A stretch of DNA of 64,000 nucleotides. Origin: Parcubacteria group bacterium (GTDB lineage Bacteria; Patescibacteriota; Minisyncoccia; Moranbacterales; UBA2206). How positions within the stretch are numbered: position 1 is the stretch's first letter; each line of letters begins with the position of its first letter. The stretch lies in contig JBAZUU010000005.1 in the NCBI GenBank assembly GCA_041661275.1, positions 72 to 64,071 on the forward strand, in the 5' to 3' direction. Below, piece by piece: positions 1 to 64,000 of the stretch. Position numbers and translations under genes: made by a program. Below the pieces are notes generated by a model, which was not told the origin of the DNA, made no database searches, and was given only the letters and a program-made list of their open reading frames with translations.

Positions 1-274
1 TCATTTTGTATTGGAACGGAAACTCATTTGGGTACTTTCTTGTATTGGACAATACTGAGAGTTGTTTTTTTATGAATTTAGTGATATTCTATTGATGTCA
101 CGTTCAACTAAATAGGCTTTGCTTTTTAAGCAAAGGTAGGGTTGTGCCTAGAAATAGGGCAACCTTACTTAAAACAATTGGGCATAACCTGTCTAGTTGG
201 GCGTGACAACCAGTAGGGTTGTCCTTTTTTTATTGGCAATATTACTGGAAAAGTTAATTTGCTAATAAAAAAAT

Positions 275-856
275 ATGCAAAAAACGCCAATAAATTTTGA
301 AAAAATTCATGAAGAATTTGACGGAATGATGTTTGATTTATGCGATGAATGTGGAGGGAGATGTGAAAAAAATAATCTGAGTCTATATTTGCCAGGAGAG
401 GTAGAATTTATTGCAGGGAAGTTAAAAATTAATTTTAAGGACTTTGTAAAAAAGTATTGTAATCTTGTTAAAATATCTGAAAATTCTGAATTGTATATTC
501 AAAAAGCAGGAACTTGTCCGTTCCTGGATAATGATTATCGGTGTACTCTTGAAAAGCCGAATTGCAAAATAATACGCTGCATGCTTTATCCCGTCTTAAT
601 TGGTCATCCAACAGATAAATTTAAAATTTTTCTTGATTATGAGGATTGTCCAATGGCTAATAAATTAACTGATCAGTTTAAAAAACAAGCTTTTAAAATA
701 TACGAAGATATCAGAGATACAATACCTGAATATTGGCTAGAATTTGTTTCAAAATATGATTTTATTACATATGACTATTCCAAATTAGAAAAACTGCGAG
801 ATAAAGAAATAATCACTCCTGAAGAATTAGAAAAGTGCGCAATAAGTTCTCATTAA
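275..856 (+). CDS. YkgJ/UPF0153-family Cys-rich putative Zn/Fe-chelating domain protein
   Basis: Motifs CDECGGRC and CPFLDNDYRCTLEKPNCKIIRCMLYP match the YkgJ-type CxxC...CPFLD..C...C pattern. Confidence 0.55.
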   Translation: MQKTPINFEKIHEEFDGMMFDLCDECGGRCEKNNLSLYLPGEVEFIAGKLKINFKDFVKKYCNLVKISENSELYIQKAGTCPFLDNDYRCTLEKPNCKIIRCMLYPVLIGHPTDKFKIFLDYEDCPMANKLTDQFKKQAFKIYEDIRDTIPEYWLEFVSKYDFITYDYSKLEKLRDKEIITPEELEKCAISSH

Positions 857-1719
857 TCGGACAACTTGCGGAGTAACTTATTATTAATCCTTTTTCTTTT
901 TCCAGAAGATAAAAAATTATTTTTTGAGGTTACCGATTTGCCAGATTTGTGCTCAATATCTTTTCTCGTCCGGCCAGCTACGCCTCCTCCGTCTTTTGCA
1001 TCTCTTTTGAGAAAGTCTAATCCCTTTGAATTTCTGTCGCGATGAAATTTTGTGGTTGTTGCTTCTCCTAACATAGTCAAAATCAATTCTATGTCATCCA
1101 TATGATCACGAAGATTTTCTCGTTTTAGTCCCTTGAACTTTTTATATTCATCTGCCGTCATATCGAAAGCACCTTTCAAAATTTCGTTTGTTAAAATGGC
1201 AAATTCGATATTTTCCCTTGCTCCACGATTTTTCCATTCGTTGGTAAGAGTTTCTCTCACCTCAATGCCTCGCATTCTTTTTTCAATCCATGCTTCAGGA
1301 TATCCTTTCGCTCGATAAATCGCTCGCGCTCTCTGAGCCGCCAATTCCGGATCTTCAATTTCTTGAACTCTTTCATAGCCAACCTTAGCCAACCAACGCT
1401 TAAATGGTTCGGCTTTAGGAGAGGGAATGGATTGGATAATTCGGAGCATAGTTTCAGTATTGGCGCAATCAGTTTCACGCATTTTTCCGTCTGGCGCTTC
1501 CATTTTCAACTGTCCGATTTTTTCGGACACTTCAGAATATCCCTCGTCAATCATCTTTTTTTTCAAATCGCTCCAATACTTCCTTGGTCGGTCACTATTT
1601 GTTAAAATATCAATGACATCAATAATTGAAAACCACCATTCGCTATTATGAATTATTTTTCTTACCGCTTTACCTTTAAAAATGGCAATTCTTGTGCTGT
1701 TCATGACTAAATTATACAA
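853..1719 (-). CDS. Bro-N domain protein (DinD / phage antirepressor-like)
   Basis: N-terminal AIFKGKAVRKIIHNSEWWFSIIDVIDIL is a Bro-N-like signature. Sits beside a recombinase gene. Confidence 0.5.
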   Translation of the reverse strand: MYNLVMNSTRIAIFKGKAVRKIIHNSEWWFSIIDVIDILTNSDRPRKYWSDLKKKMIDEGYSEVSEKIGQLKMEAPDGKMRETDCANTETMLRIIQSIPSPKAEPFKRWLAKVGYERVQEIEDPELAAQRARAIYRAKGYPEAWIEKRMRGIEVRETLTNEWKNRGARENIEFAILTNEILKGAFDMTADEYKKFKGLKRENLRDHMDDIELILTMLGEATTTKFHRDRNSKGLDFLKRDAKDGGGVAGRTRKDIEHKSGKSVTSKNNFLSSGKRKRINNKLLRKLSD

Positions 1720-2051
1720 TAATTCTAGAAAAATAGAAAATATTAAAGCTGTTATTTATATTTCATAATAAAAAAAGGTAAATTTGAAAATAAAATAAAT
1801 TCCGCCACCGCCCGCCGAGACCGCGCGATTTCGCGTCCGGTTCTTTCGGAAAAGAAACCGGACTGCCAAGACTGAAAAATTTTCTTTTCATTTTTGATTT
1901 AAAATCGGCCGCCCATAAAAAATCCGAAAAGTAGAGAAAATTTTTCGAGTGTTGGCACGCAAGTTCTCGTGGGAGAGAACTTGCGGCGAAATCGCGCGCG
2001 TAGGCGGCAGGGCTAAAGTTTTTCGAAAAAGGTTCGAGCATGGTCAAAGAT

Positions 2052-2205
2052 TGCGCACCACAGAGGACTTCGCGATTTTTCGGTCGTCAAAGCCGAAGAG
2101 TGCGCGCCGCGCGCCAAAGCGCGGCGCGCCAGGATTTCAGAGGCGAAATCAAAAGGCGGAGCGAAATTCCAGGAGGCGGTTTTTCCGGAAATCAGGCGGT
2201 TCGTC
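2052..2205. repeat. Left copy of a ~154-bp near-perfect inverted repeat (partner 3735-3888)
   Basis: Reverse complement of 3735-3888 matches 2052-2205 with one mismatch. GC-rich with internal dyad tgcgcgccgcgcgccaaagcgcggcgcgcca. Confidence 0.8.
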
Positions 2206-2355
2206 CTCGCCAAAGGCGAGATAAAACTTTTTGAAAATTTATGGTTCAAAAATTTTCATTTCCAATTTTTGGAGCAAAATAATCCCGCTTTGCGGGATTG
2301 AGGCGATTTTTCCTCTCCCTCACCGAACATTCTTTTGCCACGCCAAAATAAAAAT

Positions 2356-3957
2356 ATGAATACATTATCACAACCAACAAGATATTTTCTCTACATCAGA
2401 AAAAGCACGGATGAGGAAGACCGCCAAGTCTTGAGTTTGGAAGCGCAACTGACGGAACTAAAAGAATTTGCCGAAAAGGAAAGTTTAGAAATAATCGAAA
2501 CATTCGTCGAAAAGAAAACAGCCAAAACTCCAGGACGAGAAATTTTTAACAGTATGCTTCAAAAAATCGAAAGCGGTCTTCCTCATCCGATAGGAATTTT
2601 AGCGTGGCATCCGGACAGATTGTCCAGAAATTCAATTGACGGAGGAAAAATGATTTATCTTTTGGACACCGGAAAATTATCCGACCTGAAATTTCCCACT
2701 TTTGCATTCGAAAACAATCCCAGTGGTAAATTTTTCTTGGCTATCGGACTCTCAAACGCCAAATATTATGTGGACAATCTGTCCGAGAATGTTCGGCGAG
2801 GGAACCGCGCCAAGTTGCGGCGAGGCGAATGGCCCGGACAAAAACCTTTCGGGTATATTTATGATCACCGATTAAGGAATATTGTCCCTGACCCTAAAAA
2901 AGCGAAAATAGTGAAAACTATATACGAAGAATTTACCACCGGCAAACATACCTTAAAATCAATTTCAAATCGCCTCGCCGCGCTTGGCAGCGGTAAAATG
3001 AAATCTAATGGCGCTATTGAACATTTTCTGACCGCTAAACTTTACATGGGCATAATGCCCTGGAAAGGAGAAGTTTATGAAGGCAAATTCCAACCGCTCA
3101 TCTCAAAGCAATTGTTTGCCAAAGTGCAGGAAACATTGAAAAATCGGCGCAAGCCGAGAAAAAGCAAAAAGCGTCATAATTTCCCGTTCGTCGGACTTTT
3201 TCGCTGTTCCTGCGGAGCCATGATAACGGCTCAATTTGCCAAAGGTCATGGCGGAATATACCGCTATTATCGTTGCACTAGAAAACATGGGGCTTGCGCC
3301 GAAAAATATATTCAGGAGCCAGAATTGAAACAGAAGATTGTCGAAAAAATGCAAACAATTGCTTTGCCCTCTGAATGGATAGAAAATATGAAAATTAAAT
3401 TGGAGCAAGAAGAAAAATCACAAGCTCAATTAGCAGGAGCTTTCGCAGAAGCGAATAAAAAGAAAATTATTTTGATTCAGAAAAAATTAGACAAACTATT
3501 GGAAGGATATCTGGATAATCTCATTGACGAAGAAAGCTATCGACGCAAAAAAGAAGAATTGGTGCAACAAAAAACTGCCCTCAAGAATGAGCAGGAGTCG
3601 CTTCTGCGAAAGCAGATGAGCGGGTGGATCGAACCAATGAGAGAATTCATAAACGACCTTAAATACGCAGGAAAAATCGCCTCGGAGCAATCTCTGGAAG
3701 AGATTGCTAATTTTGCGCAAAAAATTGGAACGAACCGCCTGATTTCCGAAAAAACCGCCTCCTGGAATTTCGCTCCGCCTTTTGATTTCGCCTCTGAAAT
3801 CCTGGCGCGCCGCGCTTTGGCGCGCGGCGCGCACTCTTCGGCTTTGACGACCGAAAAATCGCGAAGTCCTCTGTGGTGCGCCCTGCAGGAGTCGAACCTG
3901 CAACCCCTTGGTCCGAAGCCAAGTACTCTATCCATTGAGCTAAGGGCGCATCATTAA
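2356..3957 (+). CDS. Large serine recombinase (resolvase/invertase N-domain, recombinase domain, zinc-ribbon)
   Basis: YIRKSTDEEDRQVLSLEAQ catalytic-Ser motif, RLSRN and a C-terminal CSCG...CTRKHGAC ribbon. ATG at 2356 (track starts at TTG 2335). The 3' end runs through inverted repeat B and over tRNA-Arg on the opposite strand. Confidence 0.85.
   Translation: MNTLSQPTRYFLYIRKSTDEEDRQVLSLEAQLTELKEFAEKESLEIIETFVEKKTAKTPGREIFNSMLQKIESGLPHPIGILAWHPDRLSRNSIDGGKMIYLLDTGKLSDLKFPTFAFENNPSGKFFLAIGLSNAKYYVDNLSENVRRGNRAKLRRGEWPGQKPFGYIYDHRLRNIVPDPKKAKIVKTIYEEFTTGKHTLKSISNRLAALGSGKMKSNGAIEHFLTAKLYMGIMPWKGEVYEGKFQPLISKQLFAKVQETLKNRRKPRKSKKRHNFPFVGLFRCSCGAMITAQFAKGHGGIYRYYRCTRKHGACAEKYIQEPELKQKIVEKMQTIALPSEWIENMKIKLEQEEKSQAQLAGAFAEANKKKIILIQKKLDKLLEGYLDNLIDEESYRRKKEELVQQKTALKNEQESLLRKQMSGWIEPMREFINDLKYAGKIASEQSLEEIANFAQKIGTNRLISEKTASWNFAPPFDFASEILARRALARGAHSSALTTEKSRSPLWCALQESNLQPLGPKPSTLSIELRAHH
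3735..3888. repeat. Right copy of the ~154-bp inverted repeat
   Basis: See 2052-2205. Overlaps the recombinase 3' end and the last ~10 nt of tRNA-Arg(TCG). Confidence 0.8.
3877..3950 (-). tRNA. tRNA-Arg (anticodon TCG)
   Basis: Cloverleaf read by eye: acceptor GCGCCCT/AGGGCGC, T-loop GGTTCGACTCC, anticodon loop CTTCGGA. Confidence 0.85.
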
Positions 3958-3969
3958 ATTTAAAATCCG

Positions 3970-4042
3970 GGCGGTCACTGGGAGTCGGACCCAGATTCTC
4001 GGTACCACAAACCGATGTCTTAACCGTTAGACGATGACCGCC
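3970..4042 (-). tRNA. tRNA-His (GTG) with G-1
   Basis: G-1 + GCGGTCA acceptor, anticodon loop TTGTGGT, T-loop GGGTCCGACTCCC. Confidence 0.85.
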
Positions 4043-4061
4043 ATATTAAATTTTTTTCCAG

Positions 4062-4134
4062 TGCGCCGAGCAGGAATCGAACCTGCGACCAAAAGGTTAG
4101 AAACCTTCTGCTCTATCCACTGAGCTACCGGCGC
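4062..4134 (-). tRNA. tRNA-Arg (TCT)
   Basis: GCGCCGGTAGCTCAGTGGATAGAGC..., anticodon loop TTTCTAA, GGTTCGATTCC. Confidence 0.85.
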
Positions 4135-4153
4135 TTAAAATTGTAAAAAGTAG

Positions 4154-4226
4154 TGCGCCCACCAGGATTCGAACCTGGGACCGTTTGCTTAAGAGGCAAC
4201 TGCTCTACCAGCTGAGCTATGGGCGC
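4154..4226 (-). tRNA. tRNA-Lys (CTT)
   Basis: GCGCCCATAGCTCAGCTGGTAGAGC, loop CTCTTAA, GGTTCGAATCC. Confidence 0.8.
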
Positions 4227-4289
4227 AATATAAAATTGCCTTTTGGCAATAGAAATATATTACCAAGAATAATGCCGACAGTCAACTTG

Positions 4290-4359
4290 TCTCCCACCAC
4301 TTTTTTACTTGCATTAAGAGTGTAAAAAATATTAAAAACAAAAAAAGTGGTGGGGGATA
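4290..4359. repeat. Long palindromic element / bidirectional terminator (tctCCCACCACTTTTTT...AAAAAGTGGTGGGGGAT)
   Basis: ~17-bp perfect arms immediately after the VanW stop codon. Paralogous to 6365-6429. Confidence 0.6.
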
Positions 4360-4361
4360 AA

Positions 4362-5666
4362 TTATATTCCATGCTGTTTTTTATAGGTGGACCATTCTTT
4401 GTCCGACCAGCCGTTGGGTTTTTGAGTGAGGACATCAGAAGTTGTTCCGGGATGGGGATATTTGGAAGGGGAGTCATAGTTACTGTTAAAAGTATCATCG
4501 ATGATTATCTTTCCATTGGTGTCCGTAACTTTTTGCCCGAGCGTCGTTTTCATCGAGCCGTCAGGATTGCGTTCAATTATTTTGGGACCATTAAGCTCTA
4601 CCTTTCTTCCATCATTGGTTCCATAAAAATCGAATATCAGTTCTGTTCCCTCAATTCTGGTCTGGATCAAAATATATTTCGGAGTATTATTCATAAACCG
4701 CAAATCCGGACGGGGGACATAAACTGTCGCGTCCATCCCTTGCGGATTATAATATTGCACCGGATAAGCGTGATTGCGTCTGGCGGTAATTTTCAAGCCG
4801 GAGTTGAGCGCCGCACGGAAAGCAGTAGTGGAAACCTGACAAATTCCACCGCCAAATTCCGGTTCCGTTTTATCTTTTTTAATAACGAGCTCTGGCAGAT
4901 AGCCATGGTCGCCGTCCACTTCCCCCAGAACTTTCACAAAAGAAAAATCTTCCCCGGGTTTTATCAGGACACCGTTAAACCGGTTGGTAGCGACATTGAT
5001 ATTGAAAATTCTGTTTTTAGGCGAGCCTCGAAAATTAGAACGGCCCTCCCCGATAAGATCGCTCACCCCCAGCGCGTCAATTGAATCAACATTGGAAATT
5101 TTCGGGTCGGATTCTTTATATGGAAGATTTAGCGGTTTTTTAAAATCCGCTCCGATAATATAATTCATCAGCATTTCAGCGCTTTTTGCCTCGTCCAGTT
5201 CGATTCCCTTGGTTCCGGAAGAAAATTCTGACACTTTTCCAGCCGCTACCTTTAGCTTGGCATCCTCCGGATTTTTATTAACCTTCAGCGCCAGCGCCGC
5301 GACATAGCTGCCAATTGAATCTTCGTTTATTCTTACGACTGATTTTTTTTGAATATGAATTTTTTTTGACGGTTCAAATGAGAGAGCGCAAAAGAGCGAT
5401 TTTTTGTATCCGCAAAAATTAGAATTTTCTATTTCTGAAAAATATTGCGGATTATAAACCAGCGACGTGGATTCTTCCAGCCATTTTTTTATCTCATCTT
5501 TGGTGGCGGTATAAGTTGTGTCTTTTACGGAAATACTGACAGCATTAGGCAGGCTGGCAGTTACGGAAACCATCGAACCGGATACATCTTTAGCTTGGGT
5601 AGATAATGGCAATGTCAAAAGACATACCAACAAAACAAGGAATTTGTGAAATCCTTTTCCAATCAT
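4362..5666 (-). CDS. VanW-family secreted protein
   Basis: Signal peptide. GGGICQVSTTAFRAALNSGLKITARRNHAYPVQYY is a VanW-domain signature. Confidence 0.75.
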   Translation of the reverse strand: MIGKGFHKFLVLLVCLLTLPLSTQAKDVSGSMVSVTASLPNAVSISVKDTTYTATKDEIKKWLEESTSLVYNPQYFSEIENSNFCGYKKSLFCALSFEPSKKIHIQKKSVVRINEDSIGSYVAALALKVNKNPEDAKLKVAAGKVSEFSSGTKGIELDEAKSAEMLMNYIIGADFKKPLNLPYKESDPKISNVDSIDALGVSDLIGEGRSNFRGSPKNRIFNINVATNRFNGVLIKPGEDFSFVKVLGEVDGDHGYLPELVIKKDKTEPEFGGGICQVSTTAFRAALNSGLKITARRNHAYPVQYYNPQGMDATVYVPRPDLRFMNNTPKYILIQTRIEGTELIFDFYGTNDGRKVELNGPKIIERNPDGSMKTTLGQKVTDTNGKIIIDDTFNSNYDSPSKYPHPGTTSDVLTQKPNGWSDKEWSTYKKQHGI

Positions 5667-5790
5667 ATATTAAGAATATACCAGAAAGTTGACTTAATCA
5701 ACCGGCATTAATATGATCAAAAAAAGAAAACCTTTTTCTGATTTTCTCTTTCTAAAGCTAATTTCTTTTCTAATAAACCAGTCTCCAAAT

Positions 5791-6351
5791 CTAGAAACCT
5801 CTGACTTGGATTTTTTTTGTCCTGGTATTATTGGCTTTCGGCATGCGGATGGTCAAAATTCCGTTTTTCATCGACGCTTCCACTTTGTCAGGGACAATAT
5901 CAATCGGCAAAATGACTGATCGGGAAAAGCCACCCCAATAACATTCCTGGTAATAATAATTTTCGCCGGTGATCTGTTCATCCTGTTTTCTTTCCCCGCG
6001 AATAGTGATCATATCGTTATTGATGCTGACATCCAGATCTTCCGGCTTCACTCCGGCAATGGTAGACTTTATGACGATATCACTGTCGGTCTGATAGACA
6101 TCGATTGTCAATTGTCCCTCAGAATCGTCGGAAGAACGGGAGAAATTTTCGTCCCGGACATTGACATTTGGTCTCACTGGCGGAGAAGCGTAAACTTCCG
6201 TTTCTCTTTCATCCACGTATAAATTTCTGGAAGGTTCCAGACGGTTAGTGTCTATGGGCTGTTCAGTTTCATAAATATCATTTTCCATATCTCTGGCTCC
6301 GGTTAATTTTTCCAAAAATGATCTTTTGACTTTTACCATAATATTTTTCAA
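5791..6351 (-). CDS. Hsp20/alpha-crystallin small heat-shock protein
   Basis: LTIDVYQTD...VKPEDLDVSINNDMITIRGERK...GGFSRSVILP...KVEASMKNGILTIRMPK alpha-crystallin domain. Confidence 0.8.
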   Translation of the reverse strand: MKNIMVKVKRSFLEKLTGARDMENDIYETEQPIDTNRLEPSRNLYVDERETEVYASPPVRPNVNVRDENFSRSSDDSEGQLTIDVYQTDSDIVIKSTIAGVKPEDLDVSINNDMITIRGERKQDEQITGENYYYQECYWGGFSRSVILPIDIVPDKVEASMKNGILTIRMPKANNTRTKKIQVRGF

Positions 6352-6364
6352 AATTTAATGTTTA

Positions 6365-6429
6365 TCCCCCACCACTTTTTCACTTTTTTCTTTCGCACCA
6401 AAGGTGCGAGTGAAAAAGTGGTGGGGGAT
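6365..6429. repeat. Palindromic element (ATCCCCCACCACTTTTTCAC...GTGAAAAAGTGGTGGGGGAT)
   Basis: 20-bp perfect outer arms plus inner tcgcacc/ggtgcga pair. Lies between the stop of 6489-6959 and the hsp20 start. Confidence 0.6.
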
Positions 6430-6488
6430 GAATTAAGGCTAATTGCATTATAGTCCGGAGTGAACTTTTTGGCAAGGTTTCAGCATCA

Positions 6489-6959
6489 TTATAGCAGATA
6501 TATCACTGCCAGGTTGTATAGAATATGGATAACCGAGTTGAAAATGAGAACTCGGGTTGCCATGAAATATCGGTTTTGTTTTTTGGATATAACCATCGCG
6601 GCAAAAATAGAAGTGAAAATATGGACGGATATCATTCCTAAAAGAAAATAAAAAGGAACACTTATCAGGTTTATCTTGCCGTAATAGTTGAGAGAAAGTT
6701 CTGCAGCGGAAAAACCCAGACCCACCAAAAACCCGCCGAAAATTATTGACCGTCTTTTTTCCAGAACAGAGAAGCTTTTGTAAATTACGGCGTATTTGAC
6801 AGTTTCTTCAACCAACGCTGATAGGATGAGGAAAATACTGAAATGAGCAAAGAAAACGACTTGCTTTTCTTCCGGGAAAAAGAGTGAAAAAGAAAGTTCA
6901 AAAAACAAGGCGAAGAGAGCGGCTAAAATTCCCAGAAATAGTGATTTAATAGGAGGCAT
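6489..6959 (-). CDS. Small polytopic membrane protein, possible CPBP/CAAX-type intramembrane protease family
   Basis: Four to five hydrophobic segments; EETVKY and HILYN resemble CPBP motifs 1 and 3. Weak. Confidence 0.4.
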   Translation of the reverse strand: MPPIKSLFLGILAALFALFFELSFSLFFPEEKQVVFFAHFSIFLILSALVEETVKYAVIYKSFSVLEKRRSIIFGGFLVGLGFSAAELSLNYYGKINLISVPFYFLLGMISVHIFTSIFAAMVISKKQNRYFMATRVLIFNSVIHILYNLAVIYLL

Positions 6960-7083
6960 AAATTTCGCTCGGATACATTTTTATTTTTTGCGCGGATTTC
7001 TTCGAACAGTTTATATTTCACTTTAGGACGAGAAATCTATGCAAAAAATAAAAAGTATCCTCGCTCAATAATTAATGTAATTA

Positions 7084-8145
7084 TTATTTTAATCTTAAAT
7101 TAGCGTCGGCTTCCAATTTTTTCCAATTAGAAGATAGTATTTTTTTATTCTTTTGTGACTGATACCGAAAATGTCCAGCCGTAGCGATCATAGCGGCATT
7201 GTCAACGGAGTAAGTCATATCGGGAATAACGTACGAAGTATTTTTTAGTTCCGTATCTATTTTTTCGCCCAATTGACGGCGCAATTCGATGTTGGCTGAT
7301 ACTCCGCCGGCAATCATTATGGTTTTGGGTCTATATCTCCTGGCCGCTCGTATAGTTTTAGAGATTAAAACGTCAATAACCGCTTGCTGAAACTCATGGC
7401 ACATAGCGGATACATAATCTTTATTCTTAATTAGTTCAGGATGCTTTTTGGTTTCATACAAAACGGCGGTTTTCAGGCCAGAGAAAGAGAAGTCAAAATT
7501 CTTAGAATTAATCATCGGACGAGGCATGGCTAGCTTATAGTTGTTAGCTTTTAGCTTATAGGAATTGGCTGTTTTTGAAATAATTGGACCGCCTGGGTAA
7601 TCGAGTCCCAAAATTCTCGCTACTTTGTCAAAGGCTTCACCGGCCGCGTCATCCAGAGTCTGCCCGACTATTTCATAATTAAGATGTTTTTTCATCAACA
7701 CCAATTGCGTATGTCCGCCAGAAACTACAAGACAGAGAAGTGGAAATTTTATTCCTGATTTTTGATTTTTGCCAACGAAGTTGGCGTATATATGTCCTTC
7801 AATATGATGAATACCGATTAAGGGTTTTCCCCAAGAATAAGAAAGGGTCTTGGCGGAATTGACGCCGATGAGAAGGGCGGGGATGAGGCCTGGACCTGCG
7901 GTAACAGCAATAAGATCAATTTTTTCCGGAGTAACCCTGGCAGTTTTCAGCGCTCTTTTTATCACTGGCAAAATATTTTTCAAGTGTTCTCTGGCCGCCA
8001 AATTAGGCACAACACCACCCCATTTTGAATGAAGTGCTATTTGAGAAGAAACGACATTTGACAGCACTGAGATTCCTTTGAAATTCGCGGAAATTATGGC
8101 GGCCGCTGTCTCATCGCATGATGTTTCTATGCCTAAAATAATCAT
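7084..8145 (-). CDS. tsaD: tRNA N6-adenosine threonylcarbamoyltransferase TsaD (Kae1/Gcp)
   Basis: MIILGIETSCDETAAAI...GHIYANFV...VSGGHTQLV... are canonical TsaD motifs. Confidence 0.9.
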   Translation of the reverse strand: MIILGIETSCDETAAAIISANFKGISVLSNVVSSQIALHSKWGGVVPNLAAREHLKNILPVIKRALKTARVTPEKIDLIAVTAGPGLIPALLIGVNSAKTLSYSWGKPLIGIHHIEGHIYANFVGKNQKSGIKFPLLCLVVSGGHTQLVLMKKHLNYEIVGQTLDDAAGEAFDKVARILGLDYPGGPIISKTANSYKLKANNYKLAMPRPMINSKNFDFSFSGLKTAVLYETKKHPELIKNKDYVSAMCHEFQQAVIDVLISKTIRAARRYRPKTIMIAGGVSANIELRRQLGEKIDTELKNTSYVIPDMTYSVDNAAMIATAGHFRYQSQKNKKILSSNWKKLEADANLRLK

Positions 8146-8222
8146 AGTTTAACTATAGCTAAAGGCGGCAGATATTGCAAAAATAAGGTAACCGGAAAAT
8201 AAAACCTATAAGCAGCTATAAT

Positions 8223-8933
8223 ATGAAGACAAGCGCATATTGTCGCTTTGACTATCATCCGATGGGGCATCATAATAGATATAAGATAATAGAAATGGCT
8301 GAAAATTTTATGCCAACCCAAAAAGAAAAAAATATTTTTTTACCAACATCGGATGGCTCTAATAATTCACAAATTACCAGCCTAACTGACAACGAACTGG
8401 TGAAAATGATCAAAAATAATCCTGATCTTTTTAAGGAGATAACGGTTCGTTATCAAGGCAAACTTTTTGCCTATCTTTACCGTTTGATCGGGGATAAAGA
8501 TGAGGCGGAAGATCTTCTGCAAAATGTTTTTATCAAAAGCTATCGCAACATTGAAAGTTATGACACCAGTCGCAAATTTTCTTCCTGGATATATCGCATC
8601 GCGCATAACGAAGCGGTCAATCATATAAAAAGAAAATCCCTGAAGCGCTTTGTTTCCATCGAAAGCATTACCAGCGTGAAAGACAAAATAGACTCGGCCA
8701 GCGCTGAAGACAATGCCCATGAATCCTGGATCAGAAAAGAAACCAGTAAGGAAGTGGACGACGCTATTAAAAAATTGCCTTTCAAATATCGACAAGTTCT
8801 GGTTCTGCGTTATTATTCTGACAAGTCCTATGAAGAAATTTCCGAGATCTTGGGAAAGCCGGTCAATACCGTCGGAACGCTTATAAAACGCGCTAAAGAT
8901 AAATTGTCGGTGGAATTAGACGATCTAAAATGA
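8223..8933 (+). CDS. RNA polymerase sigma-70 family (ECF-type) sigma factor
   Basis: Region 2 (LLQNVFIKSYRNIESYD...SWIYRIAHNEAVNHIKRK) and region 4 HTH (YEEISEILGKPVNTVGTLIKRAKDKL). True start may be ATG 8295. Confidence 0.8.
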   Translation: MKTSAYCRFDYHPMGHHNRYKIIEMAENFMPTQKEKNIFLPTSDGSNNSQITSLTDNELVKMIKNNPDLFKEITVRYQGKLFAYLYRLIGDKDEAEDLLQNVFIKSYRNIESYDTSRKFSSWIYRIAHNEAVNHIKRKSLKRFVSIESITSVKDKIDSASAEDNAHESWIRKETSKEVDDAIKKLPFKYRQVLVLRYYSDKSYEEISEILGKPVNTVGTLIKRAKDKLSVELDDLK

Positions 8934-8965
8934 AAAATCCTTAAGCTAAGCTTAAGGATTTTTGT
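8934..8965 (+). terminator. Rho-independent terminator
   Basis: Perfect hairpin aatccttaagc-ta-agcttaaggatt followed by TTTTT, straight after the sigma-factor stop. Confidence 0.6.
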
Positions 8966-9216
8966 AATTCGCAGTTCCAGCTAATCCTTTTTTTTGGCGA
9001 TAAAAACAATAAGCAGAAGAGCGATAACCACCAACATTCCAAAGATATAAAAGCTTGTCATAAAATTAGAAATATTCATAATTATTTTTTAGCCATGGTT
9101 CGATTGTATCAAATATATTCGACGAGTCAAACGAAATTGGTATTGATTTTTTATAAACTATATGCTAATATTTTTTTGTTGATATGATGTGCCTTAGGCA
9201 CTTTGTTTTATGTTAC

Positions 9217-9289
9217 GGCGCTATCGTCTAGGGGTCAGGACAGCGGGTTTTCAATCCGTTAACCGGGGTTCGAATCCCCGTAGCGCTAC
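9217..9289 (+). tRNA. tRNA-Glu (TTC)
   Basis: GGCGCTATCGTCTAGGGGTCAGGACA, loop TTTTCAA, GGTTCGAATCCCC. Confidence 0.85.
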
Positions 9290-9489
9290 ACGCAAAAACG
9301 AGGCTAATTCAAGCCTTGTTTTTTGCTACCTTAGGGGACAGTTGGAACTTTTAAGAAATTTTAGAAACAAGCGCTGGACAATCAACATTTTTTGTGATAT
9401 GCTCATTTGTTACAAGCGACCCTGTATTTTGGCCTATTTAAAACAACTTGCAACACAGTCCATTTCAATTCAACAAAAGGAGTTTAATA

Positions 9490-10227
9490 ATGAACCGAAA
9501 AATCGGAGTAAGCGTGGTTTGTATGCTTCCTTGGAGTTTAGGAAGAAATGGATTGGCACGCGCCACAATTATGGCGCATAACGCAGGCTTTTCTGGCTTG
9601 CAGATATTGCCATTGCGCGGATGGGATCCGCTGACATTCACGGAAGCGTCTCCTGATCAGATCATTTCCTTTGAACTGGCCTGGAATTGCGGATCACTCT
9701 GCAAAGCGATTCTTCGCCATCTGCACTTGGCGGGAGAGGAAAATCCTCTCTTTCACGACTGGCTTCTTTTCGGCAAATGTGCAGCCACGGAACGCCGGGC
9801 GGAAATGATGTTCCGATATTTCCAAAGGACATCAATGTTTATCACCCACGATGTCATTCACGTCGGCGTAATGGAAATGCACCCCGAGTTGGATTTGGAA
9901 ACTGGCGTTTATGCCAACTATCCTCACGGACTGGTATGGGATACCAAACACGTGATTCGCTCTGGACGTCACGGACAACCGCCAGTTACCGAGGATTGGG
10001 TAAGACTGCTGGACGAAGTCGGCCATAACATCCGACTCATTCACGTGAAATACCCGGTCAATCCTAAAATGCTGAAAGCCTTGGCCGAAAAGACGAACTG
10101 TCCAGTGATATTTGAGGCCAGACCACCATTAGGAAATATTTTCAAACCCCCAATGAGACACGCCCAGAAAAGAGCCATTGAATGGCTTAAAGAAAAACGA
10201 ACCTTTCTCGGCTATTTCTTTGAATAG
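9490..10227 (+). CDS. Hypothetical protein (GC-richer; possible TIM-barrel sugar-phosphate isomerase-like)
   Basis: RBS aaaggag 8 nt before ATG 9490; long ORF at ~50% GC versus ~40% locally. No confident family assignment. Confidence 0.5.
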   Translation: MNRKIGVSVVCMLPWSLGRNGLARATIMAHNAGFSGLQILPLRGWDPLTFTEASPDQIISFELAWNCGSLCKAILRHLHLAGEENPLFHDWLLFGKCAATERRAEMMFRYFQRTSMFITHDVIHVGVMEMHPELDLETGVYANYPHGLVWDTKHVIRSGRHGQPPVTEDWVRLLDEVGHNIRLIHVKYPVNPKMLKALAEKTNCPVIFEARPPLGNIFKPPMRHAQKRAIEWLKEKRTFLGYFFE

Positions 10228-10355
10228 AATCCGTTACAAACGTATTGAATTAGAGAGGAGAGACTTCAAAAGCCTTTCCTCTCCATTTCTGAATCTATCA
10301 GTTTATGGTGGATTTGGATGATGGAAATTGTTCTTTACACAAAGGAGATCTGAAA

Positions 10356-10739
10356 ATGATGGATATAATAGTTGAAGCTAGAAGTTTCTTTTTGGATTTT
10401 CGCAAAGATTACGAAGAACTTCTTCGTGATTATCCCGATCGTTCCAAAGTCAGATGGTATCATAAGCTGTTTAGAATTAGGCCGAGAGGTGATCTCTACA
10501 AAGAGGCTGTATCTGTCTGTGACAATGGCTTAAAGGCGTTGAACGACAGTGAAATTTCCGAAGCAATTTCCGAGCTGGACAAACTCATTCAGTGGTATGA
10601 ATGGGAAGTGGAACGCTTTTCCGATTCAATCGTTGAAATGGGTAGAAATCTGGAAATCAAAGAGACTATTCGGTATATGTATTCCTTGCGGAATAAATTG
10701 ACTGATCTGAACAACAAAATGAAAGGAAAAAGAAAATGA
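10356..10739 (+). CDS. Hypothetical protein
   Basis: RBS aaaggag before ATG 10356; overlaps the next ORF by ATGA. Confidence 0.45.
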   Translation: MMDIIVEARSFFLDFRKDYEELLRDYPDRSKVRWYHKLFRIRPRGDLYKEAVSVCDNGLKALNDSEISEAISELDKLIQWYEWEVERFSDSIVEMGRNLEIKETIRYMYSLRNKLTDLNNKMKGKRK

Positions 10740-11260
10740 TACTCCTGGCGATCTGCACCATTATCGGCGGCTACATCTTCTGGAAAAAGGTGTGTAAAGA
10801 CGAGGACATTAAATTTCTCAAACCTCTTCTGGTCGTTCTGGGGTGCCTCATAGGAGCATTTGGCGGAATGTTGCTTTCAGCATTCTTTTCCGTCATTGTT
10901 CCCCAAACGACCTACGACATAGAGTTTGACAGGGTGGAGCTGGTAGCCCTTGGTAGCACCAGTGAAATGCAAGGCAATTTCTTCCTTGCTTCGGGCAGTA
11001 TCGGTTCCCATCAGTTTTATAAGTTTTATTACAAAACTCCTGACGGTGGGAAACAATTTGGCAAACTGCCTGCCGAAAGTGCCGTGATTTACGAAGAGGA
11101 TAGAAAAGACGCCTATATGGCAAAGGCGGGAAAGGAAAAACATTATCCAACCTGGGTTTACTGGTGGGTCAGAATATTCCCAGGAGGCACAAGTTGGGAA
11201 TATGCCATTCACGTTCCCAATGGAACAATCAAGGTGGAGTATAATCTAGATTTGAAATGA
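10736..11260 (+). CDS. Hypothetical membrane-anchored protein
   Basis: N-terminal TM segment, translationally coupled to the upstream ORF, hairpin+T-run after the stop. Confidence 0.5.
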   Translation: MILLAICTIIGGYIFWKKVCKDEDIKFLKPLLVVLGCLIGAFGGMLLSAFFSVIVPQTTYDIEFDRVELVALGSTSEMQGNFFLASGSIGSHQFYKFYYKTPDGGKQFGKLPAESAVIYEEDRKDAYMAKAGKEKHYPTWVYWWVRIFPGGTSWEYAIHVPNGTIKVEYNLDLK

Positions 11261-11282
11261 GAATACAATTCCACCTCAACAA

Positions 11283-11326
11283 AAAAGTCCCTCGTGGTCA
11301 TTGCACCACTTGGGACTTTTCTTTTT
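11283..11326 (+). terminator. Rho-independent terminator
   Basis: aaaagtccc...gggactttt stem followed by a T-run. Confidence 0.4.
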
Positions 11327-11480
11327 GTTGAAAAATGAATAGCACCGCGGATTAAATCATAGCGAATTCCATCTTTAACTGTTGCCATTGTTTAAATTCC
11401 GTGATAATCTGGTTCCAACTAATGAGCAAGTAGTCTACTACTACAAAAGATGCGGGAAGCCGCATTTTTTGATATAATCT

Positions 11481-12098
11481 ATGTATATTATGGAACAGAC
11501 CGGACAACAAATCTTCCAATTTTTGCATCATTATGGCTATGCCATTATGTTGCCTCTTATGATCATTGAGGGGCCGATAGCGACCTTGCTAGCGGCTATT
11601 ATGGCCAGTCTCGGCGCTTTCAATGTTTGGATAGTTCTCATTCTATCGATTGCCGGAGATATGATAGGGGACGTTTTGCTTTATGGCCTTGGATATAAAT
11701 ATGGGCTGAATTTTGTGCGGGGTTTTGGCCGGTACATGGGGATAACAGAAAAATTGGTGACAAGGATGGAAAAATATTTCACGCTTCATGGCGGCAAAAC
11801 AATTTTCGCGGTGAAATCCACTACCGGACTTTGCTGGGCGACTTTTGTGGCGGCGGGAATTGTGAAGATGGATTTCAAAAAATTTGTCAAAAATTCTTTT
11901 TTGGGCGGCGTTGTCTGGAGCGGATTTCTGATCTTTATGGGCTATTTCTATGGCTATCTCTGGCGCGAGATCCATGTTTATATAAAATACATCGGTTGGA
12001 TAATTTTTGTTGTGGCCATCATTACTTTTGTGGTGATTACTATTTACAAAAACAAAAAAGCGAAAAAACTTTTGGAGGAAAATGGGAATGAGGAATAG
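11481..12098 (+). CDS. DedA/VTT-domain (SNARE-associated) membrane protein
   Basis: YGYAIMLPLMIIEGPIATLLAA...GDMIGDVLLYGLGYKYG matches the DedA signature. Alternative start at 11490. Confidence 0.75.
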   Translation: MYIMEQTGQQIFQFLHHYGYAIMLPLMIIEGPIATLLAAIMASLGAFNVWIVLILSIAGDMIGDVLLYGLGYKYGLNFVRGFGRYMGITEKLVTRMEKYFTLHGGKTIFAVKSTTGLCWATFVAAGIVKMDFKKFVKNSFLGGVVWSGFLIFMGYFYGYLWREIHVYIKYIGWIIFVVAIITFVVITIYKNKKAKKLLEENGNEE

Positions 12099-12138
12099 TT
12101 CGTGAAAAATTAAACGGGACTCTATAGGAGGACAAGAC

Positions 12139-12411
12139 ATGAAGCAATATTTGACGGCTAATGTTGGTTGTTGGGTGACGATAGCGATAATAGGAATTGT
12201 CCTGTTTGCTATTGCCCTGTGGTTTTTTGACAAACACACTAAAGAAGGCCCAATGTCTGATCCGGAAAGTCCTGTGGCTTTGGGTTGCTTTGCGATGGCC
12301 GCTTATTCGTGGATAGCTATCTATTTTTTAAGTGCTATTGCTATCCATTGCACTGGCGTGGCGGAAAAATATTCGATATATGTGCCGCCATTTTCAAATC
12401 TACCGAAATAA
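12139..12411 (+). CDS. Small two-TM membrane protein
   Basis: Good RBS ggagga; GC-rich stem and T7 run after the stop. Confidence 0.45.
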   Translation: MKQYLTANVGCWVTIAIIGIVLFAIALWFFDKHTKEGPMSDPESPVALGCFAMAAYSWIAIYFLSAIAIHCTGVAEKYSIYVPPFSNLPK

Positions 12412-12551
12412 TTAAGTGGTAAATGTCCGTGCGGGACGCTGTTTCCTGCGCGGGCTTTTTTTATCCTTCATCGCGTCGGAAAGCGGCTAAAAATCGTATA
12501 AATCATATGTTTTGCTTGCAATCTGCGGGATATAACCTAATATAGGAATAT

Positions 12552-13373
12552 ATGGTCAAAAGACTTTACAACAAGGTAAAGAGTGTTTTATTTGCTGATC
12601 CGGAACTTCTGTATAAGGAAGAATTACATCTGGTGAACAAACCCTTTCTTTTTCAAGGCGATAATGGAAAGGCAGTTTTGCTTATCCATGGCTGGACTTC
12701 AACGCCGTATGAAGTCAGGCGTCTCGGAATATTCCTCAATGAAAATGGGTATACGACTTATGGCCCGATGCTCAAAGGCCACGGAACGGTATCAACCGAT
12801 CTGGAAGGAGTGAGATGGAACGACTGGTTGGCTGATGTTGAAACGGCATATGATGAACTCAAAAAAAATCACGAGAAAGTATATATAGCCGGAACTTCTA
12901 TCGGCGCGAGTCTGAGTGTGCTTCTTGCCCAAAAAAAATCGGACGTTTCCGGCTTGATTCTTATGGCGATGCCATACAAAATAAAGTTGGAAAGAATAAT
13001 GACGATGTTTGCCAAAATCACCGGACTTTTCAGAAAATATACAAAAAAGTTTTATCCACCAACGTTTGGGCTTTCCACTACAATCACTCGTTTGATTGCT
13101 TACCAGTCATATCCAGTTGAAAGTGCTATTGAAACTTTTAGATTAGTGAAGGAAGCCAGAAAAAACCTTATTAAAGTCCATCAACCTTGCCTTATTATGC
13201 AGTCAACCAGCGATCATATAGTCTCTCGAAACAGTTGTGAGCATATTTATACCAGCATCGGCTCAACAGTTAAGCAAAAAAAATATATTAAACGGGCTTA
13301 TCATACTTTTATATCGGACATCAAAAATGAGAATGTCTTTGAAGACATACTCGATTTTCTGAATTCTTTATGA
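12552..13373 (+). CDS. Alpha/beta-hydrolase fold esterase/lipase
   Basis: LLIHGWTSTP (HG oxyanion), GTSIGAS nucleophile elbow (GxSxG), late STSDHIV region. Confidence 0.75.
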   Translation: MVKRLYNKVKSVLFADPELLYKEELHLVNKPFLFQGDNGKAVLLIHGWTSTPYEVRRLGIFLNENGYTTYGPMLKGHGTVSTDLEGVRWNDWLADVETAYDELKKNHEKVYIAGTSIGASLSVLLAQKKSDVSGLILMAMPYKIKLERIMTMFAKITGLFRKYTKKFYPPTFGLSTTITRLIAYQSYPVESAIETFRLVKEARKNLIKVHQPCLIMQSTSDHIVSRNSCEHIYTSIGSTVKQKKYIKRAYHTFISDIKNENVFEDILDFLNSL

Positions 13374-14557
13374 AAATAGGGATTTTTACCAATAATTATC
13401 TTCCCAATCCTTATGGAGTTTCGACTTCCATCGAAACTTTTCGCCGTGATTTTGAGCGCCTGGGTCATCAGGTTTTTATTTTCGCCCCTCGTTGGCCAGG
13501 ATATATTGATGAAAATCCAAATGTTTTTCGTTATCCTTCAATTGATATTGAATTTAAATTCCGTTTTCCTCTGCCTATCCCATATTCCTGGAAAATGAGA
13601 AGAATATTGAAAAATTTAAATCTCGACATTATTCATTCCCAGCATCCAAATCTTCTTGGATCGGCGGCAATCAGATGGGCGAAAAAGAAAAAAATCCCAC
13701 TAGTTTTCACCTGGCATACGCTTTATGACAAATATGTGAATTTTGTGCCGTTTGTTCCGCCCAAAATTGCGGCCGGATTTATAATTCGGCGTGCGGTCAA
13801 ATTTGCTAACCAGGCTGACGCAGTGATTGTTCCGACAGATTCTATTATTCCAATTCTCCAAAGATGGGGCGTGAAAAATAAAAATATTGTTCCGATAGCG
13901 ACTGGAGTAATTGAAGAAAATTTCAAAAACGCCGACAAAAATTTAGTCAGGAATAAATATGGAATTAAAGATGATGAAACACTTCTTCTTCTGGTCTCTC
14001 GCCTTACGGCGGAAAAAAATATTTTATTTGTGATTAATGCGGTCAAGAATATTTTAAAAAACAATAAAGAATCCTCTCCTGAAGGGAGGGGAGGATATGG
14101 AATTAAGTTATTAATAGTTGGCGGAGGATATCTTTCCCAGGAAATAATAAAATTAGCTGAGAAAGAAGGCATCGCGGAGAAAATAATCCTTACCGGAGAA
14201 ATAGAGAATAAAAATATTGCTAACTATTTCGCGGCCGGGAATATATTCGTTTACGGTTCAAAATCAGAAACTCAAGGGATGGTCATGACTGAGGCGATGT
14301 TTTCCGGTTTGCCTGTTGTAGCGGTGAATGCTACCGGAACCAGTAGCCTCATAAAAAACAATATTAATGGATTTTTGGTTTCGGAAAATAAAAAAGAATT
14401 TGCAGAAGCAGTAGAAAAATTAATTGCTGATAAAAATTTGCGTCAGAAATTCGGCGAAGCATCCAAAAAAATCGCCCGGGAAAATTTTACCAGTTGCATT
14501 TGCGCCAAAAAGATGCTAGAAGTGTATAACAAAGCGATATTGGAAAAGAGCGAATAA
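13370..14557 (+). CDS. GT4-family glycosyltransferase
   Basis: MKIGIFTNNYLPNPYGVS N-domain; C-domain EX7E region (SKSETQGMVMTEAMFSGLPVVA). Overlaps the upstream gene by 4 nt. Confidence 0.8.
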   Translation: MKIGIFTNNYLPNPYGVSTSIETFRRDFERLGHQVFIFAPRWPGYIDENPNVFRYPSIDIEFKFRFPLPIPYSWKMRRILKNLNLDIIHSQHPNLLGSAAIRWAKKKKIPLVFTWHTLYDKYVNFVPFVPPKIAAGFIIRRAVKFANQADAVIVPTDSIIPILQRWGVKNKNIVPIATGVIEENFKNADKNLVRNKYGIKDDETLLLLVSRLTAEKNILFVINAVKNILKNNKESSPEGRGGYGIKLLIVGGGYLSQEIIKLAEKEGIAEKIILTGEIENKNIANYFAAGNIFVYGSKSETQGMVMTEAMFSGLPVVAVNATGTSSLIKNNINGFLVSENKKEFAEAVEKLIADKNLRQKFGEASKKIARENFTSCICAKKMLEVYNKAILEKSE

Positions 14558-14586
14558 AAACCATTCCTTTAAAATTGAGGTGATCC

Positions 14587-15039
14587 ATGAAGAGAGTCCT
14601 GCTTTTTGTTTTGTTGGTATTGGCAATTGTGTTTTTGGTGTATATCGACCATAACGACAAAGACGAAGCCGTTTGTTTCACCAGAGACGGCTTTGCGATT
14701 GTGGCATCTTCCAGCGATTCAAAAATAAAGGAGATTTTTTCCGACTGGAAGAAGGAGGATGCGGAAGCGGTCGATGTGGGAAATGTGGATGCTTTCGTGG
14801 TTGTCGCGCGCGGCAAAATCACGGTCTCGCTGACCAGGGGTTTCCGAGATCCGGCGGACGGACTCATCGTTAAGGGCTTCAATATATCATATGAAGCCAG
14901 TCTGAGTGATATAAAAGACTCTCTCTTCAAGTATCTTTTTAAGCAAAGAGGTGAACGTATTCAGGAGGAACAAGAGGAGCGGGAAAAGCCGTATAGGGAT
15001 CCTTATCCTTGGAACGAAAAGAAACCGAGAGAAGTGTAA
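14587..15039 (+). CDS. Hypothetical N-terminally anchored protein
   Basis: RBS gaggtga; signal-anchor MKRVLLFVLLVLAIVFLVYI. Confidence 0.5.
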   Translation: MKRVLLFVLLVLAIVFLVYIDHNDKDEAVCFTRDGFAIVASSSDSKIKEIFSDWKKEDAEAVDVGNVDAFVVVARGKITVSLTRGFRDPADGLIVKGFNISYEASLSDIKDSLFKYLFKQRGERIQEEQEEREKPYRDPYPWNEKKPREV

Positions 15040-15068
15040 CGACGGAGATATCATTAAAAAGTGAAATA

Positions 15069-17354
15069 CTATTCCAAATGAATCTTTTCCGAAAACTTTC
15101 GAAGGGCATCTCGCAGAGCGGGGTGCTTTTTTAATTGAGGATCATCTTTTAGGATAGTCTGCGCTTCTTCGCGGGCGAATTTGATGAGTTTTACATTGGT
15201 CAGGTTTTCCATAGCGATATCAGGAAGACCCGATTGGATGGTGCCGAAAAATTGTCCCGGGCCGCGCAGTTCCAGATCGATTTTGGATATTTCAAATCCG
15301 TCATTGGTTTTTTCAAGGGCTTTGAGGCGTTTTAGGGGGTCAGGTACCTTTTTTGTAGCAAAAAAGGTACCTGACCCCTTTCCTGCGCCAGTGAAAAGAA
15401 AACAATATGATTGATGCTCGCTGCGGCCGACTCGTCCACGAAACTGATGGAGTTGGGAAAGACCAAATCGTTCGGCGTTTTCAATGATCATAATGGTCGC
15501 ATTGGGAACATCTATGCCTACTTCTACGACAGATGTAGAAACAAGAATTTGTGATTTTTTATCCTTAAAATCCCGCATTACTTCTTCTTTTTCTTTGGCC
15601 TTTAATCTGCCGTGCATGAGGCCAATTTGGAATTCCGGAAATATTTCCTGCAGTTTTTTATGTTCTTTGGTGGCGGCTTTTACTTCACTCAAAGCTTTCG
15701 ATTCTTCTACTAGTGGGAAAATGACAAAGATTTGCCGGCCAGAATTAATCTCGTTCCTTATAAAATTATAAACTTCTTTTCTGCCTGTTGGCGGAACAAT
15801 TTTTGTGCTGATTGGCTTTCTATTTTTGGGCATTTCGTCGAGAATTGATAAATCTAGTGAACCAAAGAAAGCGATAGCCAGACTTCTGGGAATAGGAGTG
15901 GCCGTCATAGTAAGTAAATGTGGAATAATTTTATTGTTCCCATCAGAAATGCTCATAGTTTCCTGCTGCAAAAACGCTCGTTGGGCGACGCCAAAACGGT
16001 GTTGTTCGTCGATGATAACCAAGGCTAAATTTTTGAATTTAACGTCTTTTTGGATCAATGCGTGCGTGCCAATAATGAGGTTGATTTTTCCAGATTTTAT
16101 ATTTTCTAATAATTTATTACGAGCAATGGTCTTAAAGTTTATCGAGTCTAATGGGGTGCCCTCTCCCGATCCAGCAGACTGGCTCGACCTCTCCCGAGGG
16201 GAGAGGTGGAAATTCTTTTCTTCCTCCTCTCCCTTTGGGAGAGGATGTCCGCCTAAATTTTTCTTAAAATTTTGGCGGACAGGAGAGGGTTCTTGGTTAA
16301 ATTCACAAATTATTTTATAAGAATTTGTCAGCAGTGCAACATTAAAATCATAATCCTTAAACAACTCACAAAAGCTTTCGAAATGTTGCCTGGCGAGGAC
16401 TTCAGTCGGTGCCATAATGGCCACTTGATAGCCAGAGGATATTGCCTGGAGCGTTGCCATAGCGGCCACTACTGTTTTTCCGCTCCCGACATCACCTTCC
16501 AAAAGCCGGTTCATCGGTTTCGGTTTTTCCAAATCTTTCAAAATTTCAAAGGAGGATTTTCTTTGGGCGTCGGTCAAAGTAAATGGCAATTTTTCCACAA
16601 AGTTTTTGATCAATTTTTCATCGAAATTAATGGCAATAGAATTATTATCTTCCCATTGATGTTTCACCTGCAAGGATTTCAGTTGAACCAGGAACATTTC
16701 CTGGAAAGCGAATCTTTTTTGGGCGCGGATCAGTTTTTCTTTGGAATCGGGAAAATGAATTTGAGTGATGGCAGTATAGATATCATAAAGATTAAATTTC
16801 TGTCTGATCTCATGTGGCAAAACATCCGGCAAATCTTTGGCGAGATATAAAAGCGGTTTCAGTTGCCAGCGAATCCATTTAGAACTGATGCCGGTTGTTT
16901 CAGAATACACCGGAACGAGTCGGCCAGTGTTAGTCGCGTCGCGTCCGGATTTTTCCCAAGCAGGACTAGTCATGGAAAAATGTTTTCCTTTTTGTTCCAA
17001 TTTTCCTGAAACGCGAATACCAGAGCCAATCGATAGTCCTTCCAAAATATATGGTTGATTGAACCAAGCGAGTTTGAGTGGTGTGCCATTTTTGTCGGTA
17101 ATCGTCACTTCTTGCACCGTCATTCTTCTTCTGAAAATCCGGTTATTTCTGGCTTTTTCTACTTTGCCTTCGACTGTTATGACAGCGCCGATGTATTTTT
17201 CATCAATTTCCACTATGCGTGAAAAATCATCATAACGGAAGGGGAAATACAGAAGCAGATCCTGCACAGTCAAAAGCCCCAATTTTTCCAGAACTTTGAC
17301 ATATTTGGGGGTGATTTTAGGGATGGACTTTAATAGTGTATCTAGATTGACCAT
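15069..17354 (-). CDS. recG: ATP-dependent DNA helicase RecG
   Basis: Wedge/N-domain, GDVGSGKT Walker A, DEQHRFG, QLHQFRGRVGR helicase motifs. Carries an ~45-aa in-frame insert from a repeat element. Confidence 0.9.
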   Translation of the reverse strand: MVNLDTLLKSIPKITPKYVKVLEKLGLLTVQDLLLYFPFRYDDFSRIVEIDEKYIGAVITVEGKVEKARNNRIFRRRMTVQEVTITDKNGTPLKLAWFNQPYILEGLSIGSGIRVSGKLEQKGKHFSMTSPAWEKSGRDATNTGRLVPVYSETTGISSKWIRWQLKPLLYLAKDLPDVLPHEIRQKFNLYDIYTAITQIHFPDSKEKLIRAQKRFAFQEMFLVQLKSLQVKHQWEDNNSIAINFDEKLIKNFVEKLPFTLTDAQRKSSFEILKDLEKPKPMNRLLEGDVGSGKTVVAAMATLQAISSGYQVAIMAPTEVLARQHFESFCELFKDYDFNVALLTNSYKIICEFNQEPSPVRQNFKKNLGGHPLPKGEEEEKNFHLSPRERSSQSAGSGEGTPLDSINFKTIARNKLLENIKSGKINLIIGTHALIQKDVKFKNLALVIIDEQHRFGVAQRAFLQQETMSISDGNNKIIPHLLTMTATPIPRSLAIAFFGSLDLSILDEMPKNRKPISTKIVPPTGRKEVYNFIRNEINSGRQIFVIFPLVEESKALSEVKAATKEHKKLQEIFPEFQIGLMHGRLKAKEKEEVMRDFKDKKSQILVSTSVVEVGIDVPNATIMIIENAERFGLSQLHQFRGRVGRSEHQSYCFLFTGAGKGSGTFFATKKVPDPLKRLKALEKTNDGFEISKIDLELRGPGQFFGTIQSGLPDIAMENLTNVKLIKFAREEAQTILKDDPQLKKHPALRDALRKFSEKIHLE
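16158..16290. repeat. In-frame RPE-like palindromic insert within recG
   Basis: GGGAGAGGATGTCCGCCTAAATTTTTCTTAAAATTTTGGCGGACAGGAGAGGG is near-identical to the reverse complement of the 46441-46510 element. Additional cctctccc/gggagagg hairpins. Encodes ...HPLPKGEEEEKNFHLSPRERSSQSAGSGEGTPLD. Confidence 0.55.
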
Positions 17355-17400
17355 ATAGATAGTATAAAGTACTATGAATAAAGTACAAATAAGTTTTATT

Positions 17401-17473
17401 GTCCTTGTAGCTCAGTGGATAGAGCGTCTGGTTGCGGTCCAGAAGGTCGGAGGTTCGATTCCTCCCAAGGACA
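17401..17473 (+). tRNA. tRNA-Arg (anticodon read as GCG)
   Basis: GTCCTTGTAGCTCAGTGGATAGAGCG, stem TCTGG/CCAGA, loop TTGCGGT, GGTTCGATTCC. Confidence 0.7.
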
Positions 17474-17766
17474 CTAAATTTTAAAACGCGCCTGAGATCG
17501 GACGCGTTTTTTGAGTTTATTTTTGAAAAATCGATTATTATCGACGTGGCCAGGGGCAGGAATCATACGCGCTTCTTTCCTCTGGCGGTTTCCAGACAGA
17601 GGCCGATGCTCTAAAAATAAGTATAATATTTTCAGGATCAATTTTAAAGCATACCAATTTTTCGCCATAGCGATGCTTAGAGCGGGTGGCGTGTCGGTAA
17701 TAGCCTTTGTTTATGGATAAGTTATCTCGCCAGCACATTTTTCCCTCCTCATTTTTAGGAACTGAG

Positions 17767-18366
17767 TCATATCTTCAAAAGTCTCTCCATTGTTTCGACC
17801 AATCCTGGTTCTTTTTTTTCTTCCGGCAAAAATTCGAGAAGTATCTGGCGGATGTGGACAGGATCTTCTTCGTGGATGGGAATGTGGATATAGGGCATAA
17901 TACCGCTTTTGGTATGGAGGCAAGCCGATTTCAAACCTTCCGGTTCATAGAAAATCCAAAAAGATTCCAAATTGTCAAATTCGTAAATTTCACGTCTCGC
18001 AACGACGCCTTCGGTAGTGATCATAAAATCAATGATGCGCGGTTCCTGATTGATGTGGAGATAGCCGACTATTCCGATAAGGATAAAAGTGATAGCCATG
18101 ACAGGGCTGTTGGAATAGAGCGCCCAAGCGACAATGCCGACAAGAATCAGGGTGACAACGACATACCACTTTTTGTCGCGCTCAAAAACCTCATATTCCG
18201 GCGCTCGCCAGTGAGCAAGAACGTCAGTCGAGTGTTCAGAAATCTGAAAATCATGAGGAGATTCCAAGAGTTCCTCTTCTTGCGCTTCCGGTTTTGGGGC
18301 GAGAAAGTTATCTATCTGCCTTTCCTTTTTTACTTTTCTTCTTGGGTCGTCGTGTTCGATATACAT
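17767..18366 (-). CDS. Hypothetical two-TM membrane protein
   Basis: Long ORF with central hydrophobic segments. No family recognised. Confidence 0.5.
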   Translation of the reverse strand: MYIEHDDPRRKVKKERQIDNFLAPKPEAQEEELLESPHDFQISEHSTDVLAHWRAPEYEVFERDKKWYVVVTLILVGIVAWALYSNSPVMAITFILIGIVGYLHINQEPRIIDFMITTEGVVARREIYEFDNLESFWIFYEPEGLKSACLHTKSGIMPYIHIPIHEEDPVHIRQILLEFLPEEKKEPGLVETMERLLKI

Positions 18367-18582
18367 ACCCGGTAATAGAATTTTGACTCTGATGTTATTT
18401 AAATCAAATTTCTCGATATAATACTTGGAATTATTTTAATATTTGCCCGTCAGTAATATTTTTTTGGCCAAAGGCCAGTCAAAATTTCACTACCGGGCAT
18501 AATGAAATATTAGCACAACCATTCAGGTTTACAAAATCAGGATTTGGATATAGTATTGGTTAATTGTATAATTAGATTAACT

Positions 18583-18673
18583 GGAGAAGTCGCATAGCCT
18601 GGCTTAGTGCGGCAGATTGCTAATCTGCTATACGGGTTAAACCGTATCGAGGGTTCGAATCCCTCCTTCTCCG
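18583..18673 (+). tRNA. tRNA-Ser (GCT), class II long variable arm
   Basis: GGAGAAGTCGCATAGCCTGGC..., loop TGCTAAT, variable arm, GGTTCGAATCC. Confidence 0.85.
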
Positions 18674-18685
18674 CTTCCAATACTG

Positions 18686-18939
18686 GGAAGCGTGGCCGAG
18701 TGGCTGAAGGCGACAGCTTGTCCCGCACCATTTTTCATTTAAAGTCGAGTCTTTTTAAGTTTTTTATTGGAAGAGTGCCCGAGTGGTTTAAGGGAACAGT
18801 CTTGAAAACTGTCGTATCCGAAAGGGTACCGTGAGTTCGAATCTCACCTCTTCCGCAAAAAATGAAAAATGGTGCGGGATCGCGAAAAACTGCAGTACCG
18901 GAAACGGTACCGAAGGTTCGAATCCTTCCGCTTCCGCCA
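18686..18939 (+). other. Split tRNA-Ser-like gene interrupted by a ~160-nt insert
   Basis: 5' part 18686-18720: acceptor GGAAGCG plus Ser-type D-arm. 3' part 18880-18939: class-II variable arm GTACCGGAAACGGTAC, T-arm, CGCTTCC-G-CCA. The insert is bounded by the 10-bp inverted repeat TCCCGCACCA/TGGTGCGGGA and contains tRNA-Ser(TGA). Confidence 0.5.
18769..18855 (+). tRNA. tRNA-Ser (TGA), nested inside the split tRNA-like gene
   Basis: GGAAGAGTGCCCGAGTGGTTTAAGGGA, loop CTTGAAA, variable arm, GAGTTCGAATCTCAC, acceptor CTCTTCC. Confidence 0.85.
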
Positions 18940-18973
18940 AGCAGATATCACAACAAAGAAAGGAGGGCGTGTT

Positions 18974-19642
18974 ATGAAGTTCTTTGCAATATTAGCACTT
19001 TGTTTTTTTATCTTTCTCCAGAAACCGGCGCTCTCCCAGGAAGTGGAGGATCCCGGAAAATTTATGGAGAGGGTATTCGGAAACGGGTCAGAGCTCATAA
19101 ACAAAGAGCCGACCCCTGAAGGCCGTCGAGAGGTGGTGCGGAGGATAGTTCTCAAGTTTTTTGATGTTCCCGGACTTGGATTGAACGCGCTCGGGAGACT
19201 GGGAAAAAAATTGCTGCCCGAGCAACAAAAAGAATTTGAAATAAGGTTCCAAAAATATTTTTGCCTGTATAACGGGCCTCTGGACGAGCTGGCAAAATCG
19301 TCCAAAACCTGTTATGCGGATATGCCACGGAAAAGAAGCGAAGGACTCAACGGCACTGTCAATATCAATGGCAAGCTGCATCTTTCCGGCTGGGAAAAAC
19401 CGTTTGATGTCTCATACAATATGTTATGGAAAGGAGACGGCTGGTTGGTTTTGGACAGCACTATTGAAGGACGGAGCAGTAAGGACAAATTCAGGACGGA
19501 ATTCAACGATCTTATCACCGCTGATCCCGGAAAATCATATGAGGCGGTGATCGGGTATATTGAGTGCCGACTGAACGGAATGGGAGAGCCGCAATGCAAA
19601 AAAAGAGAATCGCATATTGCGACAAGGGGAGGAGATAATTAA
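18974..19642 (+). CDS. Secreted hypothetical protein (possible MlaC-like fold)
   Basis: RBS aaaggaggg; signal peptide MKFFAILALCFFIFLQKPALS. The track ORF starts upstream at 18869, inside the tRNA. Confidence 0.55.
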   Translation: MKFFAILALCFFIFLQKPALSQEVEDPGKFMERVFGNGSELINKEPTPEGRREVVRRIVLKFFDVPGLGLNALGRLGKKLLPEQQKEFEIRFQKYFCLYNGPLDELAKSSKTCYADMPRKRSEGLNGTVNINGKLHLSGWEKPFDVSYNMLWKGDGWLVLDSTIEGRSSKDKFRTEFNDLITADPGKSYEAVIGYIECRLNGMGEPQCKKRESHIATRGGDN

Positions 19643-19735
19643 ACAGTTTCAATGGGCGCCCGAATGGACGCCTTGTTTTATTGCTATAATTTCTTATTGA
19701 TATTAAAATTGTTTTAGAAGTTGTTAATAGTTTTT

Positions 19736-19803
19736 CCCTCTCCTGTCAGCCATAAATTTTCAGAAAAATTTAGGCTGACATCCTCTCCCTTCGGGAGAGG
19801 AGA
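19736..19803. repeat. RPE-like palindromic element copy A (CCCTCTCCTGTCAGCC...GGCTGACATCCTCTCCC..GGGAGAGGAG)
   Basis: Two nested hairpins. 19 nt upstream of tRNA-Pro(GGG). Confidence 0.7.
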
Positions 19804-19822
19804 ATAAGGAAGGTAGTTTTCG

Positions 19823-19893
19823 CGGAGCGTAGTATAGTGGTAGTACGCAAGGCTGGGGGTCTTGTAGTCCGAGTTCGATTCTCGGCGCTCCGA
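19823..19893 (+). tRNA. tRNA-Pro (GGG)
   Basis: CGGAGCG acceptor, loop CTGGGGG, GAGTTCGATTCTC. Confidence 0.8.
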
Positions 19894-19906
19894 CTAATAA
19901 AAAAAT

Positions 19907-20323
19907 ATGTCAAAAAATATCGAAATAATTTCAAGAGCGTTCATTGTAAAAGAGGGAGAGGTCTTGCTGTGTAAGGTTAAATCCAAAGATAATTATTTTT
20001 TCCCTGGTGGGCATGTGGAATACGGAGAAAAAGTTGAGGATGCTTTGAAAAGAGAGTTGAAAGAAGAAATTGGCAAAGAATTGGAAAATATAAATTTTAT
20101 CGGAATTTGCGAAAATACTTTTCAGTTTATGGGAGAACATCAGGAAATCAATCTGGTTTTTGAAGCGGAAATTAATGATGATAAATTAGAAGTTTTAGAA
20201 GACCATATGGAATTTGGTTGGTTTTCTTTTAATAGAATTGAATCAATGAATGTTTTGCCAGAAAAATTAAAAAAGGAATTTTTGAAGTGGATAAAAAATA
20301 AGAAGATTTTTTATATAGTTTAA
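19907..20323 (+). CDS. NUDIX hydrolase
   Basis: Nudix box GGHVEYGEKVEDALKRELKEEIG. Confidence 0.8.
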   Translation: MSKNIEIISRAFIVKEGEVLLCKVKSKDNYFFPGGHVEYGEKVEDALKRELKEEIGKELENINFIGICENTFQFMGEHQEINLVFEAEINDDKLEVLEDHMEFGWFSFNRIESMNVLPEKLKKEFLKWIKNKKIFYIV

Positions 20324-20428
20324 CCCTCTCCTGTCAGCCATAAATTTTCAGAAAAATTTAGGCTGACATCCTCTCCCGCTCCGCCAGCCGGCGGACGGGC
20401 GAGGAGGATTTGAAAGAACTACTCATAG
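20324..20428. repeat. RPE-like palindromic element copy B with extended GC hairpin and GGAGGATTTGAAAG tail
   Basis: First 54 nt identical to copy A. Immediately upstream of tRNA-Pro(CGG). Confidence 0.7.
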
Positions 20429-20500
20429 CGGGCTGTGGTATAGTGGTATTACGCACGATTCGGGTTCGTGTAATCCGAGTTCGATTCTCGGCAGCCCGAC
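20429..20500 (+). tRNA. tRNA-Pro (CGG)
   Basis: CGGGCTG acceptor, loop TTCGGGT, GAGTTCGATTCTC. Confidence 0.8.
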
Positions 20501-20511
20501 AAACAAAAAAA

Positions 20512-20536
20512 GACTCTCGCCAGGAGAGCTTTTTGT
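20512..20536. terminator. Bidirectional rho-independent terminator
   Basis: gactctcgccaggagagc hairpin flanked by A-run and T-run, between tRNA-Pro and the convergent minus-strand ORF. Confidence 0.5.
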
Positions 20537-20539
20537 TTG

Positions 20540-20818
20540 TTAGCTAATTTTTTCCATCCACGTCCTTCCCGCTGATTCCCGTTTCATTCTTTCTTTTGTC
20601 CGTTCAGAAAAAAATTTTGGTTCTTTTTTTTCAGTCAGATTTTTCAACTCTTTCTTCGCGTCTCTTTCGAAAGAAGGATAAGAAGATTCTTCCAGAAAAT
20701 GTTCTCGGGCGGCTTTTCTAAATGATCCGCTAATCTGTCCATCGGTATACGGCTCATTTCCAAAAGCTTCTTTAGCGATCTCTTTTGTCCGTTCTAATAT
20801 TTTTTCAAAATCAGCCAT
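20540..20818 (-). CDS. Hypothetical small charged protein
   Basis: ORF only. Confidence 0.4.
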   Translation of the reverse strand: MADFEKILERTKEIAKEAFGNEPYTDGQISGSFRKAAREHFLEESSYPSFERDAKKELKNLTEKKEPKFFSERTKERMKRESAGRTWMEKIS

Positions 20819-20867
20819 AGGTTTTTTTGATAATTTAATTGTATTTCATAATTTAGTAGTCCGCAAA

Positions 20868-21614
20868 TTAATTTATTTCCTGTCTGGCGATGACTATTCC
20901 AAAGACTTTTTTGGCGCCGTGTTTTTTCAGTATTTTTCCACATTCAAAAAGTGTCGAGCCGGTGGTAGCGATGTCGTCGACAAGAAGGATGTTGAGAGAG
21001 GTTAAGAAGGTGAATGTTTTCGAAAAAGAAAAAGCGTTTTGAAGGTTTTTTTGTCTTTCCTGATAGTTTTTTATCTTCATTTGCGGTTTAGTGTAATGAT
21101 TTCTGATGATAATATTGTCAGAAATGGGGATGCTCATGCCGGGCGTTAGATTTTCGCTTAGATAACGAGCCAAAAGTTCTGACTGGTTGAATCCGCGCCA
21201 ACGAAGACGTCGCCGGTGAAGCGGAACAGGAATAATGAGATCGGGAAGAGGAAGATTGTTTTTTAAGATGGATTTTATAATAATTTTCCCCAAAGGAACC
21301 GAAAGATCGCTGACAAAATTATATTTATAAGTGTGAACGAGTCGTGAAACAATATTTTCCCGATAAGAGGTAGCAATAATAAGATTATCCAGGGGAATAA
21401 TGGCGTTTTTTGACAGGAACTTTTCCTTGCAGTGTACGCATATCTGACCTGCGTCAGTAATAATCTTTTCGCAATAAGGACAAACTTGTTCTGATAATAA
21501 TTTTATCTTTTCCAGACATTTATGGCAGAACCACTCATCGTCTTTATTGCAAGATAAGCAAGAGATAGGAAAGAGGGTATCTAAAAATAATTTTTTAATG
21601 GAAGAAATAATCAT
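20868..21614 (-). CDS. comFC: ComF-family protein (ComFC-like phosphoribosyltransferase with N-terminal zinc finger)
   Basis: CLSC...CHKC...CPYC...CVHC zinc ribbon; PRTase motif LLVDDIATTGSTL. Confidence 0.75.
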   Translation of the reverse strand: MIISSIKKLFLDTLFPISCLSCNKDDEWFCHKCLEKIKLLSEQVCPYCEKIITDAGQICVHCKEKFLSKNAIIPLDNLIIATSYRENIVSRLVHTYKYNFVSDLSVPLGKIIIKSILKNNLPLPDLIIPVPLHRRRLRWRGFNQSELLARYLSENLTPGMSIPISDNIIIRNHYTKPQMKIKNYQERQKNLQNAFSFSKTFTFLTSLNILLVDDIATTGSTLFECGKILKKHGAKKVFGIVIARQEIN

Positions 21615-21639
21615 TGTTGAAATTATATCATAAGCCCGT

Positions 21640-21730
21640 CCCTCTCCTGTCAGCCAGAATTTTAAGAAAAATTCAGGCTGACATCCTCTCCCAAGGGGAG
21701 AGGAGGATTTGAAAGTTACTATTTATAGGG
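21640..21730. repeat. RPE-like palindromic element copy C
   Basis: CCCTCTCCTGTCAGCCagaattttaagaaaaattcaGGCTGACATCCTCTCCCaaggGGAGAGGAGGATTTGAAAG. Confidence 0.7.
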
Positions 21731-21776
21731 TGTGGATAACTTTTGTTTTTCTCAAAAGTAGTGGCGCTTGATAAAA

Positions 21777-21787
21777 TGTGGTATAAT
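21777..21787 (+). promoter_or_regulatory. Extended -10 promoter TGTGGTATAAT
   Basis: TGnTATAAT 6 nt before leader element copy 1. Confidence 0.4.
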
Positions 21788-21792
21788 CAAAG

Positions 21793-21913
21793 CACGACTT
21801 GTCCTCTCACCAATTCCGCGAAAGATTTTCCAGGGAGAAAATCAGAAGACGAAGTCGCCTAGCGGCTTCAGTTGGTTGAATGGGGAAGTTTTTTCAAGAA
21901 TTGGTGAGGGGAT
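21793..21913 (+). promoter_or_regulatory. Pilus-locus leader element copy 1 (candidate cis-regulatory RNA / MITE)
   Basis: Outer stem CCTCTCACCAATTC...GAATTGGTGAGGGGAT, conserved core AGTCGCCTAGCGGCTTC. 24 nt upstream of the pilM ATG. Confidence 0.55.
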
Positions 21914-21936
21914 AAAAAAATAAAAACAATTAGAAA

Positions 21937-23004
21937 ATGTTTGGATTAAGTTTTGGAAAAAACGTCTTTGTTGGCGTTGATATTGGAACTTCCGCTATTA
22001 AGCTGGTTGAAATGAGAAACGATTCCGGAAAACCCGTACTTTCCAATTATGCTTGGGTGTCTTTTGACGGATATTTCCAGCGAGACGAAAACAACTCCCA
22101 GCTATACGAAACAATTTTGCCGGAATATATCAAGAAGATGATAAAAGAGTCGGGGATGAAAGGCAGAAAGGCCTGCGTTTCCATCCCGGCTTTTGGCGGG
22201 CTCATCACCCTTATTGAATTCCCGCCAATGGCCAAAGAGGATATGGAACAAGCAGTGCGGTTTGAAGCTCATAAATATGTTCCCACGTCGCTCGACGAAG
22301 TAGTTTTAAGTTGGGATATCATAAATCAAGTCGATCCGGGAAATAAGGAATTGCCCGACGGAAAAACGCAAGTGCTTCTGGTGGCGGCTTCCCGAAACAA
22401 AGTCATCAGATATGAAAAAATGATAACTGATTCAGGACTGAAGCTGGACTCAATTGAAATAGAAGGTTTTTCCATAGTCAGGTCGCTTATTGGCAACGAT
22501 CCGGGAAACTTCATCATTGCTGACATTGGTTCGAGAGTTTGCAATATCCTTCTGGTGGAAAAAGGAATAATCAGGGCTAACAGAAATATCGATGCCGGAG
22601 GAGAAGATATTACCAAAATCATTGCCAAGTCGATGTCAGTGACTGAAGAGAGGGCGGAAAAACTGAAGATAAGCGGAAAAGATTTTTTTGCCGCTGATTC
22701 ATATATCAAGTTTCCGGCGCTGGAACTCATTTCCAATGAGATTATCCGGATAACAAACGCCTATTCCAAAGACGGGCAAAAACTAAAAATCGACAGCGTC
22801 ATCCTTTCAGGAGGAACGGCGAAACTTGCCGGGCTTTGCCAGTATCTGACGCAGGTGTTGAAAATCAAAACTATAGTAGGCAATCCGTTCGGTCGCGTGA
22901 GTTTTGACAAAAAATTGGAGCCGGCGATAAGAGATATGGGAACAAAGTTTTCTGTTTCTGTCGGTCTGGCCATTAAGGAAATGGAACAAATTAAAAATAA
23001 ATAA
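21937..23004 (+). CDS. pilM: Type IV pilus assembly protein PilM (actin-like ATPase)
   Basis: VGVDIGTSAIKLVEM ... ADIGSRVCNILLVEKG ... VILSGGTAKL ASKHA-fold motifs. Confidence 0.85.
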   Translation: MFGLSFGKNVFVGVDIGTSAIKLVEMRNDSGKPVLSNYAWVSFDGYFQRDENNSQLYETILPEYIKKMIKESGMKGRKACVSIPAFGGLITLIEFPPMAKEDMEQAVRFEAHKYVPTSLDEVVLSWDIINQVDPGNKELPDGKTQVLLVAASRNKVIRYEKMITDSGLKLDSIEIEGFSIVRSLIGNDPGNFIIADIGSRVCNILLVEKGIIRANRNIDAGGEDITKIIAKSMSVTEERAEKLKISGKDFFAADSYIKFPALELISNEIIRITNAYSKDGQKLKIDSVILSGGTAKLAGLCQYLTQVLKIKTIVGNPFGRVSFDKKLEPAIRDMGTKFSVSVGLAIKEMEQIKNK

Positions 23005-23017
23005 ATAATAAAAAAAT

Positions 23018-23542
23018 ATGGCTAACATAAATTTGAGTACGGGCGAGGTGAGGGAAAAAGTTGATCTTAGCGTGGGTCAGGGCGGACTCGTCGCGCTTAT
23101 TGTCGTTCTGGTTCTGATTCTTGTCCTCTATGGAGTGGAAATTGTCTGGGGTCAGCAAATGACCAAAGATACGGAAGCGATCCAGACGGAGTTCAGCACA
23201 AAGTATAAAAATCTTTCCCAGGGAAATCCGATAACGGTAGTTGATTTTCAAAACCGTCTGACAGCCGCCAAGAAAATGGCGAGTGAAGGCAGGGATATCA
23301 GAGGAAGTCTTCTGGAAATCGAAAAGTCGATCATTCCCGGGGTATATCTTAAGGGATACGAGTTTGACCAAAAGGCCGGAACCATAGTTCTTACCTGCAT
23401 AGGGGACAACTACAATCTGGCGGCCAAACAGATACTTAATTTCAAAAAATCAACTTATTTTTCCGATGCTTCGGGCGGTGAGACTACTTTTGTAGCTGAA
23501 ACAGGAAAGGTGGAATTCAAGGTTAATTTAACATTAAAATAA
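23018..23542 (+). CDS. pilN: PilN-like bitopic pilus assembly protein
   Basis: Single TM after a short N-terminus; synteny pilM-N-O. Confidence 0.5.
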   Translation: MANINLSTGEVREKVDLSVGQGGLVALIVVLVLILVLYGVEIVWGQQMTKDTEAIQTEFSTKYKNLSQGNPITVVDFQNRLTAAKKMASEGRDIRGSLLEIEKSIIPGVYLKGYEFDQKAGTIVLTCIGDNYNLAAKQILNFKKSTYFSDASGGETTFVAETGKVEFKVNLTLK

Positions 23543-23591
23543 AGTATGCGAACGCGCACTACGAACGCGCACATACGAATAAAACAAAACT

Positions 23592-24383
23592 ATGAAAGTT
23601 AAAATTCTTCTTCCACCGCTGATCATCGTTTCCTGCATCGCCCTTATGGTCTGGCTGGTTTATCCGGCCTATACCAACGGAGTTGATGGATGGAAAGAAA
23701 AGAGAGATAAGTTGACCAGTGAAAAAAATAATCTGGATGATGCCCAGAAGAAAGCGGAAAATGTTTCCCGGATGGTGGCTCAACTGGGAAGCAACAAGGT
23801 TGATCAGGATACCATCGCGACCTACATTCCGGACGAGCTGAAAGAAGAGGAAATAATAGACAATCTCAATTTTATCGCCAGCAACGAAGGGCTTTCGGTT
23901 GTCAAACTTTCCGTAAAACCCGAAACCGTCGTCCAGCAGGAGGTACCGACTGATATGTCGGGTAATCCTGTAGTTGATGTTTCTGGAGGAAATCCATCTG
24001 CCACAGAGGATGTTACCGTCAAGGCCAAAAACTATAATGTGGAATTTTCTGTCGTTGGAAACTATGAAAAAATAAAAAATGTTTTGGACAAGGTGTATAA
24101 GCTCAAGCGGTATAATAGCTTCAAGACGCTTGAGATCGCGGCCAATGAAACACCGGGGGCTGATGGAAAAAAAGCCGCTCCTACCGACAGTCTGAAAGCG
24201 GATATGATTTTGAGTTTTGACGTCCTTAAAAAGTTCAGCCAGACAGTCAGCATGAACAATCCTATCTTTTCACAAACCAGTTTTGATATGAAAGTGGCTC
24301 AGGAAATTCGGGACAAGAAAAGCGTCGATGTTTTGAAAATGAGCATTGATCAGGCCGGAAGGACTAATCCGTTTATTCCCTAA
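23592..24383 (+). CDS. pilO: PilO-like pilus assembly protein
   Basis: N-terminal TM, coiled-coil, synteny. Confidence 0.5.
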   Translation: MKVKILLPPLIIVSCIALMVWLVYPAYTNGVDGWKEKRDKLTSEKNNLDDAQKKAENVSRMVAQLGSNKVDQDTIATYIPDELKEEEIIDNLNFIASNEGLSVVKLSVKPETVVQQEVPTDMSGNPVVDVSGGNPSATEDVTVKAKNYNVEFSVVGNYEKIKNVLDKVYKLKRYNSFKTLEIAANETPGADGKKAAPTDSLKADMILSFDVLKKFSQTVSMNNPIFSQTSFDMKVAQEIRDKKSVDVLKMSIDQAGRTNPFIP

Positions 24384-24408
24384 AAATCAAGAATAAGAAA
24401 GAAAAATA

Positions 24409-26118
24409 ATGAACTTACCATCCGGAAATGATTCTGATAAAAAAAGTGTCTCTGATGTCGCGTCAGACGTGGCAGAAAAAGCTGATCCCGGAAACGAGGG
24501 GCAGCCGGTTTTGAGCAAGAAAAAAAATACAATTGCCAGGCTGGACGAAGCGCCGGAGAAGATAAAAGAGGATGTCATCGGCCTCATTCCGGAAGAGGTG
24601 GCAAAAAAATATAAAATAGTCGCTTTTGAGAGGAAGGGAAATGTGGTGAAGGTGGCGATGGCTGATCCCCAGGATTTAGACGCGCTTAATGCTTTGCGAT
24701 TTGTGGCGGAAAAGGAAAAATTGGAAATAGAAGCTTTCCAGGTCTCGGAGGAAGTTTTGGAAGAAATATTCAAATTTTATTCCGGTCCGGGGGCGGTGAT
24801 AAAAAGCGCTGTGGCTTCCCTGAAAGACGATGTGCTGATAGAGGTTGATGATGGAAAAAAAAGCGACAAAAGAAGAGAAGAGCTGAAAGATGCTCCGGTG
24901 GCAAAATTAGTGCAGGTGATAATCAGTCATGCTATCGAAGGAAAGGCTAGCGATATTCATATCGAACCGATGGAAGAGGATTTTCGAGTGCGTTATCGAG
25001 TAGATGGAGTTCTGCACATCAGTCTGCTTCTTCCAAAAGAAATCGGGCCGGCCATAATTTCACGGATAAAAATTCTGGCTAATCTGAAAATAGATGAAAA
25101 AAGGAAACCGCAAGATGGGCGGTTCAGGTTGAATTTTAATGGTAATAATATCGATTTTCGTGTTTCTTCGCTCCCGGTTATCGAGGGAGAGAAGATAGTG
25201 ATGCGAATTTTGGATAAAGAAGAAGGCGTATCCAGCGTGGAAAAATTAGGGTTCTCCGGAACGGCGCTGGAAAATACCAGACTGGCTCTCAAGGAAACAT
25301 ACGGAATGATTCTTATGACCGGTCCGACCGGAAGCGGAAAATCAACCACTCTCTACGCGCTTTTAAAAATACTAAACAGCGAAGAAAGAAATATAATAAC
25401 ACTGGAAGATCCGATAGAATATTATATAGAAGGCCTGAACCAAAGTCAGATAAAGCCGGAAATCGGTTATACCTTTGCTAACGGTTTGCGTTCTGTATTG
25501 CGACAAGACCCCAATGTTATAATGGTGGGAGAAATACGCGATTCGGAAACGGCCGAGCTGGCGGTACACGTCGCGCTCACCGGGCACCTGATGTTTTCCA
25601 CGCTGCACACCAATACGGCCATCGGCGCCATTCCGCGGCTGATCGATATGGGCATAGAACCATTTTTGCTCTCATCATCTTTGCGATTAGTGATGGCGCA
25701 GAGGCTCGTGCGAAAGATCTGCGAGGATTGCAAGGAGGAAAAACAGGTTCCTGACGCGGTAAGACAAAAGATTACGGAAGAAATAAAAAGAATATCCCCG
25801 AAGGAACTGGAAAAATATGGGATAAAAATGACTGACAGACTGTCTTTTTTTCACGGAAAGGGATGTGATAAGTGTGGCGGAAAAGGGCTCAAGGGTCGAG
25901 TAGCGATCTTTGAAGCCGTGCCGATTTCAGACAAAATGAAGGATATTATCGTGGAAAAAAGAGGAAACGAGGATTTGCTGACAAAAGAACGGGATGCTAT
26001 GGGAATTCTAACCATAAAACAAGACGGACTTTTGAAAATAATAAAAGGCCTTACCACTGTTGAAGAAGTGGAAAGGGTAACGGAGGGTAATATCGCTCCG
26101 GTAGTGGAGAACGAATAA
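24409..26118 (+). CDS. pilB: Type IV pilus assembly ATPase PilB (GspE family)
   Basis: N-terminal T2SSE_N region, Walker A GPTGSGKSTT, Asp box, His box, CDKCGGKG tetracysteine. Confidence 0.9.
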   Translation: MNLPSGNDSDKKSVSDVASDVAEKADPGNEGQPVLSKKKNTIARLDEAPEKIKEDVIGLIPEEVAKKYKIVAFERKGNVVKVAMADPQDLDALNALRFVAEKEKLEIEAFQVSEEVLEEIFKFYSGPGAVIKSAVASLKDDVLIEVDDGKKSDKRREELKDAPVAKLVQVIISHAIEGKASDIHIEPMEEDFRVRYRVDGVLHISLLLPKEIGPAIISRIKILANLKIDEKRKPQDGRFRLNFNGNNIDFRVSSLPVIEGEKIVMRILDKEEGVSSVEKLGFSGTALENTRLALKETYGMILMTGPTGSGKSTTLYALLKILNSEERNIITLEDPIEYYIEGLNQSQIKPEIGYTFANGLRSVLRQDPNVIMVGEIRDSETAELAVHVALTGHLMFSTLHTNTAIGAIPRLIDMGIEPFLLSSSLRLVMAQRLVRKICEDCKEEKQVPDAVRQKITEEIKRISPKELEKYGIKMTDRLSFFHGKGCDKCGGKGLKGRVAIFEAVPISDKMKDIIVEKRGNEDLLTKERDAMGILTIKQDGLLKIIKGLTTVEEVERVTEGNIAPVVENE

Positions 26119-26203
26119 TAGTTTCTAAATTCACCCTGTTAAGTAATTTTTTCTTCAAAAATAAATTTTGCAAAGCAAAATTTACTTAACAGGGTAAAAA
26201 AAT

Positions 26204-26572
26204 ATGGCGAAAAAAATCCTTATAGTCGAAGACGATTCGTTTGTGATGGATATCTATCACACCAAGCTTACTCAGGAAGGTTTTAAAGTAAGCACCGCCG
26301 CCAATGGCATGGAAGCCTTGAAAAAACTGGAAAAAGAAAGGCCGGATCTGATTCTTCTGGACATCATTATGCCTTATGTGGACGGACTTGAAGTTTTGAA
26401 AAAGGTGAGAATGATGGAACAGATGAAAAGCGTTCCGATTATACTTCTCACCAACTTGAGCCAGAAAGAAGAAGTAGATGAGGGATTGGCGTTGGGGGCG
26501 AACGACTATCTCATTAAATCCCATTTTACTCCGTCAGAAGTTTTGGAAAAGATAAACAAATATTTAAAATAA
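26204..26572 (+). CDS. Single-domain response regulator (CheY-like receiver)
   Basis: ILIVEDD...DLILLDIIMP...K receiver motifs. Confidence 0.85.
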   Translation: MAKKILIVEDDSFVMDIYHTKLTQEGFKVSTAANGMEALKKLEKERPDLILLDIIMPYVDGLEVLKKVRMMEQMKSVPIILLTNLSQKEEVDEGLALGANDYLIKSHFTPSEVLEKINKYLK

Positions 26573-26575
26573 AAA

Positions 26576-27652
26576 ATGAGCACAGTTCACGCCGAACAAA
26601 GGATAAAAAATTTACTCCGCATGGTGGCGCAGGAAGGAGCGTCCGACCTCCATCTTGTCGTGGGAAGATATCCCACTTTTCGGGTTGACGGAAAATTAAT
26701 TCCTTTTAAAGAGGATAGCGTTCTTGCTCCGCCGGACACCAAAGCGATAAGCGAGGTGATTATGGGAGATGAAGCCAAAGCAAAATTTTTGAAAGAAGGC
26801 CAGATGGATTTTTCGTATAATTTCGAAGACAAAGCTCGTTTTCGCGTTAACGCTTTTTTCCAGCAAGGATATGTTAGCATCGCTTTCCGGCTCATTCCCA
26901 AAGAAATCAGGACGCTTCAGGAACTGAATATGCCGGAAGGACTTTATGAATTTACCAAGTTTTCCCAAGGACTTCTTTTGATCGTCGGTCCGGTAGGGCA
27001 TGGAAAATCAACCAGTCTCGCCGCTCTCATTAATGACATAAATCATAACCAGGAAAAGCACATCATAACCATCGAAGATCCGATAGAATATGTCTATGAA
27101 CAGGATAGATGCATCATCAATCAAAGGGAAATTTATCAGGATAGCCGTTCTTTTCAGGCGGCGCTGAAATCAGTTTTTCGCGAAGACGCCAACATTGTCC
27201 TTATCGGTGAGATGCGCGATCTGGATACGATCTCCACAGCAATGACGGCGGCGGAAACAGGGCATCTGATTTTAGCTACTCTCCACACCAACGATTCAGC
27301 GCAGACTATCGATCGTATTGTTGATGTTTTTCCGGCGCACCAGCAAAACCAGATCCGGTCGCAACTGGCCAATGTTCTTTTGGGAGTAGTGTCGCAGAGG
27401 CTCGTTCCACAGGTTGACGGCGGAAGAATCCCGGCGGTGGAGATAATGATAAAGAACCATGCTATTGAAAATCTCATCCGGGAGAATAAGTCGTATCAGA
27501 TGGACAATGTCATTGAAACCAGCTCGGGAAGCGGAATGATAACTCTCGATCGGTCGCTGACCAATCTGGTAAAACGCGGAGTGATTTCGGTTGATGCCGC
27601 TATGGCCTATGCCAAAGATCCGAAAAGTTTTCAGTCGCTTCTTAAATTCTGA
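26576..27652 (+). CDS. pilT: Twitching-motility retraction ATPase PilT
   Basis: GPVGHGKSTS Walker A; AIRNLIRE-type motif AIENLIRENK. Confidence 0.9.
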   Translation: MSTVHAEQRIKNLLRMVAQEGASDLHLVVGRYPTFRVDGKLIPFKEDSVLAPPDTKAISEVIMGDEAKAKFLKEGQMDFSYNFEDKARFRVNAFFQQGYVSIAFRLIPKEIRTLQELNMPEGLYEFTKFSQGLLLIVGPVGHGKSTSLAALINDINHNQEKHIITIEDPIEYVYEQDRCIINQREIYQDSRSFQAALKSVFREDANIVLIGEMRDLDTISTAMTAAETGHLILATLHTNDSAQTIDRIVDVFPAHQQNQIRSQLANVLLGVVSQRLVPQVDGGRIPAVEIMIKNHAIENLIRENKSYQMDNVIETSSGSGMITLDRSLTNLVKRGVISVDAAMAYAKDPKSFQSLLKF

Positions 27653-27680
27653 CCAGCTCTCTTGGGAAATATCAATTTTT

Positions 27681-27691
27681 TGTGGTATAAT
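27681..27691 (+). promoter_or_regulatory. Extended -10 promoter TGTGGTATAAT
   Basis: TGnTATAAT 17 nt before leader element copy 2. Confidence 0.4.
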
Positions 27692-27707
27692 AAAAACAGA
27701 CGGTATA

Positions 27708-27820
27708 ATCCCAGCACCAATTCCGACAAAGATTAGTGAAGTATAGAGATTAGTGCTCGGATTCGCCTGCGGCTTGACATCGAAATAAAAATAAATTAGT
27801 TTTGCGAATTGGTGCGGGAT
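27708..27820 (+). promoter_or_regulatory. Pilus-locus leader element copy 2
   Basis: ATCCCAGCACCAATTCC...ATTCGCCTGCGGCTTG...GAATTGGTGCGGGAT. 47 nt upstream of the pilC ATG 27867. Confidence 0.55.
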
Positions 27821-27866
27821 GCTCAATTTTGTAGCTACTCGCTTCGCTCGCAGACAAAATTGGCAA

Positions 27867-29078
27867 ATGCGATATAATTTTAAAGCTAAAACACAAGCAG
27901 GAGAAATAAAGGAAGGCACGATAGACGCGGCCAGTTCGGATGCCGCTCTTTCCATCCTTCAAAAGAATGGACTTTTTCCCATGAAGCTGGCTTCCGAAAG
28001 AGAAGGCGATTTTTTCACCAAGCTTTTTCTGAAATATTACGATCGGGTGACGGACAAGGAACAGATGATTTTTTTCAGGCAGTTAGCCATTCTCATCGAA
28101 GCTCGGGTGCCAATCATCGTTTCGCTTACCGCCATTGGTGAGCAATCAGTCAATCGCTATTTCAGCAAAGTAATCGCTGAAGTGGTCAATGATATAGATG
28201 ACGGAATGTCTCTTTCTGATGCTATGACGCGCCACAAGGATGTTTTTTCCAATCTGGCAATCAATATAATCCGAGCCGGTGAAACGTCCGGAAATCTGAA
28301 AAAATCAGTGGAATATGTGGCGGATAATATAGAAAAAAACTACAACCTGACCAGCCGGGTCAGAAGCGCCTTGATATATCCGGGTGTCATCCTTTTTGTC
28401 TTTTTCATTATCGGATTTATAACCATCTCTTTCATCTTGCCCAAACTGACGGAAATGATAAAAAGCATGAATGTGGAAGTGCCCTGGTACACCAAGCTGG
28501 TGATTGGAATCGGAGACTTCATGTCTTCCTACTGGTGGGCGGCGGCAATAATGATTATCGGATTTATCGGTGGCATTCTCTATTATCTGAAAACTCCTGA
28601 TGGCAAAAAAGAATGGGATTATATAAAGCTGAAACTGCCGCTTGTGGGAAATGTTTTCAGAGGAATATATATCGCCCGATTTGCAGAAAACCTCTCCGTG
28701 CTTCTTGTGGGCGGCATTCCCATTATTCGCGCTCTTACTGTGGTTAGCACGGTTATCAATAATTCGCTCTATGAAGATTTGCTTTTAAAGACGGCCGAAC
28801 AGGTGAAAGTTGGAGGATCAATGAGCGACACTCTGAAAAAAAGCTCTCTTATCCCGCCTGTCGTGGCGAATATGGTGAAGATCGGCGAAGAATCGGGGCA
28901 GATAGACTCAGTGCTGACTCACGTTGCTCGATTTTATGACCAGGAAACGGAGATAACGACAAAAAATTTGTCAACACTCATCGAACCGATTTTGATGGTA
29001 GTTATTGGTTTCGCGGTCGGGTTTATGGCGATTGCCATTTTGTTGCCGATATATAACGTGGCCAGCCAAATAAAATAA
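27867..29078 (+). CDS. pilC: Type IV pilus platform protein PilC (GspF family)
   Basis: Two T2SSF repeats. Start moved to ATG 27867 because the track start 27819 lies inside the leader element. Confidence 0.85.
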   Translation: MRYNFKAKTQAGEIKEGTIDAASSDAALSILQKNGLFPMKLASEREGDFFTKLFLKYYDRVTDKEQMIFFRQLAILIEARVPIIVSLTAIGEQSVNRYFSKVIAEVVNDIDDGMSLSDAMTRHKDVFSNLAINIIRAGETSGNLKKSVEYVADNIEKNYNLTSRVRSALIYPGVILFVFFIIGFITISFILPKLTEMIKSMNVEVPWYTKLVIGIGDFMSSYWWAAAIMIIGFIGGILYYLKTPDGKKEWDYIKLKLPLVGNVFRGIYIARFAENLSVLLVGGIPIIRALTVVSTVINNSLYEDLLLKTAEQVKVGGSMSDTLKKSSLIPPVVANMVKIGEESGQIDSVLTHVARFYDQETEITTKNLSTLIEPILMVVIGFAVGFMAIAILLPIYNVASQIK

Positions 29079-29118
29079 AAGATAGTTGATTAAGATAGAA
29101 AAATAAAAATAAAAAACT

Positions 29119-29258
29119 AGAAAGCGAGGTGTATTATGGCTAAAAAGAAAACAAAAAAGAAAAAAAAGAAAGGGTTTACCCTGATTGAACTTTTGATCGT
29201 TATCGCGATCATCGGAATTCTGGCTTCGATCGTTTTAGTGAGCTTGAGTAGCGCGAGA
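29119..29258. repeat. 140-bp segment identical to 29599-29738 (pilin 5' region)
   Basis: Includes RBS, Lys-rich leader and conserved pilin N-terminus. Confidence 0.9.
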
Positions 29259-29504
29259 CAAAAGGCCAAGGATGCAGAATTTAAGTCAGCAGTTTCAAGT
29301 TTGGTTGCGGCCTATGTTATCTATTGTGATGACACTGTCAATCAGACACAGCCTACTGATCCTCCATCATTAACGTCGACTATAACGACCTGTGCTGACG
29401 GAGCACTCGCAGGCACTGCGGCTCCAACGGCAGCTACCGGAGCCTTGAATTGTACGGGCGCTACTTTTACAGAAACCGGGGTCACTTCTTTTACCGGATG
29501 CTAA
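29136..29504 (+). CDS. pilA: Type IV pilin (major pilin candidate 1)
   Basis: Leader MAKKKTKKKKKKG | FTLIELLIVIAIIGILASIV (class III signal, Glu+5). Confidence 0.8.
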   Translation: MAKKKTKKKKKKGFTLIELLIVIAIIGILASIVLVSLSSARQKAKDAEFKSAVSSLVAAYVIYCDDTVNQTQPTDPPSLTSTITTCADGALAGTAAPTAATGALNCTGATFTETGVTSFTGC

Positions 29505-29598
29505 TTTAACTTAAAAATTTTTATGCTTGCTGATTGATTTGAAAATCGGCAAGCAAATAAAATTCATTAAAGATAAAATAGTAACTAAATATTTATAT

Positions 29599-29738
29599 AG
29601 AAAGCGAGGTGTATTATGGCTAAAAAGAAAACAAAAAAGAAAAAAAAGAAAGGGTTTACCCTGATTGAACTTTTGATCGTTATCGCGATCATCGGAATTC
29701 TGGCTTCGATCGTTTTAGTGAGCTTGAGTAGCGCGAGA
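29599..29738. repeat. Second copy of the pilin 5' repeat
   Basis: Identical to 29119-29258. Confidence 0.9.
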
Positions 29739-30014
29739 ACCAGAGCCAATGTTGCAAAGGCAAAATCTATCGCGTCAAGTATGGGAGCCGCAGTTGTTAT
29801 GGAATGTGACAAGGTCGCTGCCGATAGAGCTGTTATTACTTCTACTGATACAGCTTTTGTACCCACACTAACAGTGGCTAATATAAACACGATTTGTGGA
29901 GCCGCTGCTGGAACAGTTGCTCTTACTACAGCATTTGGGGCTTCTGCTCCGAACTGCTCGGCGCAATGGATAGCAGAAGGAATAGGTGTAAGTTTTACCG
30001 GAACTGGTTGCTAA
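29616..30014 (+). CDS. Type IV pilin (paralogue 2: identical N-terminus, divergent C-terminus)
   Basis: Same 45 N-terminal residues as 29136, then an unrelated C-domain. Confidence 0.8.
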   Translation: MAKKKTKKKKKKGFTLIELLIVIAIIGILASIVLVSLSSARTRANVAKAKSIASSMGAAVVMECDKVAADRAVITSTDTAFVPTLTVANINTICGAAAGTVALTTAFGASAPNCSAQWIAEGIGVSFTGTGC

Positions 30015-30187
30015 CTGCTCTATAAAGAGAGATAAAAGTGGCCAGATACCTTTTTGCGTTTTTGCGGCGAACCAATAATCAGGTTCAAAAATAGAAAAAT
30101 TATATATTTTCCAGCCGTCCCGCAATTTGGGGCGGTTTTGGTTTTTGCCTTAGAGAAGCTATTTTTTGTAGAAGAAAGGACAAAAAT

Positions 30188-30216
30188 TTGACAGAACATG
30201 ATGATTTGTGTATAAT
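30188..30216 (+). promoter_or_regulatory. Sigma70-type promoter TTGACA-17-TATAAT
   Basis: Perfect consensus hexamers 30 nt upstream of the DUF4143 gene. Confidence 0.45.
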
Positions 30217-30245
30217 TAGTACATAGATTAACTAAAAAGTATGTA

Positions 30246-31388
30246 TTGATAATACACAAATTTATGATTAAACGCTTTTTTAGCCCTCCTGAGCCATTAT
30301 TAGAGTCAAACAAAGTGCTTATTATTTATGGGCCGAGAAGGGTCGGAAAAACGACACTGCTTAAGGAACTGCTCGATAACACATCATTAAGATATCGTTT
30401 TGACTCCGGAGAAAATATTCGAGTTCAGGAAGTGCTTAGCTCAAATGATTTTGAAAAAATCAAAGAATATGTTGGAAACAACGAGTTGATAGCGATTGAC
30501 GAAGCGCAACAAATTCCTAATATTGGGATGGGACTAAAAATTATCATCGATCAGGTGCCGAAGATAAAAGTCGTAGTGACAGGGTCATCAAGCTTTGAAT
30601 TGTTTAATCAGATCGGAGAACCGCTCGTGGGAAGAAAAAAAACAATAACTTTGTTTCCGTTCGCGCAAGTGGAACTTGCCAAGATATATAATACTTTTGA
30701 TCTTGAAGGCAGGCTGAAAGAATTTCTCATATATGGAACCTACCCGGACGTATATCTCGCGAAGACGAAACATGAAAAGGAGACGCTCCTCAACGAAATC
30801 GTTGACGCTTATCTTTTGAAGGATGTTCTAGCGCTTGACGATGTGAAAAAATCACGTACACTTGTTGATTTGGTAAAATTGCTCGCGCTTCAAGTGGGAA
30901 GCGAGGTGTCGCTGAATGAACTGGCGCAACAGTTGAGCGCCAATGTACGTACCATCGAAAAATATCTTGATATATTGGAGAAAGGGTTTGTAATTATTTC
31001 TCTTTCAGCTTTGAAGCGCAATTTGCGCAATGAAATACGTGATAAAAGAAAATATTATTTTTACGATACTGGAGTGCGCAACGCTTTACTCTCGCAATTC
31101 AATGACGTGACGCTTCGTAATGATGTGGGCGCGCTGTGGGAGAATTTTCTTTTTATCGAGCGACTAAAAAAATGTTCCTATCGGTCGATGTTTGCCAACA
31201 GATATTTTTGGCGCACCTATGATCAAAAAGAACTGGATCTCATTGAGGAATATGATGGAATTTTTCATGCTTATGAATTCAAATGGAAAAAAGAAACTGC
31301 GCCGTATCCGAAAAAATTTATAGAAAGTTATCCACAATCTTCATTTGAAGTAATAAACAAGGATAATTATCGTGGTTTCGTGGCGTAG
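30246..31388 (+). CDS. AAA+ ATPase with DUF4143 domain
   Basis: Walker A GPRRVGKTT, DEAQ Walker B, DUF4143-like C-terminus. Paralogue at 51136. Confidence 0.75.
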   Translation: MIIHKFMIKRFFSPPEPLLESNKVLIIYGPRRVGKTTLLKELLDNTSLRYRFDSGENIRVQEVLSSNDFEKIKEYVGNNELIAIDEAQQIPNIGMGLKIIIDQVPKIKVVVTGSSSFELFNQIGEPLVGRKKTITLFPFAQVELAKIYNTFDLEGRLKEFLIYGTYPDVYLAKTKHEKETLLNEIVDAYLLKDVLALDDVKKSRTLVDLVKLLALQVGSEVSLNELAQQLSANVRTIEKYLDILEKGFVIISLSALKRNLRNEIRDKRKYYFYDTGVRNALLSQFNDVTLRNDVGALWENFLFIERLKKCSYRSMFANRYFWRTYDQKELDLIEEYDGIFHAYEFKWKKETAPYPKKFIESYPQSSFEVINKDNYRGFVA

Positions 31389-31489
31389 GTAAGATAATAC
31401 TGGGATAATTGGTTTCTTTGGACATGTTTAATCTAATTTGTGCATATCATTGTTTTTCATTCTTCTATTTTATGGTATAATTTGGACAG

Positions 31490-31996
31490 ATGAAAACGAA
31501 GAGAAAAAACAAAAAAGGCGTTACGCTTATTGAGCTGATGACTGCTATTGCCGTTATGGGGATTTTGGCGTCCATTGTTACGATAAGTCTTTCGGCGGGA
31601 AGACAAAAAGCCCAGGCGTCTTCGGTTCTCCAGTCAATGACGAGTGTCGCGCCGCTGGCGTATAAGTGTCTGACCAAGGGTACTTCGGACGCAAAAACCA
31701 GAATTAATATTGGCGCGTCGGGAAGTGATATTTGTTTAAATAGCGCTAGCGCCGTCGAACTTTCCAGCTGGCCGGATATAACAAGCACCGGTTGGAGTTA
31801 TGGTGGTGATTTTTACTGGTGCAAGGTAAATTATTCCGGAACGACTCATCCTACCGGATCTAATGTGTGTAATTATGCTGACGGCACTTGTGGCGGGGAC
31901 TGGACTAATAAGAAATTTTGTTATGGAATCAATAACACCACAACCGATCAGCATATCTGGTGTACTGATCAAGGATGCCAAAAAGAGGGATTTTAA
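31490..31996 (+). CDS. Type IV pilin-like protein
   Basis: MKTKRKNKKG | VTLIELMTAIAVMGILASI prepilin signal. Confidence 0.65.
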   Translation: MKTKRKNKKGVTLIELMTAIAVMGILASIVTISLSAGRQKAQASSVLQSMTSVAPLAYKCLTKGTSDAKTRINIGASGSDICLNSASAVELSSWPDITSTGWSYGGDFYWCKVNYSGTTHPTGSNVCNYADGTCGGDWTNKKFCYGINNTTTDQHIWCTDQGCQKEGF

Positions 31997-32056
31997 TAGT
32001 TTGATATAAGAACCTTAAGTGGCTTAGGTTACTTAGGATTAAATGAAAAAACAAAA

Positions 32057-32860
32057 ATGATTATTATATTGTTTGCAATTCTCGGACTCATTATTGGCAG
32101 TTTTTTGAATGTTCTGGTTTTCAGGACGAAAATTGAAGATTCACTTTTAGGGCGGTCATATTGTCCAAAATGCAAAAAGAAAATTGACTGGTATGACAAT
32201 ATTCCGGTTTTGAGTTTCATTATTCTTGGCGCCCAATGTCGCCAGTGCCGCCAGAAAATTTCCTGGCAGTATCCGATCGTAGAAATAATAACGGCCATTG
32301 TTTTCGCACTGGTTGCTTCTCGTTTTTTTTCCGTTTTTGATCCGGCCACCTGGACGATTACTTTCTATTACTTGGTAACATTTTCCCTGCTCATCGCCAT
32401 TTTGGTCTACGATTATCTCTATATGGAAATTCCCGGCATAATTTTGTGGCCGGCCATCGGTTTTGTCGTCGCCTTCGGCCTCATTTTTGACTGGACGCAA
32501 AAAGATACTTTTTTTGACATTTTGGAACTAAACATTTATTCCGGAGCGCTGGCGGCTTTTTTAGCATTTCTTTTTTTCTTTCTACTGGTTACGCTTTCCA
32601 AAGAGAGATGGATGGGGATGGGAGATGCCTATCTCGTTATTCTTCTCGGGCTTTTTGCCGGCTGGCCAAAGATTTTCCTGGGACTATTTCTGGCTTTTTT
32701 TCTGGGATCGATTTATGGTATCACTCTTATCGCTATGAAAAAGAAAAATATGAAAAGCCAGGTGCCCTTTGCCCCATTTTTGATTATCGGGACAGCCATT
32801 GCCGTTTTTGCCTATAGCCCGATCACGATCTGGTATTTTAATTTATTCAGCGCTTACTAA
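32057..32860 (+). CDS. pilD: Prepilin peptidase PilD (A24 family)
   Basis: CPKC...CRQC zinc-binding N-terminus, polytopic, catalytic-Asp region GMGDAYL. Confidence 0.85.
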   Translation: MIIILFAILGLIIGSFLNVLVFRTKIEDSLLGRSYCPKCKKKIDWYDNIPVLSFIILGAQCRQCRQKISWQYPIVEIITAIVFALVASRFFSVFDPATWTITFYYLVTFSLLIAILVYDYLYMEIPGIILWPAIGFVVAFGLIFDWTQKDTFFDILELNIYSGALAAFLAFLFFFLLVTLSKERWMGMGDAYLVILLGLFAGWPKIFLGLFLAFFLGSIYGITLIAMKKKNMKSQVPFAPFLIIGTAIAVFAYSPITIWYFNLFSAY

Positions 32861-32862
32861 AA

Positions 32863-33411
32863 ATGAGAAAGAAATTTTTTAGAAGAAATGCTTCCGGAGT
32901 GACGCTGGTCGAACTGGTTATTACCATGAGCATCATGGGAATTTTGGCGGTCATAGCCGTAGTTTCCATGAGTGAAACGAGAACAGCGTCAAAAGTGGAG
33001 GCGGCGCAAAAAGAAGTGGCGTCAGAGATAACTCTGGCCAAAGCCTATGCCCTTCAGGGAAAAACCCAAAGCGGAACAACGCCCTGTGGATATGGGGTAT
33101 ATTTTACAGCGACTGACAAATATCGAATTTATTACAATTATCAGAAAAGCGGAAAAACTTGTGACGAAACCAACACCGATTCCGATTATTGCCATTATAG
33201 AAATGGTTCTTCGGGAAAATTAGATGAAAAAGCGCTGTCCAACGGAATAACAGCGACTTCCGGCACAGATATATATTTCACCGTTCCCAATGCCCGGGCT
33301 CATAACGCAGGGGGTGAATTTAGCGGATCGGTGGATATCGGCCTGACTGTCGGAAGCATAAATAAAAACGTGTCCGTCAGCGGTTCAGGACTGGTTACGA
33401 TAGGAGAGTAA
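32863..33411 (+). CDS. Minor pilin / pseudopilin
   Basis: G|VTLVELVITMSIMGILAV prepilin N-terminus. Confidence 0.65.
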   Translation: MRKKFFRRNASGVTLVELVITMSIMGILAVIAVVSMSETRTASKVEAAQKEVASEITLAKAYALQGKTQSGTTPCGYGVYFTATDKYRIYYNYQKSGKTCDETNTDSDYCHYRNGSSGKLDEKALSNGITATSGTDIYFTVPNARAHNAGGEFSGSVDIGLTVGSINKNVSVSGSGLVTIGE

Positions 33412-33417
33412 AAACCA

Positions 33418-33984
33418 ATGAAAAAAATAATCAAAAACAAAAAATACCATGGGTTTTATCTGGTGGAAGCAATCATCGCCTTGTTTTTGATCACGGTCGG
33501 ACTTCTGGTGACTGTCGATCTGCTTTCCAGCACGATGAAAAATACCTTTGAAGATCGCGACAATATTACGGCTGTCCTTTTGGCGCAGGAAGGCGTGGAA
33601 CTGGTGAGAAACCTGCGGGATAATAATTTTGCCTTAGGGTTAGAAGCTTTTGAAGCACCCAGATTTCCGTCGACAACTAATCTATGCAGTATAGACAAAA
33701 ATAGCCCCAGGCTTTTTTGTGGCGCTGAAAAGAATTTTAATCTGAATTTAAGTAACAAGTTTTATGTTACCGGCTCGGGTAGCAAATTTAAGAGAAGAGT
33801 AGCTATCCAATATAGCGGCGACGGTACTGCCAGCGATCCGACCAACGATACTGCTGTTACCGTTACAGTAATTTGGAAAGGGGACATGTCGTCTGATTTT
33901 CCTGCTGACGGCACGCTGGCTACCAAATGTACGGCGGCCAAAGGTTGCGCTTATGTCGAAGTTCACCTAACCAGATGGAATTAG
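33418..33984 (+). CDS. Minor pilin (PilV-like)
   Basis: G|FYLVEAIIALFLITVGLL. Confidence 0.65.
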   Translation: MKKIIKNKKYHGFYLVEAIIALFLITVGLLVTVDLLSSTMKNTFEDRDNITAVLLAQEGVELVRNLRDNNFALGLEAFEAPRFPSTTNLCSIDKNSPRLFCGAEKNFNLNLSNKFYVTGSGSKFKRRVAIQYSGDGTASDPTNDTAVTVTVIWKGDMSSDFPADGTLATKCTAAKGCAYVEVHLTRWN

Positions 33985-34040
33985 TACGCAAAAGCGCGCA
34001 TGCGAATGTTTCTTAAGTAAATTAAGTTTCTCAGGACTCT

Positions 34041-34616
34041 ATGGAAAAAATTTTTGAAAATAAAAAACGTTACAAAGGGTTTTCGCTGGTGGAAATGATT
34101 TTGGTCGTGGCGATTTCCGCTATCATTGCTTTGGCTGTCGGACAAATATTTTTGACCGGGATGAAAACTTCCGAAAGAAACAAGGAAATGCAAAAAAACC
34201 TGGAGGAAGGCCGGTCGGCAATGGAAATGATGGCCAAAGATATCAGGATGAGTAAACTGACTAAGGGCGACTCCACTAATATTTTTATGTATAACAATTC
34301 ACAAGGCAAATGTATCAGCTATCAGTTTGATAACACCAAGAAAAAACTTGGGGTGGATCGAATTTATCCCGATGCAGACGTAACTGACCCCAATAAGCTT
34401 ACTTGTAAAACTACTGCCACTTCTTATTCTTACAGTGATTTAACTTCAGTAAATATTACCGGCAATTTTTTTATACCATTTGAAACAAACAGAACAACCC
34501 CCCCTTATTCAATCGGTCGGGCGACTATCCGGATGACGATGGGAGACGGGACGGACATGGAAGAGACTCTGCAGACATCGATTTCATTCAGAGATTATGA
34601 GGATATTTTGCAATAA
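34041..34616 (+). CDS. Minor pilin (PilW-like)
   Basis: G|FSLVEMILVVAISAIIALAV. Confidence 0.65.
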   Translation: MEKIFENKKRYKGFSLVEMILVVAISAIIALAVGQIFLTGMKTSERNKEMQKNLEEGRSAMEMMAKDIRMSKLTKGDSTNIFMYNNSQGKCISYQFDNTKKKLGVDRIYPDADVTDPNKLTCKTTATSYSYSDLTSVNITGNFFIPFETNRTTPPYSIGRATIRMTMGDGTDMEETLQTSISFRDYEDILQ

Positions 34617-34629
34617 AAAATAATGAGTA

Positions 34630-34742
34630 ATCCCGCACCAATTCCAATATGGCGCAGATATGGCCTAAGGAGTAGTGTGCGAATTCGCCTAACAGCTAAG
34701 TTTTAAATAAAAAATTAATATAACTGCGAATTGGTGCGGGAC
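34630..34742 (+). promoter_or_regulatory. Pilus-locus leader element copy 3
   Basis: ATCCCGCACCAATTCC...GAATTCGCCTAACAGC...GAATTGGTGCGGGAC. The track ORF start (TTG 34731) lies inside it. Confidence 0.55.
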
Positions 34743-34784
34743 ACTAAATTTTGTTTCCACTCGCCAAGCTCGCGGACAAAATTT

Positions 34785-35444
34785 GTGAAACACAAAGCAT
34801 CTATTCTGGCAGTAACGCTCATAACTTTGAGTATTATCCTTGTTACCGCGTTAGCCGTATCTTTGGCGGCGATAAAACAGAGGAACGCTTCTTTGGGATC
34901 GGGAAAATCCAATCTGGCTTTCCAAAACGCCGATACGGGCGTGGAAGAGGCGATGAATGAGATTACCGGAGGCACCAGCGCCACAGTTGGTGATGTATGC
35001 GGAAATTTACCTGGTACATATACGGGATATACTGTAAAATTTTTTGATAAAGATAATATTGAATTGAGTTGTTCAGGCGATGCTGGAAAATCAAAAAATG
35101 AAATAACTTCCATTAAATCAGTAGGTGTGGGAGCCAATCAAGAATCGAGAGCGATCGAAGCGGCAGTGGCGGCAGTGAAAAGCAGTAAAATTTGCGCCAC
35201 TTGGAATGGAAATGGTCTTCCCGATAAATCATTTGCTGATTATTTACCGGTTCCGATGAATTGGCAAATAGATGATTGTAAAAAGTGGGCCAAGCAAGTT
35301 TTTGATAATGCAAAAAATTCATACGCCGTAGGCTGTATTACGGATGAATCTGCCGGTAGCAACGGTGTTGTATTTGGTTCTTTTTGCGATACGACAAGTT
35401 GTGATGCAGATGCTCCGAGCGGAACAAAAAATTGCGGCTGGTAA
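34785..35444 (+). CDS. PilX-like minor pilin/adhesin
   Basis: GTG start. Hydrophobic N-terminus ASILAVTLITLSIILVTALAVSLAAI followed by a Cys-rich variable domain. Confidence 0.5.
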   Translation: MKHKASILAVTLITLSIILVTALAVSLAAIKQRNASLGSGKSNLAFQNADTGVEEAMNEITGGTSATVGDVCGNLPGTYTGYTVKFFDKDNIELSCSGDAGKSKNEITSIKSVGVGANQESRAIEAAVAAVKSSKICATWNGNGLPDKSFADYLPVPMNWQIDDCKKWAKQVFDNAKNSYAVGCITDESAGSNGVVFGSFCDTTSCDADAPSGTKNCGW

Positions 35445-35509
35445 TGGATAAATTTCCGCGATCTTTGCAAACAGGCCTGGTTTGGCCTGTTTTTTGTATT
35501 AATATATGA

Positions 35510-37753
<2,244 letters not shown>

Positions 37754-37772
37754 GTTTTTTGAGGTTTCCTTG

Positions 37773-37842
37773 GTTTCTTAGGTTACTTAAGTTGCTTACG
37801 ACTCGCCAAAATTTTTGCTTCGCAAAAACTTAGGCGAGAGAA
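37773..37842. repeat. CTTAGG-motif element + UUCG-loop hairpin upstream of gatC
   Basis: gtttcttaggttacttaagttgcttacgac then imperfect hairpin actcgccaaaatttttgc-ttcg-gcaaaaacttaggcgag. Confidence 0.55.
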
Positions 37843-37847
37843 GGATT

Positions 37848-38129
37848 ATGATCTCGAAAGATGAAGTAAAACATATCGCGGAACTGGCGAGGATTGGACT
37901 GGACAAAAAAGAGATCGAAAAGTTTTCGACTGATTTGTCGTCTATTTTGGACTGGATAGAGCAGTTGAAAGAAGTGGATATTGAGAATGTTGAGGCAATA
38001 GGGCATATTACGGGGATGGAAAATATCACGCGGAAGGATAAAACTCATGAATTTGATAATACTAGCGGAATCAAGGAATTGTTTCCAGAGGAAAAGGATG
38101 GATATGACAAGGTGAAGAGCGTTTTGTAG
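37848..38129 (+). CDS. gatC: Glu/Asp-tRNA amidotransferase subunit GatC
   Basis: MISKDEVKHIAELARIGL...LDWIEQLKEVD are typical GatC. ATG 37848. Confidence 0.8.
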   Translation: MISKDEVKHIAELARIGLDKKEIEKFSTDLSSILDWIEQLKEVDIENVEAIGHITGMENITRKDKTHEFDNTSGIKELFPEEKDGYDKVKSVL

Positions 38130-38130
38130 G

Positions 38131-38191
38131 ATTCTTAGGACTCTTAGGTTACTTACGACCCGCCCAAATTTTGCAGACAAAACTTGGGCGG
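38131..38191. repeat. CTTAGG-motif element + hairpin upstream of gatA
   Basis: attcttaggactcttaggttacttacgacc then hairpin cccgcccaaattttg-cagac-aaaacttgggcggg. Confidence 0.55.
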
Positions 38192-38199
38192 GAGAAAAA

Positions 38200-39675
38200 A
38201 TGATTAGAGAGCTACACGAAAAATTAATAAACGGCAAAATTACTTCTGTTGAATTGACACAGCAGTATTTTGACGCGATTGAAAAAAAAGACAAAGATAT
38301 ATTTGCATACCTGACACTTACAAAAGACCTGGCCATGGAACAGGCCAAAAAAGTGGATGAAAAAATTGCGCGGGGTGAGAAAATAGAACTACTCGAGGGT
38401 ATTCCAGGCGCGATAAAGGATGTTATTTGCACTGAAGGTGTACGCACTACTGCCGGATCGAAAATACTGGACAACTATATCGCTCCGTATGACGCAACGG
38501 CGGTAAAAAATCTGAGAAGTTTAGGCGCGGTCATTTTGGGCAAAACCAATTGTGATGAGTTTGCCATGGGATCGAGCACAGAAAACAGCGCCTATGGCCC
38601 GACAAAAAATCCACACGACCTGACTCGAGTGCCAGGCGGAACTTCCGGAGGATCAGCGGCGGCTATTGCGGCTGATATGGCAGTGTGGACGCTGGGAACA
38701 GATACTGGCGGTTCGATCAGGCAACCATCGTCACTTTGCGGAACAGTTGGGCTAAAACCAACTTACGGTCGGGTGTCACGCTATGGCCTCATCGCGGCCG
38801 CATCAAGTTTTGATTGTATTGGTCCTATCGCAAAAACAGTTGAAGACGCGGCCATTATCCTTTCGGCTATTTCCGGGCAGGATAAAAATGACGCCACTTC
38901 CGCGCATTCCAGTGACAAAAAATATGAAGACTATCTGACAGGAGTTGTGAGGGGAATGAAAATCGGAGTGGTGAAAGAATATCTGAAAGAGTTGAAAGAG
39001 GACGTTAGAAAAGTTATGGAAGAGGTGATAGAAAAATATAAAAAATTGGGAGCGGAAATTGTTGAAATTGAATTGCCGTATAATAAATATGCCTTGCCGG
39101 CTTACTACATAATCCAGCCTTCAGAAGTCAGCTCGAATTTGGCGAGATTTGACGGAGTGAAATACGGATTGAGAGTAAACGATGCAAAGGATTCTGTTGG
39201 AGATCGGGGAGATAAGGGGGATTGGGGAAATATGCCGAAAACTCTTCTGGAAACATATTTGGATACCAGGAAATATGGGTTAGGCGCTGAAGCGAAAAGA
39301 AGAATAATGCTGGGGACTTACGCGCTGTCATCCGGATATTATGAAGCGTATTATGTCCGGGCGCAAAAAGTCCGCGCGCTTATCAGGAAAGACTTTGAAA
39401 GAATATTTAATGAAGTAGATCTTATCCTGACTCCGACGACGACTGGCCCGGCGTTTAAGATTGGAGAAAAAATAGACGATCCGTTAGTCATGTATTTGGA
39501 AGATATTTTTACGGTTCCTGCCAACATCACCGGCGTACCGGCTATTTCCGTTCCAGCAGGCGTGGTAGAATTAGAAGGCAAGAAATTGCCTATCGGATTC
39601 CAACTTATGGGGAAATGGTTTGATGAAGAAAATTTGTTGCGCGCGGCGCACGCGTGGGAGAACGTATCCGTCTGA
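38200..39675 (+). CDS. gatA: Glutamyl-tRNA(Gln) amidotransferase subunit A
   Basis: Amidase signature GGSSGGSAAAIAA and Ser-cisSer-Lys region. In-frame purine-rich insert around 39190-39240. Confidence 0.9.
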   Translation: MIRELHEKLINGKITSVELTQQYFDAIEKKDKDIFAYLTLTKDLAMEQAKKVDEKIARGEKIELLEGIPGAIKDVICTEGVRTTAGSKILDNYIAPYDATAVKNLRSLGAVILGKTNCDEFAMGSSTENSAYGPTKNPHDLTRVPGGTSGGSAAAIAADMAVWTLGTDTGGSIRQPSSLCGTVGLKPTYGRVSRYGLIAAASSFDCIGPIAKTVEDAAIILSAISGQDKNDATSAHSSDKKYEDYLTGVVRGMKIGVVKEYLKELKEDVRKVMEEVIEKYKKLGAEIVEIELPYNKYALPAYYIIQPSEVSSNLARFDGVKYGLRVNDAKDSVGDRGDKGDWGNMPKTLLETYLDTRKYGLGAEAKRRIMLGTYALSSGYYEAYYVRAQKVRALIRKDFERIFNEVDLILTPTTTGPAFKIGEKIDDPLVMYLEDIFTVPANITGVPAISVPAGVVELEGKKLPIGFQLMGKWFDEENLLRAAHAWENVSV

Positions 39676-39846
39676 GAAATCAAAAATTTTCTCGAAATTG
39701 AACTCGAATCATGAATTTTCTAGCCAAAAATTTCCCTCAATCAAAGGCTGCCACAGGAAATTTTTGGAGAAAATTCAGATTCTCAAACAGTAATTTCTCA
39801 AAATTTTTTGATTTCTCAGTCGTTTATTTAATATAAAATAAAAAAT

Positions 39847-40407
39847 ATGGACACTTCCGGCAATATTATGGCGGACGTAACTAATTCGCTTTTGTATTTC
39901 TATAACTCGACGACTTTTTCGGTTATCAAGTTTATCATTGGAATATATGTGGCGGTGATTTTTGTCGACATCATTCTTTTTCTTTTTCAACGGGGATTGG
40001 GCGGGGATGTCCGCGATACGCGGCTTGGTATGAACGTTCCTAAGGAGTTTCTAAGAAAAAAGCCGCGGCAAAAATTGGCGATGCGATGGAAAAAATTAAG
40101 AGAAGAAATAGAAACAGGAGAAAATAATAAAATAAAAGTAGCCATAATTTCTGCTGACGACATAATAGCGAACCTTATTCGACGAATGTATGCCGGAGCG
40201 CCGTTTGCCAAAAAAGAGATTCCGATCGATGAGATGCTAAACGCCATTCCGGACGGACAGATAGAGAATATGGCGGATATAAAAAACTCTCATTTGGAAA
40301 GAAACAGGATTATCCATGATGAGAGTTTCCATCCAACCAAAGAAGAAGCGTACGAAATCTTAGCGCCTTTTGAAGAATTTTTACGCTATCATGGGGTGCT
40401 GGATTGA
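39847..40407 (+). CDS. Hypothetical membrane-anchored protein
   Basis: ORF with N-terminal TM. Confidence 0.5.
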   Translation: MDTSGNIMADVTNSLLYFYNSTTFSVIKFIIGIYVAVIFVDIILFLFQRGLGGDVRDTRLGMNVPKEFLRKKPRQKLAMRWKKLREEIETGENNKIKVAIISADDIIANLIRRMYAGAPFAKKEIPIDEMLNAIPDGQIENMADIKNSHLERNRIIHDESFHPTKEEAYEILAPFEEFLRYHGVLD

Positions 40408-40540
40408 CAAAGCAGGATTTTACGGATAAAATAGAGAGCAGTCTTTGTATTTATATATATAGCGGGGTGGAGTCCCGCCAAGGCGGGAGTAACTCGCAGT
40501 ACAATGACTATGAGTAAATTTAAGTTTAGCTTGAAAACAT

Positions 40541-40614
40541 AGCGGGGTGGAGCAGTCTGGTAGCTCGCGTGGCTCATAACCACGAGGTCGCCGGTTCAAA
40601 TCCGGCCCCCGCAA
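40541..40614 (+). tRNA. Initiator tRNA-fMet (CAT)
   Basis: AGCGGGGTGGAGCAGTCTGGTAGCTCG...CTCATAA...GGTTCAAATCCGGCCCCCGCAA. Unpaired 1:72 (A:A) is initiator-like. Confidence 0.75.
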
Positions 40615-40678
40615 CATTGAAGTTGATATATTTTCGAACTAGCCGTATAATTAATGCATAACATATACGGTAGGTTTT

Positions 40679-41356
40679 ATGTCAAAATCAAAGGAACAAC
40701 TTTTAGCTCGCGATTTAAGAAAAAAGGGACTAAGTATAAACGAAATCTCGAGAAGGCTTAAGGTTTCGAAAAGCTCTGTTAGTCGCTGGTGTTCCGATAT
40801 TCAGTTGTCCAAAAAGCAGATTAAAATCCTGCATGACCAAATGGTCAGGGGAAGTTACAAGGGTAGAATGATCGGAGTAGAAATTCAAAAGCAGAGGAAG
40901 AAGAAAAAAATTGAAGAATGTTTATTAAGGGCAAAAAAAGATATTCCAATTCTGACGAAAAGAGAGTTATTCATTGCGGGGTTATCGCTTTATTGGGGAG
41001 AAGGAGCGAAAAATTGTTCCAATGTTCGGTTATATAATTCCGATCCATTTGTGATAAAGCTCATTATGAAATGGTTCAGAGAGTCATTGAATATTAAGGA
41101 TGATGAATTTCAGATGTATGTAAATGTTAACGGAATCCACAAGAATAGATCGGATGACATAATTAAATATTGGTCAAAAATAACCAAAGTTCCTACAAAT
41201 CAGTTTAGAAAACCTACCCTTATTAAGGTGAAAAATAAGAAGATTTATGAGAATTTTAACGAACACTACGGAACGCTCTCAATCAGAATCGCTAAGAGTA
41301 AGTACTTACTTTATCAGATTTTAGGGTGGATAGAGGCATTGGGTGAGGCAGGGTAG
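40679..41356 (+). CDS. HTH-domain protein with LAGLIDADG-like motif (possible homing-endonuclease relative)
   Basis: N-terminal LSINEISRRLKVSKSSVSRWC HTH; FIAGLSLYWGEGAK resembles LAGLIDADG. Embedded among tRNA genes. Confidence 0.45.
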   Translation: MSKSKEQLLARDLRKKGLSINEISRRLKVSKSSVSRWCSDIQLSKKQIKILHDQMVRGSYKGRMIGVEIQKQRKKKKIEECLLRAKKDIPILTKRELFIAGLSLYWGEGAKNCSNVRLYNSDPFVIKLIMKWFRESLNIKDDEFQMYVNVNGIHKNRSDDIIKYWSKITKVPTNQFRKPTLIKVKNKKIYENFNEHYGTLSIRIAKSKYLLYQILGWIEALGEAG

Positions 41357-41420
41357 CTCAGTTGGTTAGAGCACGGCACTCATAAGGCCGGGGTCAAGAG
41401 TTCGAGTCTCTTCCCTGCTA
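41347..41420 (+). tRNA. tRNA-Met or tRNA-Ile2 (CAT)
   Basis: GGCAGGGTAGCTCAGTTGGTTAGAGC, loop CTCATAA, GAGTTCGAGTCTC. Confidence 0.75.
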
Positions 41421-41438
41421 CAAAATTAAATAATAATT

Positions 41439-41512
41439 GGGGGCGTAGCTCAGTTGGTTAGAGCGATTGCCTGTCACGCAATAGGTCGAGGGTTCGAGTC
41501 CCTTCGCTCCCG
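41439..41512 (+). tRNA. tRNA-Asp (GTC)
   Basis: GGGGGCGTAGCTCAGTTGGTTAGAGC, loop CTGTCAC, GGGTTCGAGTCCC. Confidence 0.85.
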
Positions 41513-41526
41513 CAAAATCATTGAAA

Positions 41527-41552
41527 TAGCCCGTGTTTAGGCTATTTTTTGA
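41527..41552 (+). terminator. Rho-independent terminator after the tRNA pair
   Basis: atagcc-cgtgttt-aggctat hairpin + TTTTTT. Confidence 0.5.
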
Positions 41553-41564
41553 TGCCAAAAAGGC

Positions 41565-41593
41565 TTGCAAATATCCGAAAAAAAGACTATAAT
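41565..41593 (+). promoter_or_regulatory. Sigma70-type promoter TTGCAA-17-TATAAT
   Basis: 15 nt upstream of leader element copy 4. Confidence 0.4.
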
Positions 41594-41608
41594 TAACAGG
41601 TAATATCG

Positions 41609-41719
41609 ATCCCTACACCAATTTCAGGAGGGGTTATCCGAGGGAAAAACAGGAAAACAAATTCGCCTGACGGCTTTAATTAGCTGAAATAAAAGACTTT
41701 ACAAAAATTGGTGAGGGAT
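41609..41719 (+). promoter_or_regulatory. Leader element copy 4
   Basis: ATCCCTACACCAATTTC...AAATTCGCCTGACGGCTTTA...AAATTGGTGAGGGAT. 12 nt upstream of ATG 41731. Confidence 0.55.
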
Positions 41720-41730
41720 AAACATAAAAT

Positions 41731-42102
41731 ATGACACTCAAAGCCTATATTTGGATCGGGAGGCTCTTGTCTTTGTTATCCCTTGCGTCATTAGTTTTAA
41801 TTATCAATTATATTGGACCTGATGATTATGGCTGGCAAGGAAAGGCAATTTTTTATTTAATTTTAGGGCTGTTTTTGACCGGATTTTTTAGCCTCGTCAT
41901 GTTGTTTATCCGACGAAAAACCTTAGGCGAGGATTCTGCTGGAAAAAACGCCAGGCTAAGTATGCGGCAAGGAATGCTTCTGGCACTTCTTACTATTGCG
42001 CTTCTCATCCTTCAAAGTTTTCGTATGCTTGTATGGTGGGACGGACTTCTAGTAGTTGCTGCTGTTTTTTTAGTAGAGTTGTATTTTCTAAGTAGAAATT
42101 AA
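41731..42102 (+). CDS. Hypothetical small polytopic membrane protein
   Basis: Four hydrophobic segments. Downstream of leader element copy 4. Confidence 0.5.
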   Translation: MTLKAYIWIGRLLSLLSLASLVLIINYIGPDDYGWQGKAIFYLILGLFLTGFFSLVMLFIRRKTLGEDSAGKNARLSMRQGMLLALLTIALLILQSFRMLVWWDGLLVVAAVFLVELYFLSRN

Positions 42103-42153
42103 TTTGTTTAGTTTCTTATGATACTTAAGTAACTTACGAAAAGGAAATAATTT

Positions 42154-44190
42154 ATGCCAAAAGACAAAGAACCGAAAAAAGATAATGGCGATTATACCGC
42201 CAAATCCATCCAGGTTTTGGAAGGGTTGGAACCGGTCAGAAAGCGTCCGGGTATGTATATCGGTGGCACATCCACTGAAGGGCTCCATCATTTGATCTGG
42301 GAAGTGGTCAATAATGCTATCGATGAAGCAATGGCCGGATATTGCAAGAATGTTAAAGTGAAGCTGCTTCCGGACAACGTAATCGAGATCGAAGATGATG
42401 GGCGGGGAATTCCAGTAGAAAAACATCCTCAGACCAAAAAATCAACTTTGGAAACGGTCTTGACCGTCCTTCACGCCGGAGGAAAATTTGGTGGAAATGG
42501 GTATAAGATTTCCGGAGGACTTCATGGTGTCGGAGTGTCAGTGGTTAACGCTCTTTCCGAATGGCTTCACGCGGAAGTGAAAAGAGACGGAAAAATTTAT
42601 GCCATGGATTTTGAAAGGGGAAAACCTAAGTCAAAAGATCCAAAAGTTGTCGGTAAAGCCAAGGAAACCGGATTTAAGGTTTCTTTCAAAGCTGATTCAA
42701 AGATTTTTCCGGAGATAAACTATTCCTGGGAAAAAATTCTGGGCTATCTCCGCCAGCAAGCCTATCTGACCAAGGGAGTGAATATAAAAATTTACGATGA
42801 ACGCGAAGAAGATAAAAAACGCGCCTATGGGTTTCTTTTTGACGGCGGAGTGATCTCATATGTCAAATTTCTCAATCGCGGCAAGGAAGTGAAGAACGAA
42901 ATGCCATTTTATGTGGAGAAAAAATTAGAAGATAGCGAAGTAGAAATCGCCTTGCAATATACCGATGGATATAAGGAGCACGTATTTTCTTTTGCCAACA
43001 ATATTTTCACGCCGGAAGGCGGAATGCACGAAGCCGGATTTCGGGCGGCATTAACGCGAGTACTCAACGCTTATGCCAAGAAAAACAATTTTCTGAAAGA
43101 AAAAGATGGCAGTTTTACGTCCGAAGATCTGGCAGAAGGGCTTACTGCGGTGATTTCGGTGAAACTGAAAAACCCACAATTTGAAGGGCAGACCAAATCA
43201 AAACTGGGAAATGGAGAAATGCGCGGAATAGTTTCGAGCGTTACTGCCGAAGCGTTGGCTGAATATCTGGAACATCATCCGCATAACGCCAAGGCAATCC
43301 TTAATAAATGTCTTCTGACAGCCAAAGCGCGCCTCGCTGCCCGCGCGGCCAAAGATGCGGTCATCAGAAAAGGGGCTCTAGAAGGAATGACACTTCCGGG
43401 GAAGCTGGCTGACTGCACATCGCGCGACGCGTCAAAATCCGAACTATATATCGTTGAGGGCGATAGCGCCGGTGGCTCGGCAAAACAAGGGCGCGACAGA
43501 ATGTTTCAGGCTATCTTGCCACTTCGTGGAAAATTGGTAAACGTAGAAAAAACAACGCTCGACAAAGTGGTAAAATCAGATACCTTGAAGCCGATCATTA
43601 TCGCTCTTGGAACTGGCATCAGCGATAGTTTCGACATTGGGCGTCTTCGTTATCATAAAATAATTATCATGGCCGATGCCGATGTGGACGGTTCTCATAT
43701 CAGAACACTGCTTCTGACATTTTTCTATCGCTATTTTGAAAAGCTTATCCGTGAAGGACATATCTATATCGCGCAACCTCCGCTTTACCGTTTGCAGAAA
43801 GGAAAAGAGATTCGCTATGTCTATACTGATGAACAGAAGAATAGAGAAGTGGCGGAGATGCAAAGTAAGGGCAACGTTGGAGATAAGGGAAAGAAGGGAA
43901 ATAGGGGAGATGAAGAAATTATTATGGAAACCGATACCGAATCAGAAAGTGAAGTGGGAGAAAAGGTATTTGGAATAAATATCCAACGTTACAAAGGTCT
44001 TGGAGAAATGAATCCGACTCAACTTTGGGAAACGACAATGGATCCAGGAAGCCGACTGATGATGCAAGTGACCATCAATGATGCCGAAGCGGCAGACAAG
44101 ATGTTCGATGTTCTTATGGGGACAGAAGTAGAACCGCGTCGACGATTCATCCAAGCGAGGGCGAGGAGTGTGAAGAATCTTGACGTTTAG
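42154..44190 (+). CDS. gyrB: DNA gyrase subunit B
   Basis: GHKL ATPase motifs (EVVNNAIDEA, GLHGVGVSVVNALS), Toprim (YIVEGDSAGGSAKQGRD), PLRGK. In-frame GDKGKKGNRGDEE insert near the C-terminus. Confidence 0.9.
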   Translation: MPKDKEPKKDNGDYTAKSIQVLEGLEPVRKRPGMYIGGTSTEGLHHLIWEVVNNAIDEAMAGYCKNVKVKLLPDNVIEIEDDGRGIPVEKHPQTKKSTLETVLTVLHAGGKFGGNGYKISGGLHGVGVSVVNALSEWLHAEVKRDGKIYAMDFERGKPKSKDPKVVGKAKETGFKVSFKADSKIFPEINYSWEKILGYLRQQAYLTKGVNIKIYDEREEDKKRAYGFLFDGGVISYVKFLNRGKEVKNEMPFYVEKKLEDSEVEIALQYTDGYKEHVFSFANNIFTPEGGMHEAGFRAALTRVLNAYAKKNNFLKEKDGSFTSEDLAEGLTAVISVKLKNPQFEGQTKSKLGNGEMRGIVSSVTAEALAEYLEHHPHNAKAILNKCLLTAKARLAARAAKDAVIRKGALEGMTLPGKLADCTSRDASKSELYIVEGDSAGGSAKQGRDRMFQAILPLRGKLVNVEKTTLDKVVKSDTLKPIIIALGTGISDSFDIGRLRYHKIIIMADADVDGSHIRTLLLTFFYRYFEKLIREGHIYIAQPPLYRLQKGKEIRYVYTDEQKNREVAEMQSKGNVGDKGKKGNRGDEEIIMETDTESESEVGEKVFGINIQRYKGLGEMNPTQLWETTMDPGSRLMMQVTINDAEAADKMFDVLMGTEVEPRRRFIQARARSVKNLDV

Positions 44191-44207
44191 GGTCGCGCGA
44201 GCGAATG

Positions 44208-44236
44208 AAGCTTTCCTTTGCGGAAAGCTTTTTTTG
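44208..44236 (+). terminator. Rho-independent terminator of gyrB
   Basis: aagctttcc-tttgc-ggaaagctt + TTTTTTT. Confidence 0.55.
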
Positions 44237-44283
44237 TTGGAAGGAGTTTGCCGAGCTTCTTTCGTTTCTTGGGTTGCTTTCGA

Positions 44284-44327
44284 GAACTAAAAAAGTTTTG
44301 ACTAATAGTCAAAACTTTTTTAGTTCA
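44284..44327. repeat. Perfect 21-bp-arm palindrome between convergent genes
   Basis: gaactaaaaaagttttgacta-a-tagtcaaaacttttttagttc. Confidence 0.5.
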
Positions 44328-44353
44328 AGAGTTTTCCGGGTTTAATTTTTTCT

Positions 44354-44851
44354 TCAAAACTTGCTTCCGGATTTTTTTCGAAATTCAATTCTTTTTCGAT
44401 ATAACTCTTCGGTCAGACCTCCTTCTTGTTCGTGTTTCTTTTTCAGAGATTCAACCTGACGATTAAGAAGATAAGTTGCCTGATGACAAAGGGTGAGAAG
44501 AAAGTTAGCGGCGTCTTCAGGGTCTTGAGGGAGCGGGAGTGTTTTCAGAAACTCTGGGTTTCTTAGGTTGCTTAAGTTTCTTACGAGCGTTGCGGACTTC
44601 GCTCGCAACGCAGTTACGCGCGGATCATTTTTGTTCCATTGTTTCAAATTTCTTTGACGCAAAAAATCTTCCAGGTCTCCGATCAATTCTTCAATCGAAC
44701 TTTTGGCGACTCCAGTGAGACCAGTACAAAGTTTCAAGGATGTTGTCAAATTATCTGAACCTTCCACGATATTTTGTTTGCCGCTTCTAGCCGCTCCGTT
44801 CATCTGTTCTTTCAACTTCCAGCTGCGAATTTCCCGGTCGCAAAATTCCAC
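44354..44851 (-). CDS. Hypothetical protein with weak four-helix-bundle (TIGR02436-like) signature and an embedded CTTAGG-hairpin element
   Basis: ARSGKQNIVEGS...AKSSIEEL pattern. Codons for RAKSATLVRNLSNLRNPEF are supplied by the repeat element 44557-44613. Confidence 0.45.
   Translation of the reverse strand: MEFCDREIRSWKLKEQMNGAARSGKQNIVEGSDNLTTSLKLCTGLTGVAKSSIEELIGDLEDFLRQRNLKQWNKNDPRVTALRAKSATLVRNLSNLRNPEFLKTLPLPQDPEDAANFLLTLCHQATYLLNRQVESLKKKHEQEGGLTEELYRKRIEFRKKSGSKF
44557..44613. repeat. CTTAGG-motif element + hairpin (inside ORF 44354-44851)
   Basis: ggtttcttaggttgcttaagtttcttacgagc + gcgttgcggacttcgctcgcaacgc. Confidence 0.55.
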
Positions 44852-44951
44852 TGTGCGATCATAAATGATAACCGAAAACTAGTATGTAAAAAGTTTTTTG
44901 TATGGTTGCATGAGTTTATTGTAGCACAATTTTTTCAACGTTTCGGCTCCG

Positions 44952-45022
44952 GAGTTTCTTGCGTCACTTAAGTTTCTTACGAGAACTCGAGAATTGACTT
45001 AGTCAATTCTCGAGTTCATTTT
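44952..45022. repeat. CTTAGG-motif element + terminator-like hairpin
   Basis: gagtttcttgcgtcacttaagtttcttacgag + aactcgagaattgac-tta-gtcaattctcgagtt + T8. Confidence 0.55.
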
Positions 45023-45237
45023 TTTCTTATTTTATCAAATACGATATTTTGGCTTGAATGAAGGGCATATTTGATAGAAAATAATAATATTTGATATCAA
45101 ATAATTTTTTAAACTATAAATTTTCAATAAAAATTTGCCGATTTTTGAGCTGTGGATAAGTCATAAATTTGTGTTGTTGGCAAGGGTGAAAAATGATATA
45201 ATTTAAGCAGGTTTATCCAGTCAAAAAAACACAAAAA

Positions 45238-46395
45238 ATGGCTCTCAATAAAGCAAAAATCAAAAACGAAATAGACGTGAAATTCATCCCACTTTCCGAG
45301 GCCGCAAAAAGGTCCGGATATACTCCTGAACACCTGAACCTTTCCGCCCGGAAAGGAAAATTGCAGGCGCAAAAGATCGGGCGCAACTGGTACACAACCG
45401 AAGAATGGTTGTGTACCTTTTTAGAGTTGGCGCTTGGGAGGAGCGGAGAGGAGAAGGTTGGCGCGAGCGAGGAAATTGGAGAAGGCGTTGAGACTGACGA
45501 GACTCTGTCGAACCTTGAGTCACTTAGGTCGCTTAGGATTCTTACGAGGTCAGAATTTCCATTCGAAAATTCCGATGAGAAGAAAAGCAGCAACGACGAG
45601 AAGGAAGTTTTTAGAGACGCTTTGCTGGAAGTGGCGGGAGAAAAAAAATCAGAAAAAATCTTTTCCAAAAACTTGGTGCAAATGCTGGCTGGTGTTTCAT
45701 TGGTTGTAATTTTTATCCCGATAATTTTCTTTTCAGTTTATTCGGTGAAATATTACGCGGCGCAAAAAAATAACCAAGCGGAAAAAATCGCCCTCGTCAA
45801 TGAAACGCCGTCAGAAGTCATCGTGAACGAAAATGGAAATAATTTAACATCCGAAAATCCGGAAGAAAAAGTTTTGGGAATTGTCGCGGGCGAAACTACT
45901 GCTGCTGACACAGAAGCTCAAAAAAAATCAGGAGTGGTTCTGGCATCGGAAAATTTCAAAGCGCAAAATGTCAGTATGGGAGTGGGAATAGTTTTAGCTT
46001 CCGCCGAAGAAAATGCGCCGCTTGAAATAACGGATGTAAAATCGGAATCGTTCATCACCGGCAAAAAAAATAATGCTAACTCGCAAGAAGAAGTTAAGCT
46101 GGTGGTTTCCTGGAAGACGAACAAGCTCGCTATGTCGGAACTGGATTTTTCCAAAAACAACGGACAGGATCCAAAAGTGCTGAAAGAAAATTCTTTCGGA
46201 TTTAACCATGCCGTAGTTCTGACCGGGATCGATCCGCGGACGTCGTATGTCTATCAGGTGAAAGGCAAAGACCATTGGGGCGCGGAAGTCAGTTCGGATT
46301 TCTATGGGCTGTTCACCGCGTCGAAACCGGTTTCTGTTTTTGATTTGATTTCTAATCAGATAAATGAAATTTTCGGTTGGGCGATCAAGAAGTGA
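45238..46395 (+). CDS. Membrane-anchored protein with N-terminal HTH_17/excisionase-like motif and C-terminal FN3-like domain
   Basis: IPLSEAAKRSGYTPEHLNLSARKGKLQAQKIGRNWYTTEEW, TM segment LVQMLAGVSLVVIFIPIIFFSVYSV, C-terminal TSYVYQVKGKDHWG. Contains an in-frame CTTAGG repeat at 45514-45547. Confidence 0.6.
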   Translation: MALNKAKIKNEIDVKFIPLSEAAKRSGYTPEHLNLSARKGKLQAQKIGRNWYTTEEWLCTFLELALGRSGEEKVGASEEIGEGVETDETLSNLESLRSLRILTRSEFPFENSDEKKSSNDEKEVFRDALLEVAGEKKSEKIFSKNLVQMLAGVSLVVIFIPIIFFSVYSVKYYAAQKNNQAEKIALVNETPSEVIVNENGNNLTSENPEEKVLGIVAGETTAADTEAQKKSGVVLASENFKAQNVSMGVGIVLASAEENAPLEITDVKSESFITGKKNNANSQEEVKLVVSWKTNKLAMSELDFSKNNGQDPKVLKENSFGFNHAVVLTGIDPRTSYVYQVKGKDHWGAEVSSDFYGLFTASKPVSVFDLISNQINEIFGWAIKK

Positions 46396-46425
46396 GTTTC
46401 TTGCGTCGCTTAGGAAGCTTACGAG
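46394..46425. repeat. CTTAGG-motif element
   Basis: gagtttcttgcgtcgcttaggaagcttacgag. Confidence 0.5.
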
Positions 46426-46440
46426 TCCGCCTAAAATGTT

Positions 46441-46510
46441 CCCTCTCCTGTCAGCCTAAATTTTTAAGAAAAAATTTGGCTGACATCCTCTCCCGGAGGG
46501 AGAGGAGGAA
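46441..46510. repeat. RPE-like palindromic element copy D
   Basis: CCCTCTCCTGTCAGCCtaaatttttaagaaaaaatttGGCTGACATCCTCTCCCggagGGAGAGGAGG. 20 nt before the giant gene. Confidence 0.7.
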
Positions 46511-46530
46511 AATGAAAATGACAAATTAAA

Positions 46531-49500
46531 ATGAAAATTAATTTCCAAAATAAAATAATCAGAATCATTTTCGCTCTCGCGGTGTCTTTGGAAATGGCCA
46601 GTCTTCTTTTTGATTTTTCTTTCGCGCAAGTGGCTGGCACCGTAAGCACTCCGAGAAAATTGGACGTGTCGGCCGTTATCCTTAACAACGAAAATAAAAT
46701 AATTGCCAATGGAGAATATGATGTTCGTTTTTCTCTCTATCAAACTGATCGGACTGACAATACGGCAACTGAGGGAACGCCGCTTTGGCAGGAGACGCAA
46801 AAAGTGACTATCTACAACGGCATCCTTCACGCGTTTCCCGGAACGGTCACGCCACTTCCGACAACTGTTAATTTTTCAAGCGGAGAATTTTATGTCGGGA
46901 TAAAAATAGGAACTGATTCGGAGATGATTCCGCGAAAAAGGATTGGCGCTGTTCCTCTGGCTCTCGATTCTTTTTCGGTTGGCGGCGCGACTGTCGGAAC
47001 AGCCGAAGGAAATATTTTGAAATTAGGTGTCGGTGGCAAAGTAGATATTACCAGTCTTCCGACAGGAACTTCCGGAAAGAAACTGGTACTAGCTAATGAC
47101 TCAAGATTATCTACCGGAAAAATTACTGTCAGCGGACAAAAATATATCACTGCTTCCGGAATGAAACTGACGCTAAAACAGATCGACCTGACATCGAATG
47201 TTACCGGAATTCTACCAGTAGCCAATGGCGGAACGGGCGTTGCCTCATATGCTGTCGGCGATATGCTTTATGCCAGCGCCGCGGCAACTCTTGCGAAACT
47301 TCCTGTCGGCGCTGACGGGAAAGTGCTGACGGTGGCAGGCGGAGTTCCGACTTGGGCAGCAGCAACCGGAACGGCCTATACCGCGGCGGCCGGAAATTTG
47401 CTTCAACTGGTTGGCACGGAATTTTCTTTCAAGCAAGGAGCTCTGGCTGACGGCAAGCTTTGCACATATGATTTGGCTAACAACCGATTGGTGTGCAATA
47501 CCGATCCAAGCGGAGTGGCCTATACTGCCGGATCAGGACTAACCCTGGCAGCAACGGAATTCAAATTGGGCGGGACAATCACGGAAAATACCAGCCTCAA
47601 TCTTTATGGCGCGGCTGACAATCGGGATTTTAGATTCTATAATTCCAATTCCGCTCAAGAAATATTATTCCTCGACAGTTCTACTGGAAGAGTCGGAATT
47701 GGAAAAACTGATCCCGGAACAGCGCTCGATGTTAACGGCGTCATCACTGCAACGGGAGGCAGCTCTACCGATTGGAATAACGCTTTTACCTATCGCCTGA
47801 CTTCCGCTTCCGGATCAAGTCCGCTTACCCTTACTCTGGCAGTCAACGCTCTTACCGGTTCTATTTCTGACGCTACCACTCTTGCCAAGGGTGTGGCTTC
47901 TTTTTCCGACACTGATTTTGATGTAGCGGTCGGAGCGGTAACAATAGACTCAACGATTGCCAGAGATTCGGAACTGCACAACTCTGTTACTCTTGCTGGT
48001 CTTGGTTATCTTTCAATTGATGGCTCGCAAGTCATCACGGCCGGACAAATCAACATCGGCACTACGCAGGTGACAGGGATTCTTGCTGTTAATAACGGCG
48101 GAACAGGAACTGGCACCACGCCAGCTTCTGGACAGATTCTTATCGGTAATGCTTCTGGTGGATATGAAGTTTCTACTATTACAGATGGTACTGGCATATC
48201 CATTGCTGAAGGTTCAGGCACAATTACTATCGCCGCCGCCCTTGGCACGGCTATCGATACTACCGAAATCACTGATGGCACCATTTTACCAACAGATCTT
48301 AATTCAACCAATAGTCCGGATGTTTCCAACTATGTCCTGACTTATGATAATGCTACCCAACACTTTACCTGGAAAGATGTGTCCGGAGCGGGAGCGGTGG
48401 ATACGAGTGGCACTGCTTCTAACTATATTCCCAAGCTTCAAGATTCCAATACTCTGACCAATTCCGTCATCTATGAAACCGGGGGAATGTTGGGCATCGG
48501 AAAAACCGATCCCGGAACCGCCCTTGACGTCAATGGCGTCATCACTGCCACTGGCGGAACAAGCACTAATTGGAACAGCGCTTATTCGGCGATGCACAAC
48601 TCGGTTACGCTTGACACGGCCACCCACGATTATCTTTCTTTGGCTACCCAGGTTATCACTTTGGGGCAAATTGATATTTCTGATGACACCAACTTGGGAG
48701 TGGGCGGAACATTTTTGCAAAGAGTCGGTGATACTATTTCCCTTCGGGAAGGAGCTATGGGCGAGGGAAAACTGTGTACCTTCAACGCTTCCGGACAATT
48801 GGAATGCAATACCGATTCCGGAACTGTCGGACACGCGTCAGCTACTATTTTGGATTCGGCTTCAATTAACTTTTCCATCATCGGACAGGAAATTTCCGGC
48901 GTAGTCCTGCCGGCGGGAGTGGATCATAATTCTTTGGCTAATCTCACAACGGGTGACGCGCACACGCAATACGCTCTCCTGGCTGGCCGCGCCAACGGAC
49001 AAACTCTTATCGGCGGTACGGGACCAACTGATACTCTCACCCTTCAAGCTACTTCCGGCAATGCCACTACCGGTATTGGAATGAATTTCAATGTCGGCAA
49101 CAACGGAGCAATAAAAGCAATGACCATTCTTAATTCCGGATATGTCGGCATTGGGACGACAAATCCACTTCAAAAACTTTCCATCAGCGGAACATTGGGA
49201 ATTGCCGCGAGCAATCTGCAATACTACACAATTTTTTCCGGCGGGAACCAGACGATGGATATTAATTATATTCTTCCGGCCGGAACCGGAGCAGCCGGAC
49301 AATATTTGAAAGTTGATGGAGTAGGTGCTCTTTCTTGGGCAACAATAATGGGCGGTACCGGTGGCATCGGAACAGTAACGAGCGTGGCAACCGGAAACGG
49401 ACTGACTGGCGGACCGATCGTCGATAGTGGAACAATATCGATAAATCTTCTTAATGTCGGAACAACTTCACCAACCACTTCTTCTAATTCTGGCCTGGAG

Positions 49501-51039
49501 TTTGTCGGAGCATCGAACCAGTTAGGCCTTCTTCACGGCTGTTCTAACACTCAAGTGTTAAGTTGGGACAGTGTCGCCCAGGTGTGGAAATGCGATTCAG
49601 TTTCCGGCATTGGCGGGTTGTCCGGAACGGGAACGGACGGATATATTACGAGATATACGAGTACCAACACTTTAGGTAATTCCGTACTTTTTGAAACTGG
49701 TGGAAACGTGGGAGTAGGGACAACGGATCCACTTTCACTTTTTTCTGTCGGCAGTTCATCGCAATTTCAGGTCACTTCCTCCGGTTATGTTTCTATCCCT
49801 CTCGGAATTGGGACATCTCAACCATCGCTATATTTCGGCTCGGACACCAATACCGGCCTCTGGTCGGCTGGCGCGGATATTTTCAATATTTCCGCCGGTG
49901 GCGTAGAAATGTTTAGAGCGACTGCAACTAATGTGACAGTTGGTGATGCCAGCGCAGTTACCGCTATGACCATTGATGCCAATGGGCTGGTGGGAATCGG
50001 CACGACTGCGCCGGCTTATGCTCTCGACGTCAAAGGAAGCGGAACGGGGATTATCGCCCGGTTTACCAGTAACAATACTTCCGGCTGTTCAGTGGCAGAC
50101 GGAGGAACAATCACATGCACGTCTGACGTGAACCTCAAAAAAAATATCGCTGACTCCGGATACGGTCTTGACGCTGTCTTGAGCTTGCGTCCGGTGGAAT
50201 ACAATTGGAAATATCAGTCGGACGGCACCACAAAAACCATTGGCTTTATCGCCCAGGATGTGGAAGGTGTCATGCCTCAACTGGTTATCACTGACGCGGA
50301 AGGATACAAAGAGCTGAACACTATCGGCATGATTCCGGTTTTGGCGAAAGCGATTCAGGAACAACAGACAATGATCAATGAACAAGGAACTCGCCTCATC
50401 GGCGAACAGGCAGTGAACAGTGAACAGGAACAAATGCTGGCGACTCTAAACAACAAAGATGTTTCTATTGATGAAAAAATAAATGTGGTCGGAGCCAGCC
50501 TAAGCCAGATTTCAACCAAACAAACTACCGATGAAACTAAGATTGCGACACTGGAAACAAAAGTTACTAATCTTGAACAACAGATGGCGATGCTGGAAGA
50601 AAAATACAAAGCGGTCATTGATTTTGCCGCGGTGCTCGAAACGGACAAGTTGGTATATAAAGACGCGTATGGCAATGTCAATATTTTAGGCGGCTCTCTT
50701 GTGGCAGATGGTGTTGTGGCTGGCGCTTTCACGGTCAAAGTGGCAGACGAGACAGCGAGAACTATTGGCACAGAGGCTATACATATATATACAGATGAAA
50801 ATCTGGACGGAATTGATGATAAATATCCGGGCAACAATGGAAAATCAGTAGAGGTTTTGACTACCGCTGTCACGGCTACATCTAAGATATTCATCACTCC
50901 GCAAGGGGACGCGGGGGGTTCGGTTTGGACGGAAAAGAAACTTGATGGGGAAGGAAATTATACCGGCTTTATTATTCACGTCAGCAAAGTGGTGGAGAAA
51001 GATATTAAAATTGATTGGTTTATAATAGAAGAAAAATAG
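46531..51039 (+). CDS. Giant secreted tail-fibre-like repeat protein with C-terminal peptidase-S74 intramolecular-chaperone domain
   Basis: Signal peptide; repeated G[IV]G[KT]TDP/GIGTTNP...L.V.G units; C-terminal SDVNLKKNIADSGYGLDAVLSLRPVEYNWK...TIGFIAQDVEGVMPQLV (S74 Ser-Lys signature) followed by a coiled coil. Confidence 0.8.
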   Translation: MKINFQNKIIRIIFALAVSLEMASLLFDFSFAQVAGTVSTPRKLDVSAVILNNENKIIANGEYDVRFSLYQTDRTDNTATEGTPLWQETQKVTIYNGILHAFPGTVTPLPTTVNFSSGEFYVGIKIGTDSEMIPRKRIGAVPLALDSFSVGGATVGTAEGNILKLGVGGKVDITSLPTGTSGKKLVLANDSRLSTGKITVSGQKYITASGMKLTLKQIDLTSNVTGILPVANGGTGVASYAVGDMLYASAAATLAKLPVGADGKVLTVAGGVPTWAAATGTAYTAAAGNLLQLVGTEFSFKQGALADGKLCTYDLANNRLVCNTDPSGVAYTAGSGLTLAATEFKLGGTITENTSLNLYGAADNRDFRFYNSNSAQEILFLDSSTGRVGIGKTDPGTALDVNGVITATGGSSTDWNNAFTYRLTSASGSSPLTLTLAVNALTGSISDATTLAKGVASFSDTDFDVAVGAVTIDSTIARDSELHNSVTLAGLGYLSIDGSQVITAGQINIGTTQVTGILAVNNGGTGTGTTPASGQILIGNASGGYEVSTITDGTGISIAEGSGTITIAAALGTAIDTTEITDGTILPTDLNSTNSPDVSNYVLTYDNATQHFTWKDVSGAGAVDTSGTASNYIPKLQDSNTLTNSVIYETGGMLGIGKTDPGTALDVNGVITATGGTSTNWNSAYSAMHNSVTLDTATHDYLSLATQVITLGQIDISDDTNLGVGGTFLQRVGDTISLREGAMGEGKLCTFNASGQLECNTDSGTVGHASATILDSASINFSIIGQEISGVVLPAGVDHNSLANLTTGDAHTQYALLAGRANGQTLIGGTGPTDTLTLQATSGNATTGIGMNFNVGNNGAIKAMTILNSGYVGIGTTNPLQKLSISGTLGIAASNLQYYTIFSGGNQTMDINYILPAGTGAAGQYLKVDGVGALSWATIMGGTGGIGTVTSVATGNGLTGGPIVDSGTISINLLNVGTTSPTTSSNSGLEFVGASNQLGLLHGCSNTQVLSWDSVAQVWKCDSVSGIGGLSGTGTDGYITRYTSTNTLGNSVLFETGGNVGVGTTDPLSLFSVGSSSQFQVTSSGYVSIPLGIGTSQPSLYFGSDTNTGLWSAGADIFNISAGGVEMFRATATNVTVGDASAVTAMTIDANGLVGIGTTAPAYALDVKGSGTGIIARFTSNNTSGCSVADGGTITCTSDVNLKKNIADSGYGLDAVLSLRPVEYNWKYQSDGTTKTIGFIAQDVEGVMPQLVITDAEGYKELNTIGMIPVLAKAIQEQQTMINEQGTRLIGEQAVNSEQEQMLATLNNKDVSIDEKINVVGASLSQISTKQTTDETKIATLETKVTNLEQQMAMLEEKYKAVIDFAAVLETDKLVYKDAYGNVNILGGSLVADGVVAGAFTVKVADETARTIGTEAIHIYTDENLDGIDDKYPGNNGKSVEVLTTAVTATSKIFITPQGDAGGSVWTEKKLDGEGNYTGFIIHVSKVVEKDIKIDWFIIEEK

Positions 51040-51135
51040 GAATTTAACAAAACGAATATAAGCGAATAATTGACAGAATTCTATAAATAATATACATTAG
51101 TAATGTATAAAAAATAGTATTAGTATGCATTAGAA

Positions 51136-64000: not shown

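What the first reader, a model, noticed from the sequence alone, without database searches (positions are those of the whole stretch)
21777..41730. Recurrent ~112-nt structured leader element behind promoters of four type-IV-pilus-locus genes (candidate novel cis-regulatory RNA / domesticated MITE)
- Four copies, all in the same orientation, sit 12-47 nt upstream of the start codons of pilM (21793-21913), pilC (27708-27820), the PilX-like gene (34630-34742) and the membrane-protein gene at 41731 (41609-41719).
- Each has a 12-14-bp closing stem (A)TCCC-N-CACCAATT(C)...(G)AATTGGTG-N-GGGAT.
- Each has a conserved internal core ATTCGCCT-NN-CGGCTT followed by an A/T-rich linker.
- Copies 1 and 2 are preceded by identical extended -10 boxes TGTGGTATAAT; copy 4 by TTGCAA-17-TATAAT. 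The element would therefore be the 5' leader of the transcripts.
- Copies 2 and 3 also share a downstream block aaattttgt..ctcgc..gctcgc.gacaaaatt that abuts the start codon.
- It does not match any riboswitch consensus I can recall (not GEMM-like).
Basis: seen in the sequence. Interest (0 to 1): 0.8.

Follow-up and report, generated by a model that had tools for sequence, protein, structure and literature searches.

The report
Mobile hairpin leader module in Moranbacteria
The four repeats are real, but they are not a pilus-specific RNA switch: they belong to a widespread, apparently undescribed family of palindrome-ended insertion modules in Moranbacteria (candidate phyla radiation) genomes that sit directly in front of start codons of many unrelated genes, and relatives of the same module enclose whole tRNA genes.

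Summary
Observation confirmed. Four co-oriented ~112-nt copies have a 12-14 bp closing helix, a central CGCC-loop-GGCU mini-hairpin and an A/U-rich tail. Copies 2 and 3 continue into a second hairpin.

Interpretation only partly right.
- **Larger family.** The window holds three more members (4288-4358, 6364-6429, 18721-18879), none next to pilus genes.
- **Not pilus-specific.** 35-40 'type A' copies in related genomes and metagenomes precede L14, S5, L27, nusA, recA-like, trpS, GAPDH and pil genes. About half are intercistronic, starting 2-20 nt after a stop codon.
- **Oriented.** Copies point with the downstream gene (24 vs 3).
- **Mobile on evolutionary time.** Presence is patchy at orthologous sites. 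Copies cluster by lineage, not by gene.
- **Not riboswitch-like.** Only the arms (98.8% Watson-Crick, almost invariant) and the invariant mini-hairpin are conserved; no covarying multi-helix core exists.
- **Hairpin 2 is selected.** 8 of 12 pairs show compensatory changes, and it base-pairs the start codon.
- **tRNA cargo.** In 16 of 109 metagenomic copies the same arms enclose a whole tRNA gene, often nested inside a split tRNA gene.

Best reading: a Correia/ERIC/REPIN-like mobile hairpin module co-opted as an mRNA leader, acting on processing or stability and on translation start. No target-site duplication or autonomous parent was found.

The parts
21801..21914 (+). Type A element, copy 1, in the pilM 5' leader. 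No hairpin 2; an A-rich 22-nt spacer runs to ATG 21937.
   Evidence: Model R1 scores 75.2 bits on + vs 42.7 on -.
21777..21787 (+). Extended -10 promoter TGTGGTATAAT, 14 nt upstream of copy 1.
   Evidence: The same promoter is kept upstream of pilM in relatives that lack the element.
27708..27821 (+). Type A element, copy 2, in the pilC 5' leader. The 5' arm has a bulged A (CCCAGCACC).
   Evidence: R1 scores 104.8 bits.
27681..27691 (+). Extended -10 promoter TGTGGTATAAT (with TTGGGA-18) upstream of copy 2.
   Evidence: Conserved as TGGTATAAT upstream of pilC in element-free relatives.
27820..27865 (+). Hairpin 2 of copy 2: UGCUCAAUUUUGU - loop AGCUACUCGCUUCGCUCGCAG - ACAAAAUUGGCA. It abuts the 3' arm and ends 1 nt before the pilC ATG (27867).
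   Evidence: 12-bp stem with 8 covarying pairs across 24 copies.
34630..34743 (+). Type A element, copy 3. It is intercistronic: it starts 11 nt after the stop of the pilin-like gene 34041-34616. The core has one broken pair (GCC..AGC).
   Evidence: R1 scores 82.7 bits.
34742..34787 (+). Hairpin 2 of copy 3. The probable GTG start (34785) of the PilX-like gene lies at its 3' end.
   Evidence: The ortholog in L004 starts MAKNIKNKLSKA at the same place.
41609..41720 (+). Type A element, copy 4. It is the leader of a 123-aa ORF with no Pfam match, followed by gyrB, and lies outside the pilus locus.
   Evidence: R1 scores 73.3 bits.
41565..41593 (+). TTGCAA-17-TATAAT promoter-like site upstream of copy 4.
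4288..4358 (.). E1, a short family member with arms only (UCUCCCACCACUUUUUU/AAAAAAGUGGUGGGGGA). It starts 3 nt after the stop of the minus-strand VanW-like gene and lies upstream of a TTGACT-17-TAATAT site for the minus-strand tRNA cluster.
6364..6429 (.). E2, a short family member with a 21-bp perfect stem (AUCCCCCACCACUUUUUCACU). It lies about 27 nt upstream of the ATG of the minus-strand Hsp20 gene.
18721..18879 (+). E3, a family member with a 20-bp perfect stem (UCCCGCACCAUUUUUCAUUU). Its interior is an intact tRNA-Ser(UGA) gene (18769-18856).
18687..18932 (+). Outer class II tRNA-like gene (Ser-type, CCA encoded) split in its anticodon arm by E3. The halves are 18687-18720 and 18880-18932.
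   Evidence: Acceptor, D, variable and T arms are intact. The anticodon stem has two A.C mismatches.

Best explanation
The four copies are 'type A' members of a large family of short, palindrome-ended insertion modules of Candidatus Moranbacteria (Parcubacteria, CPR).

**Anatomy**
- A nearly invariant closing helix: (A/U)CCC(N)GCACCAAUU ... AAUUGGUGCGGG(A/U).
- An interior of about 75 nt that is free to vary, except for a central mini-hairpin (Y)CGCC-loop-GGCU followed by an A/U-rich stretch.
- In most copies, an abutting second hairpin whose 3' strand contains, or ends within 4 nt of, the start codon.

**Proposed mode of action**
- The module is transcribed with the downstream gene, from a promoter just upstream or as an intercistronic spacer, and acts on the RNA.
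- The long G/C-clamped helix is a processing and/or stability determinant. Either a double-strand-specific RNase cuts it, as RNase III cuts Correia elements, or it acts as a protective 5' hairpin.
- Hairpin 2 gates translation initiation by pairing the AUG, in an organism that otherwise starts translation on unstructured A-rich or leaderless mRNAs.
- The module spreads within lineages by an unidentified mobility mechanism and has been retained, and possibly co-opted, in one orientation.

**Shown:** family membership, anatomy, orientation, position relative to start and stop codons, covariation of hairpin 2, patchy distribution, grouping of copies by lineage.
**Inferred:** RNA processing, translational gating, the mobility mechanism.
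For: - **Reality and anatomy.**
- **Organism and synteny.**
- **Larger family in the window.**
- **Abundance elsewhere.** 109 have at least 9 bp of perfect arm.
- **Constant architecture.** 40 type A copies; the core sits at position 47-54 in all but one long outlier (L044, position 89), within a 96-105 nt span.
- **Downstream genes are unrelated.**
  - Pfam confirms L14, S5, NusA, a class I aaRS (W/Y), L27 and GAPDH.
  - blastp identifies pilM, pilB, pilC and pilin-like genes.
  - recA-, nusB-, glyS- and galT-like genes are identified by eye only; Pfam found no family in the short N-terminal fragments submitted.
- **Upstream genes are also housekeeping.** They include L24, S3, L18, L32, S15 and EF-Ts.
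- **Intercistronic copies.** About half begin 2-20 nt after a stop codon.
- **Orientation.**
  - 24 copies have only a co-oriented gene start within 130 nt downstream, 3 have only an anti-oriented one, 1 has both and 7 are uninformative.
  - The model scores 73-105 bits on the sense strand vs 31-43 on the antisense strand.
- **Hairpin 2.**
  - 12 pairs, 8 with compensatory double changes; AUG pairs with CAU.
  - It is almost always attached to a type A element.
- **Initiation context.** Most genes in the window lack a Shine-Dalgarno sequence and have A-rich leaders.
- **Promoters.** They lie upstream of copies 1, 2 and 4. None lies inside the elements.
- **Mobility on evolutionary time.**
  - Absent from the pilC leader in 13 of 15 relatives and from the pilM leader in 9 of 12, with the promoters kept.
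  - Carrier lineages are interleaved with non-carriers.
  - A copy is nested inside the hairpin 2 loop of another copy in L004.
  - Interior identity pilM-vs-pilM is 44% and pilX-vs-pilX is 45%, against 67-81% for copies before different genes.
- **Precedent.** Correia elements bind RNase III and are cleaved or protected by it (PMC2649163; PMC10969869).
Against: - No transcript data exist, so co-transcription, processing and translational effects are all inferred.
- The arms show only 1 G.U in 420 cells, and their sequence, not just their pairing, is conserved. That fits recognition of a DNA or RNA sequence by a protein as well as it fits an RNA helix.
- No target-site duplication of 3 bp or more.
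- No autonomous parent and no real solo arms in 1.16 Mb, so the mobility mechanism is unknown.
- Orientation bias could come from purifying selection against harmful orientations, without any positive function.
- A hairpin that occludes the AUG in front of highly expressed essential genes (ribosomal proteins, aaRS) is hard to reconcile with simple repression.
- Copies 1 and 4 lack hairpin 2.
Confidence: 0.5

Rival explanations
1. Purely selfish, non-autonomous mobile DNA (MITE/REPIN-like) with no host function. The arms are transposase-recognised terminal inverted repeats. The orientation and position biases only reflect which insertions are tolerated.
For: - Arms are sequence-invariant, Watson-Crick only, with double changes and no G.U intermediates.
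- Patchy presence at orthologous sites.
- A nested insertion in L004.
- Copies cluster by lineage.
- Members also occur 3' of genes and inside tRNA genes.
Against: - Hairpin 2 shows extensive compensatory covariation and a fixed register with the start codon, which implies selection on structure.
- Orientation is 24 vs 3.
- Copies are retained inside tightly packed ribosomal-protein operons.
- No target-site duplication.
- No autonomous partner found.
Confidence: 0.25
2. One reading: a ligand- or protein-sensing cis-regulatory RNA (riboswitch-like) that co-regulates the type IV pilus genes.
For: - Four co-oriented copies lie before gene starts; three are in the pilus locus.
- There is a conserved core motif.
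- Elements are also found in pilM, pilC and pilX-like leaders of L004, L007 and L014.
Against: - The downstream gene set is functionally incoherent.
- No conserved multi-helix core exists: P2 is 51-61% paired and the interior averages 48% identity.
- Absent from the same leaders in most relatives.
- No Rfam match.
Confidence: 0.04
3. Intron-like element. The arm-bounded segment is excised from RNA and the flanks are rejoined. This would restore the split outer tRNAs and remove the structured leader from mRNAs.
For: - Several outer tRNAs are nearly intact apart from the insertion: perfect acceptor and T arms in E3, L003, L094 and L129.
- The His-like outer / Pro inner nest recurs in two organisms, L003 and L110.
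- Inner and outer tRNAs are co-oriented in 10 of 10 cases.
- The 5' CYUG and 3' UGAA flanks extend the helix only through G.U pairs on the sense strand.
Against: - No bulge-helix-bulge motif at the junctions and no group I or II intron signature.
- Precise removal of the palindrome does not give canonical loops: 12 nt in E3; in L003, 7 nt only if the stem is taken as 7 bp.
- Some outer copies are clearly decayed: L036 has lost its 3' acceptor strand, L062 lacks a T arm, L120 is a fragment.
- In most cases the inner tRNA has the same anticodon as the outer one, as expected if it replaces it.
Confidence: 0.08
4. DNA-level switch: an invertible segment (inverton) or paired operator sites bound by a regulator or recombinase.
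For: - 12-21 bp inverted repeats flank a 40-140 bp segment next to genes for surface structures.
- A large serine recombinase is encoded at 2335-3873.
- 5'-UTR invertons are known in Clostridioides difficile (own knowledge).
Against: - Essentially one orientation is seen across about 35 independent assemblies.
- Most copies precede housekeeping genes.
- No recombinase gene is adjacent to the copies.
- The arms also flank tRNA genes.
Confidence: 0.03

Closest known systems
Correia repeat-enclosed elements (CREE/NEMIS) of Neisseria
   Same: - About 100-155 bp long, with terminal inverted repeats enclosing a conserved core.
- Many copies in intergenic regions, co-transcribed with neighbouring genes.
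- The TIR hairpin is bound, and cleaved or protected, by RNase III.
- Presence differs between related genomes (PMC2649163; PMC10969869).
   Different: - The sequence is unrelated, and the arms here are shorter (12-21 bp vs 26 bp).
- No TA or other target duplication.
- No promoter or IHF motifs recognised.
- Strict orientation, and a fused start-codon hairpin.
- The arms also enclose whole tRNA genes.
ERIC/IRU elements of enterobacteria and Yersinia
   Same: - About 127-bp imperfect palindromes inserted in transcribed intergenic regions.
- They fold into RNA hairpins that change the stability of flanking mRNA segments (PMC10969869; details from own knowledge).
   Different: - The interior here is not conserved.
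- The position is locked to start codons.
- The phylum differs, and there is no sequence similarity.
REPINs (REP doublets mobilised by RAYT transposases)
   Same: - Two inverted conserved sequences separated by a spacer form a long hairpin of about 100 nt.
- Non-autonomous, and persistent within lineages (PMC3116915, PMC3337134).
   Different: - Each REP is itself a small palindrome; the arms here are not.
- No RAYT was looked for or seen.
- REPINs show no reported link to start codons or tRNA cargo.
Phage T7-type intercistronic RNase III processing hairpins (own knowledge)
   Same: - Repeated conserved hairpins between cistrons, and behind promoters, of polycistronic mRNAs.
- They define mature mRNA ends and influence translation of the downstream gene.
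   Different: - Those are fixed features of one phage genome, not a dispersed family with patchy distribution.
- Cleavage has not been tested here.
Transposing tRNA introns of Thermoproteales and split tRNAs of Nanoarchaeum (own knowledge)
   Same: - Similar short insertions occur at several non-canonical positions of different tRNA genes.
- G/C-rich complementary sequences bring the two tRNA halves together.
   Different: - Those carry bulge-helix-bulge motifs cut by the archaeal splicing endonuclease; none is present here.
- Those do not contain a second tRNA gene.
- These organisms are bacteria.

Membership tests
MITE (miniature inverted-repeat transposable element) | Terminal inverted repeats on a short element with no ORF | tested here: met
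   Arms of 12-21 bp, 98.8% paired; elements are 62-160 nt.
MITE (miniature inverted-repeat transposable element) | Multiple dispersed copies, with presence/absence differences at orthologous sites | tested here: met
   7 copies in the 64-kb window; at least 6 in L004. Absent from pilM and pilC leaders of most relatives.
MITE (miniature inverted-repeat transposable element) | Target-site duplication flanking the element | tested here: not met
   No direct repeats of 3-6 nt above shuffled expectation. There is only a marginal excess of 2-nt repeats: 15 vs 7.3 expected, with a shuffle maximum of 19.
MITE (miniature inverted-repeat transposable element) | Autonomous partner element with the same ends and a transposase | tested here: inconclusive
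   No arms 260-6000 nt apart enclosing an ORF, and no genuine solo arms, in 1.16 Mb of fetched loci. Whole genomes could not be searched.
REPIN / REP | Each half is a REP, itself a short imperfect palindrome, and a RAYT gene is present in the genome | tested here: not met
   The arms (CCCCGCACCAAUU) have no internal palindrome, read directly from the sequences. RAYT presence was not tested.
Correia element (CREE) | 26-bp Correia TIRs with TA target duplication, in Neisseria | tested here: not met
   Different arm sequence and host. The flanks are not TA...TA.
Riboswitch / ligand-sensing cis-regulatory RNA | Conserved multi-helix aptamer supported by covariation | tested here: not met
   RNAalifold finds only the arms and a 3-bp invariant hairpin. 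Candidate P2 is 51-61% paired.
Riboswitch / ligand-sensing cis-regulatory RNA | Association with a functionally coherent set of genes | tested here: not met
   Downstream genes include L14, S5, L27, NusA, a class I aaRS (W/Y), GAPDH, pilM, pilB and pilC.
Riboswitch / ligand-sensing cis-regulatory RNA | Match to a curated RNA family | tested here: not met
   The window gives only tRNA hits in Rfam 15 at gathering threshold. At E<10, copy 1 gives only chance-level hits.
Translation-occluding hairpin (RNA-thermometer-like) | Start codon or ribosome-binding region sequestered in a stem | tested here: met
   In hairpin 2, AUG (columns 47-49) pairs with CAU (columns 9-11) in most of the 24 copies. 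Otherwise the AUG lies within 4 nt of the stem.
Translation-occluding hairpin (RNA-thermometer-like) | Marginal stability that melts in the physiological range, and a link to heat-shock or virulence genes | tested here: inconclusive
   The stems are A/U-rich. Predicted energies of the 72-nt stretch after the 3' arm are about -9 to -25 kcal/mol in copies that carry hairpin 2. The genes are housekeeping, not heat-shock.
Inverton (invertible promoter/UTR switch) | Both orientations of the segment occur | tested here: not met
   24 vs 3 co-oriented with the downstream gene. All four window copies score far higher on the sense strand. Read-level data were not available.
Archaeal-type (BHB) or group I tRNA intron | Bulge-helix-bulge motif at the exon-intron junctions, or a group I catalytic core | tested here: not met
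   The junctions form an internal loop directly at the base of the long helix, with no 3-nt bulges 4 bp apart (sequences). ARAGORN intron mode does not call the outer tRNA. There is no intron family hit in Rfam for the window.
Intrinsic transcription terminator | G/C-rich hairpin followed by a U tract | tested here: not met
   No terminator-like site on the sense strand at any of the four copies. The 3' flanks are AUAAA or GCUC.
RNase III processing site | Staggered double-strand cleavage within the helix in vivo or in vitro | not testable with these tools
   Only the substrate-like geometry is seen: a 12-21 bp perfect helix, extended to about 25-29 bp with mismatches in copies 1 and 2.

The most novel reading that the evidence does not exclude
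The arm-bounded modules are a new kind of mobile, structure-defined cassette in CPR bacteria. The same conserved helix (CCCCGCACCAWUU / AAWUGGUGCGGGG) delivers one of two cargoes:

1. A leader that supplies a start-codon hairpin to unrelated genes.
2. A complete tRNA gene.

The tRNA-carrying cassettes insert into loops of resident tRNA genes (T loop, D/anticodon junction, anticodon loop), usually of the same anticodon. They then either functionally replace the resident gene or constitute a new class of bacterial tRNA intron that itself contains a tRNA.
Probability: 0.25. Interest if true: 0.85.

Novelty: new variant of a known kind. Interest (0 to 1): 0.66.

Why it matters
CPR bacteria have tiny genomes in which repeats are expected to be rare, yet this family occupies many leaders and intercistronic spacers of core genes.

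If the module acts as proposed:
- It would be a lineage-wide, portable post-transcriptional control unit: a processing/stability helix plus a start-codon gate.
- It works in organisms that mostly lack Shine-Dalgarno sequences, so it would bear directly on how translation starts and how operons are segmented in CPR.
- It gives annotators a concrete motif that marks true start codons.

The tRNA-enclosing relatives matter in two further ways:
- They explain why some tRNA genes escape standard detection.
- They suggest an unrecognised route of tRNA gene turnover.

For the original question the finding is sobering. The repeats say nothing specific about pilus regulation.

Tried and rejected
- **Rfam.** Gathering threshold on the whole window and E<10 on copy 1 gave only tRNAs and chance hits.
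- **ARAGORN on the split tRNA.** Intron mode did not call the outer tRNA. An exhaustive excision scan was too permissive to define the junction.
- **Exact-protein lookup for strain variants.** Both contigs found were 100% identical to the window, so there was no filled/empty comparison.
- **Viral contig scan.** Four hits, mostly chance-looking.
- **Internal helix P2 (CCGA/UCGG).** It looked promising by eye but is only 51-61% paired.
- **Promoter inside the element.** Not found by the consensus scan.
- **Hairpin 2 as an independent insertion target.** Rejected, because it is essentially always attached to a type A element.
- **DNA-uptake-sequence idea.** Rejected, because within the window the arm motif occurs only as close inverted pairs, never singly.
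- **Arms derived from each host tRNA's own 3' end.** Rejected, because the arms stay the same across different tRNAs.
- **Bulge-helix-bulge search at the tRNA junctions.** Negative, by inspection of the sequences.
- **Target-site duplication test.** Negative.
- **Literature searches.** Searches for MITEs, nested tRNAs or short tRNA introns in Patescibacteria/Parcubacteria found only group I introns.
- **Window tRNA-Pro genes.** They are flanked by a different repeat family, not this one.

Full report
**1. Observation**

The four copies exist as described.
- The pattern CACCAATT-N60-90-AATTGGTG occurs four times, all on the + strand. No hits occurred in 100 dinucleotide shuffles (sequences).
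- The copies align over about 114 nt with invariant arms and an invariant TCGCCT...GCT core.
- Each folds into a long closing helix, better than shuffled controls (z = -7.2, -2.7, -4.0, -4.3).
- Pfam confirms the gene layout: pilM-pilN-pilO-pilB-receiver-pilT | copy 2 | pilC-pilins-pilD-pilins | copy 3 | unknown ORF-ligA-gatA. Copy 4 lies after three tRNA genes, in front of a 123-aa ORF and gyrB, outside the pilus locus.
- Promoter-like sites precede copies 1, 2 and 4. There are none inside the elements. Copy 3 starts 11 nt after the upstream stop codon.
- Rfam has no matching family.

**2. The family is larger, even in this window**

Relaxing the arm pattern revealed three more members with the same ends, (A/G)UCCC-N-CACCA ... 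UGGUG-N-GGGAU:

| Member | Coordinates | Context |
|---|---|---|
| E1 | 4288-4358 | 3 nt after the stop of a minus-strand VanW-like gene, upstream of a promoter-like site for a tRNA cluster |
| E2 | 6364-6429 | About 27 nt upstream of an Hsp20 gene on the minus strand |
| E3 | 18721-18879 | See below |

E3 has a 20-bp perfect stem that encloses an intact tRNA-Ser(UGA). E3 itself splits a second, class II tRNA-like gene in its anticodon arm. ARAGORN does not call that outer gene, even in intron mode.

**3. Relatives**

PilC-anchored loci identify the organism as Candidatus Moranbacteria. They show conserved synteny across 16 species-level genomes.
- **pilC leader.** Only L004 and L007 carry the element. 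The other 13 relatives with readable sequence keep the TGGTATAAT promoter and a short A-rich leader.
- **pilM leader.** L004, L007 and L014 carry it; nine others do not.
- **Other positions.** L004 also has copies before a pilin-like gene and the PilX-like gene. It has a second copy nested in the hairpin 2 loop of its pilC leader.
- **Tree.** On a PilB+PilT+PilC tree the carriers (window; L004+L007; L014) are interleaved with non-carriers.
- **Interior identity.** Orthologous positions are no more similar than average: pilM vs pilM 44% and pilX vs pilX 45%, against an all-pairs mean of 48%. Copies before different genes reach 67-81%.

Together this indicates lineage-wise spread, not inheritance of an old gene-specific leader.

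**4. Metagenomes**

Of these, 109 have at least 9 bp of perfect arm, typically (A)CCCCGCACCAWUU/AAWUGGUGCGGGG(U).

Forty copies are 'type A', that is, they have the core. Their architecture is very constant, with one long outlier (L044): a 96-105 nt span with the core at position 47-54.

- **Genes behind them.**
  - Pfam confirms L14, S5, L27, NusA, a class I aaRS (W/Y) and GAPDH.
  - blastp identifies pilM, pilB, pilC and pilin-like genes.
  - By eye only, recA-, nusB-, glyS- and galT-like genes.
- **Intercistronic copies.**
  - About half are intercistronic, beginning 2-20 nt after a stop codon.
  - Pfam-confirmed upstream genes at that distance are L24 (8 nt), S3 (11 nt), L18 (12 nt, with S5 downstream) and L32 (8 nt).
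  - Copies after EF-Ts and S15 start 51 and 53 nt downstream of the stop.
- **Orientation.** 24 copies have only a co-oriented gene start within 130 nt, 3 have only an anti-oriented one, 1 has both and 7 are uninformative. The covariance model scores 73-105 bits on the sense strand vs 31-43 on the antisense strand.

**5. Structure**

| Feature | Result |
|---|---|
| Arms | 98.8% paired; 1 G.U in 420 cells; sequence almost invariant |
| Mini-hairpin GCC/GGC | Invariant, so it gives no evidence either way |
| Candidate internal helix P2 | 51-61% paired |
| Hairpin 2 | 12 pairs, 8 with compensatory double changes |

This is not the signature of a ligand-binding aptamer.

Hairpin 2 is different.
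- It has a conserved C/U-rich loop, CUCGCU(U/C)CGCUCGC.
- In most copies the start codon pairs with CAU in the 5' strand; otherwise the AUG lies within 4 nt of the stem.
- It abuts the 3' arm and is essentially never found without a type A element.
- Most genes in the window have no Shine-Dalgarno sequence and use A-rich or near-leaderless starts. A stem over the AUG is therefore an unusual initiation context in this organism.

**6. tRNA cargo**

Sixteen of the 109 metagenomic elements enclose a complete tRNA gene: Arg, Leu, Thr, Val, Phe, Ala, Pro, Tyr or Lys.
- **Outer tRNA.** In at least ten cases, counting E3 and L003, excising the element joins the flanks into a second tRNA.
- **Identity.** The outer tRNA has the same anticodon as the inner one in L036, L094, L095, L123, L129 and L134.
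- **Orientation.** Inner and outer are co-oriented in 10 of 10 cases.
- **Split position.**

| Split position | Loci |
|---|---|
| T loop | L134, L123, L036 |
| D/anticodon junction | L094, L095, L129, L093 |
| Anticodon loop | E3, L003, L110 |

- **Condition of the outer copies.** They range from nearly intact to clearly decayed (L036, L062, L120). There is no bulge-helix-bulge motif.
- **Recurrence.** The L003 arrangement recurs in L110.
- **Short forms.** Short arm-type hairpins also follow the major pilin gene in four lineages.

I favour replacement of the resident gene by an arm-flanked tRNA cassette over splicing. I cannot exclude an intron.

**7. Mobility tests**

- No target-site duplication of 3 bp or more.
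- No autonomous parent or genuine solo arms in 1.16 Mb.
- No strain variants were available.
- Literature searches found no description of these elements.
- The closest precedents are Correia elements (RNase III-bound TIR hairpins; PMC2649163; PMC10969869), ERIC elements and REPINs (PMC3116915).

**8. Mechanism**

Best supported (confidence 0.5): a mobile hairpin module, transcribed with the downstream gene.
- Its long helix serves as a processing or stability determinant.
- Its appended hairpin 2 gates initiation at the start codon.

Rivals:

| Rival | Confidence |
|---|---|
| Selfish DNA with no function | 0.25 |
| Intron-like excision | 0.08 |
| Pilus riboswitch | 0.04 |
| Inverton or operator | 0.03 |

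The RNA-level steps are inferred from anatomy and from the Correia precedent. None is shown.

**9. Verdict**

The interpretation should change from 'pilus cis-regulatory RNA' to 'generic, mobile leader/spacer module of Moranbacteria'. It is a new variant of a known kind. Its tRNA-enclosing relatives deserve separate study.

Noticed in passing
window 18687-18932: A class II tRNA-like gene (Ser-type, CCA encoded) is split in its anticodon arm by a 159-nt palindrome-armed element. The element contains an intact tRNA-Ser(UGA). Standard tRNA finders miss the outer gene.
   Followed up: partly
L003 2900-3130; L110 1-240; L134, L123, L036, L094, L095, L129, L093, L050, L062, L120: Nested tRNA-in-tRNA arrangements recur in many metagenomic contigs. 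The outer gene is split at the T loop, the D/anticodon junction or the anticodon loop. Inner and outer usually have the same anticodon and are always co-oriented. The outer copies range from intact to decayed.
   Followed up: partly
L003 about 2900-2950; L050 5' flank of the element at 1243-1373; L110 5' flank: A further recurring two-hairpin module, GUCGCCUCNNCGGCGAC-CCGCNGANGAGGCGGG, lies inside the 5' parts of outer tRNAs. Its first hairpin resembles the type A core UUCGCCUNNCGGCUU.
   Followed up: no
window 21732-21743, and upstream of pilM in L002, L003, L004, L006, L007, L014, L016: A conserved TGTGGATAACTT box, the reverse complement of a DnaA-box-like TTATCCACA, lies roughly 40-50 nt upstream of the pilM -10 element. 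It is kept whether or not the leader element is present. It is also part of an inverted repeat at L007 18936-19026.
   Followed up: no
window 19716-19789 and 20301-20377: A different 77-nt repeat (92% identical; CCCTCTCCTGTCAGCC...GGCTGACATCCTCTCCC hairpin) precedes each of the two tRNA-Pro genes (19823, 20429).
   Followed up: no
window 2335-3957: A large serine recombinase (Resolvase + Recombinase + zinc-ribbon domains). Its ORF runs into the minus-strand tRNA-Arg(TCG) at 3874-3949, next to a four-tRNA cluster and element E1. This may be an integrated-element boundary.
   Followed up: partly
window 35500-35524 (ligA) and 31468-31492 (pilin-like gene): TATAAT boxes end only 7-9 nt before the ATG, which suggests leaderless mRNAs. 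Most other genes have A-rich leaders without a Shine-Dalgarno sequence. Only the two pilin genes at 29136 and 29616 carry GCGAGGUG.
   Followed up: partly
window 29118-29258 and 29598-29738: The two tandem pilin genes share an identical 141-nt 5' region, covering the leader and the N-terminal coding part.
   Followed up: no
window 38154-38197: A G/C-clamped hairpin, CCCGCCCAAAUUUUGCAGACAAAACUUGGGCGGG, lies directly upstream of gatA, whose GGAG Shine-Dalgarno sequence follows it. The type A model hits it weakly (17.6 bits).
   Followed up: no
L001 6224-6294, L002 12281-12351, L004 11888-11961, L007 11832-11919: Short arm-type hairpins (CCCC-N-ACCAACUUU...AAGGUUGGUG-N-GGGG) lie just 3' of the major pilin gene in four lineages. 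Two of these lineages lack type A leaders. They may act as a 3' stabiliser or terminator.
   Followed up: partly
L004 9896-9982: A 79-nt family member is inserted in the loop of hairpin 2 of the pilC leader element. This is a clear nested insertion.
   Followed up: yes
L006 about 9560-9650 and L004 8161-8219: Another hairpin family with different arms, ACCCCAGUUAAAU/AUUUAACGGGGU, occupies the pilC leader in L006 and a spacer in L004. L004 3433-3535 and L007 3758-3826 carry yet other G/C-clamped long hairpins.
   Followed up: no
window 30204-30261 and 30246-31388: A DUF4143/AAA_14 ATPase gene is inserted among the pilin genes. It is preceded by a 22-nt imperfect palindrome that overlaps its TTG start.
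   Followed up: no
window 39669-39822: A 31-nt inverted repeat (84% complementary) with arms 92 nt apart lies between gatA and the next ORF.
   Followed up: no

Follow-up and report, generated by a model that had tools for sequence, protein, structure and literature searches.

In a stretch of DNA of 64,000 nucleotides, hereafter the window, two neighbouring pilin genes start with an identical piece of DNA and strongly differ thereafter. The genome from which the window derives is that of an uncultured, ultra-small, Moranbacteria-like member of the Patescibacteria, with Moranbacteria as its closest relatives. The two genes, designated p1 and p2, raise the question of whether their common front end constitutes a device for exchanging C-terminal domains, as had been proposed in the original prediction, or the trace of a different event between two genes of the same family. 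We consider it likely that p1 and p2 are tandem paralogues whose 5' module was converted and whose prepilins would hence be interchangeable for the pilus machinery.

The pilus locus is complete and the only one for the genome. It runs from pilM to pilB, pilT and pilC and continues with p1 and p2, followed by pilD and minor pilins. Its features are as follows.

21937-23004, + strand: pilM (TIGR01175, E 4e-47)
23018-23542 and 23592-24383, + strand: two small ORFs 3' of pilM
24409-26118, + strand: assembly ATPase gene pilB (NCBIfam TIGR02538)
26204-26572, + strand: response-regulator receiver between pilB and pilT
26576-27652, + strand: retraction ATPase gene pilT (NCBIfam TIGR01420)
27819-29078, + strand: pilC, T2SSF platform protein (PF00482, E 8e-58), directly 5' of p1
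29118-29258, + strand: 5' module, copy 1, with SD-like GAGGTG at 29126-29131, ATG at 29136, leader MAKKKTKKKKKKG and mature residues 1-28 (alpha1-N helix)
29136-29504, + strand: p1, coding for a prepilin with 122 aa, of which 109 in the mature form (4 Cys; Gly, Ala, Ser and Thr together 47%)
29259-29597, + strand: segment B, unique, comprising the part of p1 coding for the globular domain, the stop codon and the p1-p2 spacer
29524-29555, + strand: hairpin in the p1-p2 spacer with a 12-bp stem, an 8-nt loop and no U-tract after it
29598-29738, + strand: 5' module, copy 2, identical to copy 1, with SD-like GAGGTG at 29606-29611; presumed recipient of the conversion
29616-30014, + strand: p2, coding for a prepilin with 132 aa, of which 119 in the mature form (4 Cys; GAST 47%)
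30113-30147, + strand: canonical intrinsic-terminator-like hairpin with T-run 3' of p2 (10-bp stem, 6 GC pairs, tail TTGGTTTTTG)
31490-31996, 32863-33411, 33418-33984 and 34041-34616, + strand: minor pilin candidates (N_methyl matches)
32057-32860, + strand: prepilin peptidase PilD, an A24 peptidase with N-terminal domain (PF06750, E 6e-31; PF01478, E 1e-10)

The cognate prepilin peptidase and assembly machinery of p1 and p2 (pilD, pilC, pilB, pilT, pilM) are thus all present in the same locus. The gene order pilB-receiver-pilT is also observed in L004, L050, L051 and L054, and pilC was used as the synteny anchor for comparing loci. For the ORF at 23592-24383 there is just a faint PilO match (PF04350), recorded with this qualification for its orthologue in L004/L050. 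The minor pilin candidates coincide with N-terminal tblastn matches at 31493, 32866, 33421 and 34041. The hairpin in the p1-p2 spacer (MFE -23.2 kcal/mol, z -3.0) is not called by a consensus terminator scan and possibly represents a partial terminator or an mRNA-stabilising element between both genes. The promoter-like match ahead of p2 is weak (9/12).

Both ORFs read MAKKKTKKKKKKG followed directly by FTLIELLIVIAIIGILASIVLV and display Gly-1 at the end of a hydrophilic leader, Phe+1, Glu+5 and a hydrophobic stretch of about 21 residues, i.e. the N-terminal motif of type IV pilins. They score 41.7 and 42.8 bits with PF07963 (cut-off 21.2) as well as 38.8 and 40.0 bits with TIGR02532 (cut-off 16.3), the PF07963 N_methyl match on p1 covering residues 8-34, and are accordingly predicted to be complete type IV prepilins, both leaders being expected to be cut by PilD after Gly13. 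Gly, Ala, Ser and Thr account for 47% of the residues in each of the two proteins compared to 23% in PilB; richness in these residues has been used as a criterion for major pilins (PMC11623550). Each protein contains four cysteines including the last residue, both end with ..FTG(TG)C, and Cys64, Cys106 and Cys122 (p1 numbering) are invariant among 38 homologues. The AlphaFold2 model of p1 (pLDDT 84.6) consists of a helix (H16-65) and four strands arranged in a lollipop shape, and its best Foldseek matches in the PDB are pilins (4d40, 5v23 at prob 0.94, 4noa, 8tum), the E-values being weak (0.09-1.5). The p2 model (pLDDT 75) is of low confidence in its globular part (pLDDT 59-73). In their position beside pilB/pilC/pilD, their GAST-rich composition and the cysteines of the C-terminal region p1 and p2 fit a canonical T4a major pilin of the PilA/PilE type, from which they depart in that the leader is not short but comprises 13 residues, nine of which are Lys. 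We regard p1 as a candidate major pilin.

The two genes share an exact direct repeat of 141 nt at a spacing of 480 nt, which includes the ribosome-binding site, the start codon and 41 codons, all of them identical (41/41). A 44-nt core of this repeat is present at just two places in the window, none being expected from shuffles. The untranslated 18 nt in front of the ATG are identical in both copies too, while the sequence ahead of each copy differs between the two. The identity of this cassette had been recognised correctly before, its length, however, given as 140 bp, which misses one base at the 5' end. Likewise, the shared part had been said to contain 32 mature residues; the actual mature stretch, FTLIELLIVIAIIGILASIVLVSLSSAR, has 28. 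We would like to note that short-read assemblies break exactly at the pilin 5' module.

The leader deserves separate consideration since it had been described as 12 residues long with nine Lys and as atypical for type IVa pilins. The nine Lys are present, the length from Met1 to Gly-1, however, amounts to 13 residues. Canonical T4a leaders typically comprise 5-7 residues, and against this standard the leader is indeed unusual. Within its own family it is not: in the 120 nearest cluster representatives leaders have a median length of 10.5 residues (range 4-38), at least six Lys are found in 57 of the 120, at least nine in 23, and precisely MAKKKTKKKKKKG in eight. The poly-Lys leader is thus a trait of the lineage and no peculiarity of the p1/p2 locus; a literature search on lysine-rich prepilin leaders yielded nothing relevant. 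Phase variation through slippage in the A-rich coding region of the leader was considered and found unsupported. The longest A run of this region is just 8, the odd leaders of L067, L068, L074, L076 and L078 are all in frame with ordinary starts, and inspection of three frames in these five revealed no frameshifted poly-Lys remnants.

Beyond codon 41 the picture changes abruptly. DNA identity between p1 and p2 drops to about 50%, and at columns with the same residue only 11 of 33 keep the same codon. Synonymous sites are hence saturated after codon 41, while their divergence is zero in codons 1-41. The view that the ORFs are unrelated in their downstream parts is appropriate for the DNA but not for the proteins, whose C-domains are homologous with 37% identity over 87 aa (E about 1e-9) and four aligned cysteines; the entire proteins are about 56% identical (57% over 129 aligned positions in BLASTP). 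The C-domain of p2 is closer to that of a gene in a distant genome, L085_p2 (P0123; 55% identity, 96 bits), than to its neighbour p1 (37%, 40 bits), although PilC of L085 is just 48% identical to PilC of the window. Since the p2 C-domain possesses an orthologue at this degree of identity in so distant a genome, the split of p1 and p2 is evidently ancient. A p2-type gene is the second pilin after pilC in L085, L087 and L088 too, while the nearest relative of the p1 C-domain is P0001/L051 (67.5%). All five p2-type relatives (P0123-P0127) carry short leaders (MKKQKG, MKNNKG, MKG, MKNIKKG, MKQIKKG), and p2 itself is best described as an old paralogue of p1 that would have obtained a p1-type 5' module.

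Constraint on the protein fails to explain the identity of the 5' DNA. In five tandem-pilin relatives whose mature N-termini match in 26-27 of 28 residues, the corresponding DNA is identical at only 70-72 of 84 nt (83-86%), which is the same as the values between genomes. In the window, p1 and p2 are identical at 84/84 nt of this segment compared to 67/84 for L085_p2, and the 3' part shows the opposite relation. As in concerted evolution, likeness is higher within the genome in the 5' segment and higher between genomes in the 3' segment; the two parts are phylogenetically incongruent. This incongruence, together with synonymous divergence that is absent from codons 1-41 but saturated past them, indicates that recombination acted exactly at the module boundary. 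The tandem arrangement of two type IV pilin genes with a common 5' module and diverged 3' domains, as originally predicted, is supported. Because codons 1-41 are identical, synonymous sites further downstream are saturated and relatives reach only 83-86% identity in the same DNA, the 5' module was very probably overwritten recently by gene conversion between old tandem paralogues whose globular domains had diverged long ago. The five p2-type relatives, the nearest at 55% C-domain identity, suggest that the conversion most probably proceeded from p1 to p2.

Homogenised 5' ends of this kind evidently recur in independent loci. In L050, the nearest genome (PilC 77%; a separate scan of genome contigs, which lacked the species of the window, gave 64% as its best PilC match), the tract measures about 152 nt, is interrupted by just 2 mismatches, both synonymous, and gives way to abrupt divergence. 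We considered this pair as orthologous to p1/p2 and rejected the assignment, for the second L050 gene is a p1-type duplicate and no p2-type gene; L050 is thus an independent example of homogenised tandem pilins. L072 contains an exact tract of 138 nt on a SPAdes-style NODE contig, L063 an exact tract of 94 nt and L065 four copies at 93-98%.

A different situation is present in L068. Its two pilin copies have C-domains which are 87% identical, while their leaders differ and their 5' DNA is just 83% identical. Codon and protein comparison pointed to a clean reverse mosaic; ungapped DNA segments, however, turned out to be ambiguous due to indels, and we take L068 as no more than a weak pointer to such a mosaic.

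Modules of different history could also have been combined the other way round, namely by replacement of the 3' half of a resident pilin copy by foreign DNA, taken up for example via the pilus/competence system. One crossover would have taken place within the 5' region, which is universally conserved, and the identical 5' ends of both genes would then be resident sequence. An import of this kind would leave the same pattern, the mature N-terminus, nearly invariant throughout the family, would supply the homology, and the L068 copies suggest that modules recombine in either direction. It needs, however, an earlier and recent duplication of p1, of which there is no trace upstream of position -18 or downstream. 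Moreover, the p2-type second pilin of L085, L087 and L088 represents the conserved ancestral arrangement, so that the p2 3' half is located as expected and the part out of place is the 5' end, and the 3' parts of p2 and p1 are similar in their GC content (0.47 and 0.49). We consider an import of the 3' half improbable.

Still less probable is a programmed variation, in which recombination would be anchored in the common 5' cassette so as to move alternative 3' domains into an expression site, as in Neisseria pilE/pilS or Moraxella tfpQ/tfpI. The sharp module boundary with its signs of recombination, the arrays of two to four tandem pilins with homogenised 5' ends in relatives and the reported diversification of globular pilin domains in Patescibacteria (PMC11623550) would agree with it, and the original prediction had inferred from the architecture that C-domains may be swapped for antigenic or adhesive variation. 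Yet neither gene is truncated, the two lie on one strand, and each possesses an RBS and start codon identical to those of the other, leaving neither a silent donor nor a single expression site. Since the exchange of 3' ends between two complete genes with equal fronts changes nothing, the proposed swapping device finds no support; a crossover between the direct repeats would delete or duplicate p1, including segment B, and would not swap domains. The suggested search for silent pilin 3' cassettes, run on the 64-kb window by tblastn and blastn, retrieves just the two genes: with each C-domain as the tblastn query the reciprocal gene is found at E about 5e-8 and the next best match at E >= 0.03, and no promoterless or 5'-truncated pilin cassette is present in the window. 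Segment B has no second copy there either (blastn). Furthermore, the order of p1 and p2 is kept across the very distant genomes L085, L087 and L088, suggesting a stable two-gene arrangement.

Pilin variation in Neisseria is G4-dependent. No G4 (G3+N1-7 x4 motif) occurs on either strand of positions 27001-32000. The p1/p2 pair shares with pilE/pilS gene conversion, i.e. non-reciprocal transfer, among pilin paralogues with a conserved N-terminal and a variable C-terminal region. In Neisseria, however, conversion affects the variable 3' region, for which silent copies lacking a promoter and the 5' end act as donors to a single expression locus (PMC4023411). In p1/p2 the converted part is the 5' region, which is conserved; neither gene is incomplete, and silent copies are absent from the 64-kb window. 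The Moraxella system with its invertase Piv relies on inverted 3' segments, flanking inverted repeats and an adjacent invertase, none of which is found here: p1 and p2 are direct, both on the + strand, and not bracketed by inverted repeats, and the sole recombinase among the scanned ORFs is a large serine recombinase at 2335-3957, 25 kb away.

It is very unlikely that the tandem copy or its perfect identity is an artefact of assembly, produced by a de Bruijn path via a node of k-mer length or by merged strain variants. The repeat length of 141 does equal the maximum k of MEGAHIT, three MEGAHIT k141 contigs (L004, L002, L003) start or end exactly at the repeat, and a short-read graph leaves the number of passes through segment B unfixed. 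However, L002 consists of repeat, segment B and repeat, B running from the unique p1 3' part and the spacer into the repeat and hence lying upstream of a copy. L001, which originates from a different sample, leads unbroken from the pilC 3' end through the repeat and p1 into 79 nt of the second copy. The accession numbers of PilC (MFA6048081.1) and p2 (MFA6048083.1) leave room for exactly one gene, a 77,435-bp contig being on record for both. In addition, the upstream flanks of the two copies differ, independent public assemblies have zero mismatches to the window, and tracts of other lengths, with a few mismatches, show the same architecture in the unrelated assemblies L050, L072, L063 and L065. 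Because near-identical 5' tracts of other lengths exist in such assemblies (138 nt in L072, about 152 nt in L050), we treat the agreement of 141 nt with kmax as coincidence, the copy number and linkage of segment B being those of the assembled contigs.

It is hardly credible, finally, that the whole gene was duplicated recently and that the exposed domain then diversified very fast under selection while purifying selection held the 5' part. Diversifying selection is well known to act on pilin surfaces, and the 28 N-terminal residues hardly vary within the family. However, synonymous sites are saturated in the 3' part (11/33 codons at conserved residues against 41/41 codons in the 5' part), the identity includes the untranslated 18 nt, purifying selection in relatives still leaves about 15% DNA divergence over the same 84 nt, and the p2 C-domain has its orthologue in L085, with PilC at 48% identity.

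Partial gene conversion that lets tandem paralogues evolve in concert is a general process, known for instance from the duplicated tuf genes in enterobacteria. The p1/p2 pair resembles it in an identity which, for part of the gene, is higher within than between genomes, in sharp tract ends and in the occurrence in several lineages. It deviates in that conversion is limited to the module comprising translation start, signal and core helix, while the rest stays highly divergent. Partial gene conversion, as proposed for p1/p2, is an ordinary process in pilin families, a textbook case whose mechanism is not new.

Conversion of the 5' module, which we prefer to the alternatives, would have taken the following course. 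The front end of p1 would have been copied over that of p2 by intrachromosomal conversion of the 141-nt module. Upstream, the tract presumably ends where homology ceases, 18 nt ahead of the ATG, and downstream where the coding sequences are too diverged to support a heteroduplex. Both prepilins would now possess the same translation-initiation region, the same signal for membrane insertion and PilD cleavage and the same filament-core helix. From this identity it would follow that they are interchangeable in synthesis, processing and polymerisation by one machinery. The surfaces which they expose would differ, and could be combined within a filament or occur on separate, alternative filaments. 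Co-assembly of p1 and p2 into filaments is conceivable, albeit somewhat less probable than its contrary.

The closest parallel is provided by PilE1/PilE2 of Streptococcus sanguinis, two major pilins which form a heteropolymeric type IV pilus and are encoded in one pil locus of an organism devoid of an outer membrane (PMC6497953, PMC10628169). Like p1 and p2 they are two genes in one locus with identical encoded N-termini (PMC6497953), served by one machinery and one PilD, and their leaders exceed those of model T4a pilins in length, the leaders of S. sanguinis pilins ranging from 8 to 18 aa with PilE1/E2 at the upper end. PilE1 and PilE2 are, however, about 80% identical with virtually the same folds, compared to about 56% overall and 37% in the globular part for p1/p2. 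Their co-assembly has been demonstrated, while that of p1 and p2 is inferred, and the poly-Lys leader is a trait of p1/p2 which sets them apart. PilA1-PilA6 of Haloferax volcanii similarly combine a near-fully conserved hydrophobic N-terminal (H) domain with different C-terminal domains (PMC4371748); each can be the major pilin with one machinery, i.e. a conserved assembly module bears variable surfaces. They differ in being archaeal, PibD-processed and not co-regulated with the pilus-biosynthesis genes, and their conservation is described at the protein level whereas the identity of p1 and p2 exists at the DNA level. PilA1/PilA2 of Saccharibacteria (TM7x) are T4aP-like and, as is predicted for p1 and p2, small, GAST-rich, lollipop-shaped major pilins with fast-diverging C-terminal domains (PMC11623550). 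In contrast to p1/p2 with one locus and one pilB/pilC/pilD set, they belong to separate loci and to two pilus systems with separate ATPases.

A more far-reaching reading seems unlikely, yet worth stating. RBS, leader and alpha1-N might form a portable expression-and-assembly module, repeatedly copied among tandem pilins and selected to equalise synthesis and processing of host-attachment pilins with distinct surfaces, and the direct repeats could additionally toggle between p1 plus p2 and p2 only. If the module were portable, the poly-Lys leader of Moranbacteria-like Patescibacteria would travel along with the 5' segment. If the toggle existed, deletion or duplication of the 480-bp unit would turn one pilus surface of an episymbiont on and off by recombination.

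Because the history of the 5' part is not that of the 3' part in these pilin arrays, the two should be handled separately when pilins are assembled from short reads, assigned to orthologous groups or placed in phylogenies. Almost all Patescibacteria possess type IV pili. In cultivated Saccharibacteria these mediate host binding and competition (PMC11623550). If two pilins with distinct surfaces are made and assembled via their identical front end, a single machinery may provide the lineage with filaments that are mixed or alternative, and such filaments would bear on the host range and attachment of these uncultured episymbionts.

The tandem prepilin genes p1 and p2 are situated within a complete type IV pilus locus, which harbours one set of assembly genes, a single pilD and the following features:

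21937-23004, pilM
between pilM and pilB, two small ORFs, of which one gives a faint PilO match
24409-26118, pilB
26204-26572, stand-alone receiver-domain (CheY-like) gene
26576-27652, pilT
27819-29078, pilC
29136-29504, p1 (122 aa; mature 109 aa)
29616-30014, p2 (132 aa; mature 119 aa)
30246-31388, AAA_14/DUF4143 ATPase gene
between the ATPase gene and pilD, third pilin-like gene
32057-32860, pilD
3' of pilD, three further pilin-like genes

A 12-bp hairpin devoid of a U-tract lies between p1 and p2, while p2 is followed by a canonical terminator. Both gene products exceed the curated cut-offs of PF07963 and TIGR02532 (prepilin N-terminal cleavage/methylation motif), possess Gly-1, Phe+1 and Glu+5 and contain four cysteines each in the mature pilin. 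Gly, Ala, Ser and Thr account for 47% of mature p1 and p2 compared to 23% of PilB, such a composition being a recognition criterion for Saccharibacteria major pilins (PMC11623550). The AlphaFold2 model of p1 (38-sequence alignment, pLDDT 84.6) reveals a long helix (16-65) and four strands; that of p2 shows the same helix and a low-confidence globular part. The top PDB fold matches are pilins, with weak statistics. The closest PilC relatives among GTDB representatives belong to Candidatus Moranbacteria/Moraniibacteriota MAGs (at most 64% identity), those in metagenome contigs reaching up to 77%, and the organism is a member of the Patescibacteria. The receiver gene is found between pilB and pilT not only in the window but also in L004, L050, L051 and L054, the four related loci with gene tables spanning this interval; its conservation suggests phosphorylation-dependent control of pilus extension and retraction.

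The 141 nt at 29118-29258 recur unchanged at 29598-29738 as a direct repeat with a spacing of 480 nt, a 44-nt core of which occurs exactly twice in the window compared to zero copies expected from shuffles. Each copy begins 18 nt upstream of its ATG, contains the Shine-Dalgarno-like GAGGTG and extends over 41 codons, of which 13 encode the leader (MAKKKTKKKKKKG) and 28 the first residues of the mature pilin. The identical 5' cassette of the original prediction is thus present, though one base longer than claimed, while the 12-residue leader and 32 mature residues given there are miscounts. Identity stops sharply upstream of position -18 and drops to about 50% at the DNA level downstream of codon 41.

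Against public assemblies of the same strain, the window shows zero mismatches. A 27-kb MEGAHIT contig (L004) stops where copy 1 ends, a 49.8-kb contig (L003) begins at copy 2, and a contig of 621 nt (L002) comprises exactly the repeat, the 3' part of p1 with the spacer, and the repeat again. In L001, which stems from a different sample, one uninterrupted stretch leads from pilC over copy 1 and p1 to 79 nt of copy 2. PilC (MFA6048081.1) and p2 (MFA6048083.1) are each on record with a longest contig of 77,435 bp, the numbering of these accessions leaving space for exactly one intervening gene. The MEGAHIT assemblies break at the repeat because its length, 141 nt, equals the largest k of this assembler. 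Taking this match as the signal of an artefact is opposed by the unique spacer, which runs into copy 2, by the differing upstream flanks of the copies and by similar tracts of other lengths in unrelated assemblies; we therefore regard it as coincidence. The tandem with its shared repeat is a real feature, the number of 480-bp units being that indicated by the assembled contigs.

The 3' ends of p1 and p2, initially described as unrelated, encode homologous proteins sharing 37% identity over 87 residues (E ~1e-9) with aligned cysteines and the same C-terminus (..FTG(TG)C). A database search with p2 uncovers a separate p2-type family (P0123-P0127), whose members carry the motif ..AR(T/S)RANVAKAKSIASSM... 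The globular domain of p2 shares 55% identity (96 bits) with P0123, which follows pilC as second pilin in the related locus L085, compared to only 37% (40 bits) with p1 of its own genome. In L087 and L088 the second pilin downstream of pilC is p2-type as well. The PilC proteins of L085 and the window are only 48% identical; the order pilC, p1, p2, pilD therefore predates a deep split within the group.

Three independent lines of sequence evidence indicate that the identity of the 5' module reflects a recent event at the DNA level. Codons 1 to 41 agree throughout (41/41), while 3' of codon 41 only 11 of the 33 columns in which the amino acid agrees use the same codon, synonymous sites therefore being saturated. 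In the tandem pilins of L008, L009, L010, L012 and L013, 26-27 of 28 mature N-terminal residues match and only 70-72 of 84 coding nucleotides are identical, as between genomes; constraint on the protein does not yield DNA identity. Finally, the module is out of place on p2: short leaders are found in all five p2-type relatives (MKKQKG, MKNNKG, MKG, MKNIKKG and MKQIKKG), and poly-Lys leaders go with p1-type globular domains (L005, L014, L050, P0003 and many more).

The feature is well explained if two ancient tandem pilin paralogues of a Patescibacteria pilus locus have undergone partial gene conversion. In the simplest account, the RBS, leader and alpha1-N segment of p1 would have been copied onto p2, a direction which we infer. 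The upstream end of the tract is where all homology ends (pilC 3' end versus p1 3' spacer), the downstream end where the paralogues turn divergent. Homogenised 5' ends of tandem pilins recur in further loci. In L050 (PilC 77% identical to that of the window, C-domains 40% identical) about 152 nt match but for two synonymous changes; the match is exact over 138 nt in L072, with near-identity on to about 220 nt, exact over 94 nt in L063, 79/84 in L087 and 93-98% between neighbours in L065. L085 (63/84) and L008-L013 (70-72/84) are unconverted. Given this spread, homogenisation is therefore episodic and lineage-specific, matching the expectation for concerted evolution. The array of the related metagenome contig L065 (reverse strand) comprises four tandem genes of this family with F1 codons at 8, 505, 1011 and 1527, that of L068 three (4685, 5166 and 5637). 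Two L068 copies with 87% identical globular domains differ in their leaders (poly-Lys versus an unrelated one), which hints that 5' and 3' modules recombine in both directions.

The architecture of tandem pilins with shared 5' and diverged 3' parts, and the involvement of recombination, had been recognised correctly. The further proposal that the shared cassette permits C-domain swapping for antigenic variation is not supported, as the 64-kb window contains no silent pilin cassettes, positions 27001-32000 no G4 motif, and p1/p2 neither an invertible geometry nor, among the ORFs scanned, an adjoining recombinase. Moreover, exchanging the 3' ends of p1 and p2 would change nothing, both genes being complete with identical heads.

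The leader, held to be atypical, is indeed unusual compared to model T4a pilins but is a trait of the family: of the 120 closest representatives of 90% clusters, 57 carry at least six lysines in the leader, 23 at least nine, and eight share the p1/p2 leader itself, the alternative state being short (e.g. MKKG or MKNKKG). Poly-Lys leaders differ in length by whole codons (MAKKKKTKKKKG, MAKKKNKKKKG and others). Slippage-driven phase variation is unsupported, as no frameshifted alleles were found among the odd-looking leaders of L067, L068, L074, L076 and L078 and A runs reach 8 at most. The A-rich gene start possibly affects translation efficiency. Some poly-Lys leaders bear a GC-rich insertion in their middle (L007 7304-7768, L034 7273-7662, P0003 and P0046), as in MAKKKTKK-PARRGG-KKKG and MAKKKTKK-PARSATHSVAGG-KKKKG. 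Our literature search found no paper describing lysine-rich prepilin leaders.

Upstream of the AAA_14/DUF4143 gene within the pilus operon lies a perfect sigma-70 consensus (TTGACA-17-TATAAT, 30188-30216), overlapped by a 22-nt inverted repeat (30204-30225/30240-30261); the gene is absent from this position in L050 and L085. L054 harbours a nucleotidyltransferase/HEPN pair at a comparable pilin-adjacent position, and in L051 and L054 pilC is separated from p1 by a 23S_rRNA_IVP/bAvd-like gene. The surroundings of the pilin genes resemble a hot spot at which small accessory genes insert. Elsewhere the window contains:

2335-3957, large serine recombinase ORF (Resolvase, Recombinase, Zn ribbon)
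3874-4226, minus strand, four tRNA genes (Arg-TCG, His, Arg-TCT, Lys-CTT)
46531-51039, giant ORF (1502 aa), Peptidase_S74 (endosialidase-chaperone) domain near residue 1200
51136-52383, second AAA_14/DUF4143 ATPase paralogue
52942-56724, giant ORF (1260 aa), weak right-handed beta-helix match

The giant ORFs flanking the second ATPase paralogue may encode tail-fibre-like surface proteins. The recombinase ORF adjoins the tRNA cluster and, as listed, overlaps its first tRNA; the independent MEGAHIT contig ending at copy 1 (27,196 bp) has its calculated start at 2063, just upstream of the recombinase. The site near 2063-4226 may be an integrated-element border or another repeat.

Both p1 and p2 are complete prepilin genes with identical translation-initiation region, signal peptide and core helix. 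They would be translated about equally efficiently and inserted N-in, which agrees with the positive-inside rule, their leader being strongly basic; both prepilins would be cleaved after Gly13. The machinery should accept them interchangeably because subunits contact one another through alpha1-N in the filament core. The likeliest outcome would be a mixed filament or alternative filaments with two distinct surfaces. Among experimentally characterised systems, PilE1/PilE2 of S. sanguinis come closest; their N-termini are likewise identical, and they form a heteropolymer (PMC6497953). Archaeal PilA1-6 with their conserved H-domain (PMC4371748) represent a second analogue. Through the direct repeats, the 480-bp unit could be lost or duplicated. 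In practical terms, the repeat is a warning for genome assembly and pilin phylogeny; for biology, p1/p2 provide a clean comparative example and point to possible two-pilin filaments in episymbionts.

What the first reader, a model, noticed from the sequence alone, without database searches (positions are those of the whole stretch)
32010..46425. CTTAGG-array + hairpin element family: upstream of gatC, gatA, gyrB and in-frame inside ligA and two other ORFs
- A ~30-nt unit built from (N3)CTTAGG repeats, consensus gtttcttaggttacttaagttgcttacgag, is followed by a variable GC hairpin.
- Copies: 32010-32040, 37773-37842, 38131-38191, 42111-42140 (degenerate), 44557-44613, 44952-45016, 46394-46425, and in-frame at 37316-37368 (ligA) and 45514-45547 (ORF 45238).
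- The gatC and gatA copies sit between the preceding stop and the RBS with hairpins 5-8 nt before the RBS, suggesting attenuator or processing roles. Others supply codons ([15 protein letters not shown]).
Basis: seen in the sequence. Interest (0 to 1): 0.6.

Follow-up and report, generated by a model that had tools for sequence, protein, structure and literature searches.

The report
Dispersed CTTAAG-array repeat of CPR bacteria

Summary
Three CTTANG words spaced 9 nt apart occur 21 times against 0.1 expected. There are 11 copies, all on the + strand, all within 32005-46426.

It is not a promoter, a terminator or a known RNA family. The general form in CPR bacteria is hairpin, TCGTAAG-N3-CTTAAG-N3-CTTARG-N3-CTTACGA, hairpin.

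This module brackets and bisects a conserved gene encoding a four-helix-bundle protein with a 'suffix' domain (TIGR04258; S23p / 23S-rRNA-IVS-protein fold).
- 17 of 49 loci picked by the DNA pattern alone carry this gene.
- In 7 loci picked by the protein alone, arrays sit at the gene and nowhere else in about 130 kb.
- Codon choice inside the array is nearly fixed (0.11 against 0.75), which shows selection on the nucleotides.

The same module forms two ORF-less inserts at classical IVS sites of a Saccharibacteria 23S rRNA.

In the window's lineage, solo copies spread within 13 kb of an inverted copy of the gene that carries a stop codon.
- The gatC|gatA copy and the ORF45238 copy are insertions relative to a relative.
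- The ligA copy adds no length compared with the nearest orthologues.

Best reading: an IVS-like insertional module with an unknown protein partner. No covariation supports an array helix. The attenuator idea is unsupported.

The parts
32005..32040 (+). Solo array (TATAAG-CTTAAG-CTTAGG-CTTAGG) between a pilin-like ORF (stop at 31996) and the prepilin peptidase gene (ATG 32057). No GC hairpin.
   Evidence: The array alone folds at -11.2 kcal/mol, z -3.6. An array sits at the same place in the relative L050, 6464-6497.
34003..34038 (+). Degenerate solo array. Its last unit, CTCAGGA, serves as the Shine-Dalgarno sequence for the ATG at 34041.
   Evidence: 22.9 bits.
37312..37367 (+). Array (37312-37346) plus hairpin (37344-37367), in frame in ligA. 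It encodes [17 protein letters not shown] in a loop of the HhH domain.
   Evidence: The orthologue alignment shows the same length as the nearest orthologues, in a hypervariable site.
37768..37838 (+). Array (37768-37803) plus hairpin (37802-37838), filling the ligA|gatC spacer. The gatC ATG is at 37848.
   Evidence: An array is present at the same spacer in L053, 8661-8692.
38125..38192 (+). Array (38125-38160; unit 0, TGTAGG, contains the gatC stop codon) plus hairpin (38159-38192, overlapping the gatA Shine-Dalgarno GGGAG). The gatA ATG is at 38200.
   Evidence: -30.5 kcal/mol, z -5.2. It is an insertion relative to L053, where the gatC|gatA spacer is 4 nt.
42106..42141 (+). Solo array before gyrB (ATG 42154). 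No hairpin.
   Evidence: Absent from the same spacer in L053.
44250..44326 (+). Degenerate array (TTCTTTCG-TTTCTTGGG-TTGCTTTCGAG) plus a 20-bp hairpin (44284-44326), after the gyrB terminator. This is the flank at the 3' end of the four-helix-bundle-suffix gene.
   Evidence: weak hit; z -5.2. A homologous array plus hairpin lies after gyrB in L053, 14127-14200.
44375..44911 (-). Gene for a four-helix-bundle protein with suffix domain (MQPYKKLFTY...), with an in-frame TAG at codon 11. This is the 'home' gene of the module, here inverted relative to its neighbours.
   Evidence: TIGR04258 at 64.6 bits against a cut-off of 40. Homologues are up to 86% identical. The AF2 model and Foldseek top hits 2gsc and 2rld place it in the S23p family.
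44553..44611 (+). Array (44553-44588) plus hairpin (44587-44611) inside that gene, antisense to it. Together they encode helix 4 (ALRAKSATLVRNLSNLRN). It is the best match to the family consensus.
   Evidence: (32.3 bits, top hit). Codon usage there is nearly invariant across genomes.
44949..45017 (+). Array (44949-44984) plus a 16-bp hairpin (44983-45017) followed by a T-run. This is the flank at the 5' end of the four-helix-bundle-suffix gene.
   Evidence: z -4.3; the only array hairpin that scores as terminator-like.
45514..45549 (+). Array in frame in ORF 45238-46395, encoding LESLRSLRILT.
   Evidence: It aligns to an 11-aa gap in the 52%-identical orthologue of L053.
46391..46426 (+). Array whose unit 0 (AGTGAG) contains the stop codon of ORF45238. 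It is followed by a different double-hairpin repeat (46440-46515).
   Evidence: (D9).

Best explanation
The CTTAGG arrays are dispersed solo copies of a nucleic-acid module found widely in CPR (Patescibacteria) bacteria. The module has four C(T)TA(A)G hexamers on a strict 9-nt period. Its full form is TCGTAAG-N3-CTTAAG-N3-CTTARG-N3-CTTACGA, and it is usually clamped by one or two GC hairpins of variable sequence.

**Shown.**
- The module's conserved home is the gene for a four-helix-bundle protein with a suffix domain (S23p / '23S rRNA intervening-sequence protein' fold). It sits directly before that gene's ATG, inside it (encoding helix 4) and directly after its stop.
- Inside the gene it is kept by selection on the nucleotides themselves.
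- The same module makes two ORF-less inserts at the helix-9 and helix-25 IVS sites of a Saccharibacteria 23S rRNA.

**Inferred.**
- The module is an IVS-type insertional element that is tolerated wherever a host RNA or protein has a surface loop.
- In the window's lineage it was copied locally, by recombination or gene conversion, from the cassette. The targets were operon spacers, always in the sense orientation, and the two stop-free reading frames of proteins.
- In the transcript, the flanking hairpins present the array as a sequence-specific platform for a protein. The cassette's own, probably pentameric, protein is the leading candidate. The array is not a base-paired helix or an attenuator.
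- Any effect on gatC, gatA or gyrB expression would be a by-product.
For: **The family is real and clustered.**

**Link to the gene.**
- 17 of 49 genome loci selected only by the DNA pattern carry the four-helix-bundle-suffix gene at the array, with arrays at its 5' end, middle and 3' end.
- Seven loci chosen by protein alone (L103-L108, L110) have arrays at the gene and none in about 130 kb of flanks.
- The gene's neighbours differ between genomes, so it behaves as a cassette.

**Selection on the nucleotides.** Normalised codon entropy in the array-coded codons is 0.12 against 0.79 elsewhere in the gene. In the set of loci not chosen by the array pattern it is 0.11 against 0.75; no permutation (0 of 20,000 and 0 of 50,000) reached the observed value.

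**rRNA copies.** Two copies lie inside the 23S rRNA gene of L032, at model positions about 167 and 583.

**Presence and absence.** The ORF45238 copy corresponds to an 11-aa gap. The gatC|gatA copy is absent in L053. The ligA|gatC, post-gyrB and pre-peptidase copies are shared with relatives.

**Array is not a helix.** Among 74 four-unit arrays there is no covariation between array halves or between spacers. The end units keep only their inner halves, TAAG and CTTA.

**Hairpins.** Stable hairpins flank the array in most copies, but their sequence and register vary.

**Local spread.** HMM scores tend to be higher for copies nearer the cassette, with 42106 an exception.

**Literature.** Short uncharacterised rRNA insertions at IVS sites, and 23S_rRNA_IVP ORFs in rRNA insertions of CPR bacteria, are reported without any motif description (PMC11270868).
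Against: - No enzyme or mechanism for copying is identified. The window has no transposase, no DGR reverse transcriptase and no Y1 transposase. No target-site duplication was seen.
- Only one rRNA example could be obtained.
- All solo copies in this clade are in the sense orientation, 13 of 13, though several of these are orthologous. On the + strand, 24 of the 45 positions where the two halves of the window's arrays fail to form Watson-Crick pairs are G.U, against 1 on the other strand. This could mean an RNA-level function that benefits the host.
- Three solo copies are kept at syntenic sites in genomes whose LigA is only about 70% identical.
- The N-terminal domain scores below the Pfam and TIGRFAM cut-offs for PF05635 and TIGR02436 when a single sequence is used.
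- Binding by the cassette protein is pure inference.
Confidence: 0.55

Rival explanations
1. Regulatory element between cistrons that benefits the host. The array plus hairpin would be an mRNA processing, stability or translational-coupling signal placed between the stop codon of one gene and the ribosome-binding site of the next.
For: - Solo copies fill stop-to-start spacers exactly. The stop codon often lies in unit 0 and the Shine-Dalgarno sequence or ATG in or just after the last unit.
- All are in the sense orientation in this clade.
- G.U pairs occur only on the sense strand.
- The gatA Shine-Dalgarno sequence overlaps the hairpin.
- Three sites are shared with relatives.
Against: - The same module occurs in frame in three proteins and inside 23S rRNA.
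- It is absent from the same spacers in close relatives.
- It is absent from about 50 kb of similar + strand operons in the same window.
- In seven other genomes it occurs only at the four-helix-bundle-suffix gene.
- There is no U-tract, no covariation and no Rfam match.
- In other CPR lineages the G/C asymmetry relative to the gene strand is mixed.
Confidence: 0.18
2. DNA-level operator array. The phased palindromic hexamers (or overlapping TAAG-N3-CTTA palindromes) would be cooperative binding sites on double-stranded DNA for a dimeric protein, in the style of MetJ or omega. That protein would act as a roadblock or repressor for the cassette and for nearby genes.
For: - Each hexamer is symmetric at its invariant positions (C1, T3, A4, G6), on a strict 9-bp phase, with 3 to 4 units.
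- The end units keep only their inner halves.
- Both orientations occur across lineages.
- In the window and in L053 an array lies just upstream of the cassette gene's promoter.
Against: - Most arrays lie between a stop and a start codon with no room for a promoter, or inside coding regions and rRNA.
- Conserved flanking hairpins have no obvious role on double-stranded DNA.
- No DNA-binding gene is linked to the arrays.
- Isolated CTTAAG hexamers are neither enriched nor avoided.
Confidence: 0.12
3. It is not a discrete element. It could be a slippage-generated 9-nt microsatellite, a codon-driven Leu-X-X repeat, a promoter, or a guide-RNA array of the CRISPR or TIGR kind.
For: - The 9-nt period keeps the reading frame.
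- The window has other 9-nt periodic in-frame repeats (D13).
- TIGR arrays use 36-nt units and occur in CPR bacteria.
Against: - The order of units is fixed (TCGTAAG first, CTTACGA last), with the same hexamer conserved across CPR phyla.
- Most copies are non-coding.
- Canonical sigma-70 promoters lie elsewhere.
- There are no variable 8-12-nt spacers, no tandem 36-nt units and no Nop-domain gene.
Confidence: 0.03

Closest known systems
Intervening sequences (IVS) of bacterial 23S rRNA genes and their S23p / PF05635 ORF (Salmonella, Leptospira, Coxiella). This is my own knowledge plus PMC11270868.
   Same: - The module flanks a gene with the S23p / IVS-protein fold.
- Two ORF-less copies sit at the classical helix-9 and helix-25 IVS sites of a 23S rRNA gene.
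- Short uncharacterised inserts at these sites are reported for CPR bacteria.
   Different: - Classical IVSs are known only in rRNA. They form one long stem cut by RNase III and have no phased CTTAAG array.
- Here the ORF cassette lies between protein-coding genes, and solo copies lie in mRNA spacers and in frame in proteins.
Rickettsia palindromic elements (RPE; Ogata et al. 2000, my own knowledge; cited in the review PMC10969869).
   Same: Both are short repeats found in intergenic DNA, in frame inside protein-coding genes at tolerated sites, and in RNA genes. Both occur in reduced genomes, and neither encodes its own transposase.
   Different: - RPEs are 100-150 bp, have no phased hexamer array and are restricted to Rickettsia.
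- RPEs have no linked conserved gene.
REP / BIME / REPIN elements with RAYT (Y1) transposases, and MITEs such as the Neisseria Correia elements.
   Same: Both are hairpin-forming repeats in operon spacers, co-transcribed with the flanking genes and with an orientation bias. Some are RNase III substrates.
   Different: - No RAYT or Y1 transposase is linked: there is none in the window and no enrichment in array-bearing loci.
- The conserved part here is an unpaired phased array, not the hairpin.
Phased-triplet RNA operators bound by ring proteins (TRAP with its GAG/UAG repeats; HutP). This is a functional analogy only.
   Same: Both have short conserved words at a fixed spacing with free spacers, no covariation, and a small number of units. 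S23p-family crystal entries show chains A to E.
   Different: No binding has been shown. The period here is 9 nt, not 5-7 nt. The word is symmetric. The candidate protein is unrelated to TRAP or HutP.

Membership tests
23S rRNA intervening sequence (IVS) | Insert located in a hairpin loop of 23S rRNA (helix 9, 25 or 45). | tested here: inconclusive
   Met for two copies in the Saccharibacteria locus L032, at model positions about 167 and 583. None of the 11 window copies is in an rRNA gene, and the window has no rRNA gene.
23S rRNA intervening sequence (IVS) | Excised from the precursor by RNase III, leaving fragmented rRNA. | not testable with these tools
   This needs RNA data. The element has several short hairpins rather than one long stem.
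23S rRNA intervening sequence (IVS) | May carry an ORF of the S23p / PF05635 family. | tested here: inconclusive
   - Single-sequence scores fall below the cut-offs: PF05635 17.6-27.3 bits against 33.8, and TIGR02436 18.2 against 24.
- Precomputed PF05635 hits exist for many homologues.
- The Foldseek top six hits are all 2gsc or 2rld, with probability 0.96-1.0 but E about 0.1.
- The suffix domain TIGR04258 passes its cut-off, 64.6 against 40.
Rickettsia palindromic elements | Sequence similarity to an RPE family consensus; Rickettsia host. | not tested
   No RPE sequence was compared here. The host is a Parcubacteria-group MAG. Unit size and architecture differ (my own knowledge of RPEs). This is an analogy only.
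REP/REPIN-RAYT | A Y1 (RAYT) transposase gene flanked by the repeats. | tested here: not met
   tblastn with two Y1 proteins found no hit in the window. Hits in other loci are no more frequent in array-bearing loci than elsewhere.
Intrinsic terminator / attenuator | GC hairpin followed by a U-tract, with alternative pairing for attenuation. | tested here: not met
   Only the hairpin at 44983-45017 has a T-run. The gatC and gatA hairpins have none. No alternative structure was found.
Any curated RNA family (Rfam 15) | Score at or above the family's gathering threshold. | tested here: not met
   Only tRNAs pass the threshold. Hits below threshold are chance matches of hairpins to miRNA models.
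TIGR-Tas guide arrays | Tandem 36-nt units with two variable 8-12-nt spacers and box C/D motifs, next to a Nop-domain gene. | tested here: not met
   These are single dispersed units with conserved hexamers and 3-nt spacers. No Nop-domain protein appears among the 20 ORFs scanned. The definition comes from PMC12045711.
Sigma-70 promoter | -35 and -10 hexamers at 16-18 bp spacing upstream of a transcription unit. | tested here: not met
   Strong canonical promoters lie elsewhere (40623, 41565, before 45238, before ligA). Arrays give only chance-level 9/12 matches.

The most novel reading that the evidence does not exclude
The phased array would be the cognate binding site of the four-helix-bundle-suffix protein itself, most likely on single-stranded RNA held between two clamp hairpins. 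The protein is a probably pentameric member of the S23p / 23S-rRNA-IVS-protein family.

Bound at the 5' end, middle and 3' end of its own message, and at ORF-less copies in rRNA and host operons, the protein would control processing or translation of whatever transcript carries the array.

This would give the first molecular function for a protein family that has been unexplained since the 1990s. It would also mean that in this genome, where the gene is inverted and carries a stop codon, gatCA, gyrB, the pilus genes and ligA carry orphan operator sites.
Probability: 0.2. Interest if true: 0.8.

Novelty: new variant of a known kind. Interest (0 to 1): 0.62.

Why it matters
**A concrete motif for CPR insertions.** CPR bacteria are known for odd insertions in rRNA and proteins, but the short insertions that are not introns have had no defined sequence identity. 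This finding supplies a concrete, searchable motif. That motif ties together three things so far treated separately:
- short IVS-like rRNA inserts;
- the enigmatic S23p / IVS-protein gene family;
- repeat-derived peptide inserts in housekeeping proteins.

**A testable lead.** The nucleotide-level conservation of the array inside and around the gene across CPR phyla shows that it is a functional nucleic-acid signal. This gives a direct, testable lead, protein-array binding, to the function of that protein family.

**Practical use.** The motif can flag non-native segments in CPR gene models and explain length variation in LigA, GyrB and similar proteins.

Tried and rejected
- **Promoter reading.** Rejected: canonical promoters lie elsewhere.
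- **oriC or DnaA-box link.** Rejected: there is a single perfect box at 45151, no cluster, and GC skew is positive across the whole window.
- **Back-up stop codons in frame with the upstream gene.** True for gatC and ORF45238, but not for ligA, ORF41731 or ORF31490 (read from the sequence).
- **Restriction-site avoidance or enrichment of CTTAAG.** None: 7 observed against 8.3 expected outside the arrays.
- **Complementarity to the 16S 3' tail.** The L032 16S gene ends in the canonical CCUCCUUUCUA, and there is no convincing match.
- **RNA helix formed by the two array halves.**
  - Thermodynamically possible in the window: 99 of 120 positions pair on the + strand, including 24 G.U pairs.
  - There is no covariation in 74 arrays.
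  - The strand asymmetry is mixed in other lineages.
- **Consensus structure for the hairpin inside the gene.** RNAalifold found none, because the stem register shifts between genomes. Hairpins are nevertheless present in most.
- **DGR link.** A bAvd plus reverse-transcriptase pair lies next to the gene in L104 and L105, but there is none in the window or in the other loci.
- **Y1 / RAYT transposase link.** No enrichment.
- **Viral contigs.** The 12 pattern hits are coding repeats or chance matches, without hairpins or the gene.
- **TIGR arrays.** Different architecture.
- **Searches that returned nothing.**
  - A protein search with a spurious ORF across the rRNA insert, meant to find more rRNA examples.
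  - A look-up of the window's own gene product, meant to find a sister strain.
  - Literature searches for the motif or for 'four helix bundle suffix'.

Full report

The window (42% GC) comes from a Parcubacteria-group MAG. Its LigA is 100% identical to a protein so named on a 262-kb contig, and the next best hits, at about 70% identity, are from Moranbacteria and Pacebacteria.

The single word CTTAGG is not enriched: 21 hits against 20.4 expected. Three CTTANG words on a 9-nt period, with up to 2 mismatches, occur 21 times against 0.10 expected, and 0 of 100 shuffles reach that.

Put in register, the copies read N2-T-G/A-R-G, TTT-CTTAGG, TTN-CTTAAG, TTN-CTTACGA. A profile built from them finds 10 strong copies and 1 weak copy. 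All are on the + strand between 32005 and 46426, and none lies in the other 50 kb.

Two were missed: 34003, and about 44250 with its hairpin. GC hairpins follow six or seven copies.

**2. What the copies are not**

- Promoters here are canonical sigma-70 sites located elsewhere.
- Only one array hairpin (44983-45017) has a T-run.
- No Rfam family matches, even at E up to 5.
- A single DnaA box and a uniformly positive GC skew give no sign of an origin.
- CTTAAG outside the arrays is at its expected frequency.

**3. Gene context in the window**

All the genes here are on the + strand: type IV pilus genes, ligA, gatC, gatA, gyrB.

Solo copies fill stop-to-start spacers. In two cases the upstream stop codon lies in unit 0 (gatC TAG, ORF45238 TGA). 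The next Shine-Dalgarno sequence lies in the last unit or just after the hairpin.

Three copies are translated:
- in ligA ([10 protein letters not shown]);
- in ORF45238 (LESLRSLRILT);
- antisense, in a minus-strand ORF at 44375-44911 (LVRNLSNLRN).

**4. Comparison with relatives**

Three syntenic loci have LigA 71-72% identical to the window's (L050, L051, L053).
- An array is present at ligA|gatC and after gyrB in L053, and before the prepilin peptidase gene in L050.
- The gatC|gatA spacer of L053 is 4 nt, and its spacer before gyrB has no array. Those window copies are therefore gains.
- The ORF45238 array aligns to an 11-aa gap, exactly 33 nt, in the L053 orthologue.
- The ligA segment is the same length as in the nearest orthologues. 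It lies in one of at least four hypervariable loops of CPR LigA, which different orthologues fill with different repeat-like peptides. Several non-identical orthologues have xLG repeats there.
- Loci from more distant relatives (LigA 34-69% identical; L054-L090) have no arrays.

**5. The wider family**

A scan of one genome per species with CTTRNGNNNCTTARGNNNCTTACGA gave 49 loci. By my own estimate (16 fixed bases and two R positions against about 1.2e12 scanned positions), that total is roughly what chance predicts. However, about half of the loci are from Patescibacteria, and these share more than the pattern.
- They show a dyad form, TCGTAAG-N3-CTTAAG-N3-CTTARG-N3-CTTACGA, abutted by GC hairpins.
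- Phased runs have 3 units (48 cases) or 4 units (30 cases), rarely 5 or 6. There were none of 3 or more in shuffles.

**6. The link to one gene**

The minus-strand ORF encodes a four-helix-bundle protein with the TIGR04258 suffix domain, at 64.6 bits against a cut-off of 40. Its homologues are up to 86% identical, more conserved than LigA.

- tblastn finds this gene at the array in 17 of the 49 loci selected by the DNA pattern alone, and also in L053 and the window.
- In nearly all of them an array runs up to the ATG. The start codon is often the last unit, CTTATG.
- A second array, with one or two hairpins, lies mid-gene.
- A third array starts at the stop codon.

To remove selection bias I fetched seven loci by protein identity only (L103-L108, L110). 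Arrays again sit at the gene, and there are none in about 130 kb of flanking DNA. The neighbouring genes differ from genome to genome, so the gene with its arrays behaves as a cassette.

In the window the cassette is inverted relative to L053 and to its neighbours, and it carries a TAG at codon 11.

**7. Selection acts on the nucleotides**

In a codon alignment of 15 genes, the seven array-coded codons that could be scored use almost a single codon each (CTC, GTA, AGA, TTA, AGT, TTA, AGA). Normalised codon entropy is 0.12 there against 0.79 for 119 other conserved codons; none of 20,000 permutations reached the observed value.

The eight loci not selected by the array pattern give 0.11 against 0.75; none of 50,000 permutations reached it.

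An AlphaFold model (pLDDT 94) shows that the hairpin plus array encode helix 4 of the bundle, not a loose linker. The best Foldseek hits are the S23p-family structures 2gsc and 2rld.

**8. The rRNA connection**

In Saccharibacteria locus L032, two nearly identical elements of about 110 nt (hairpin, array, hairpin) lie inside the 23S rRNA gene. They are insertions at model positions about 167 (helix 9 region) and 583 (helix 25), the classical IVS sites.

A survey of CPR rRNA insertions reports three relevant things, with no motif described (PMC11270868):
- many short uncharacterised inserts at these sites;
- that Saccharibacteria inserts are nearly all 250 bp or shorter;
- that 23S_rRNA_IVP ORFs occur in rRNA insertions.

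**9. Structure or sequence?**

In the window the array can fold as two 6-bp stems. On the + strand 75 Watson-Crick and 24 G.U pairs of 120 are possible, against 75 and 1 on the other strand.

Across 74 four-unit arrays, however, every variable column pair matches the count expected from column composition alone. For example, 22 observed against 22.1 expected, and the spacers give 25 against 26 and 19 against 23.6. Outside this clade the G/C asymmetry relative to the gene strand is mixed.

The conserved feature is therefore the phased word itself. The end units keep only their inner halves, TAAG and CTTA.

The flanking hairpins behave the opposite way. They are present in most copies, but with different sequence and a shifted register.

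**10. Interpretation**

Shown:
- a CPR-wide module tied to the four-helix-bundle-suffix cassette;
- nucleotide-level constraint on it;
- copies in rRNA, in spacers and in proteins;
- gain and loss between related genomes;
- clustering of solo copies within 13 kb of the cassette in this window.

Inferred:
- an IVS-like insertional element, copied locally by recombination;
- tolerated in loops of RNAs and proteins, and in the two reading frames that lack stops;
- acting in the transcript as a protein-binding platform held between hairpins.

The cassette protein is the obvious candidate partner, but nothing here tests binding.

The attenuator or processing reading for gatC and gatA remains possible as a side effect. 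I rate it lower because the same module occurs where such a role makes no sense.

**11. Novelty**

The closest known kinds are 23S rRNA IVSs with their S23p ORF, and the Rickettsia palindromic elements. I found no description of the phased hexamer array, of its tie to the TIGR04258 gene, or of its presence in mRNA spacers and proteins of CPR bacteria in the searchable literature.

Noticed in passing
window 19716-19820, 20304-20408, 21639-21723, 46421-46525: A second repeat family: CCCTCTCC, then hairpin GTCAGCC-(AAATTTTCAGAAAAATTT)-GGCTGAC, then hairpin CCTCTCCC-loop-GGGAGAGG. Two copies end directly at tRNA-Pro genes (19823, 20429). One precedes the 1502-aa ORF at 46531. The upstream CCCTCTCC could compete for the GGGAGAGG arm.
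   Followed up: partly
window 36309-36350 (ligA), 39198-39230 (gatA), 43878-43910 (gyrB), 45452-45484 (ORF45238): Another 9-nt periodic repeat (TGGAGATTGGGGAGAGAGGGGAAATTGGGGAAA-like) lies in frame in four genes, giving GEIGE / GDKGKKGNRGD-type peptides. In LigA it falls in a hypervariable insertion site.
   Followed up: partly
window 35522-37753 (LigA; aa about 105-140, 262-290, 468-480, 595-615): LigA orthologues from CPR bacteria have at least four hot spots where each orthologue carries a different short insert that looks like a translated repeat (FQISNFKF, KSQKSKVK, PLVKGRG, RLRGNDN and others).
   Followed up: partly
window 27711-27818, 34631-34741, about 41609-41720: A family of elements of about 110 nt closed by a 13-14-bp stem (TCCCGCACCAATTC ... 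GAATTGGTGCGGGA). Each lies just upstream of an ORF start (27819, 34731, 41731). They could be an unrecognised 5' leader RNA. No Rfam match.
   Followed up: partly
window 44879-44881 (minus strand, codon 11 of the gene at 44375-44911): TAG replaces the conserved Trp codon (MQPYKKLFTY*FSV against MQPYKKLFTYWFSV in homologues). The gene may be inactive in the one genome here where solo arrays are numerous.
   Followed up: partly
L104 2289-6377; L105 7396-10564: In two genomes the four-helix-bundle-suffix gene lies directly after a diversity-generating retroelement (bAvd plus reverse transcriptase) and next to giant Laminin_G_3 / Lcl_C proteins. No reverse transcriptase is present in the window or in the other loci.
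   Followed up: partly
L032 1-3389 and 4439-7051: The Saccharibacteria 16S gene spans 2.6 kb against a model of 1478 positions, and its 23S gene has three inserts in the first 600 model positions. The middle insert, 189 nt, carries other simple repeats (ggatttaggatttagg).
   Followed up: no
window 39669-39822: A long imperfect inverted repeat (31-nt arms, 84% complementary, plus nested 12-nt arms) fills the spacer after gatA.
   Followed up: no
window 40455-40475 and 40541-40555: The first 14 nt of tRNA-Met (TAGCGGGGTGGAG) are duplicated about 80 nt upstream of the gene. A second tRNA-Met (41347) overlaps the end of an HTH-domain ORF (40679-41356). This could be the scar of an integrated element.
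   Followed up: no
window 35504-35524 and 44912-44935: ligA, and the four-helix-bundle-suffix gene on the minus strand, each have a -10 box (TATAAT; TGcTACAAT) only 6-7 nt before the ATG. This suggests leaderless mRNAs.
   Followed up: no
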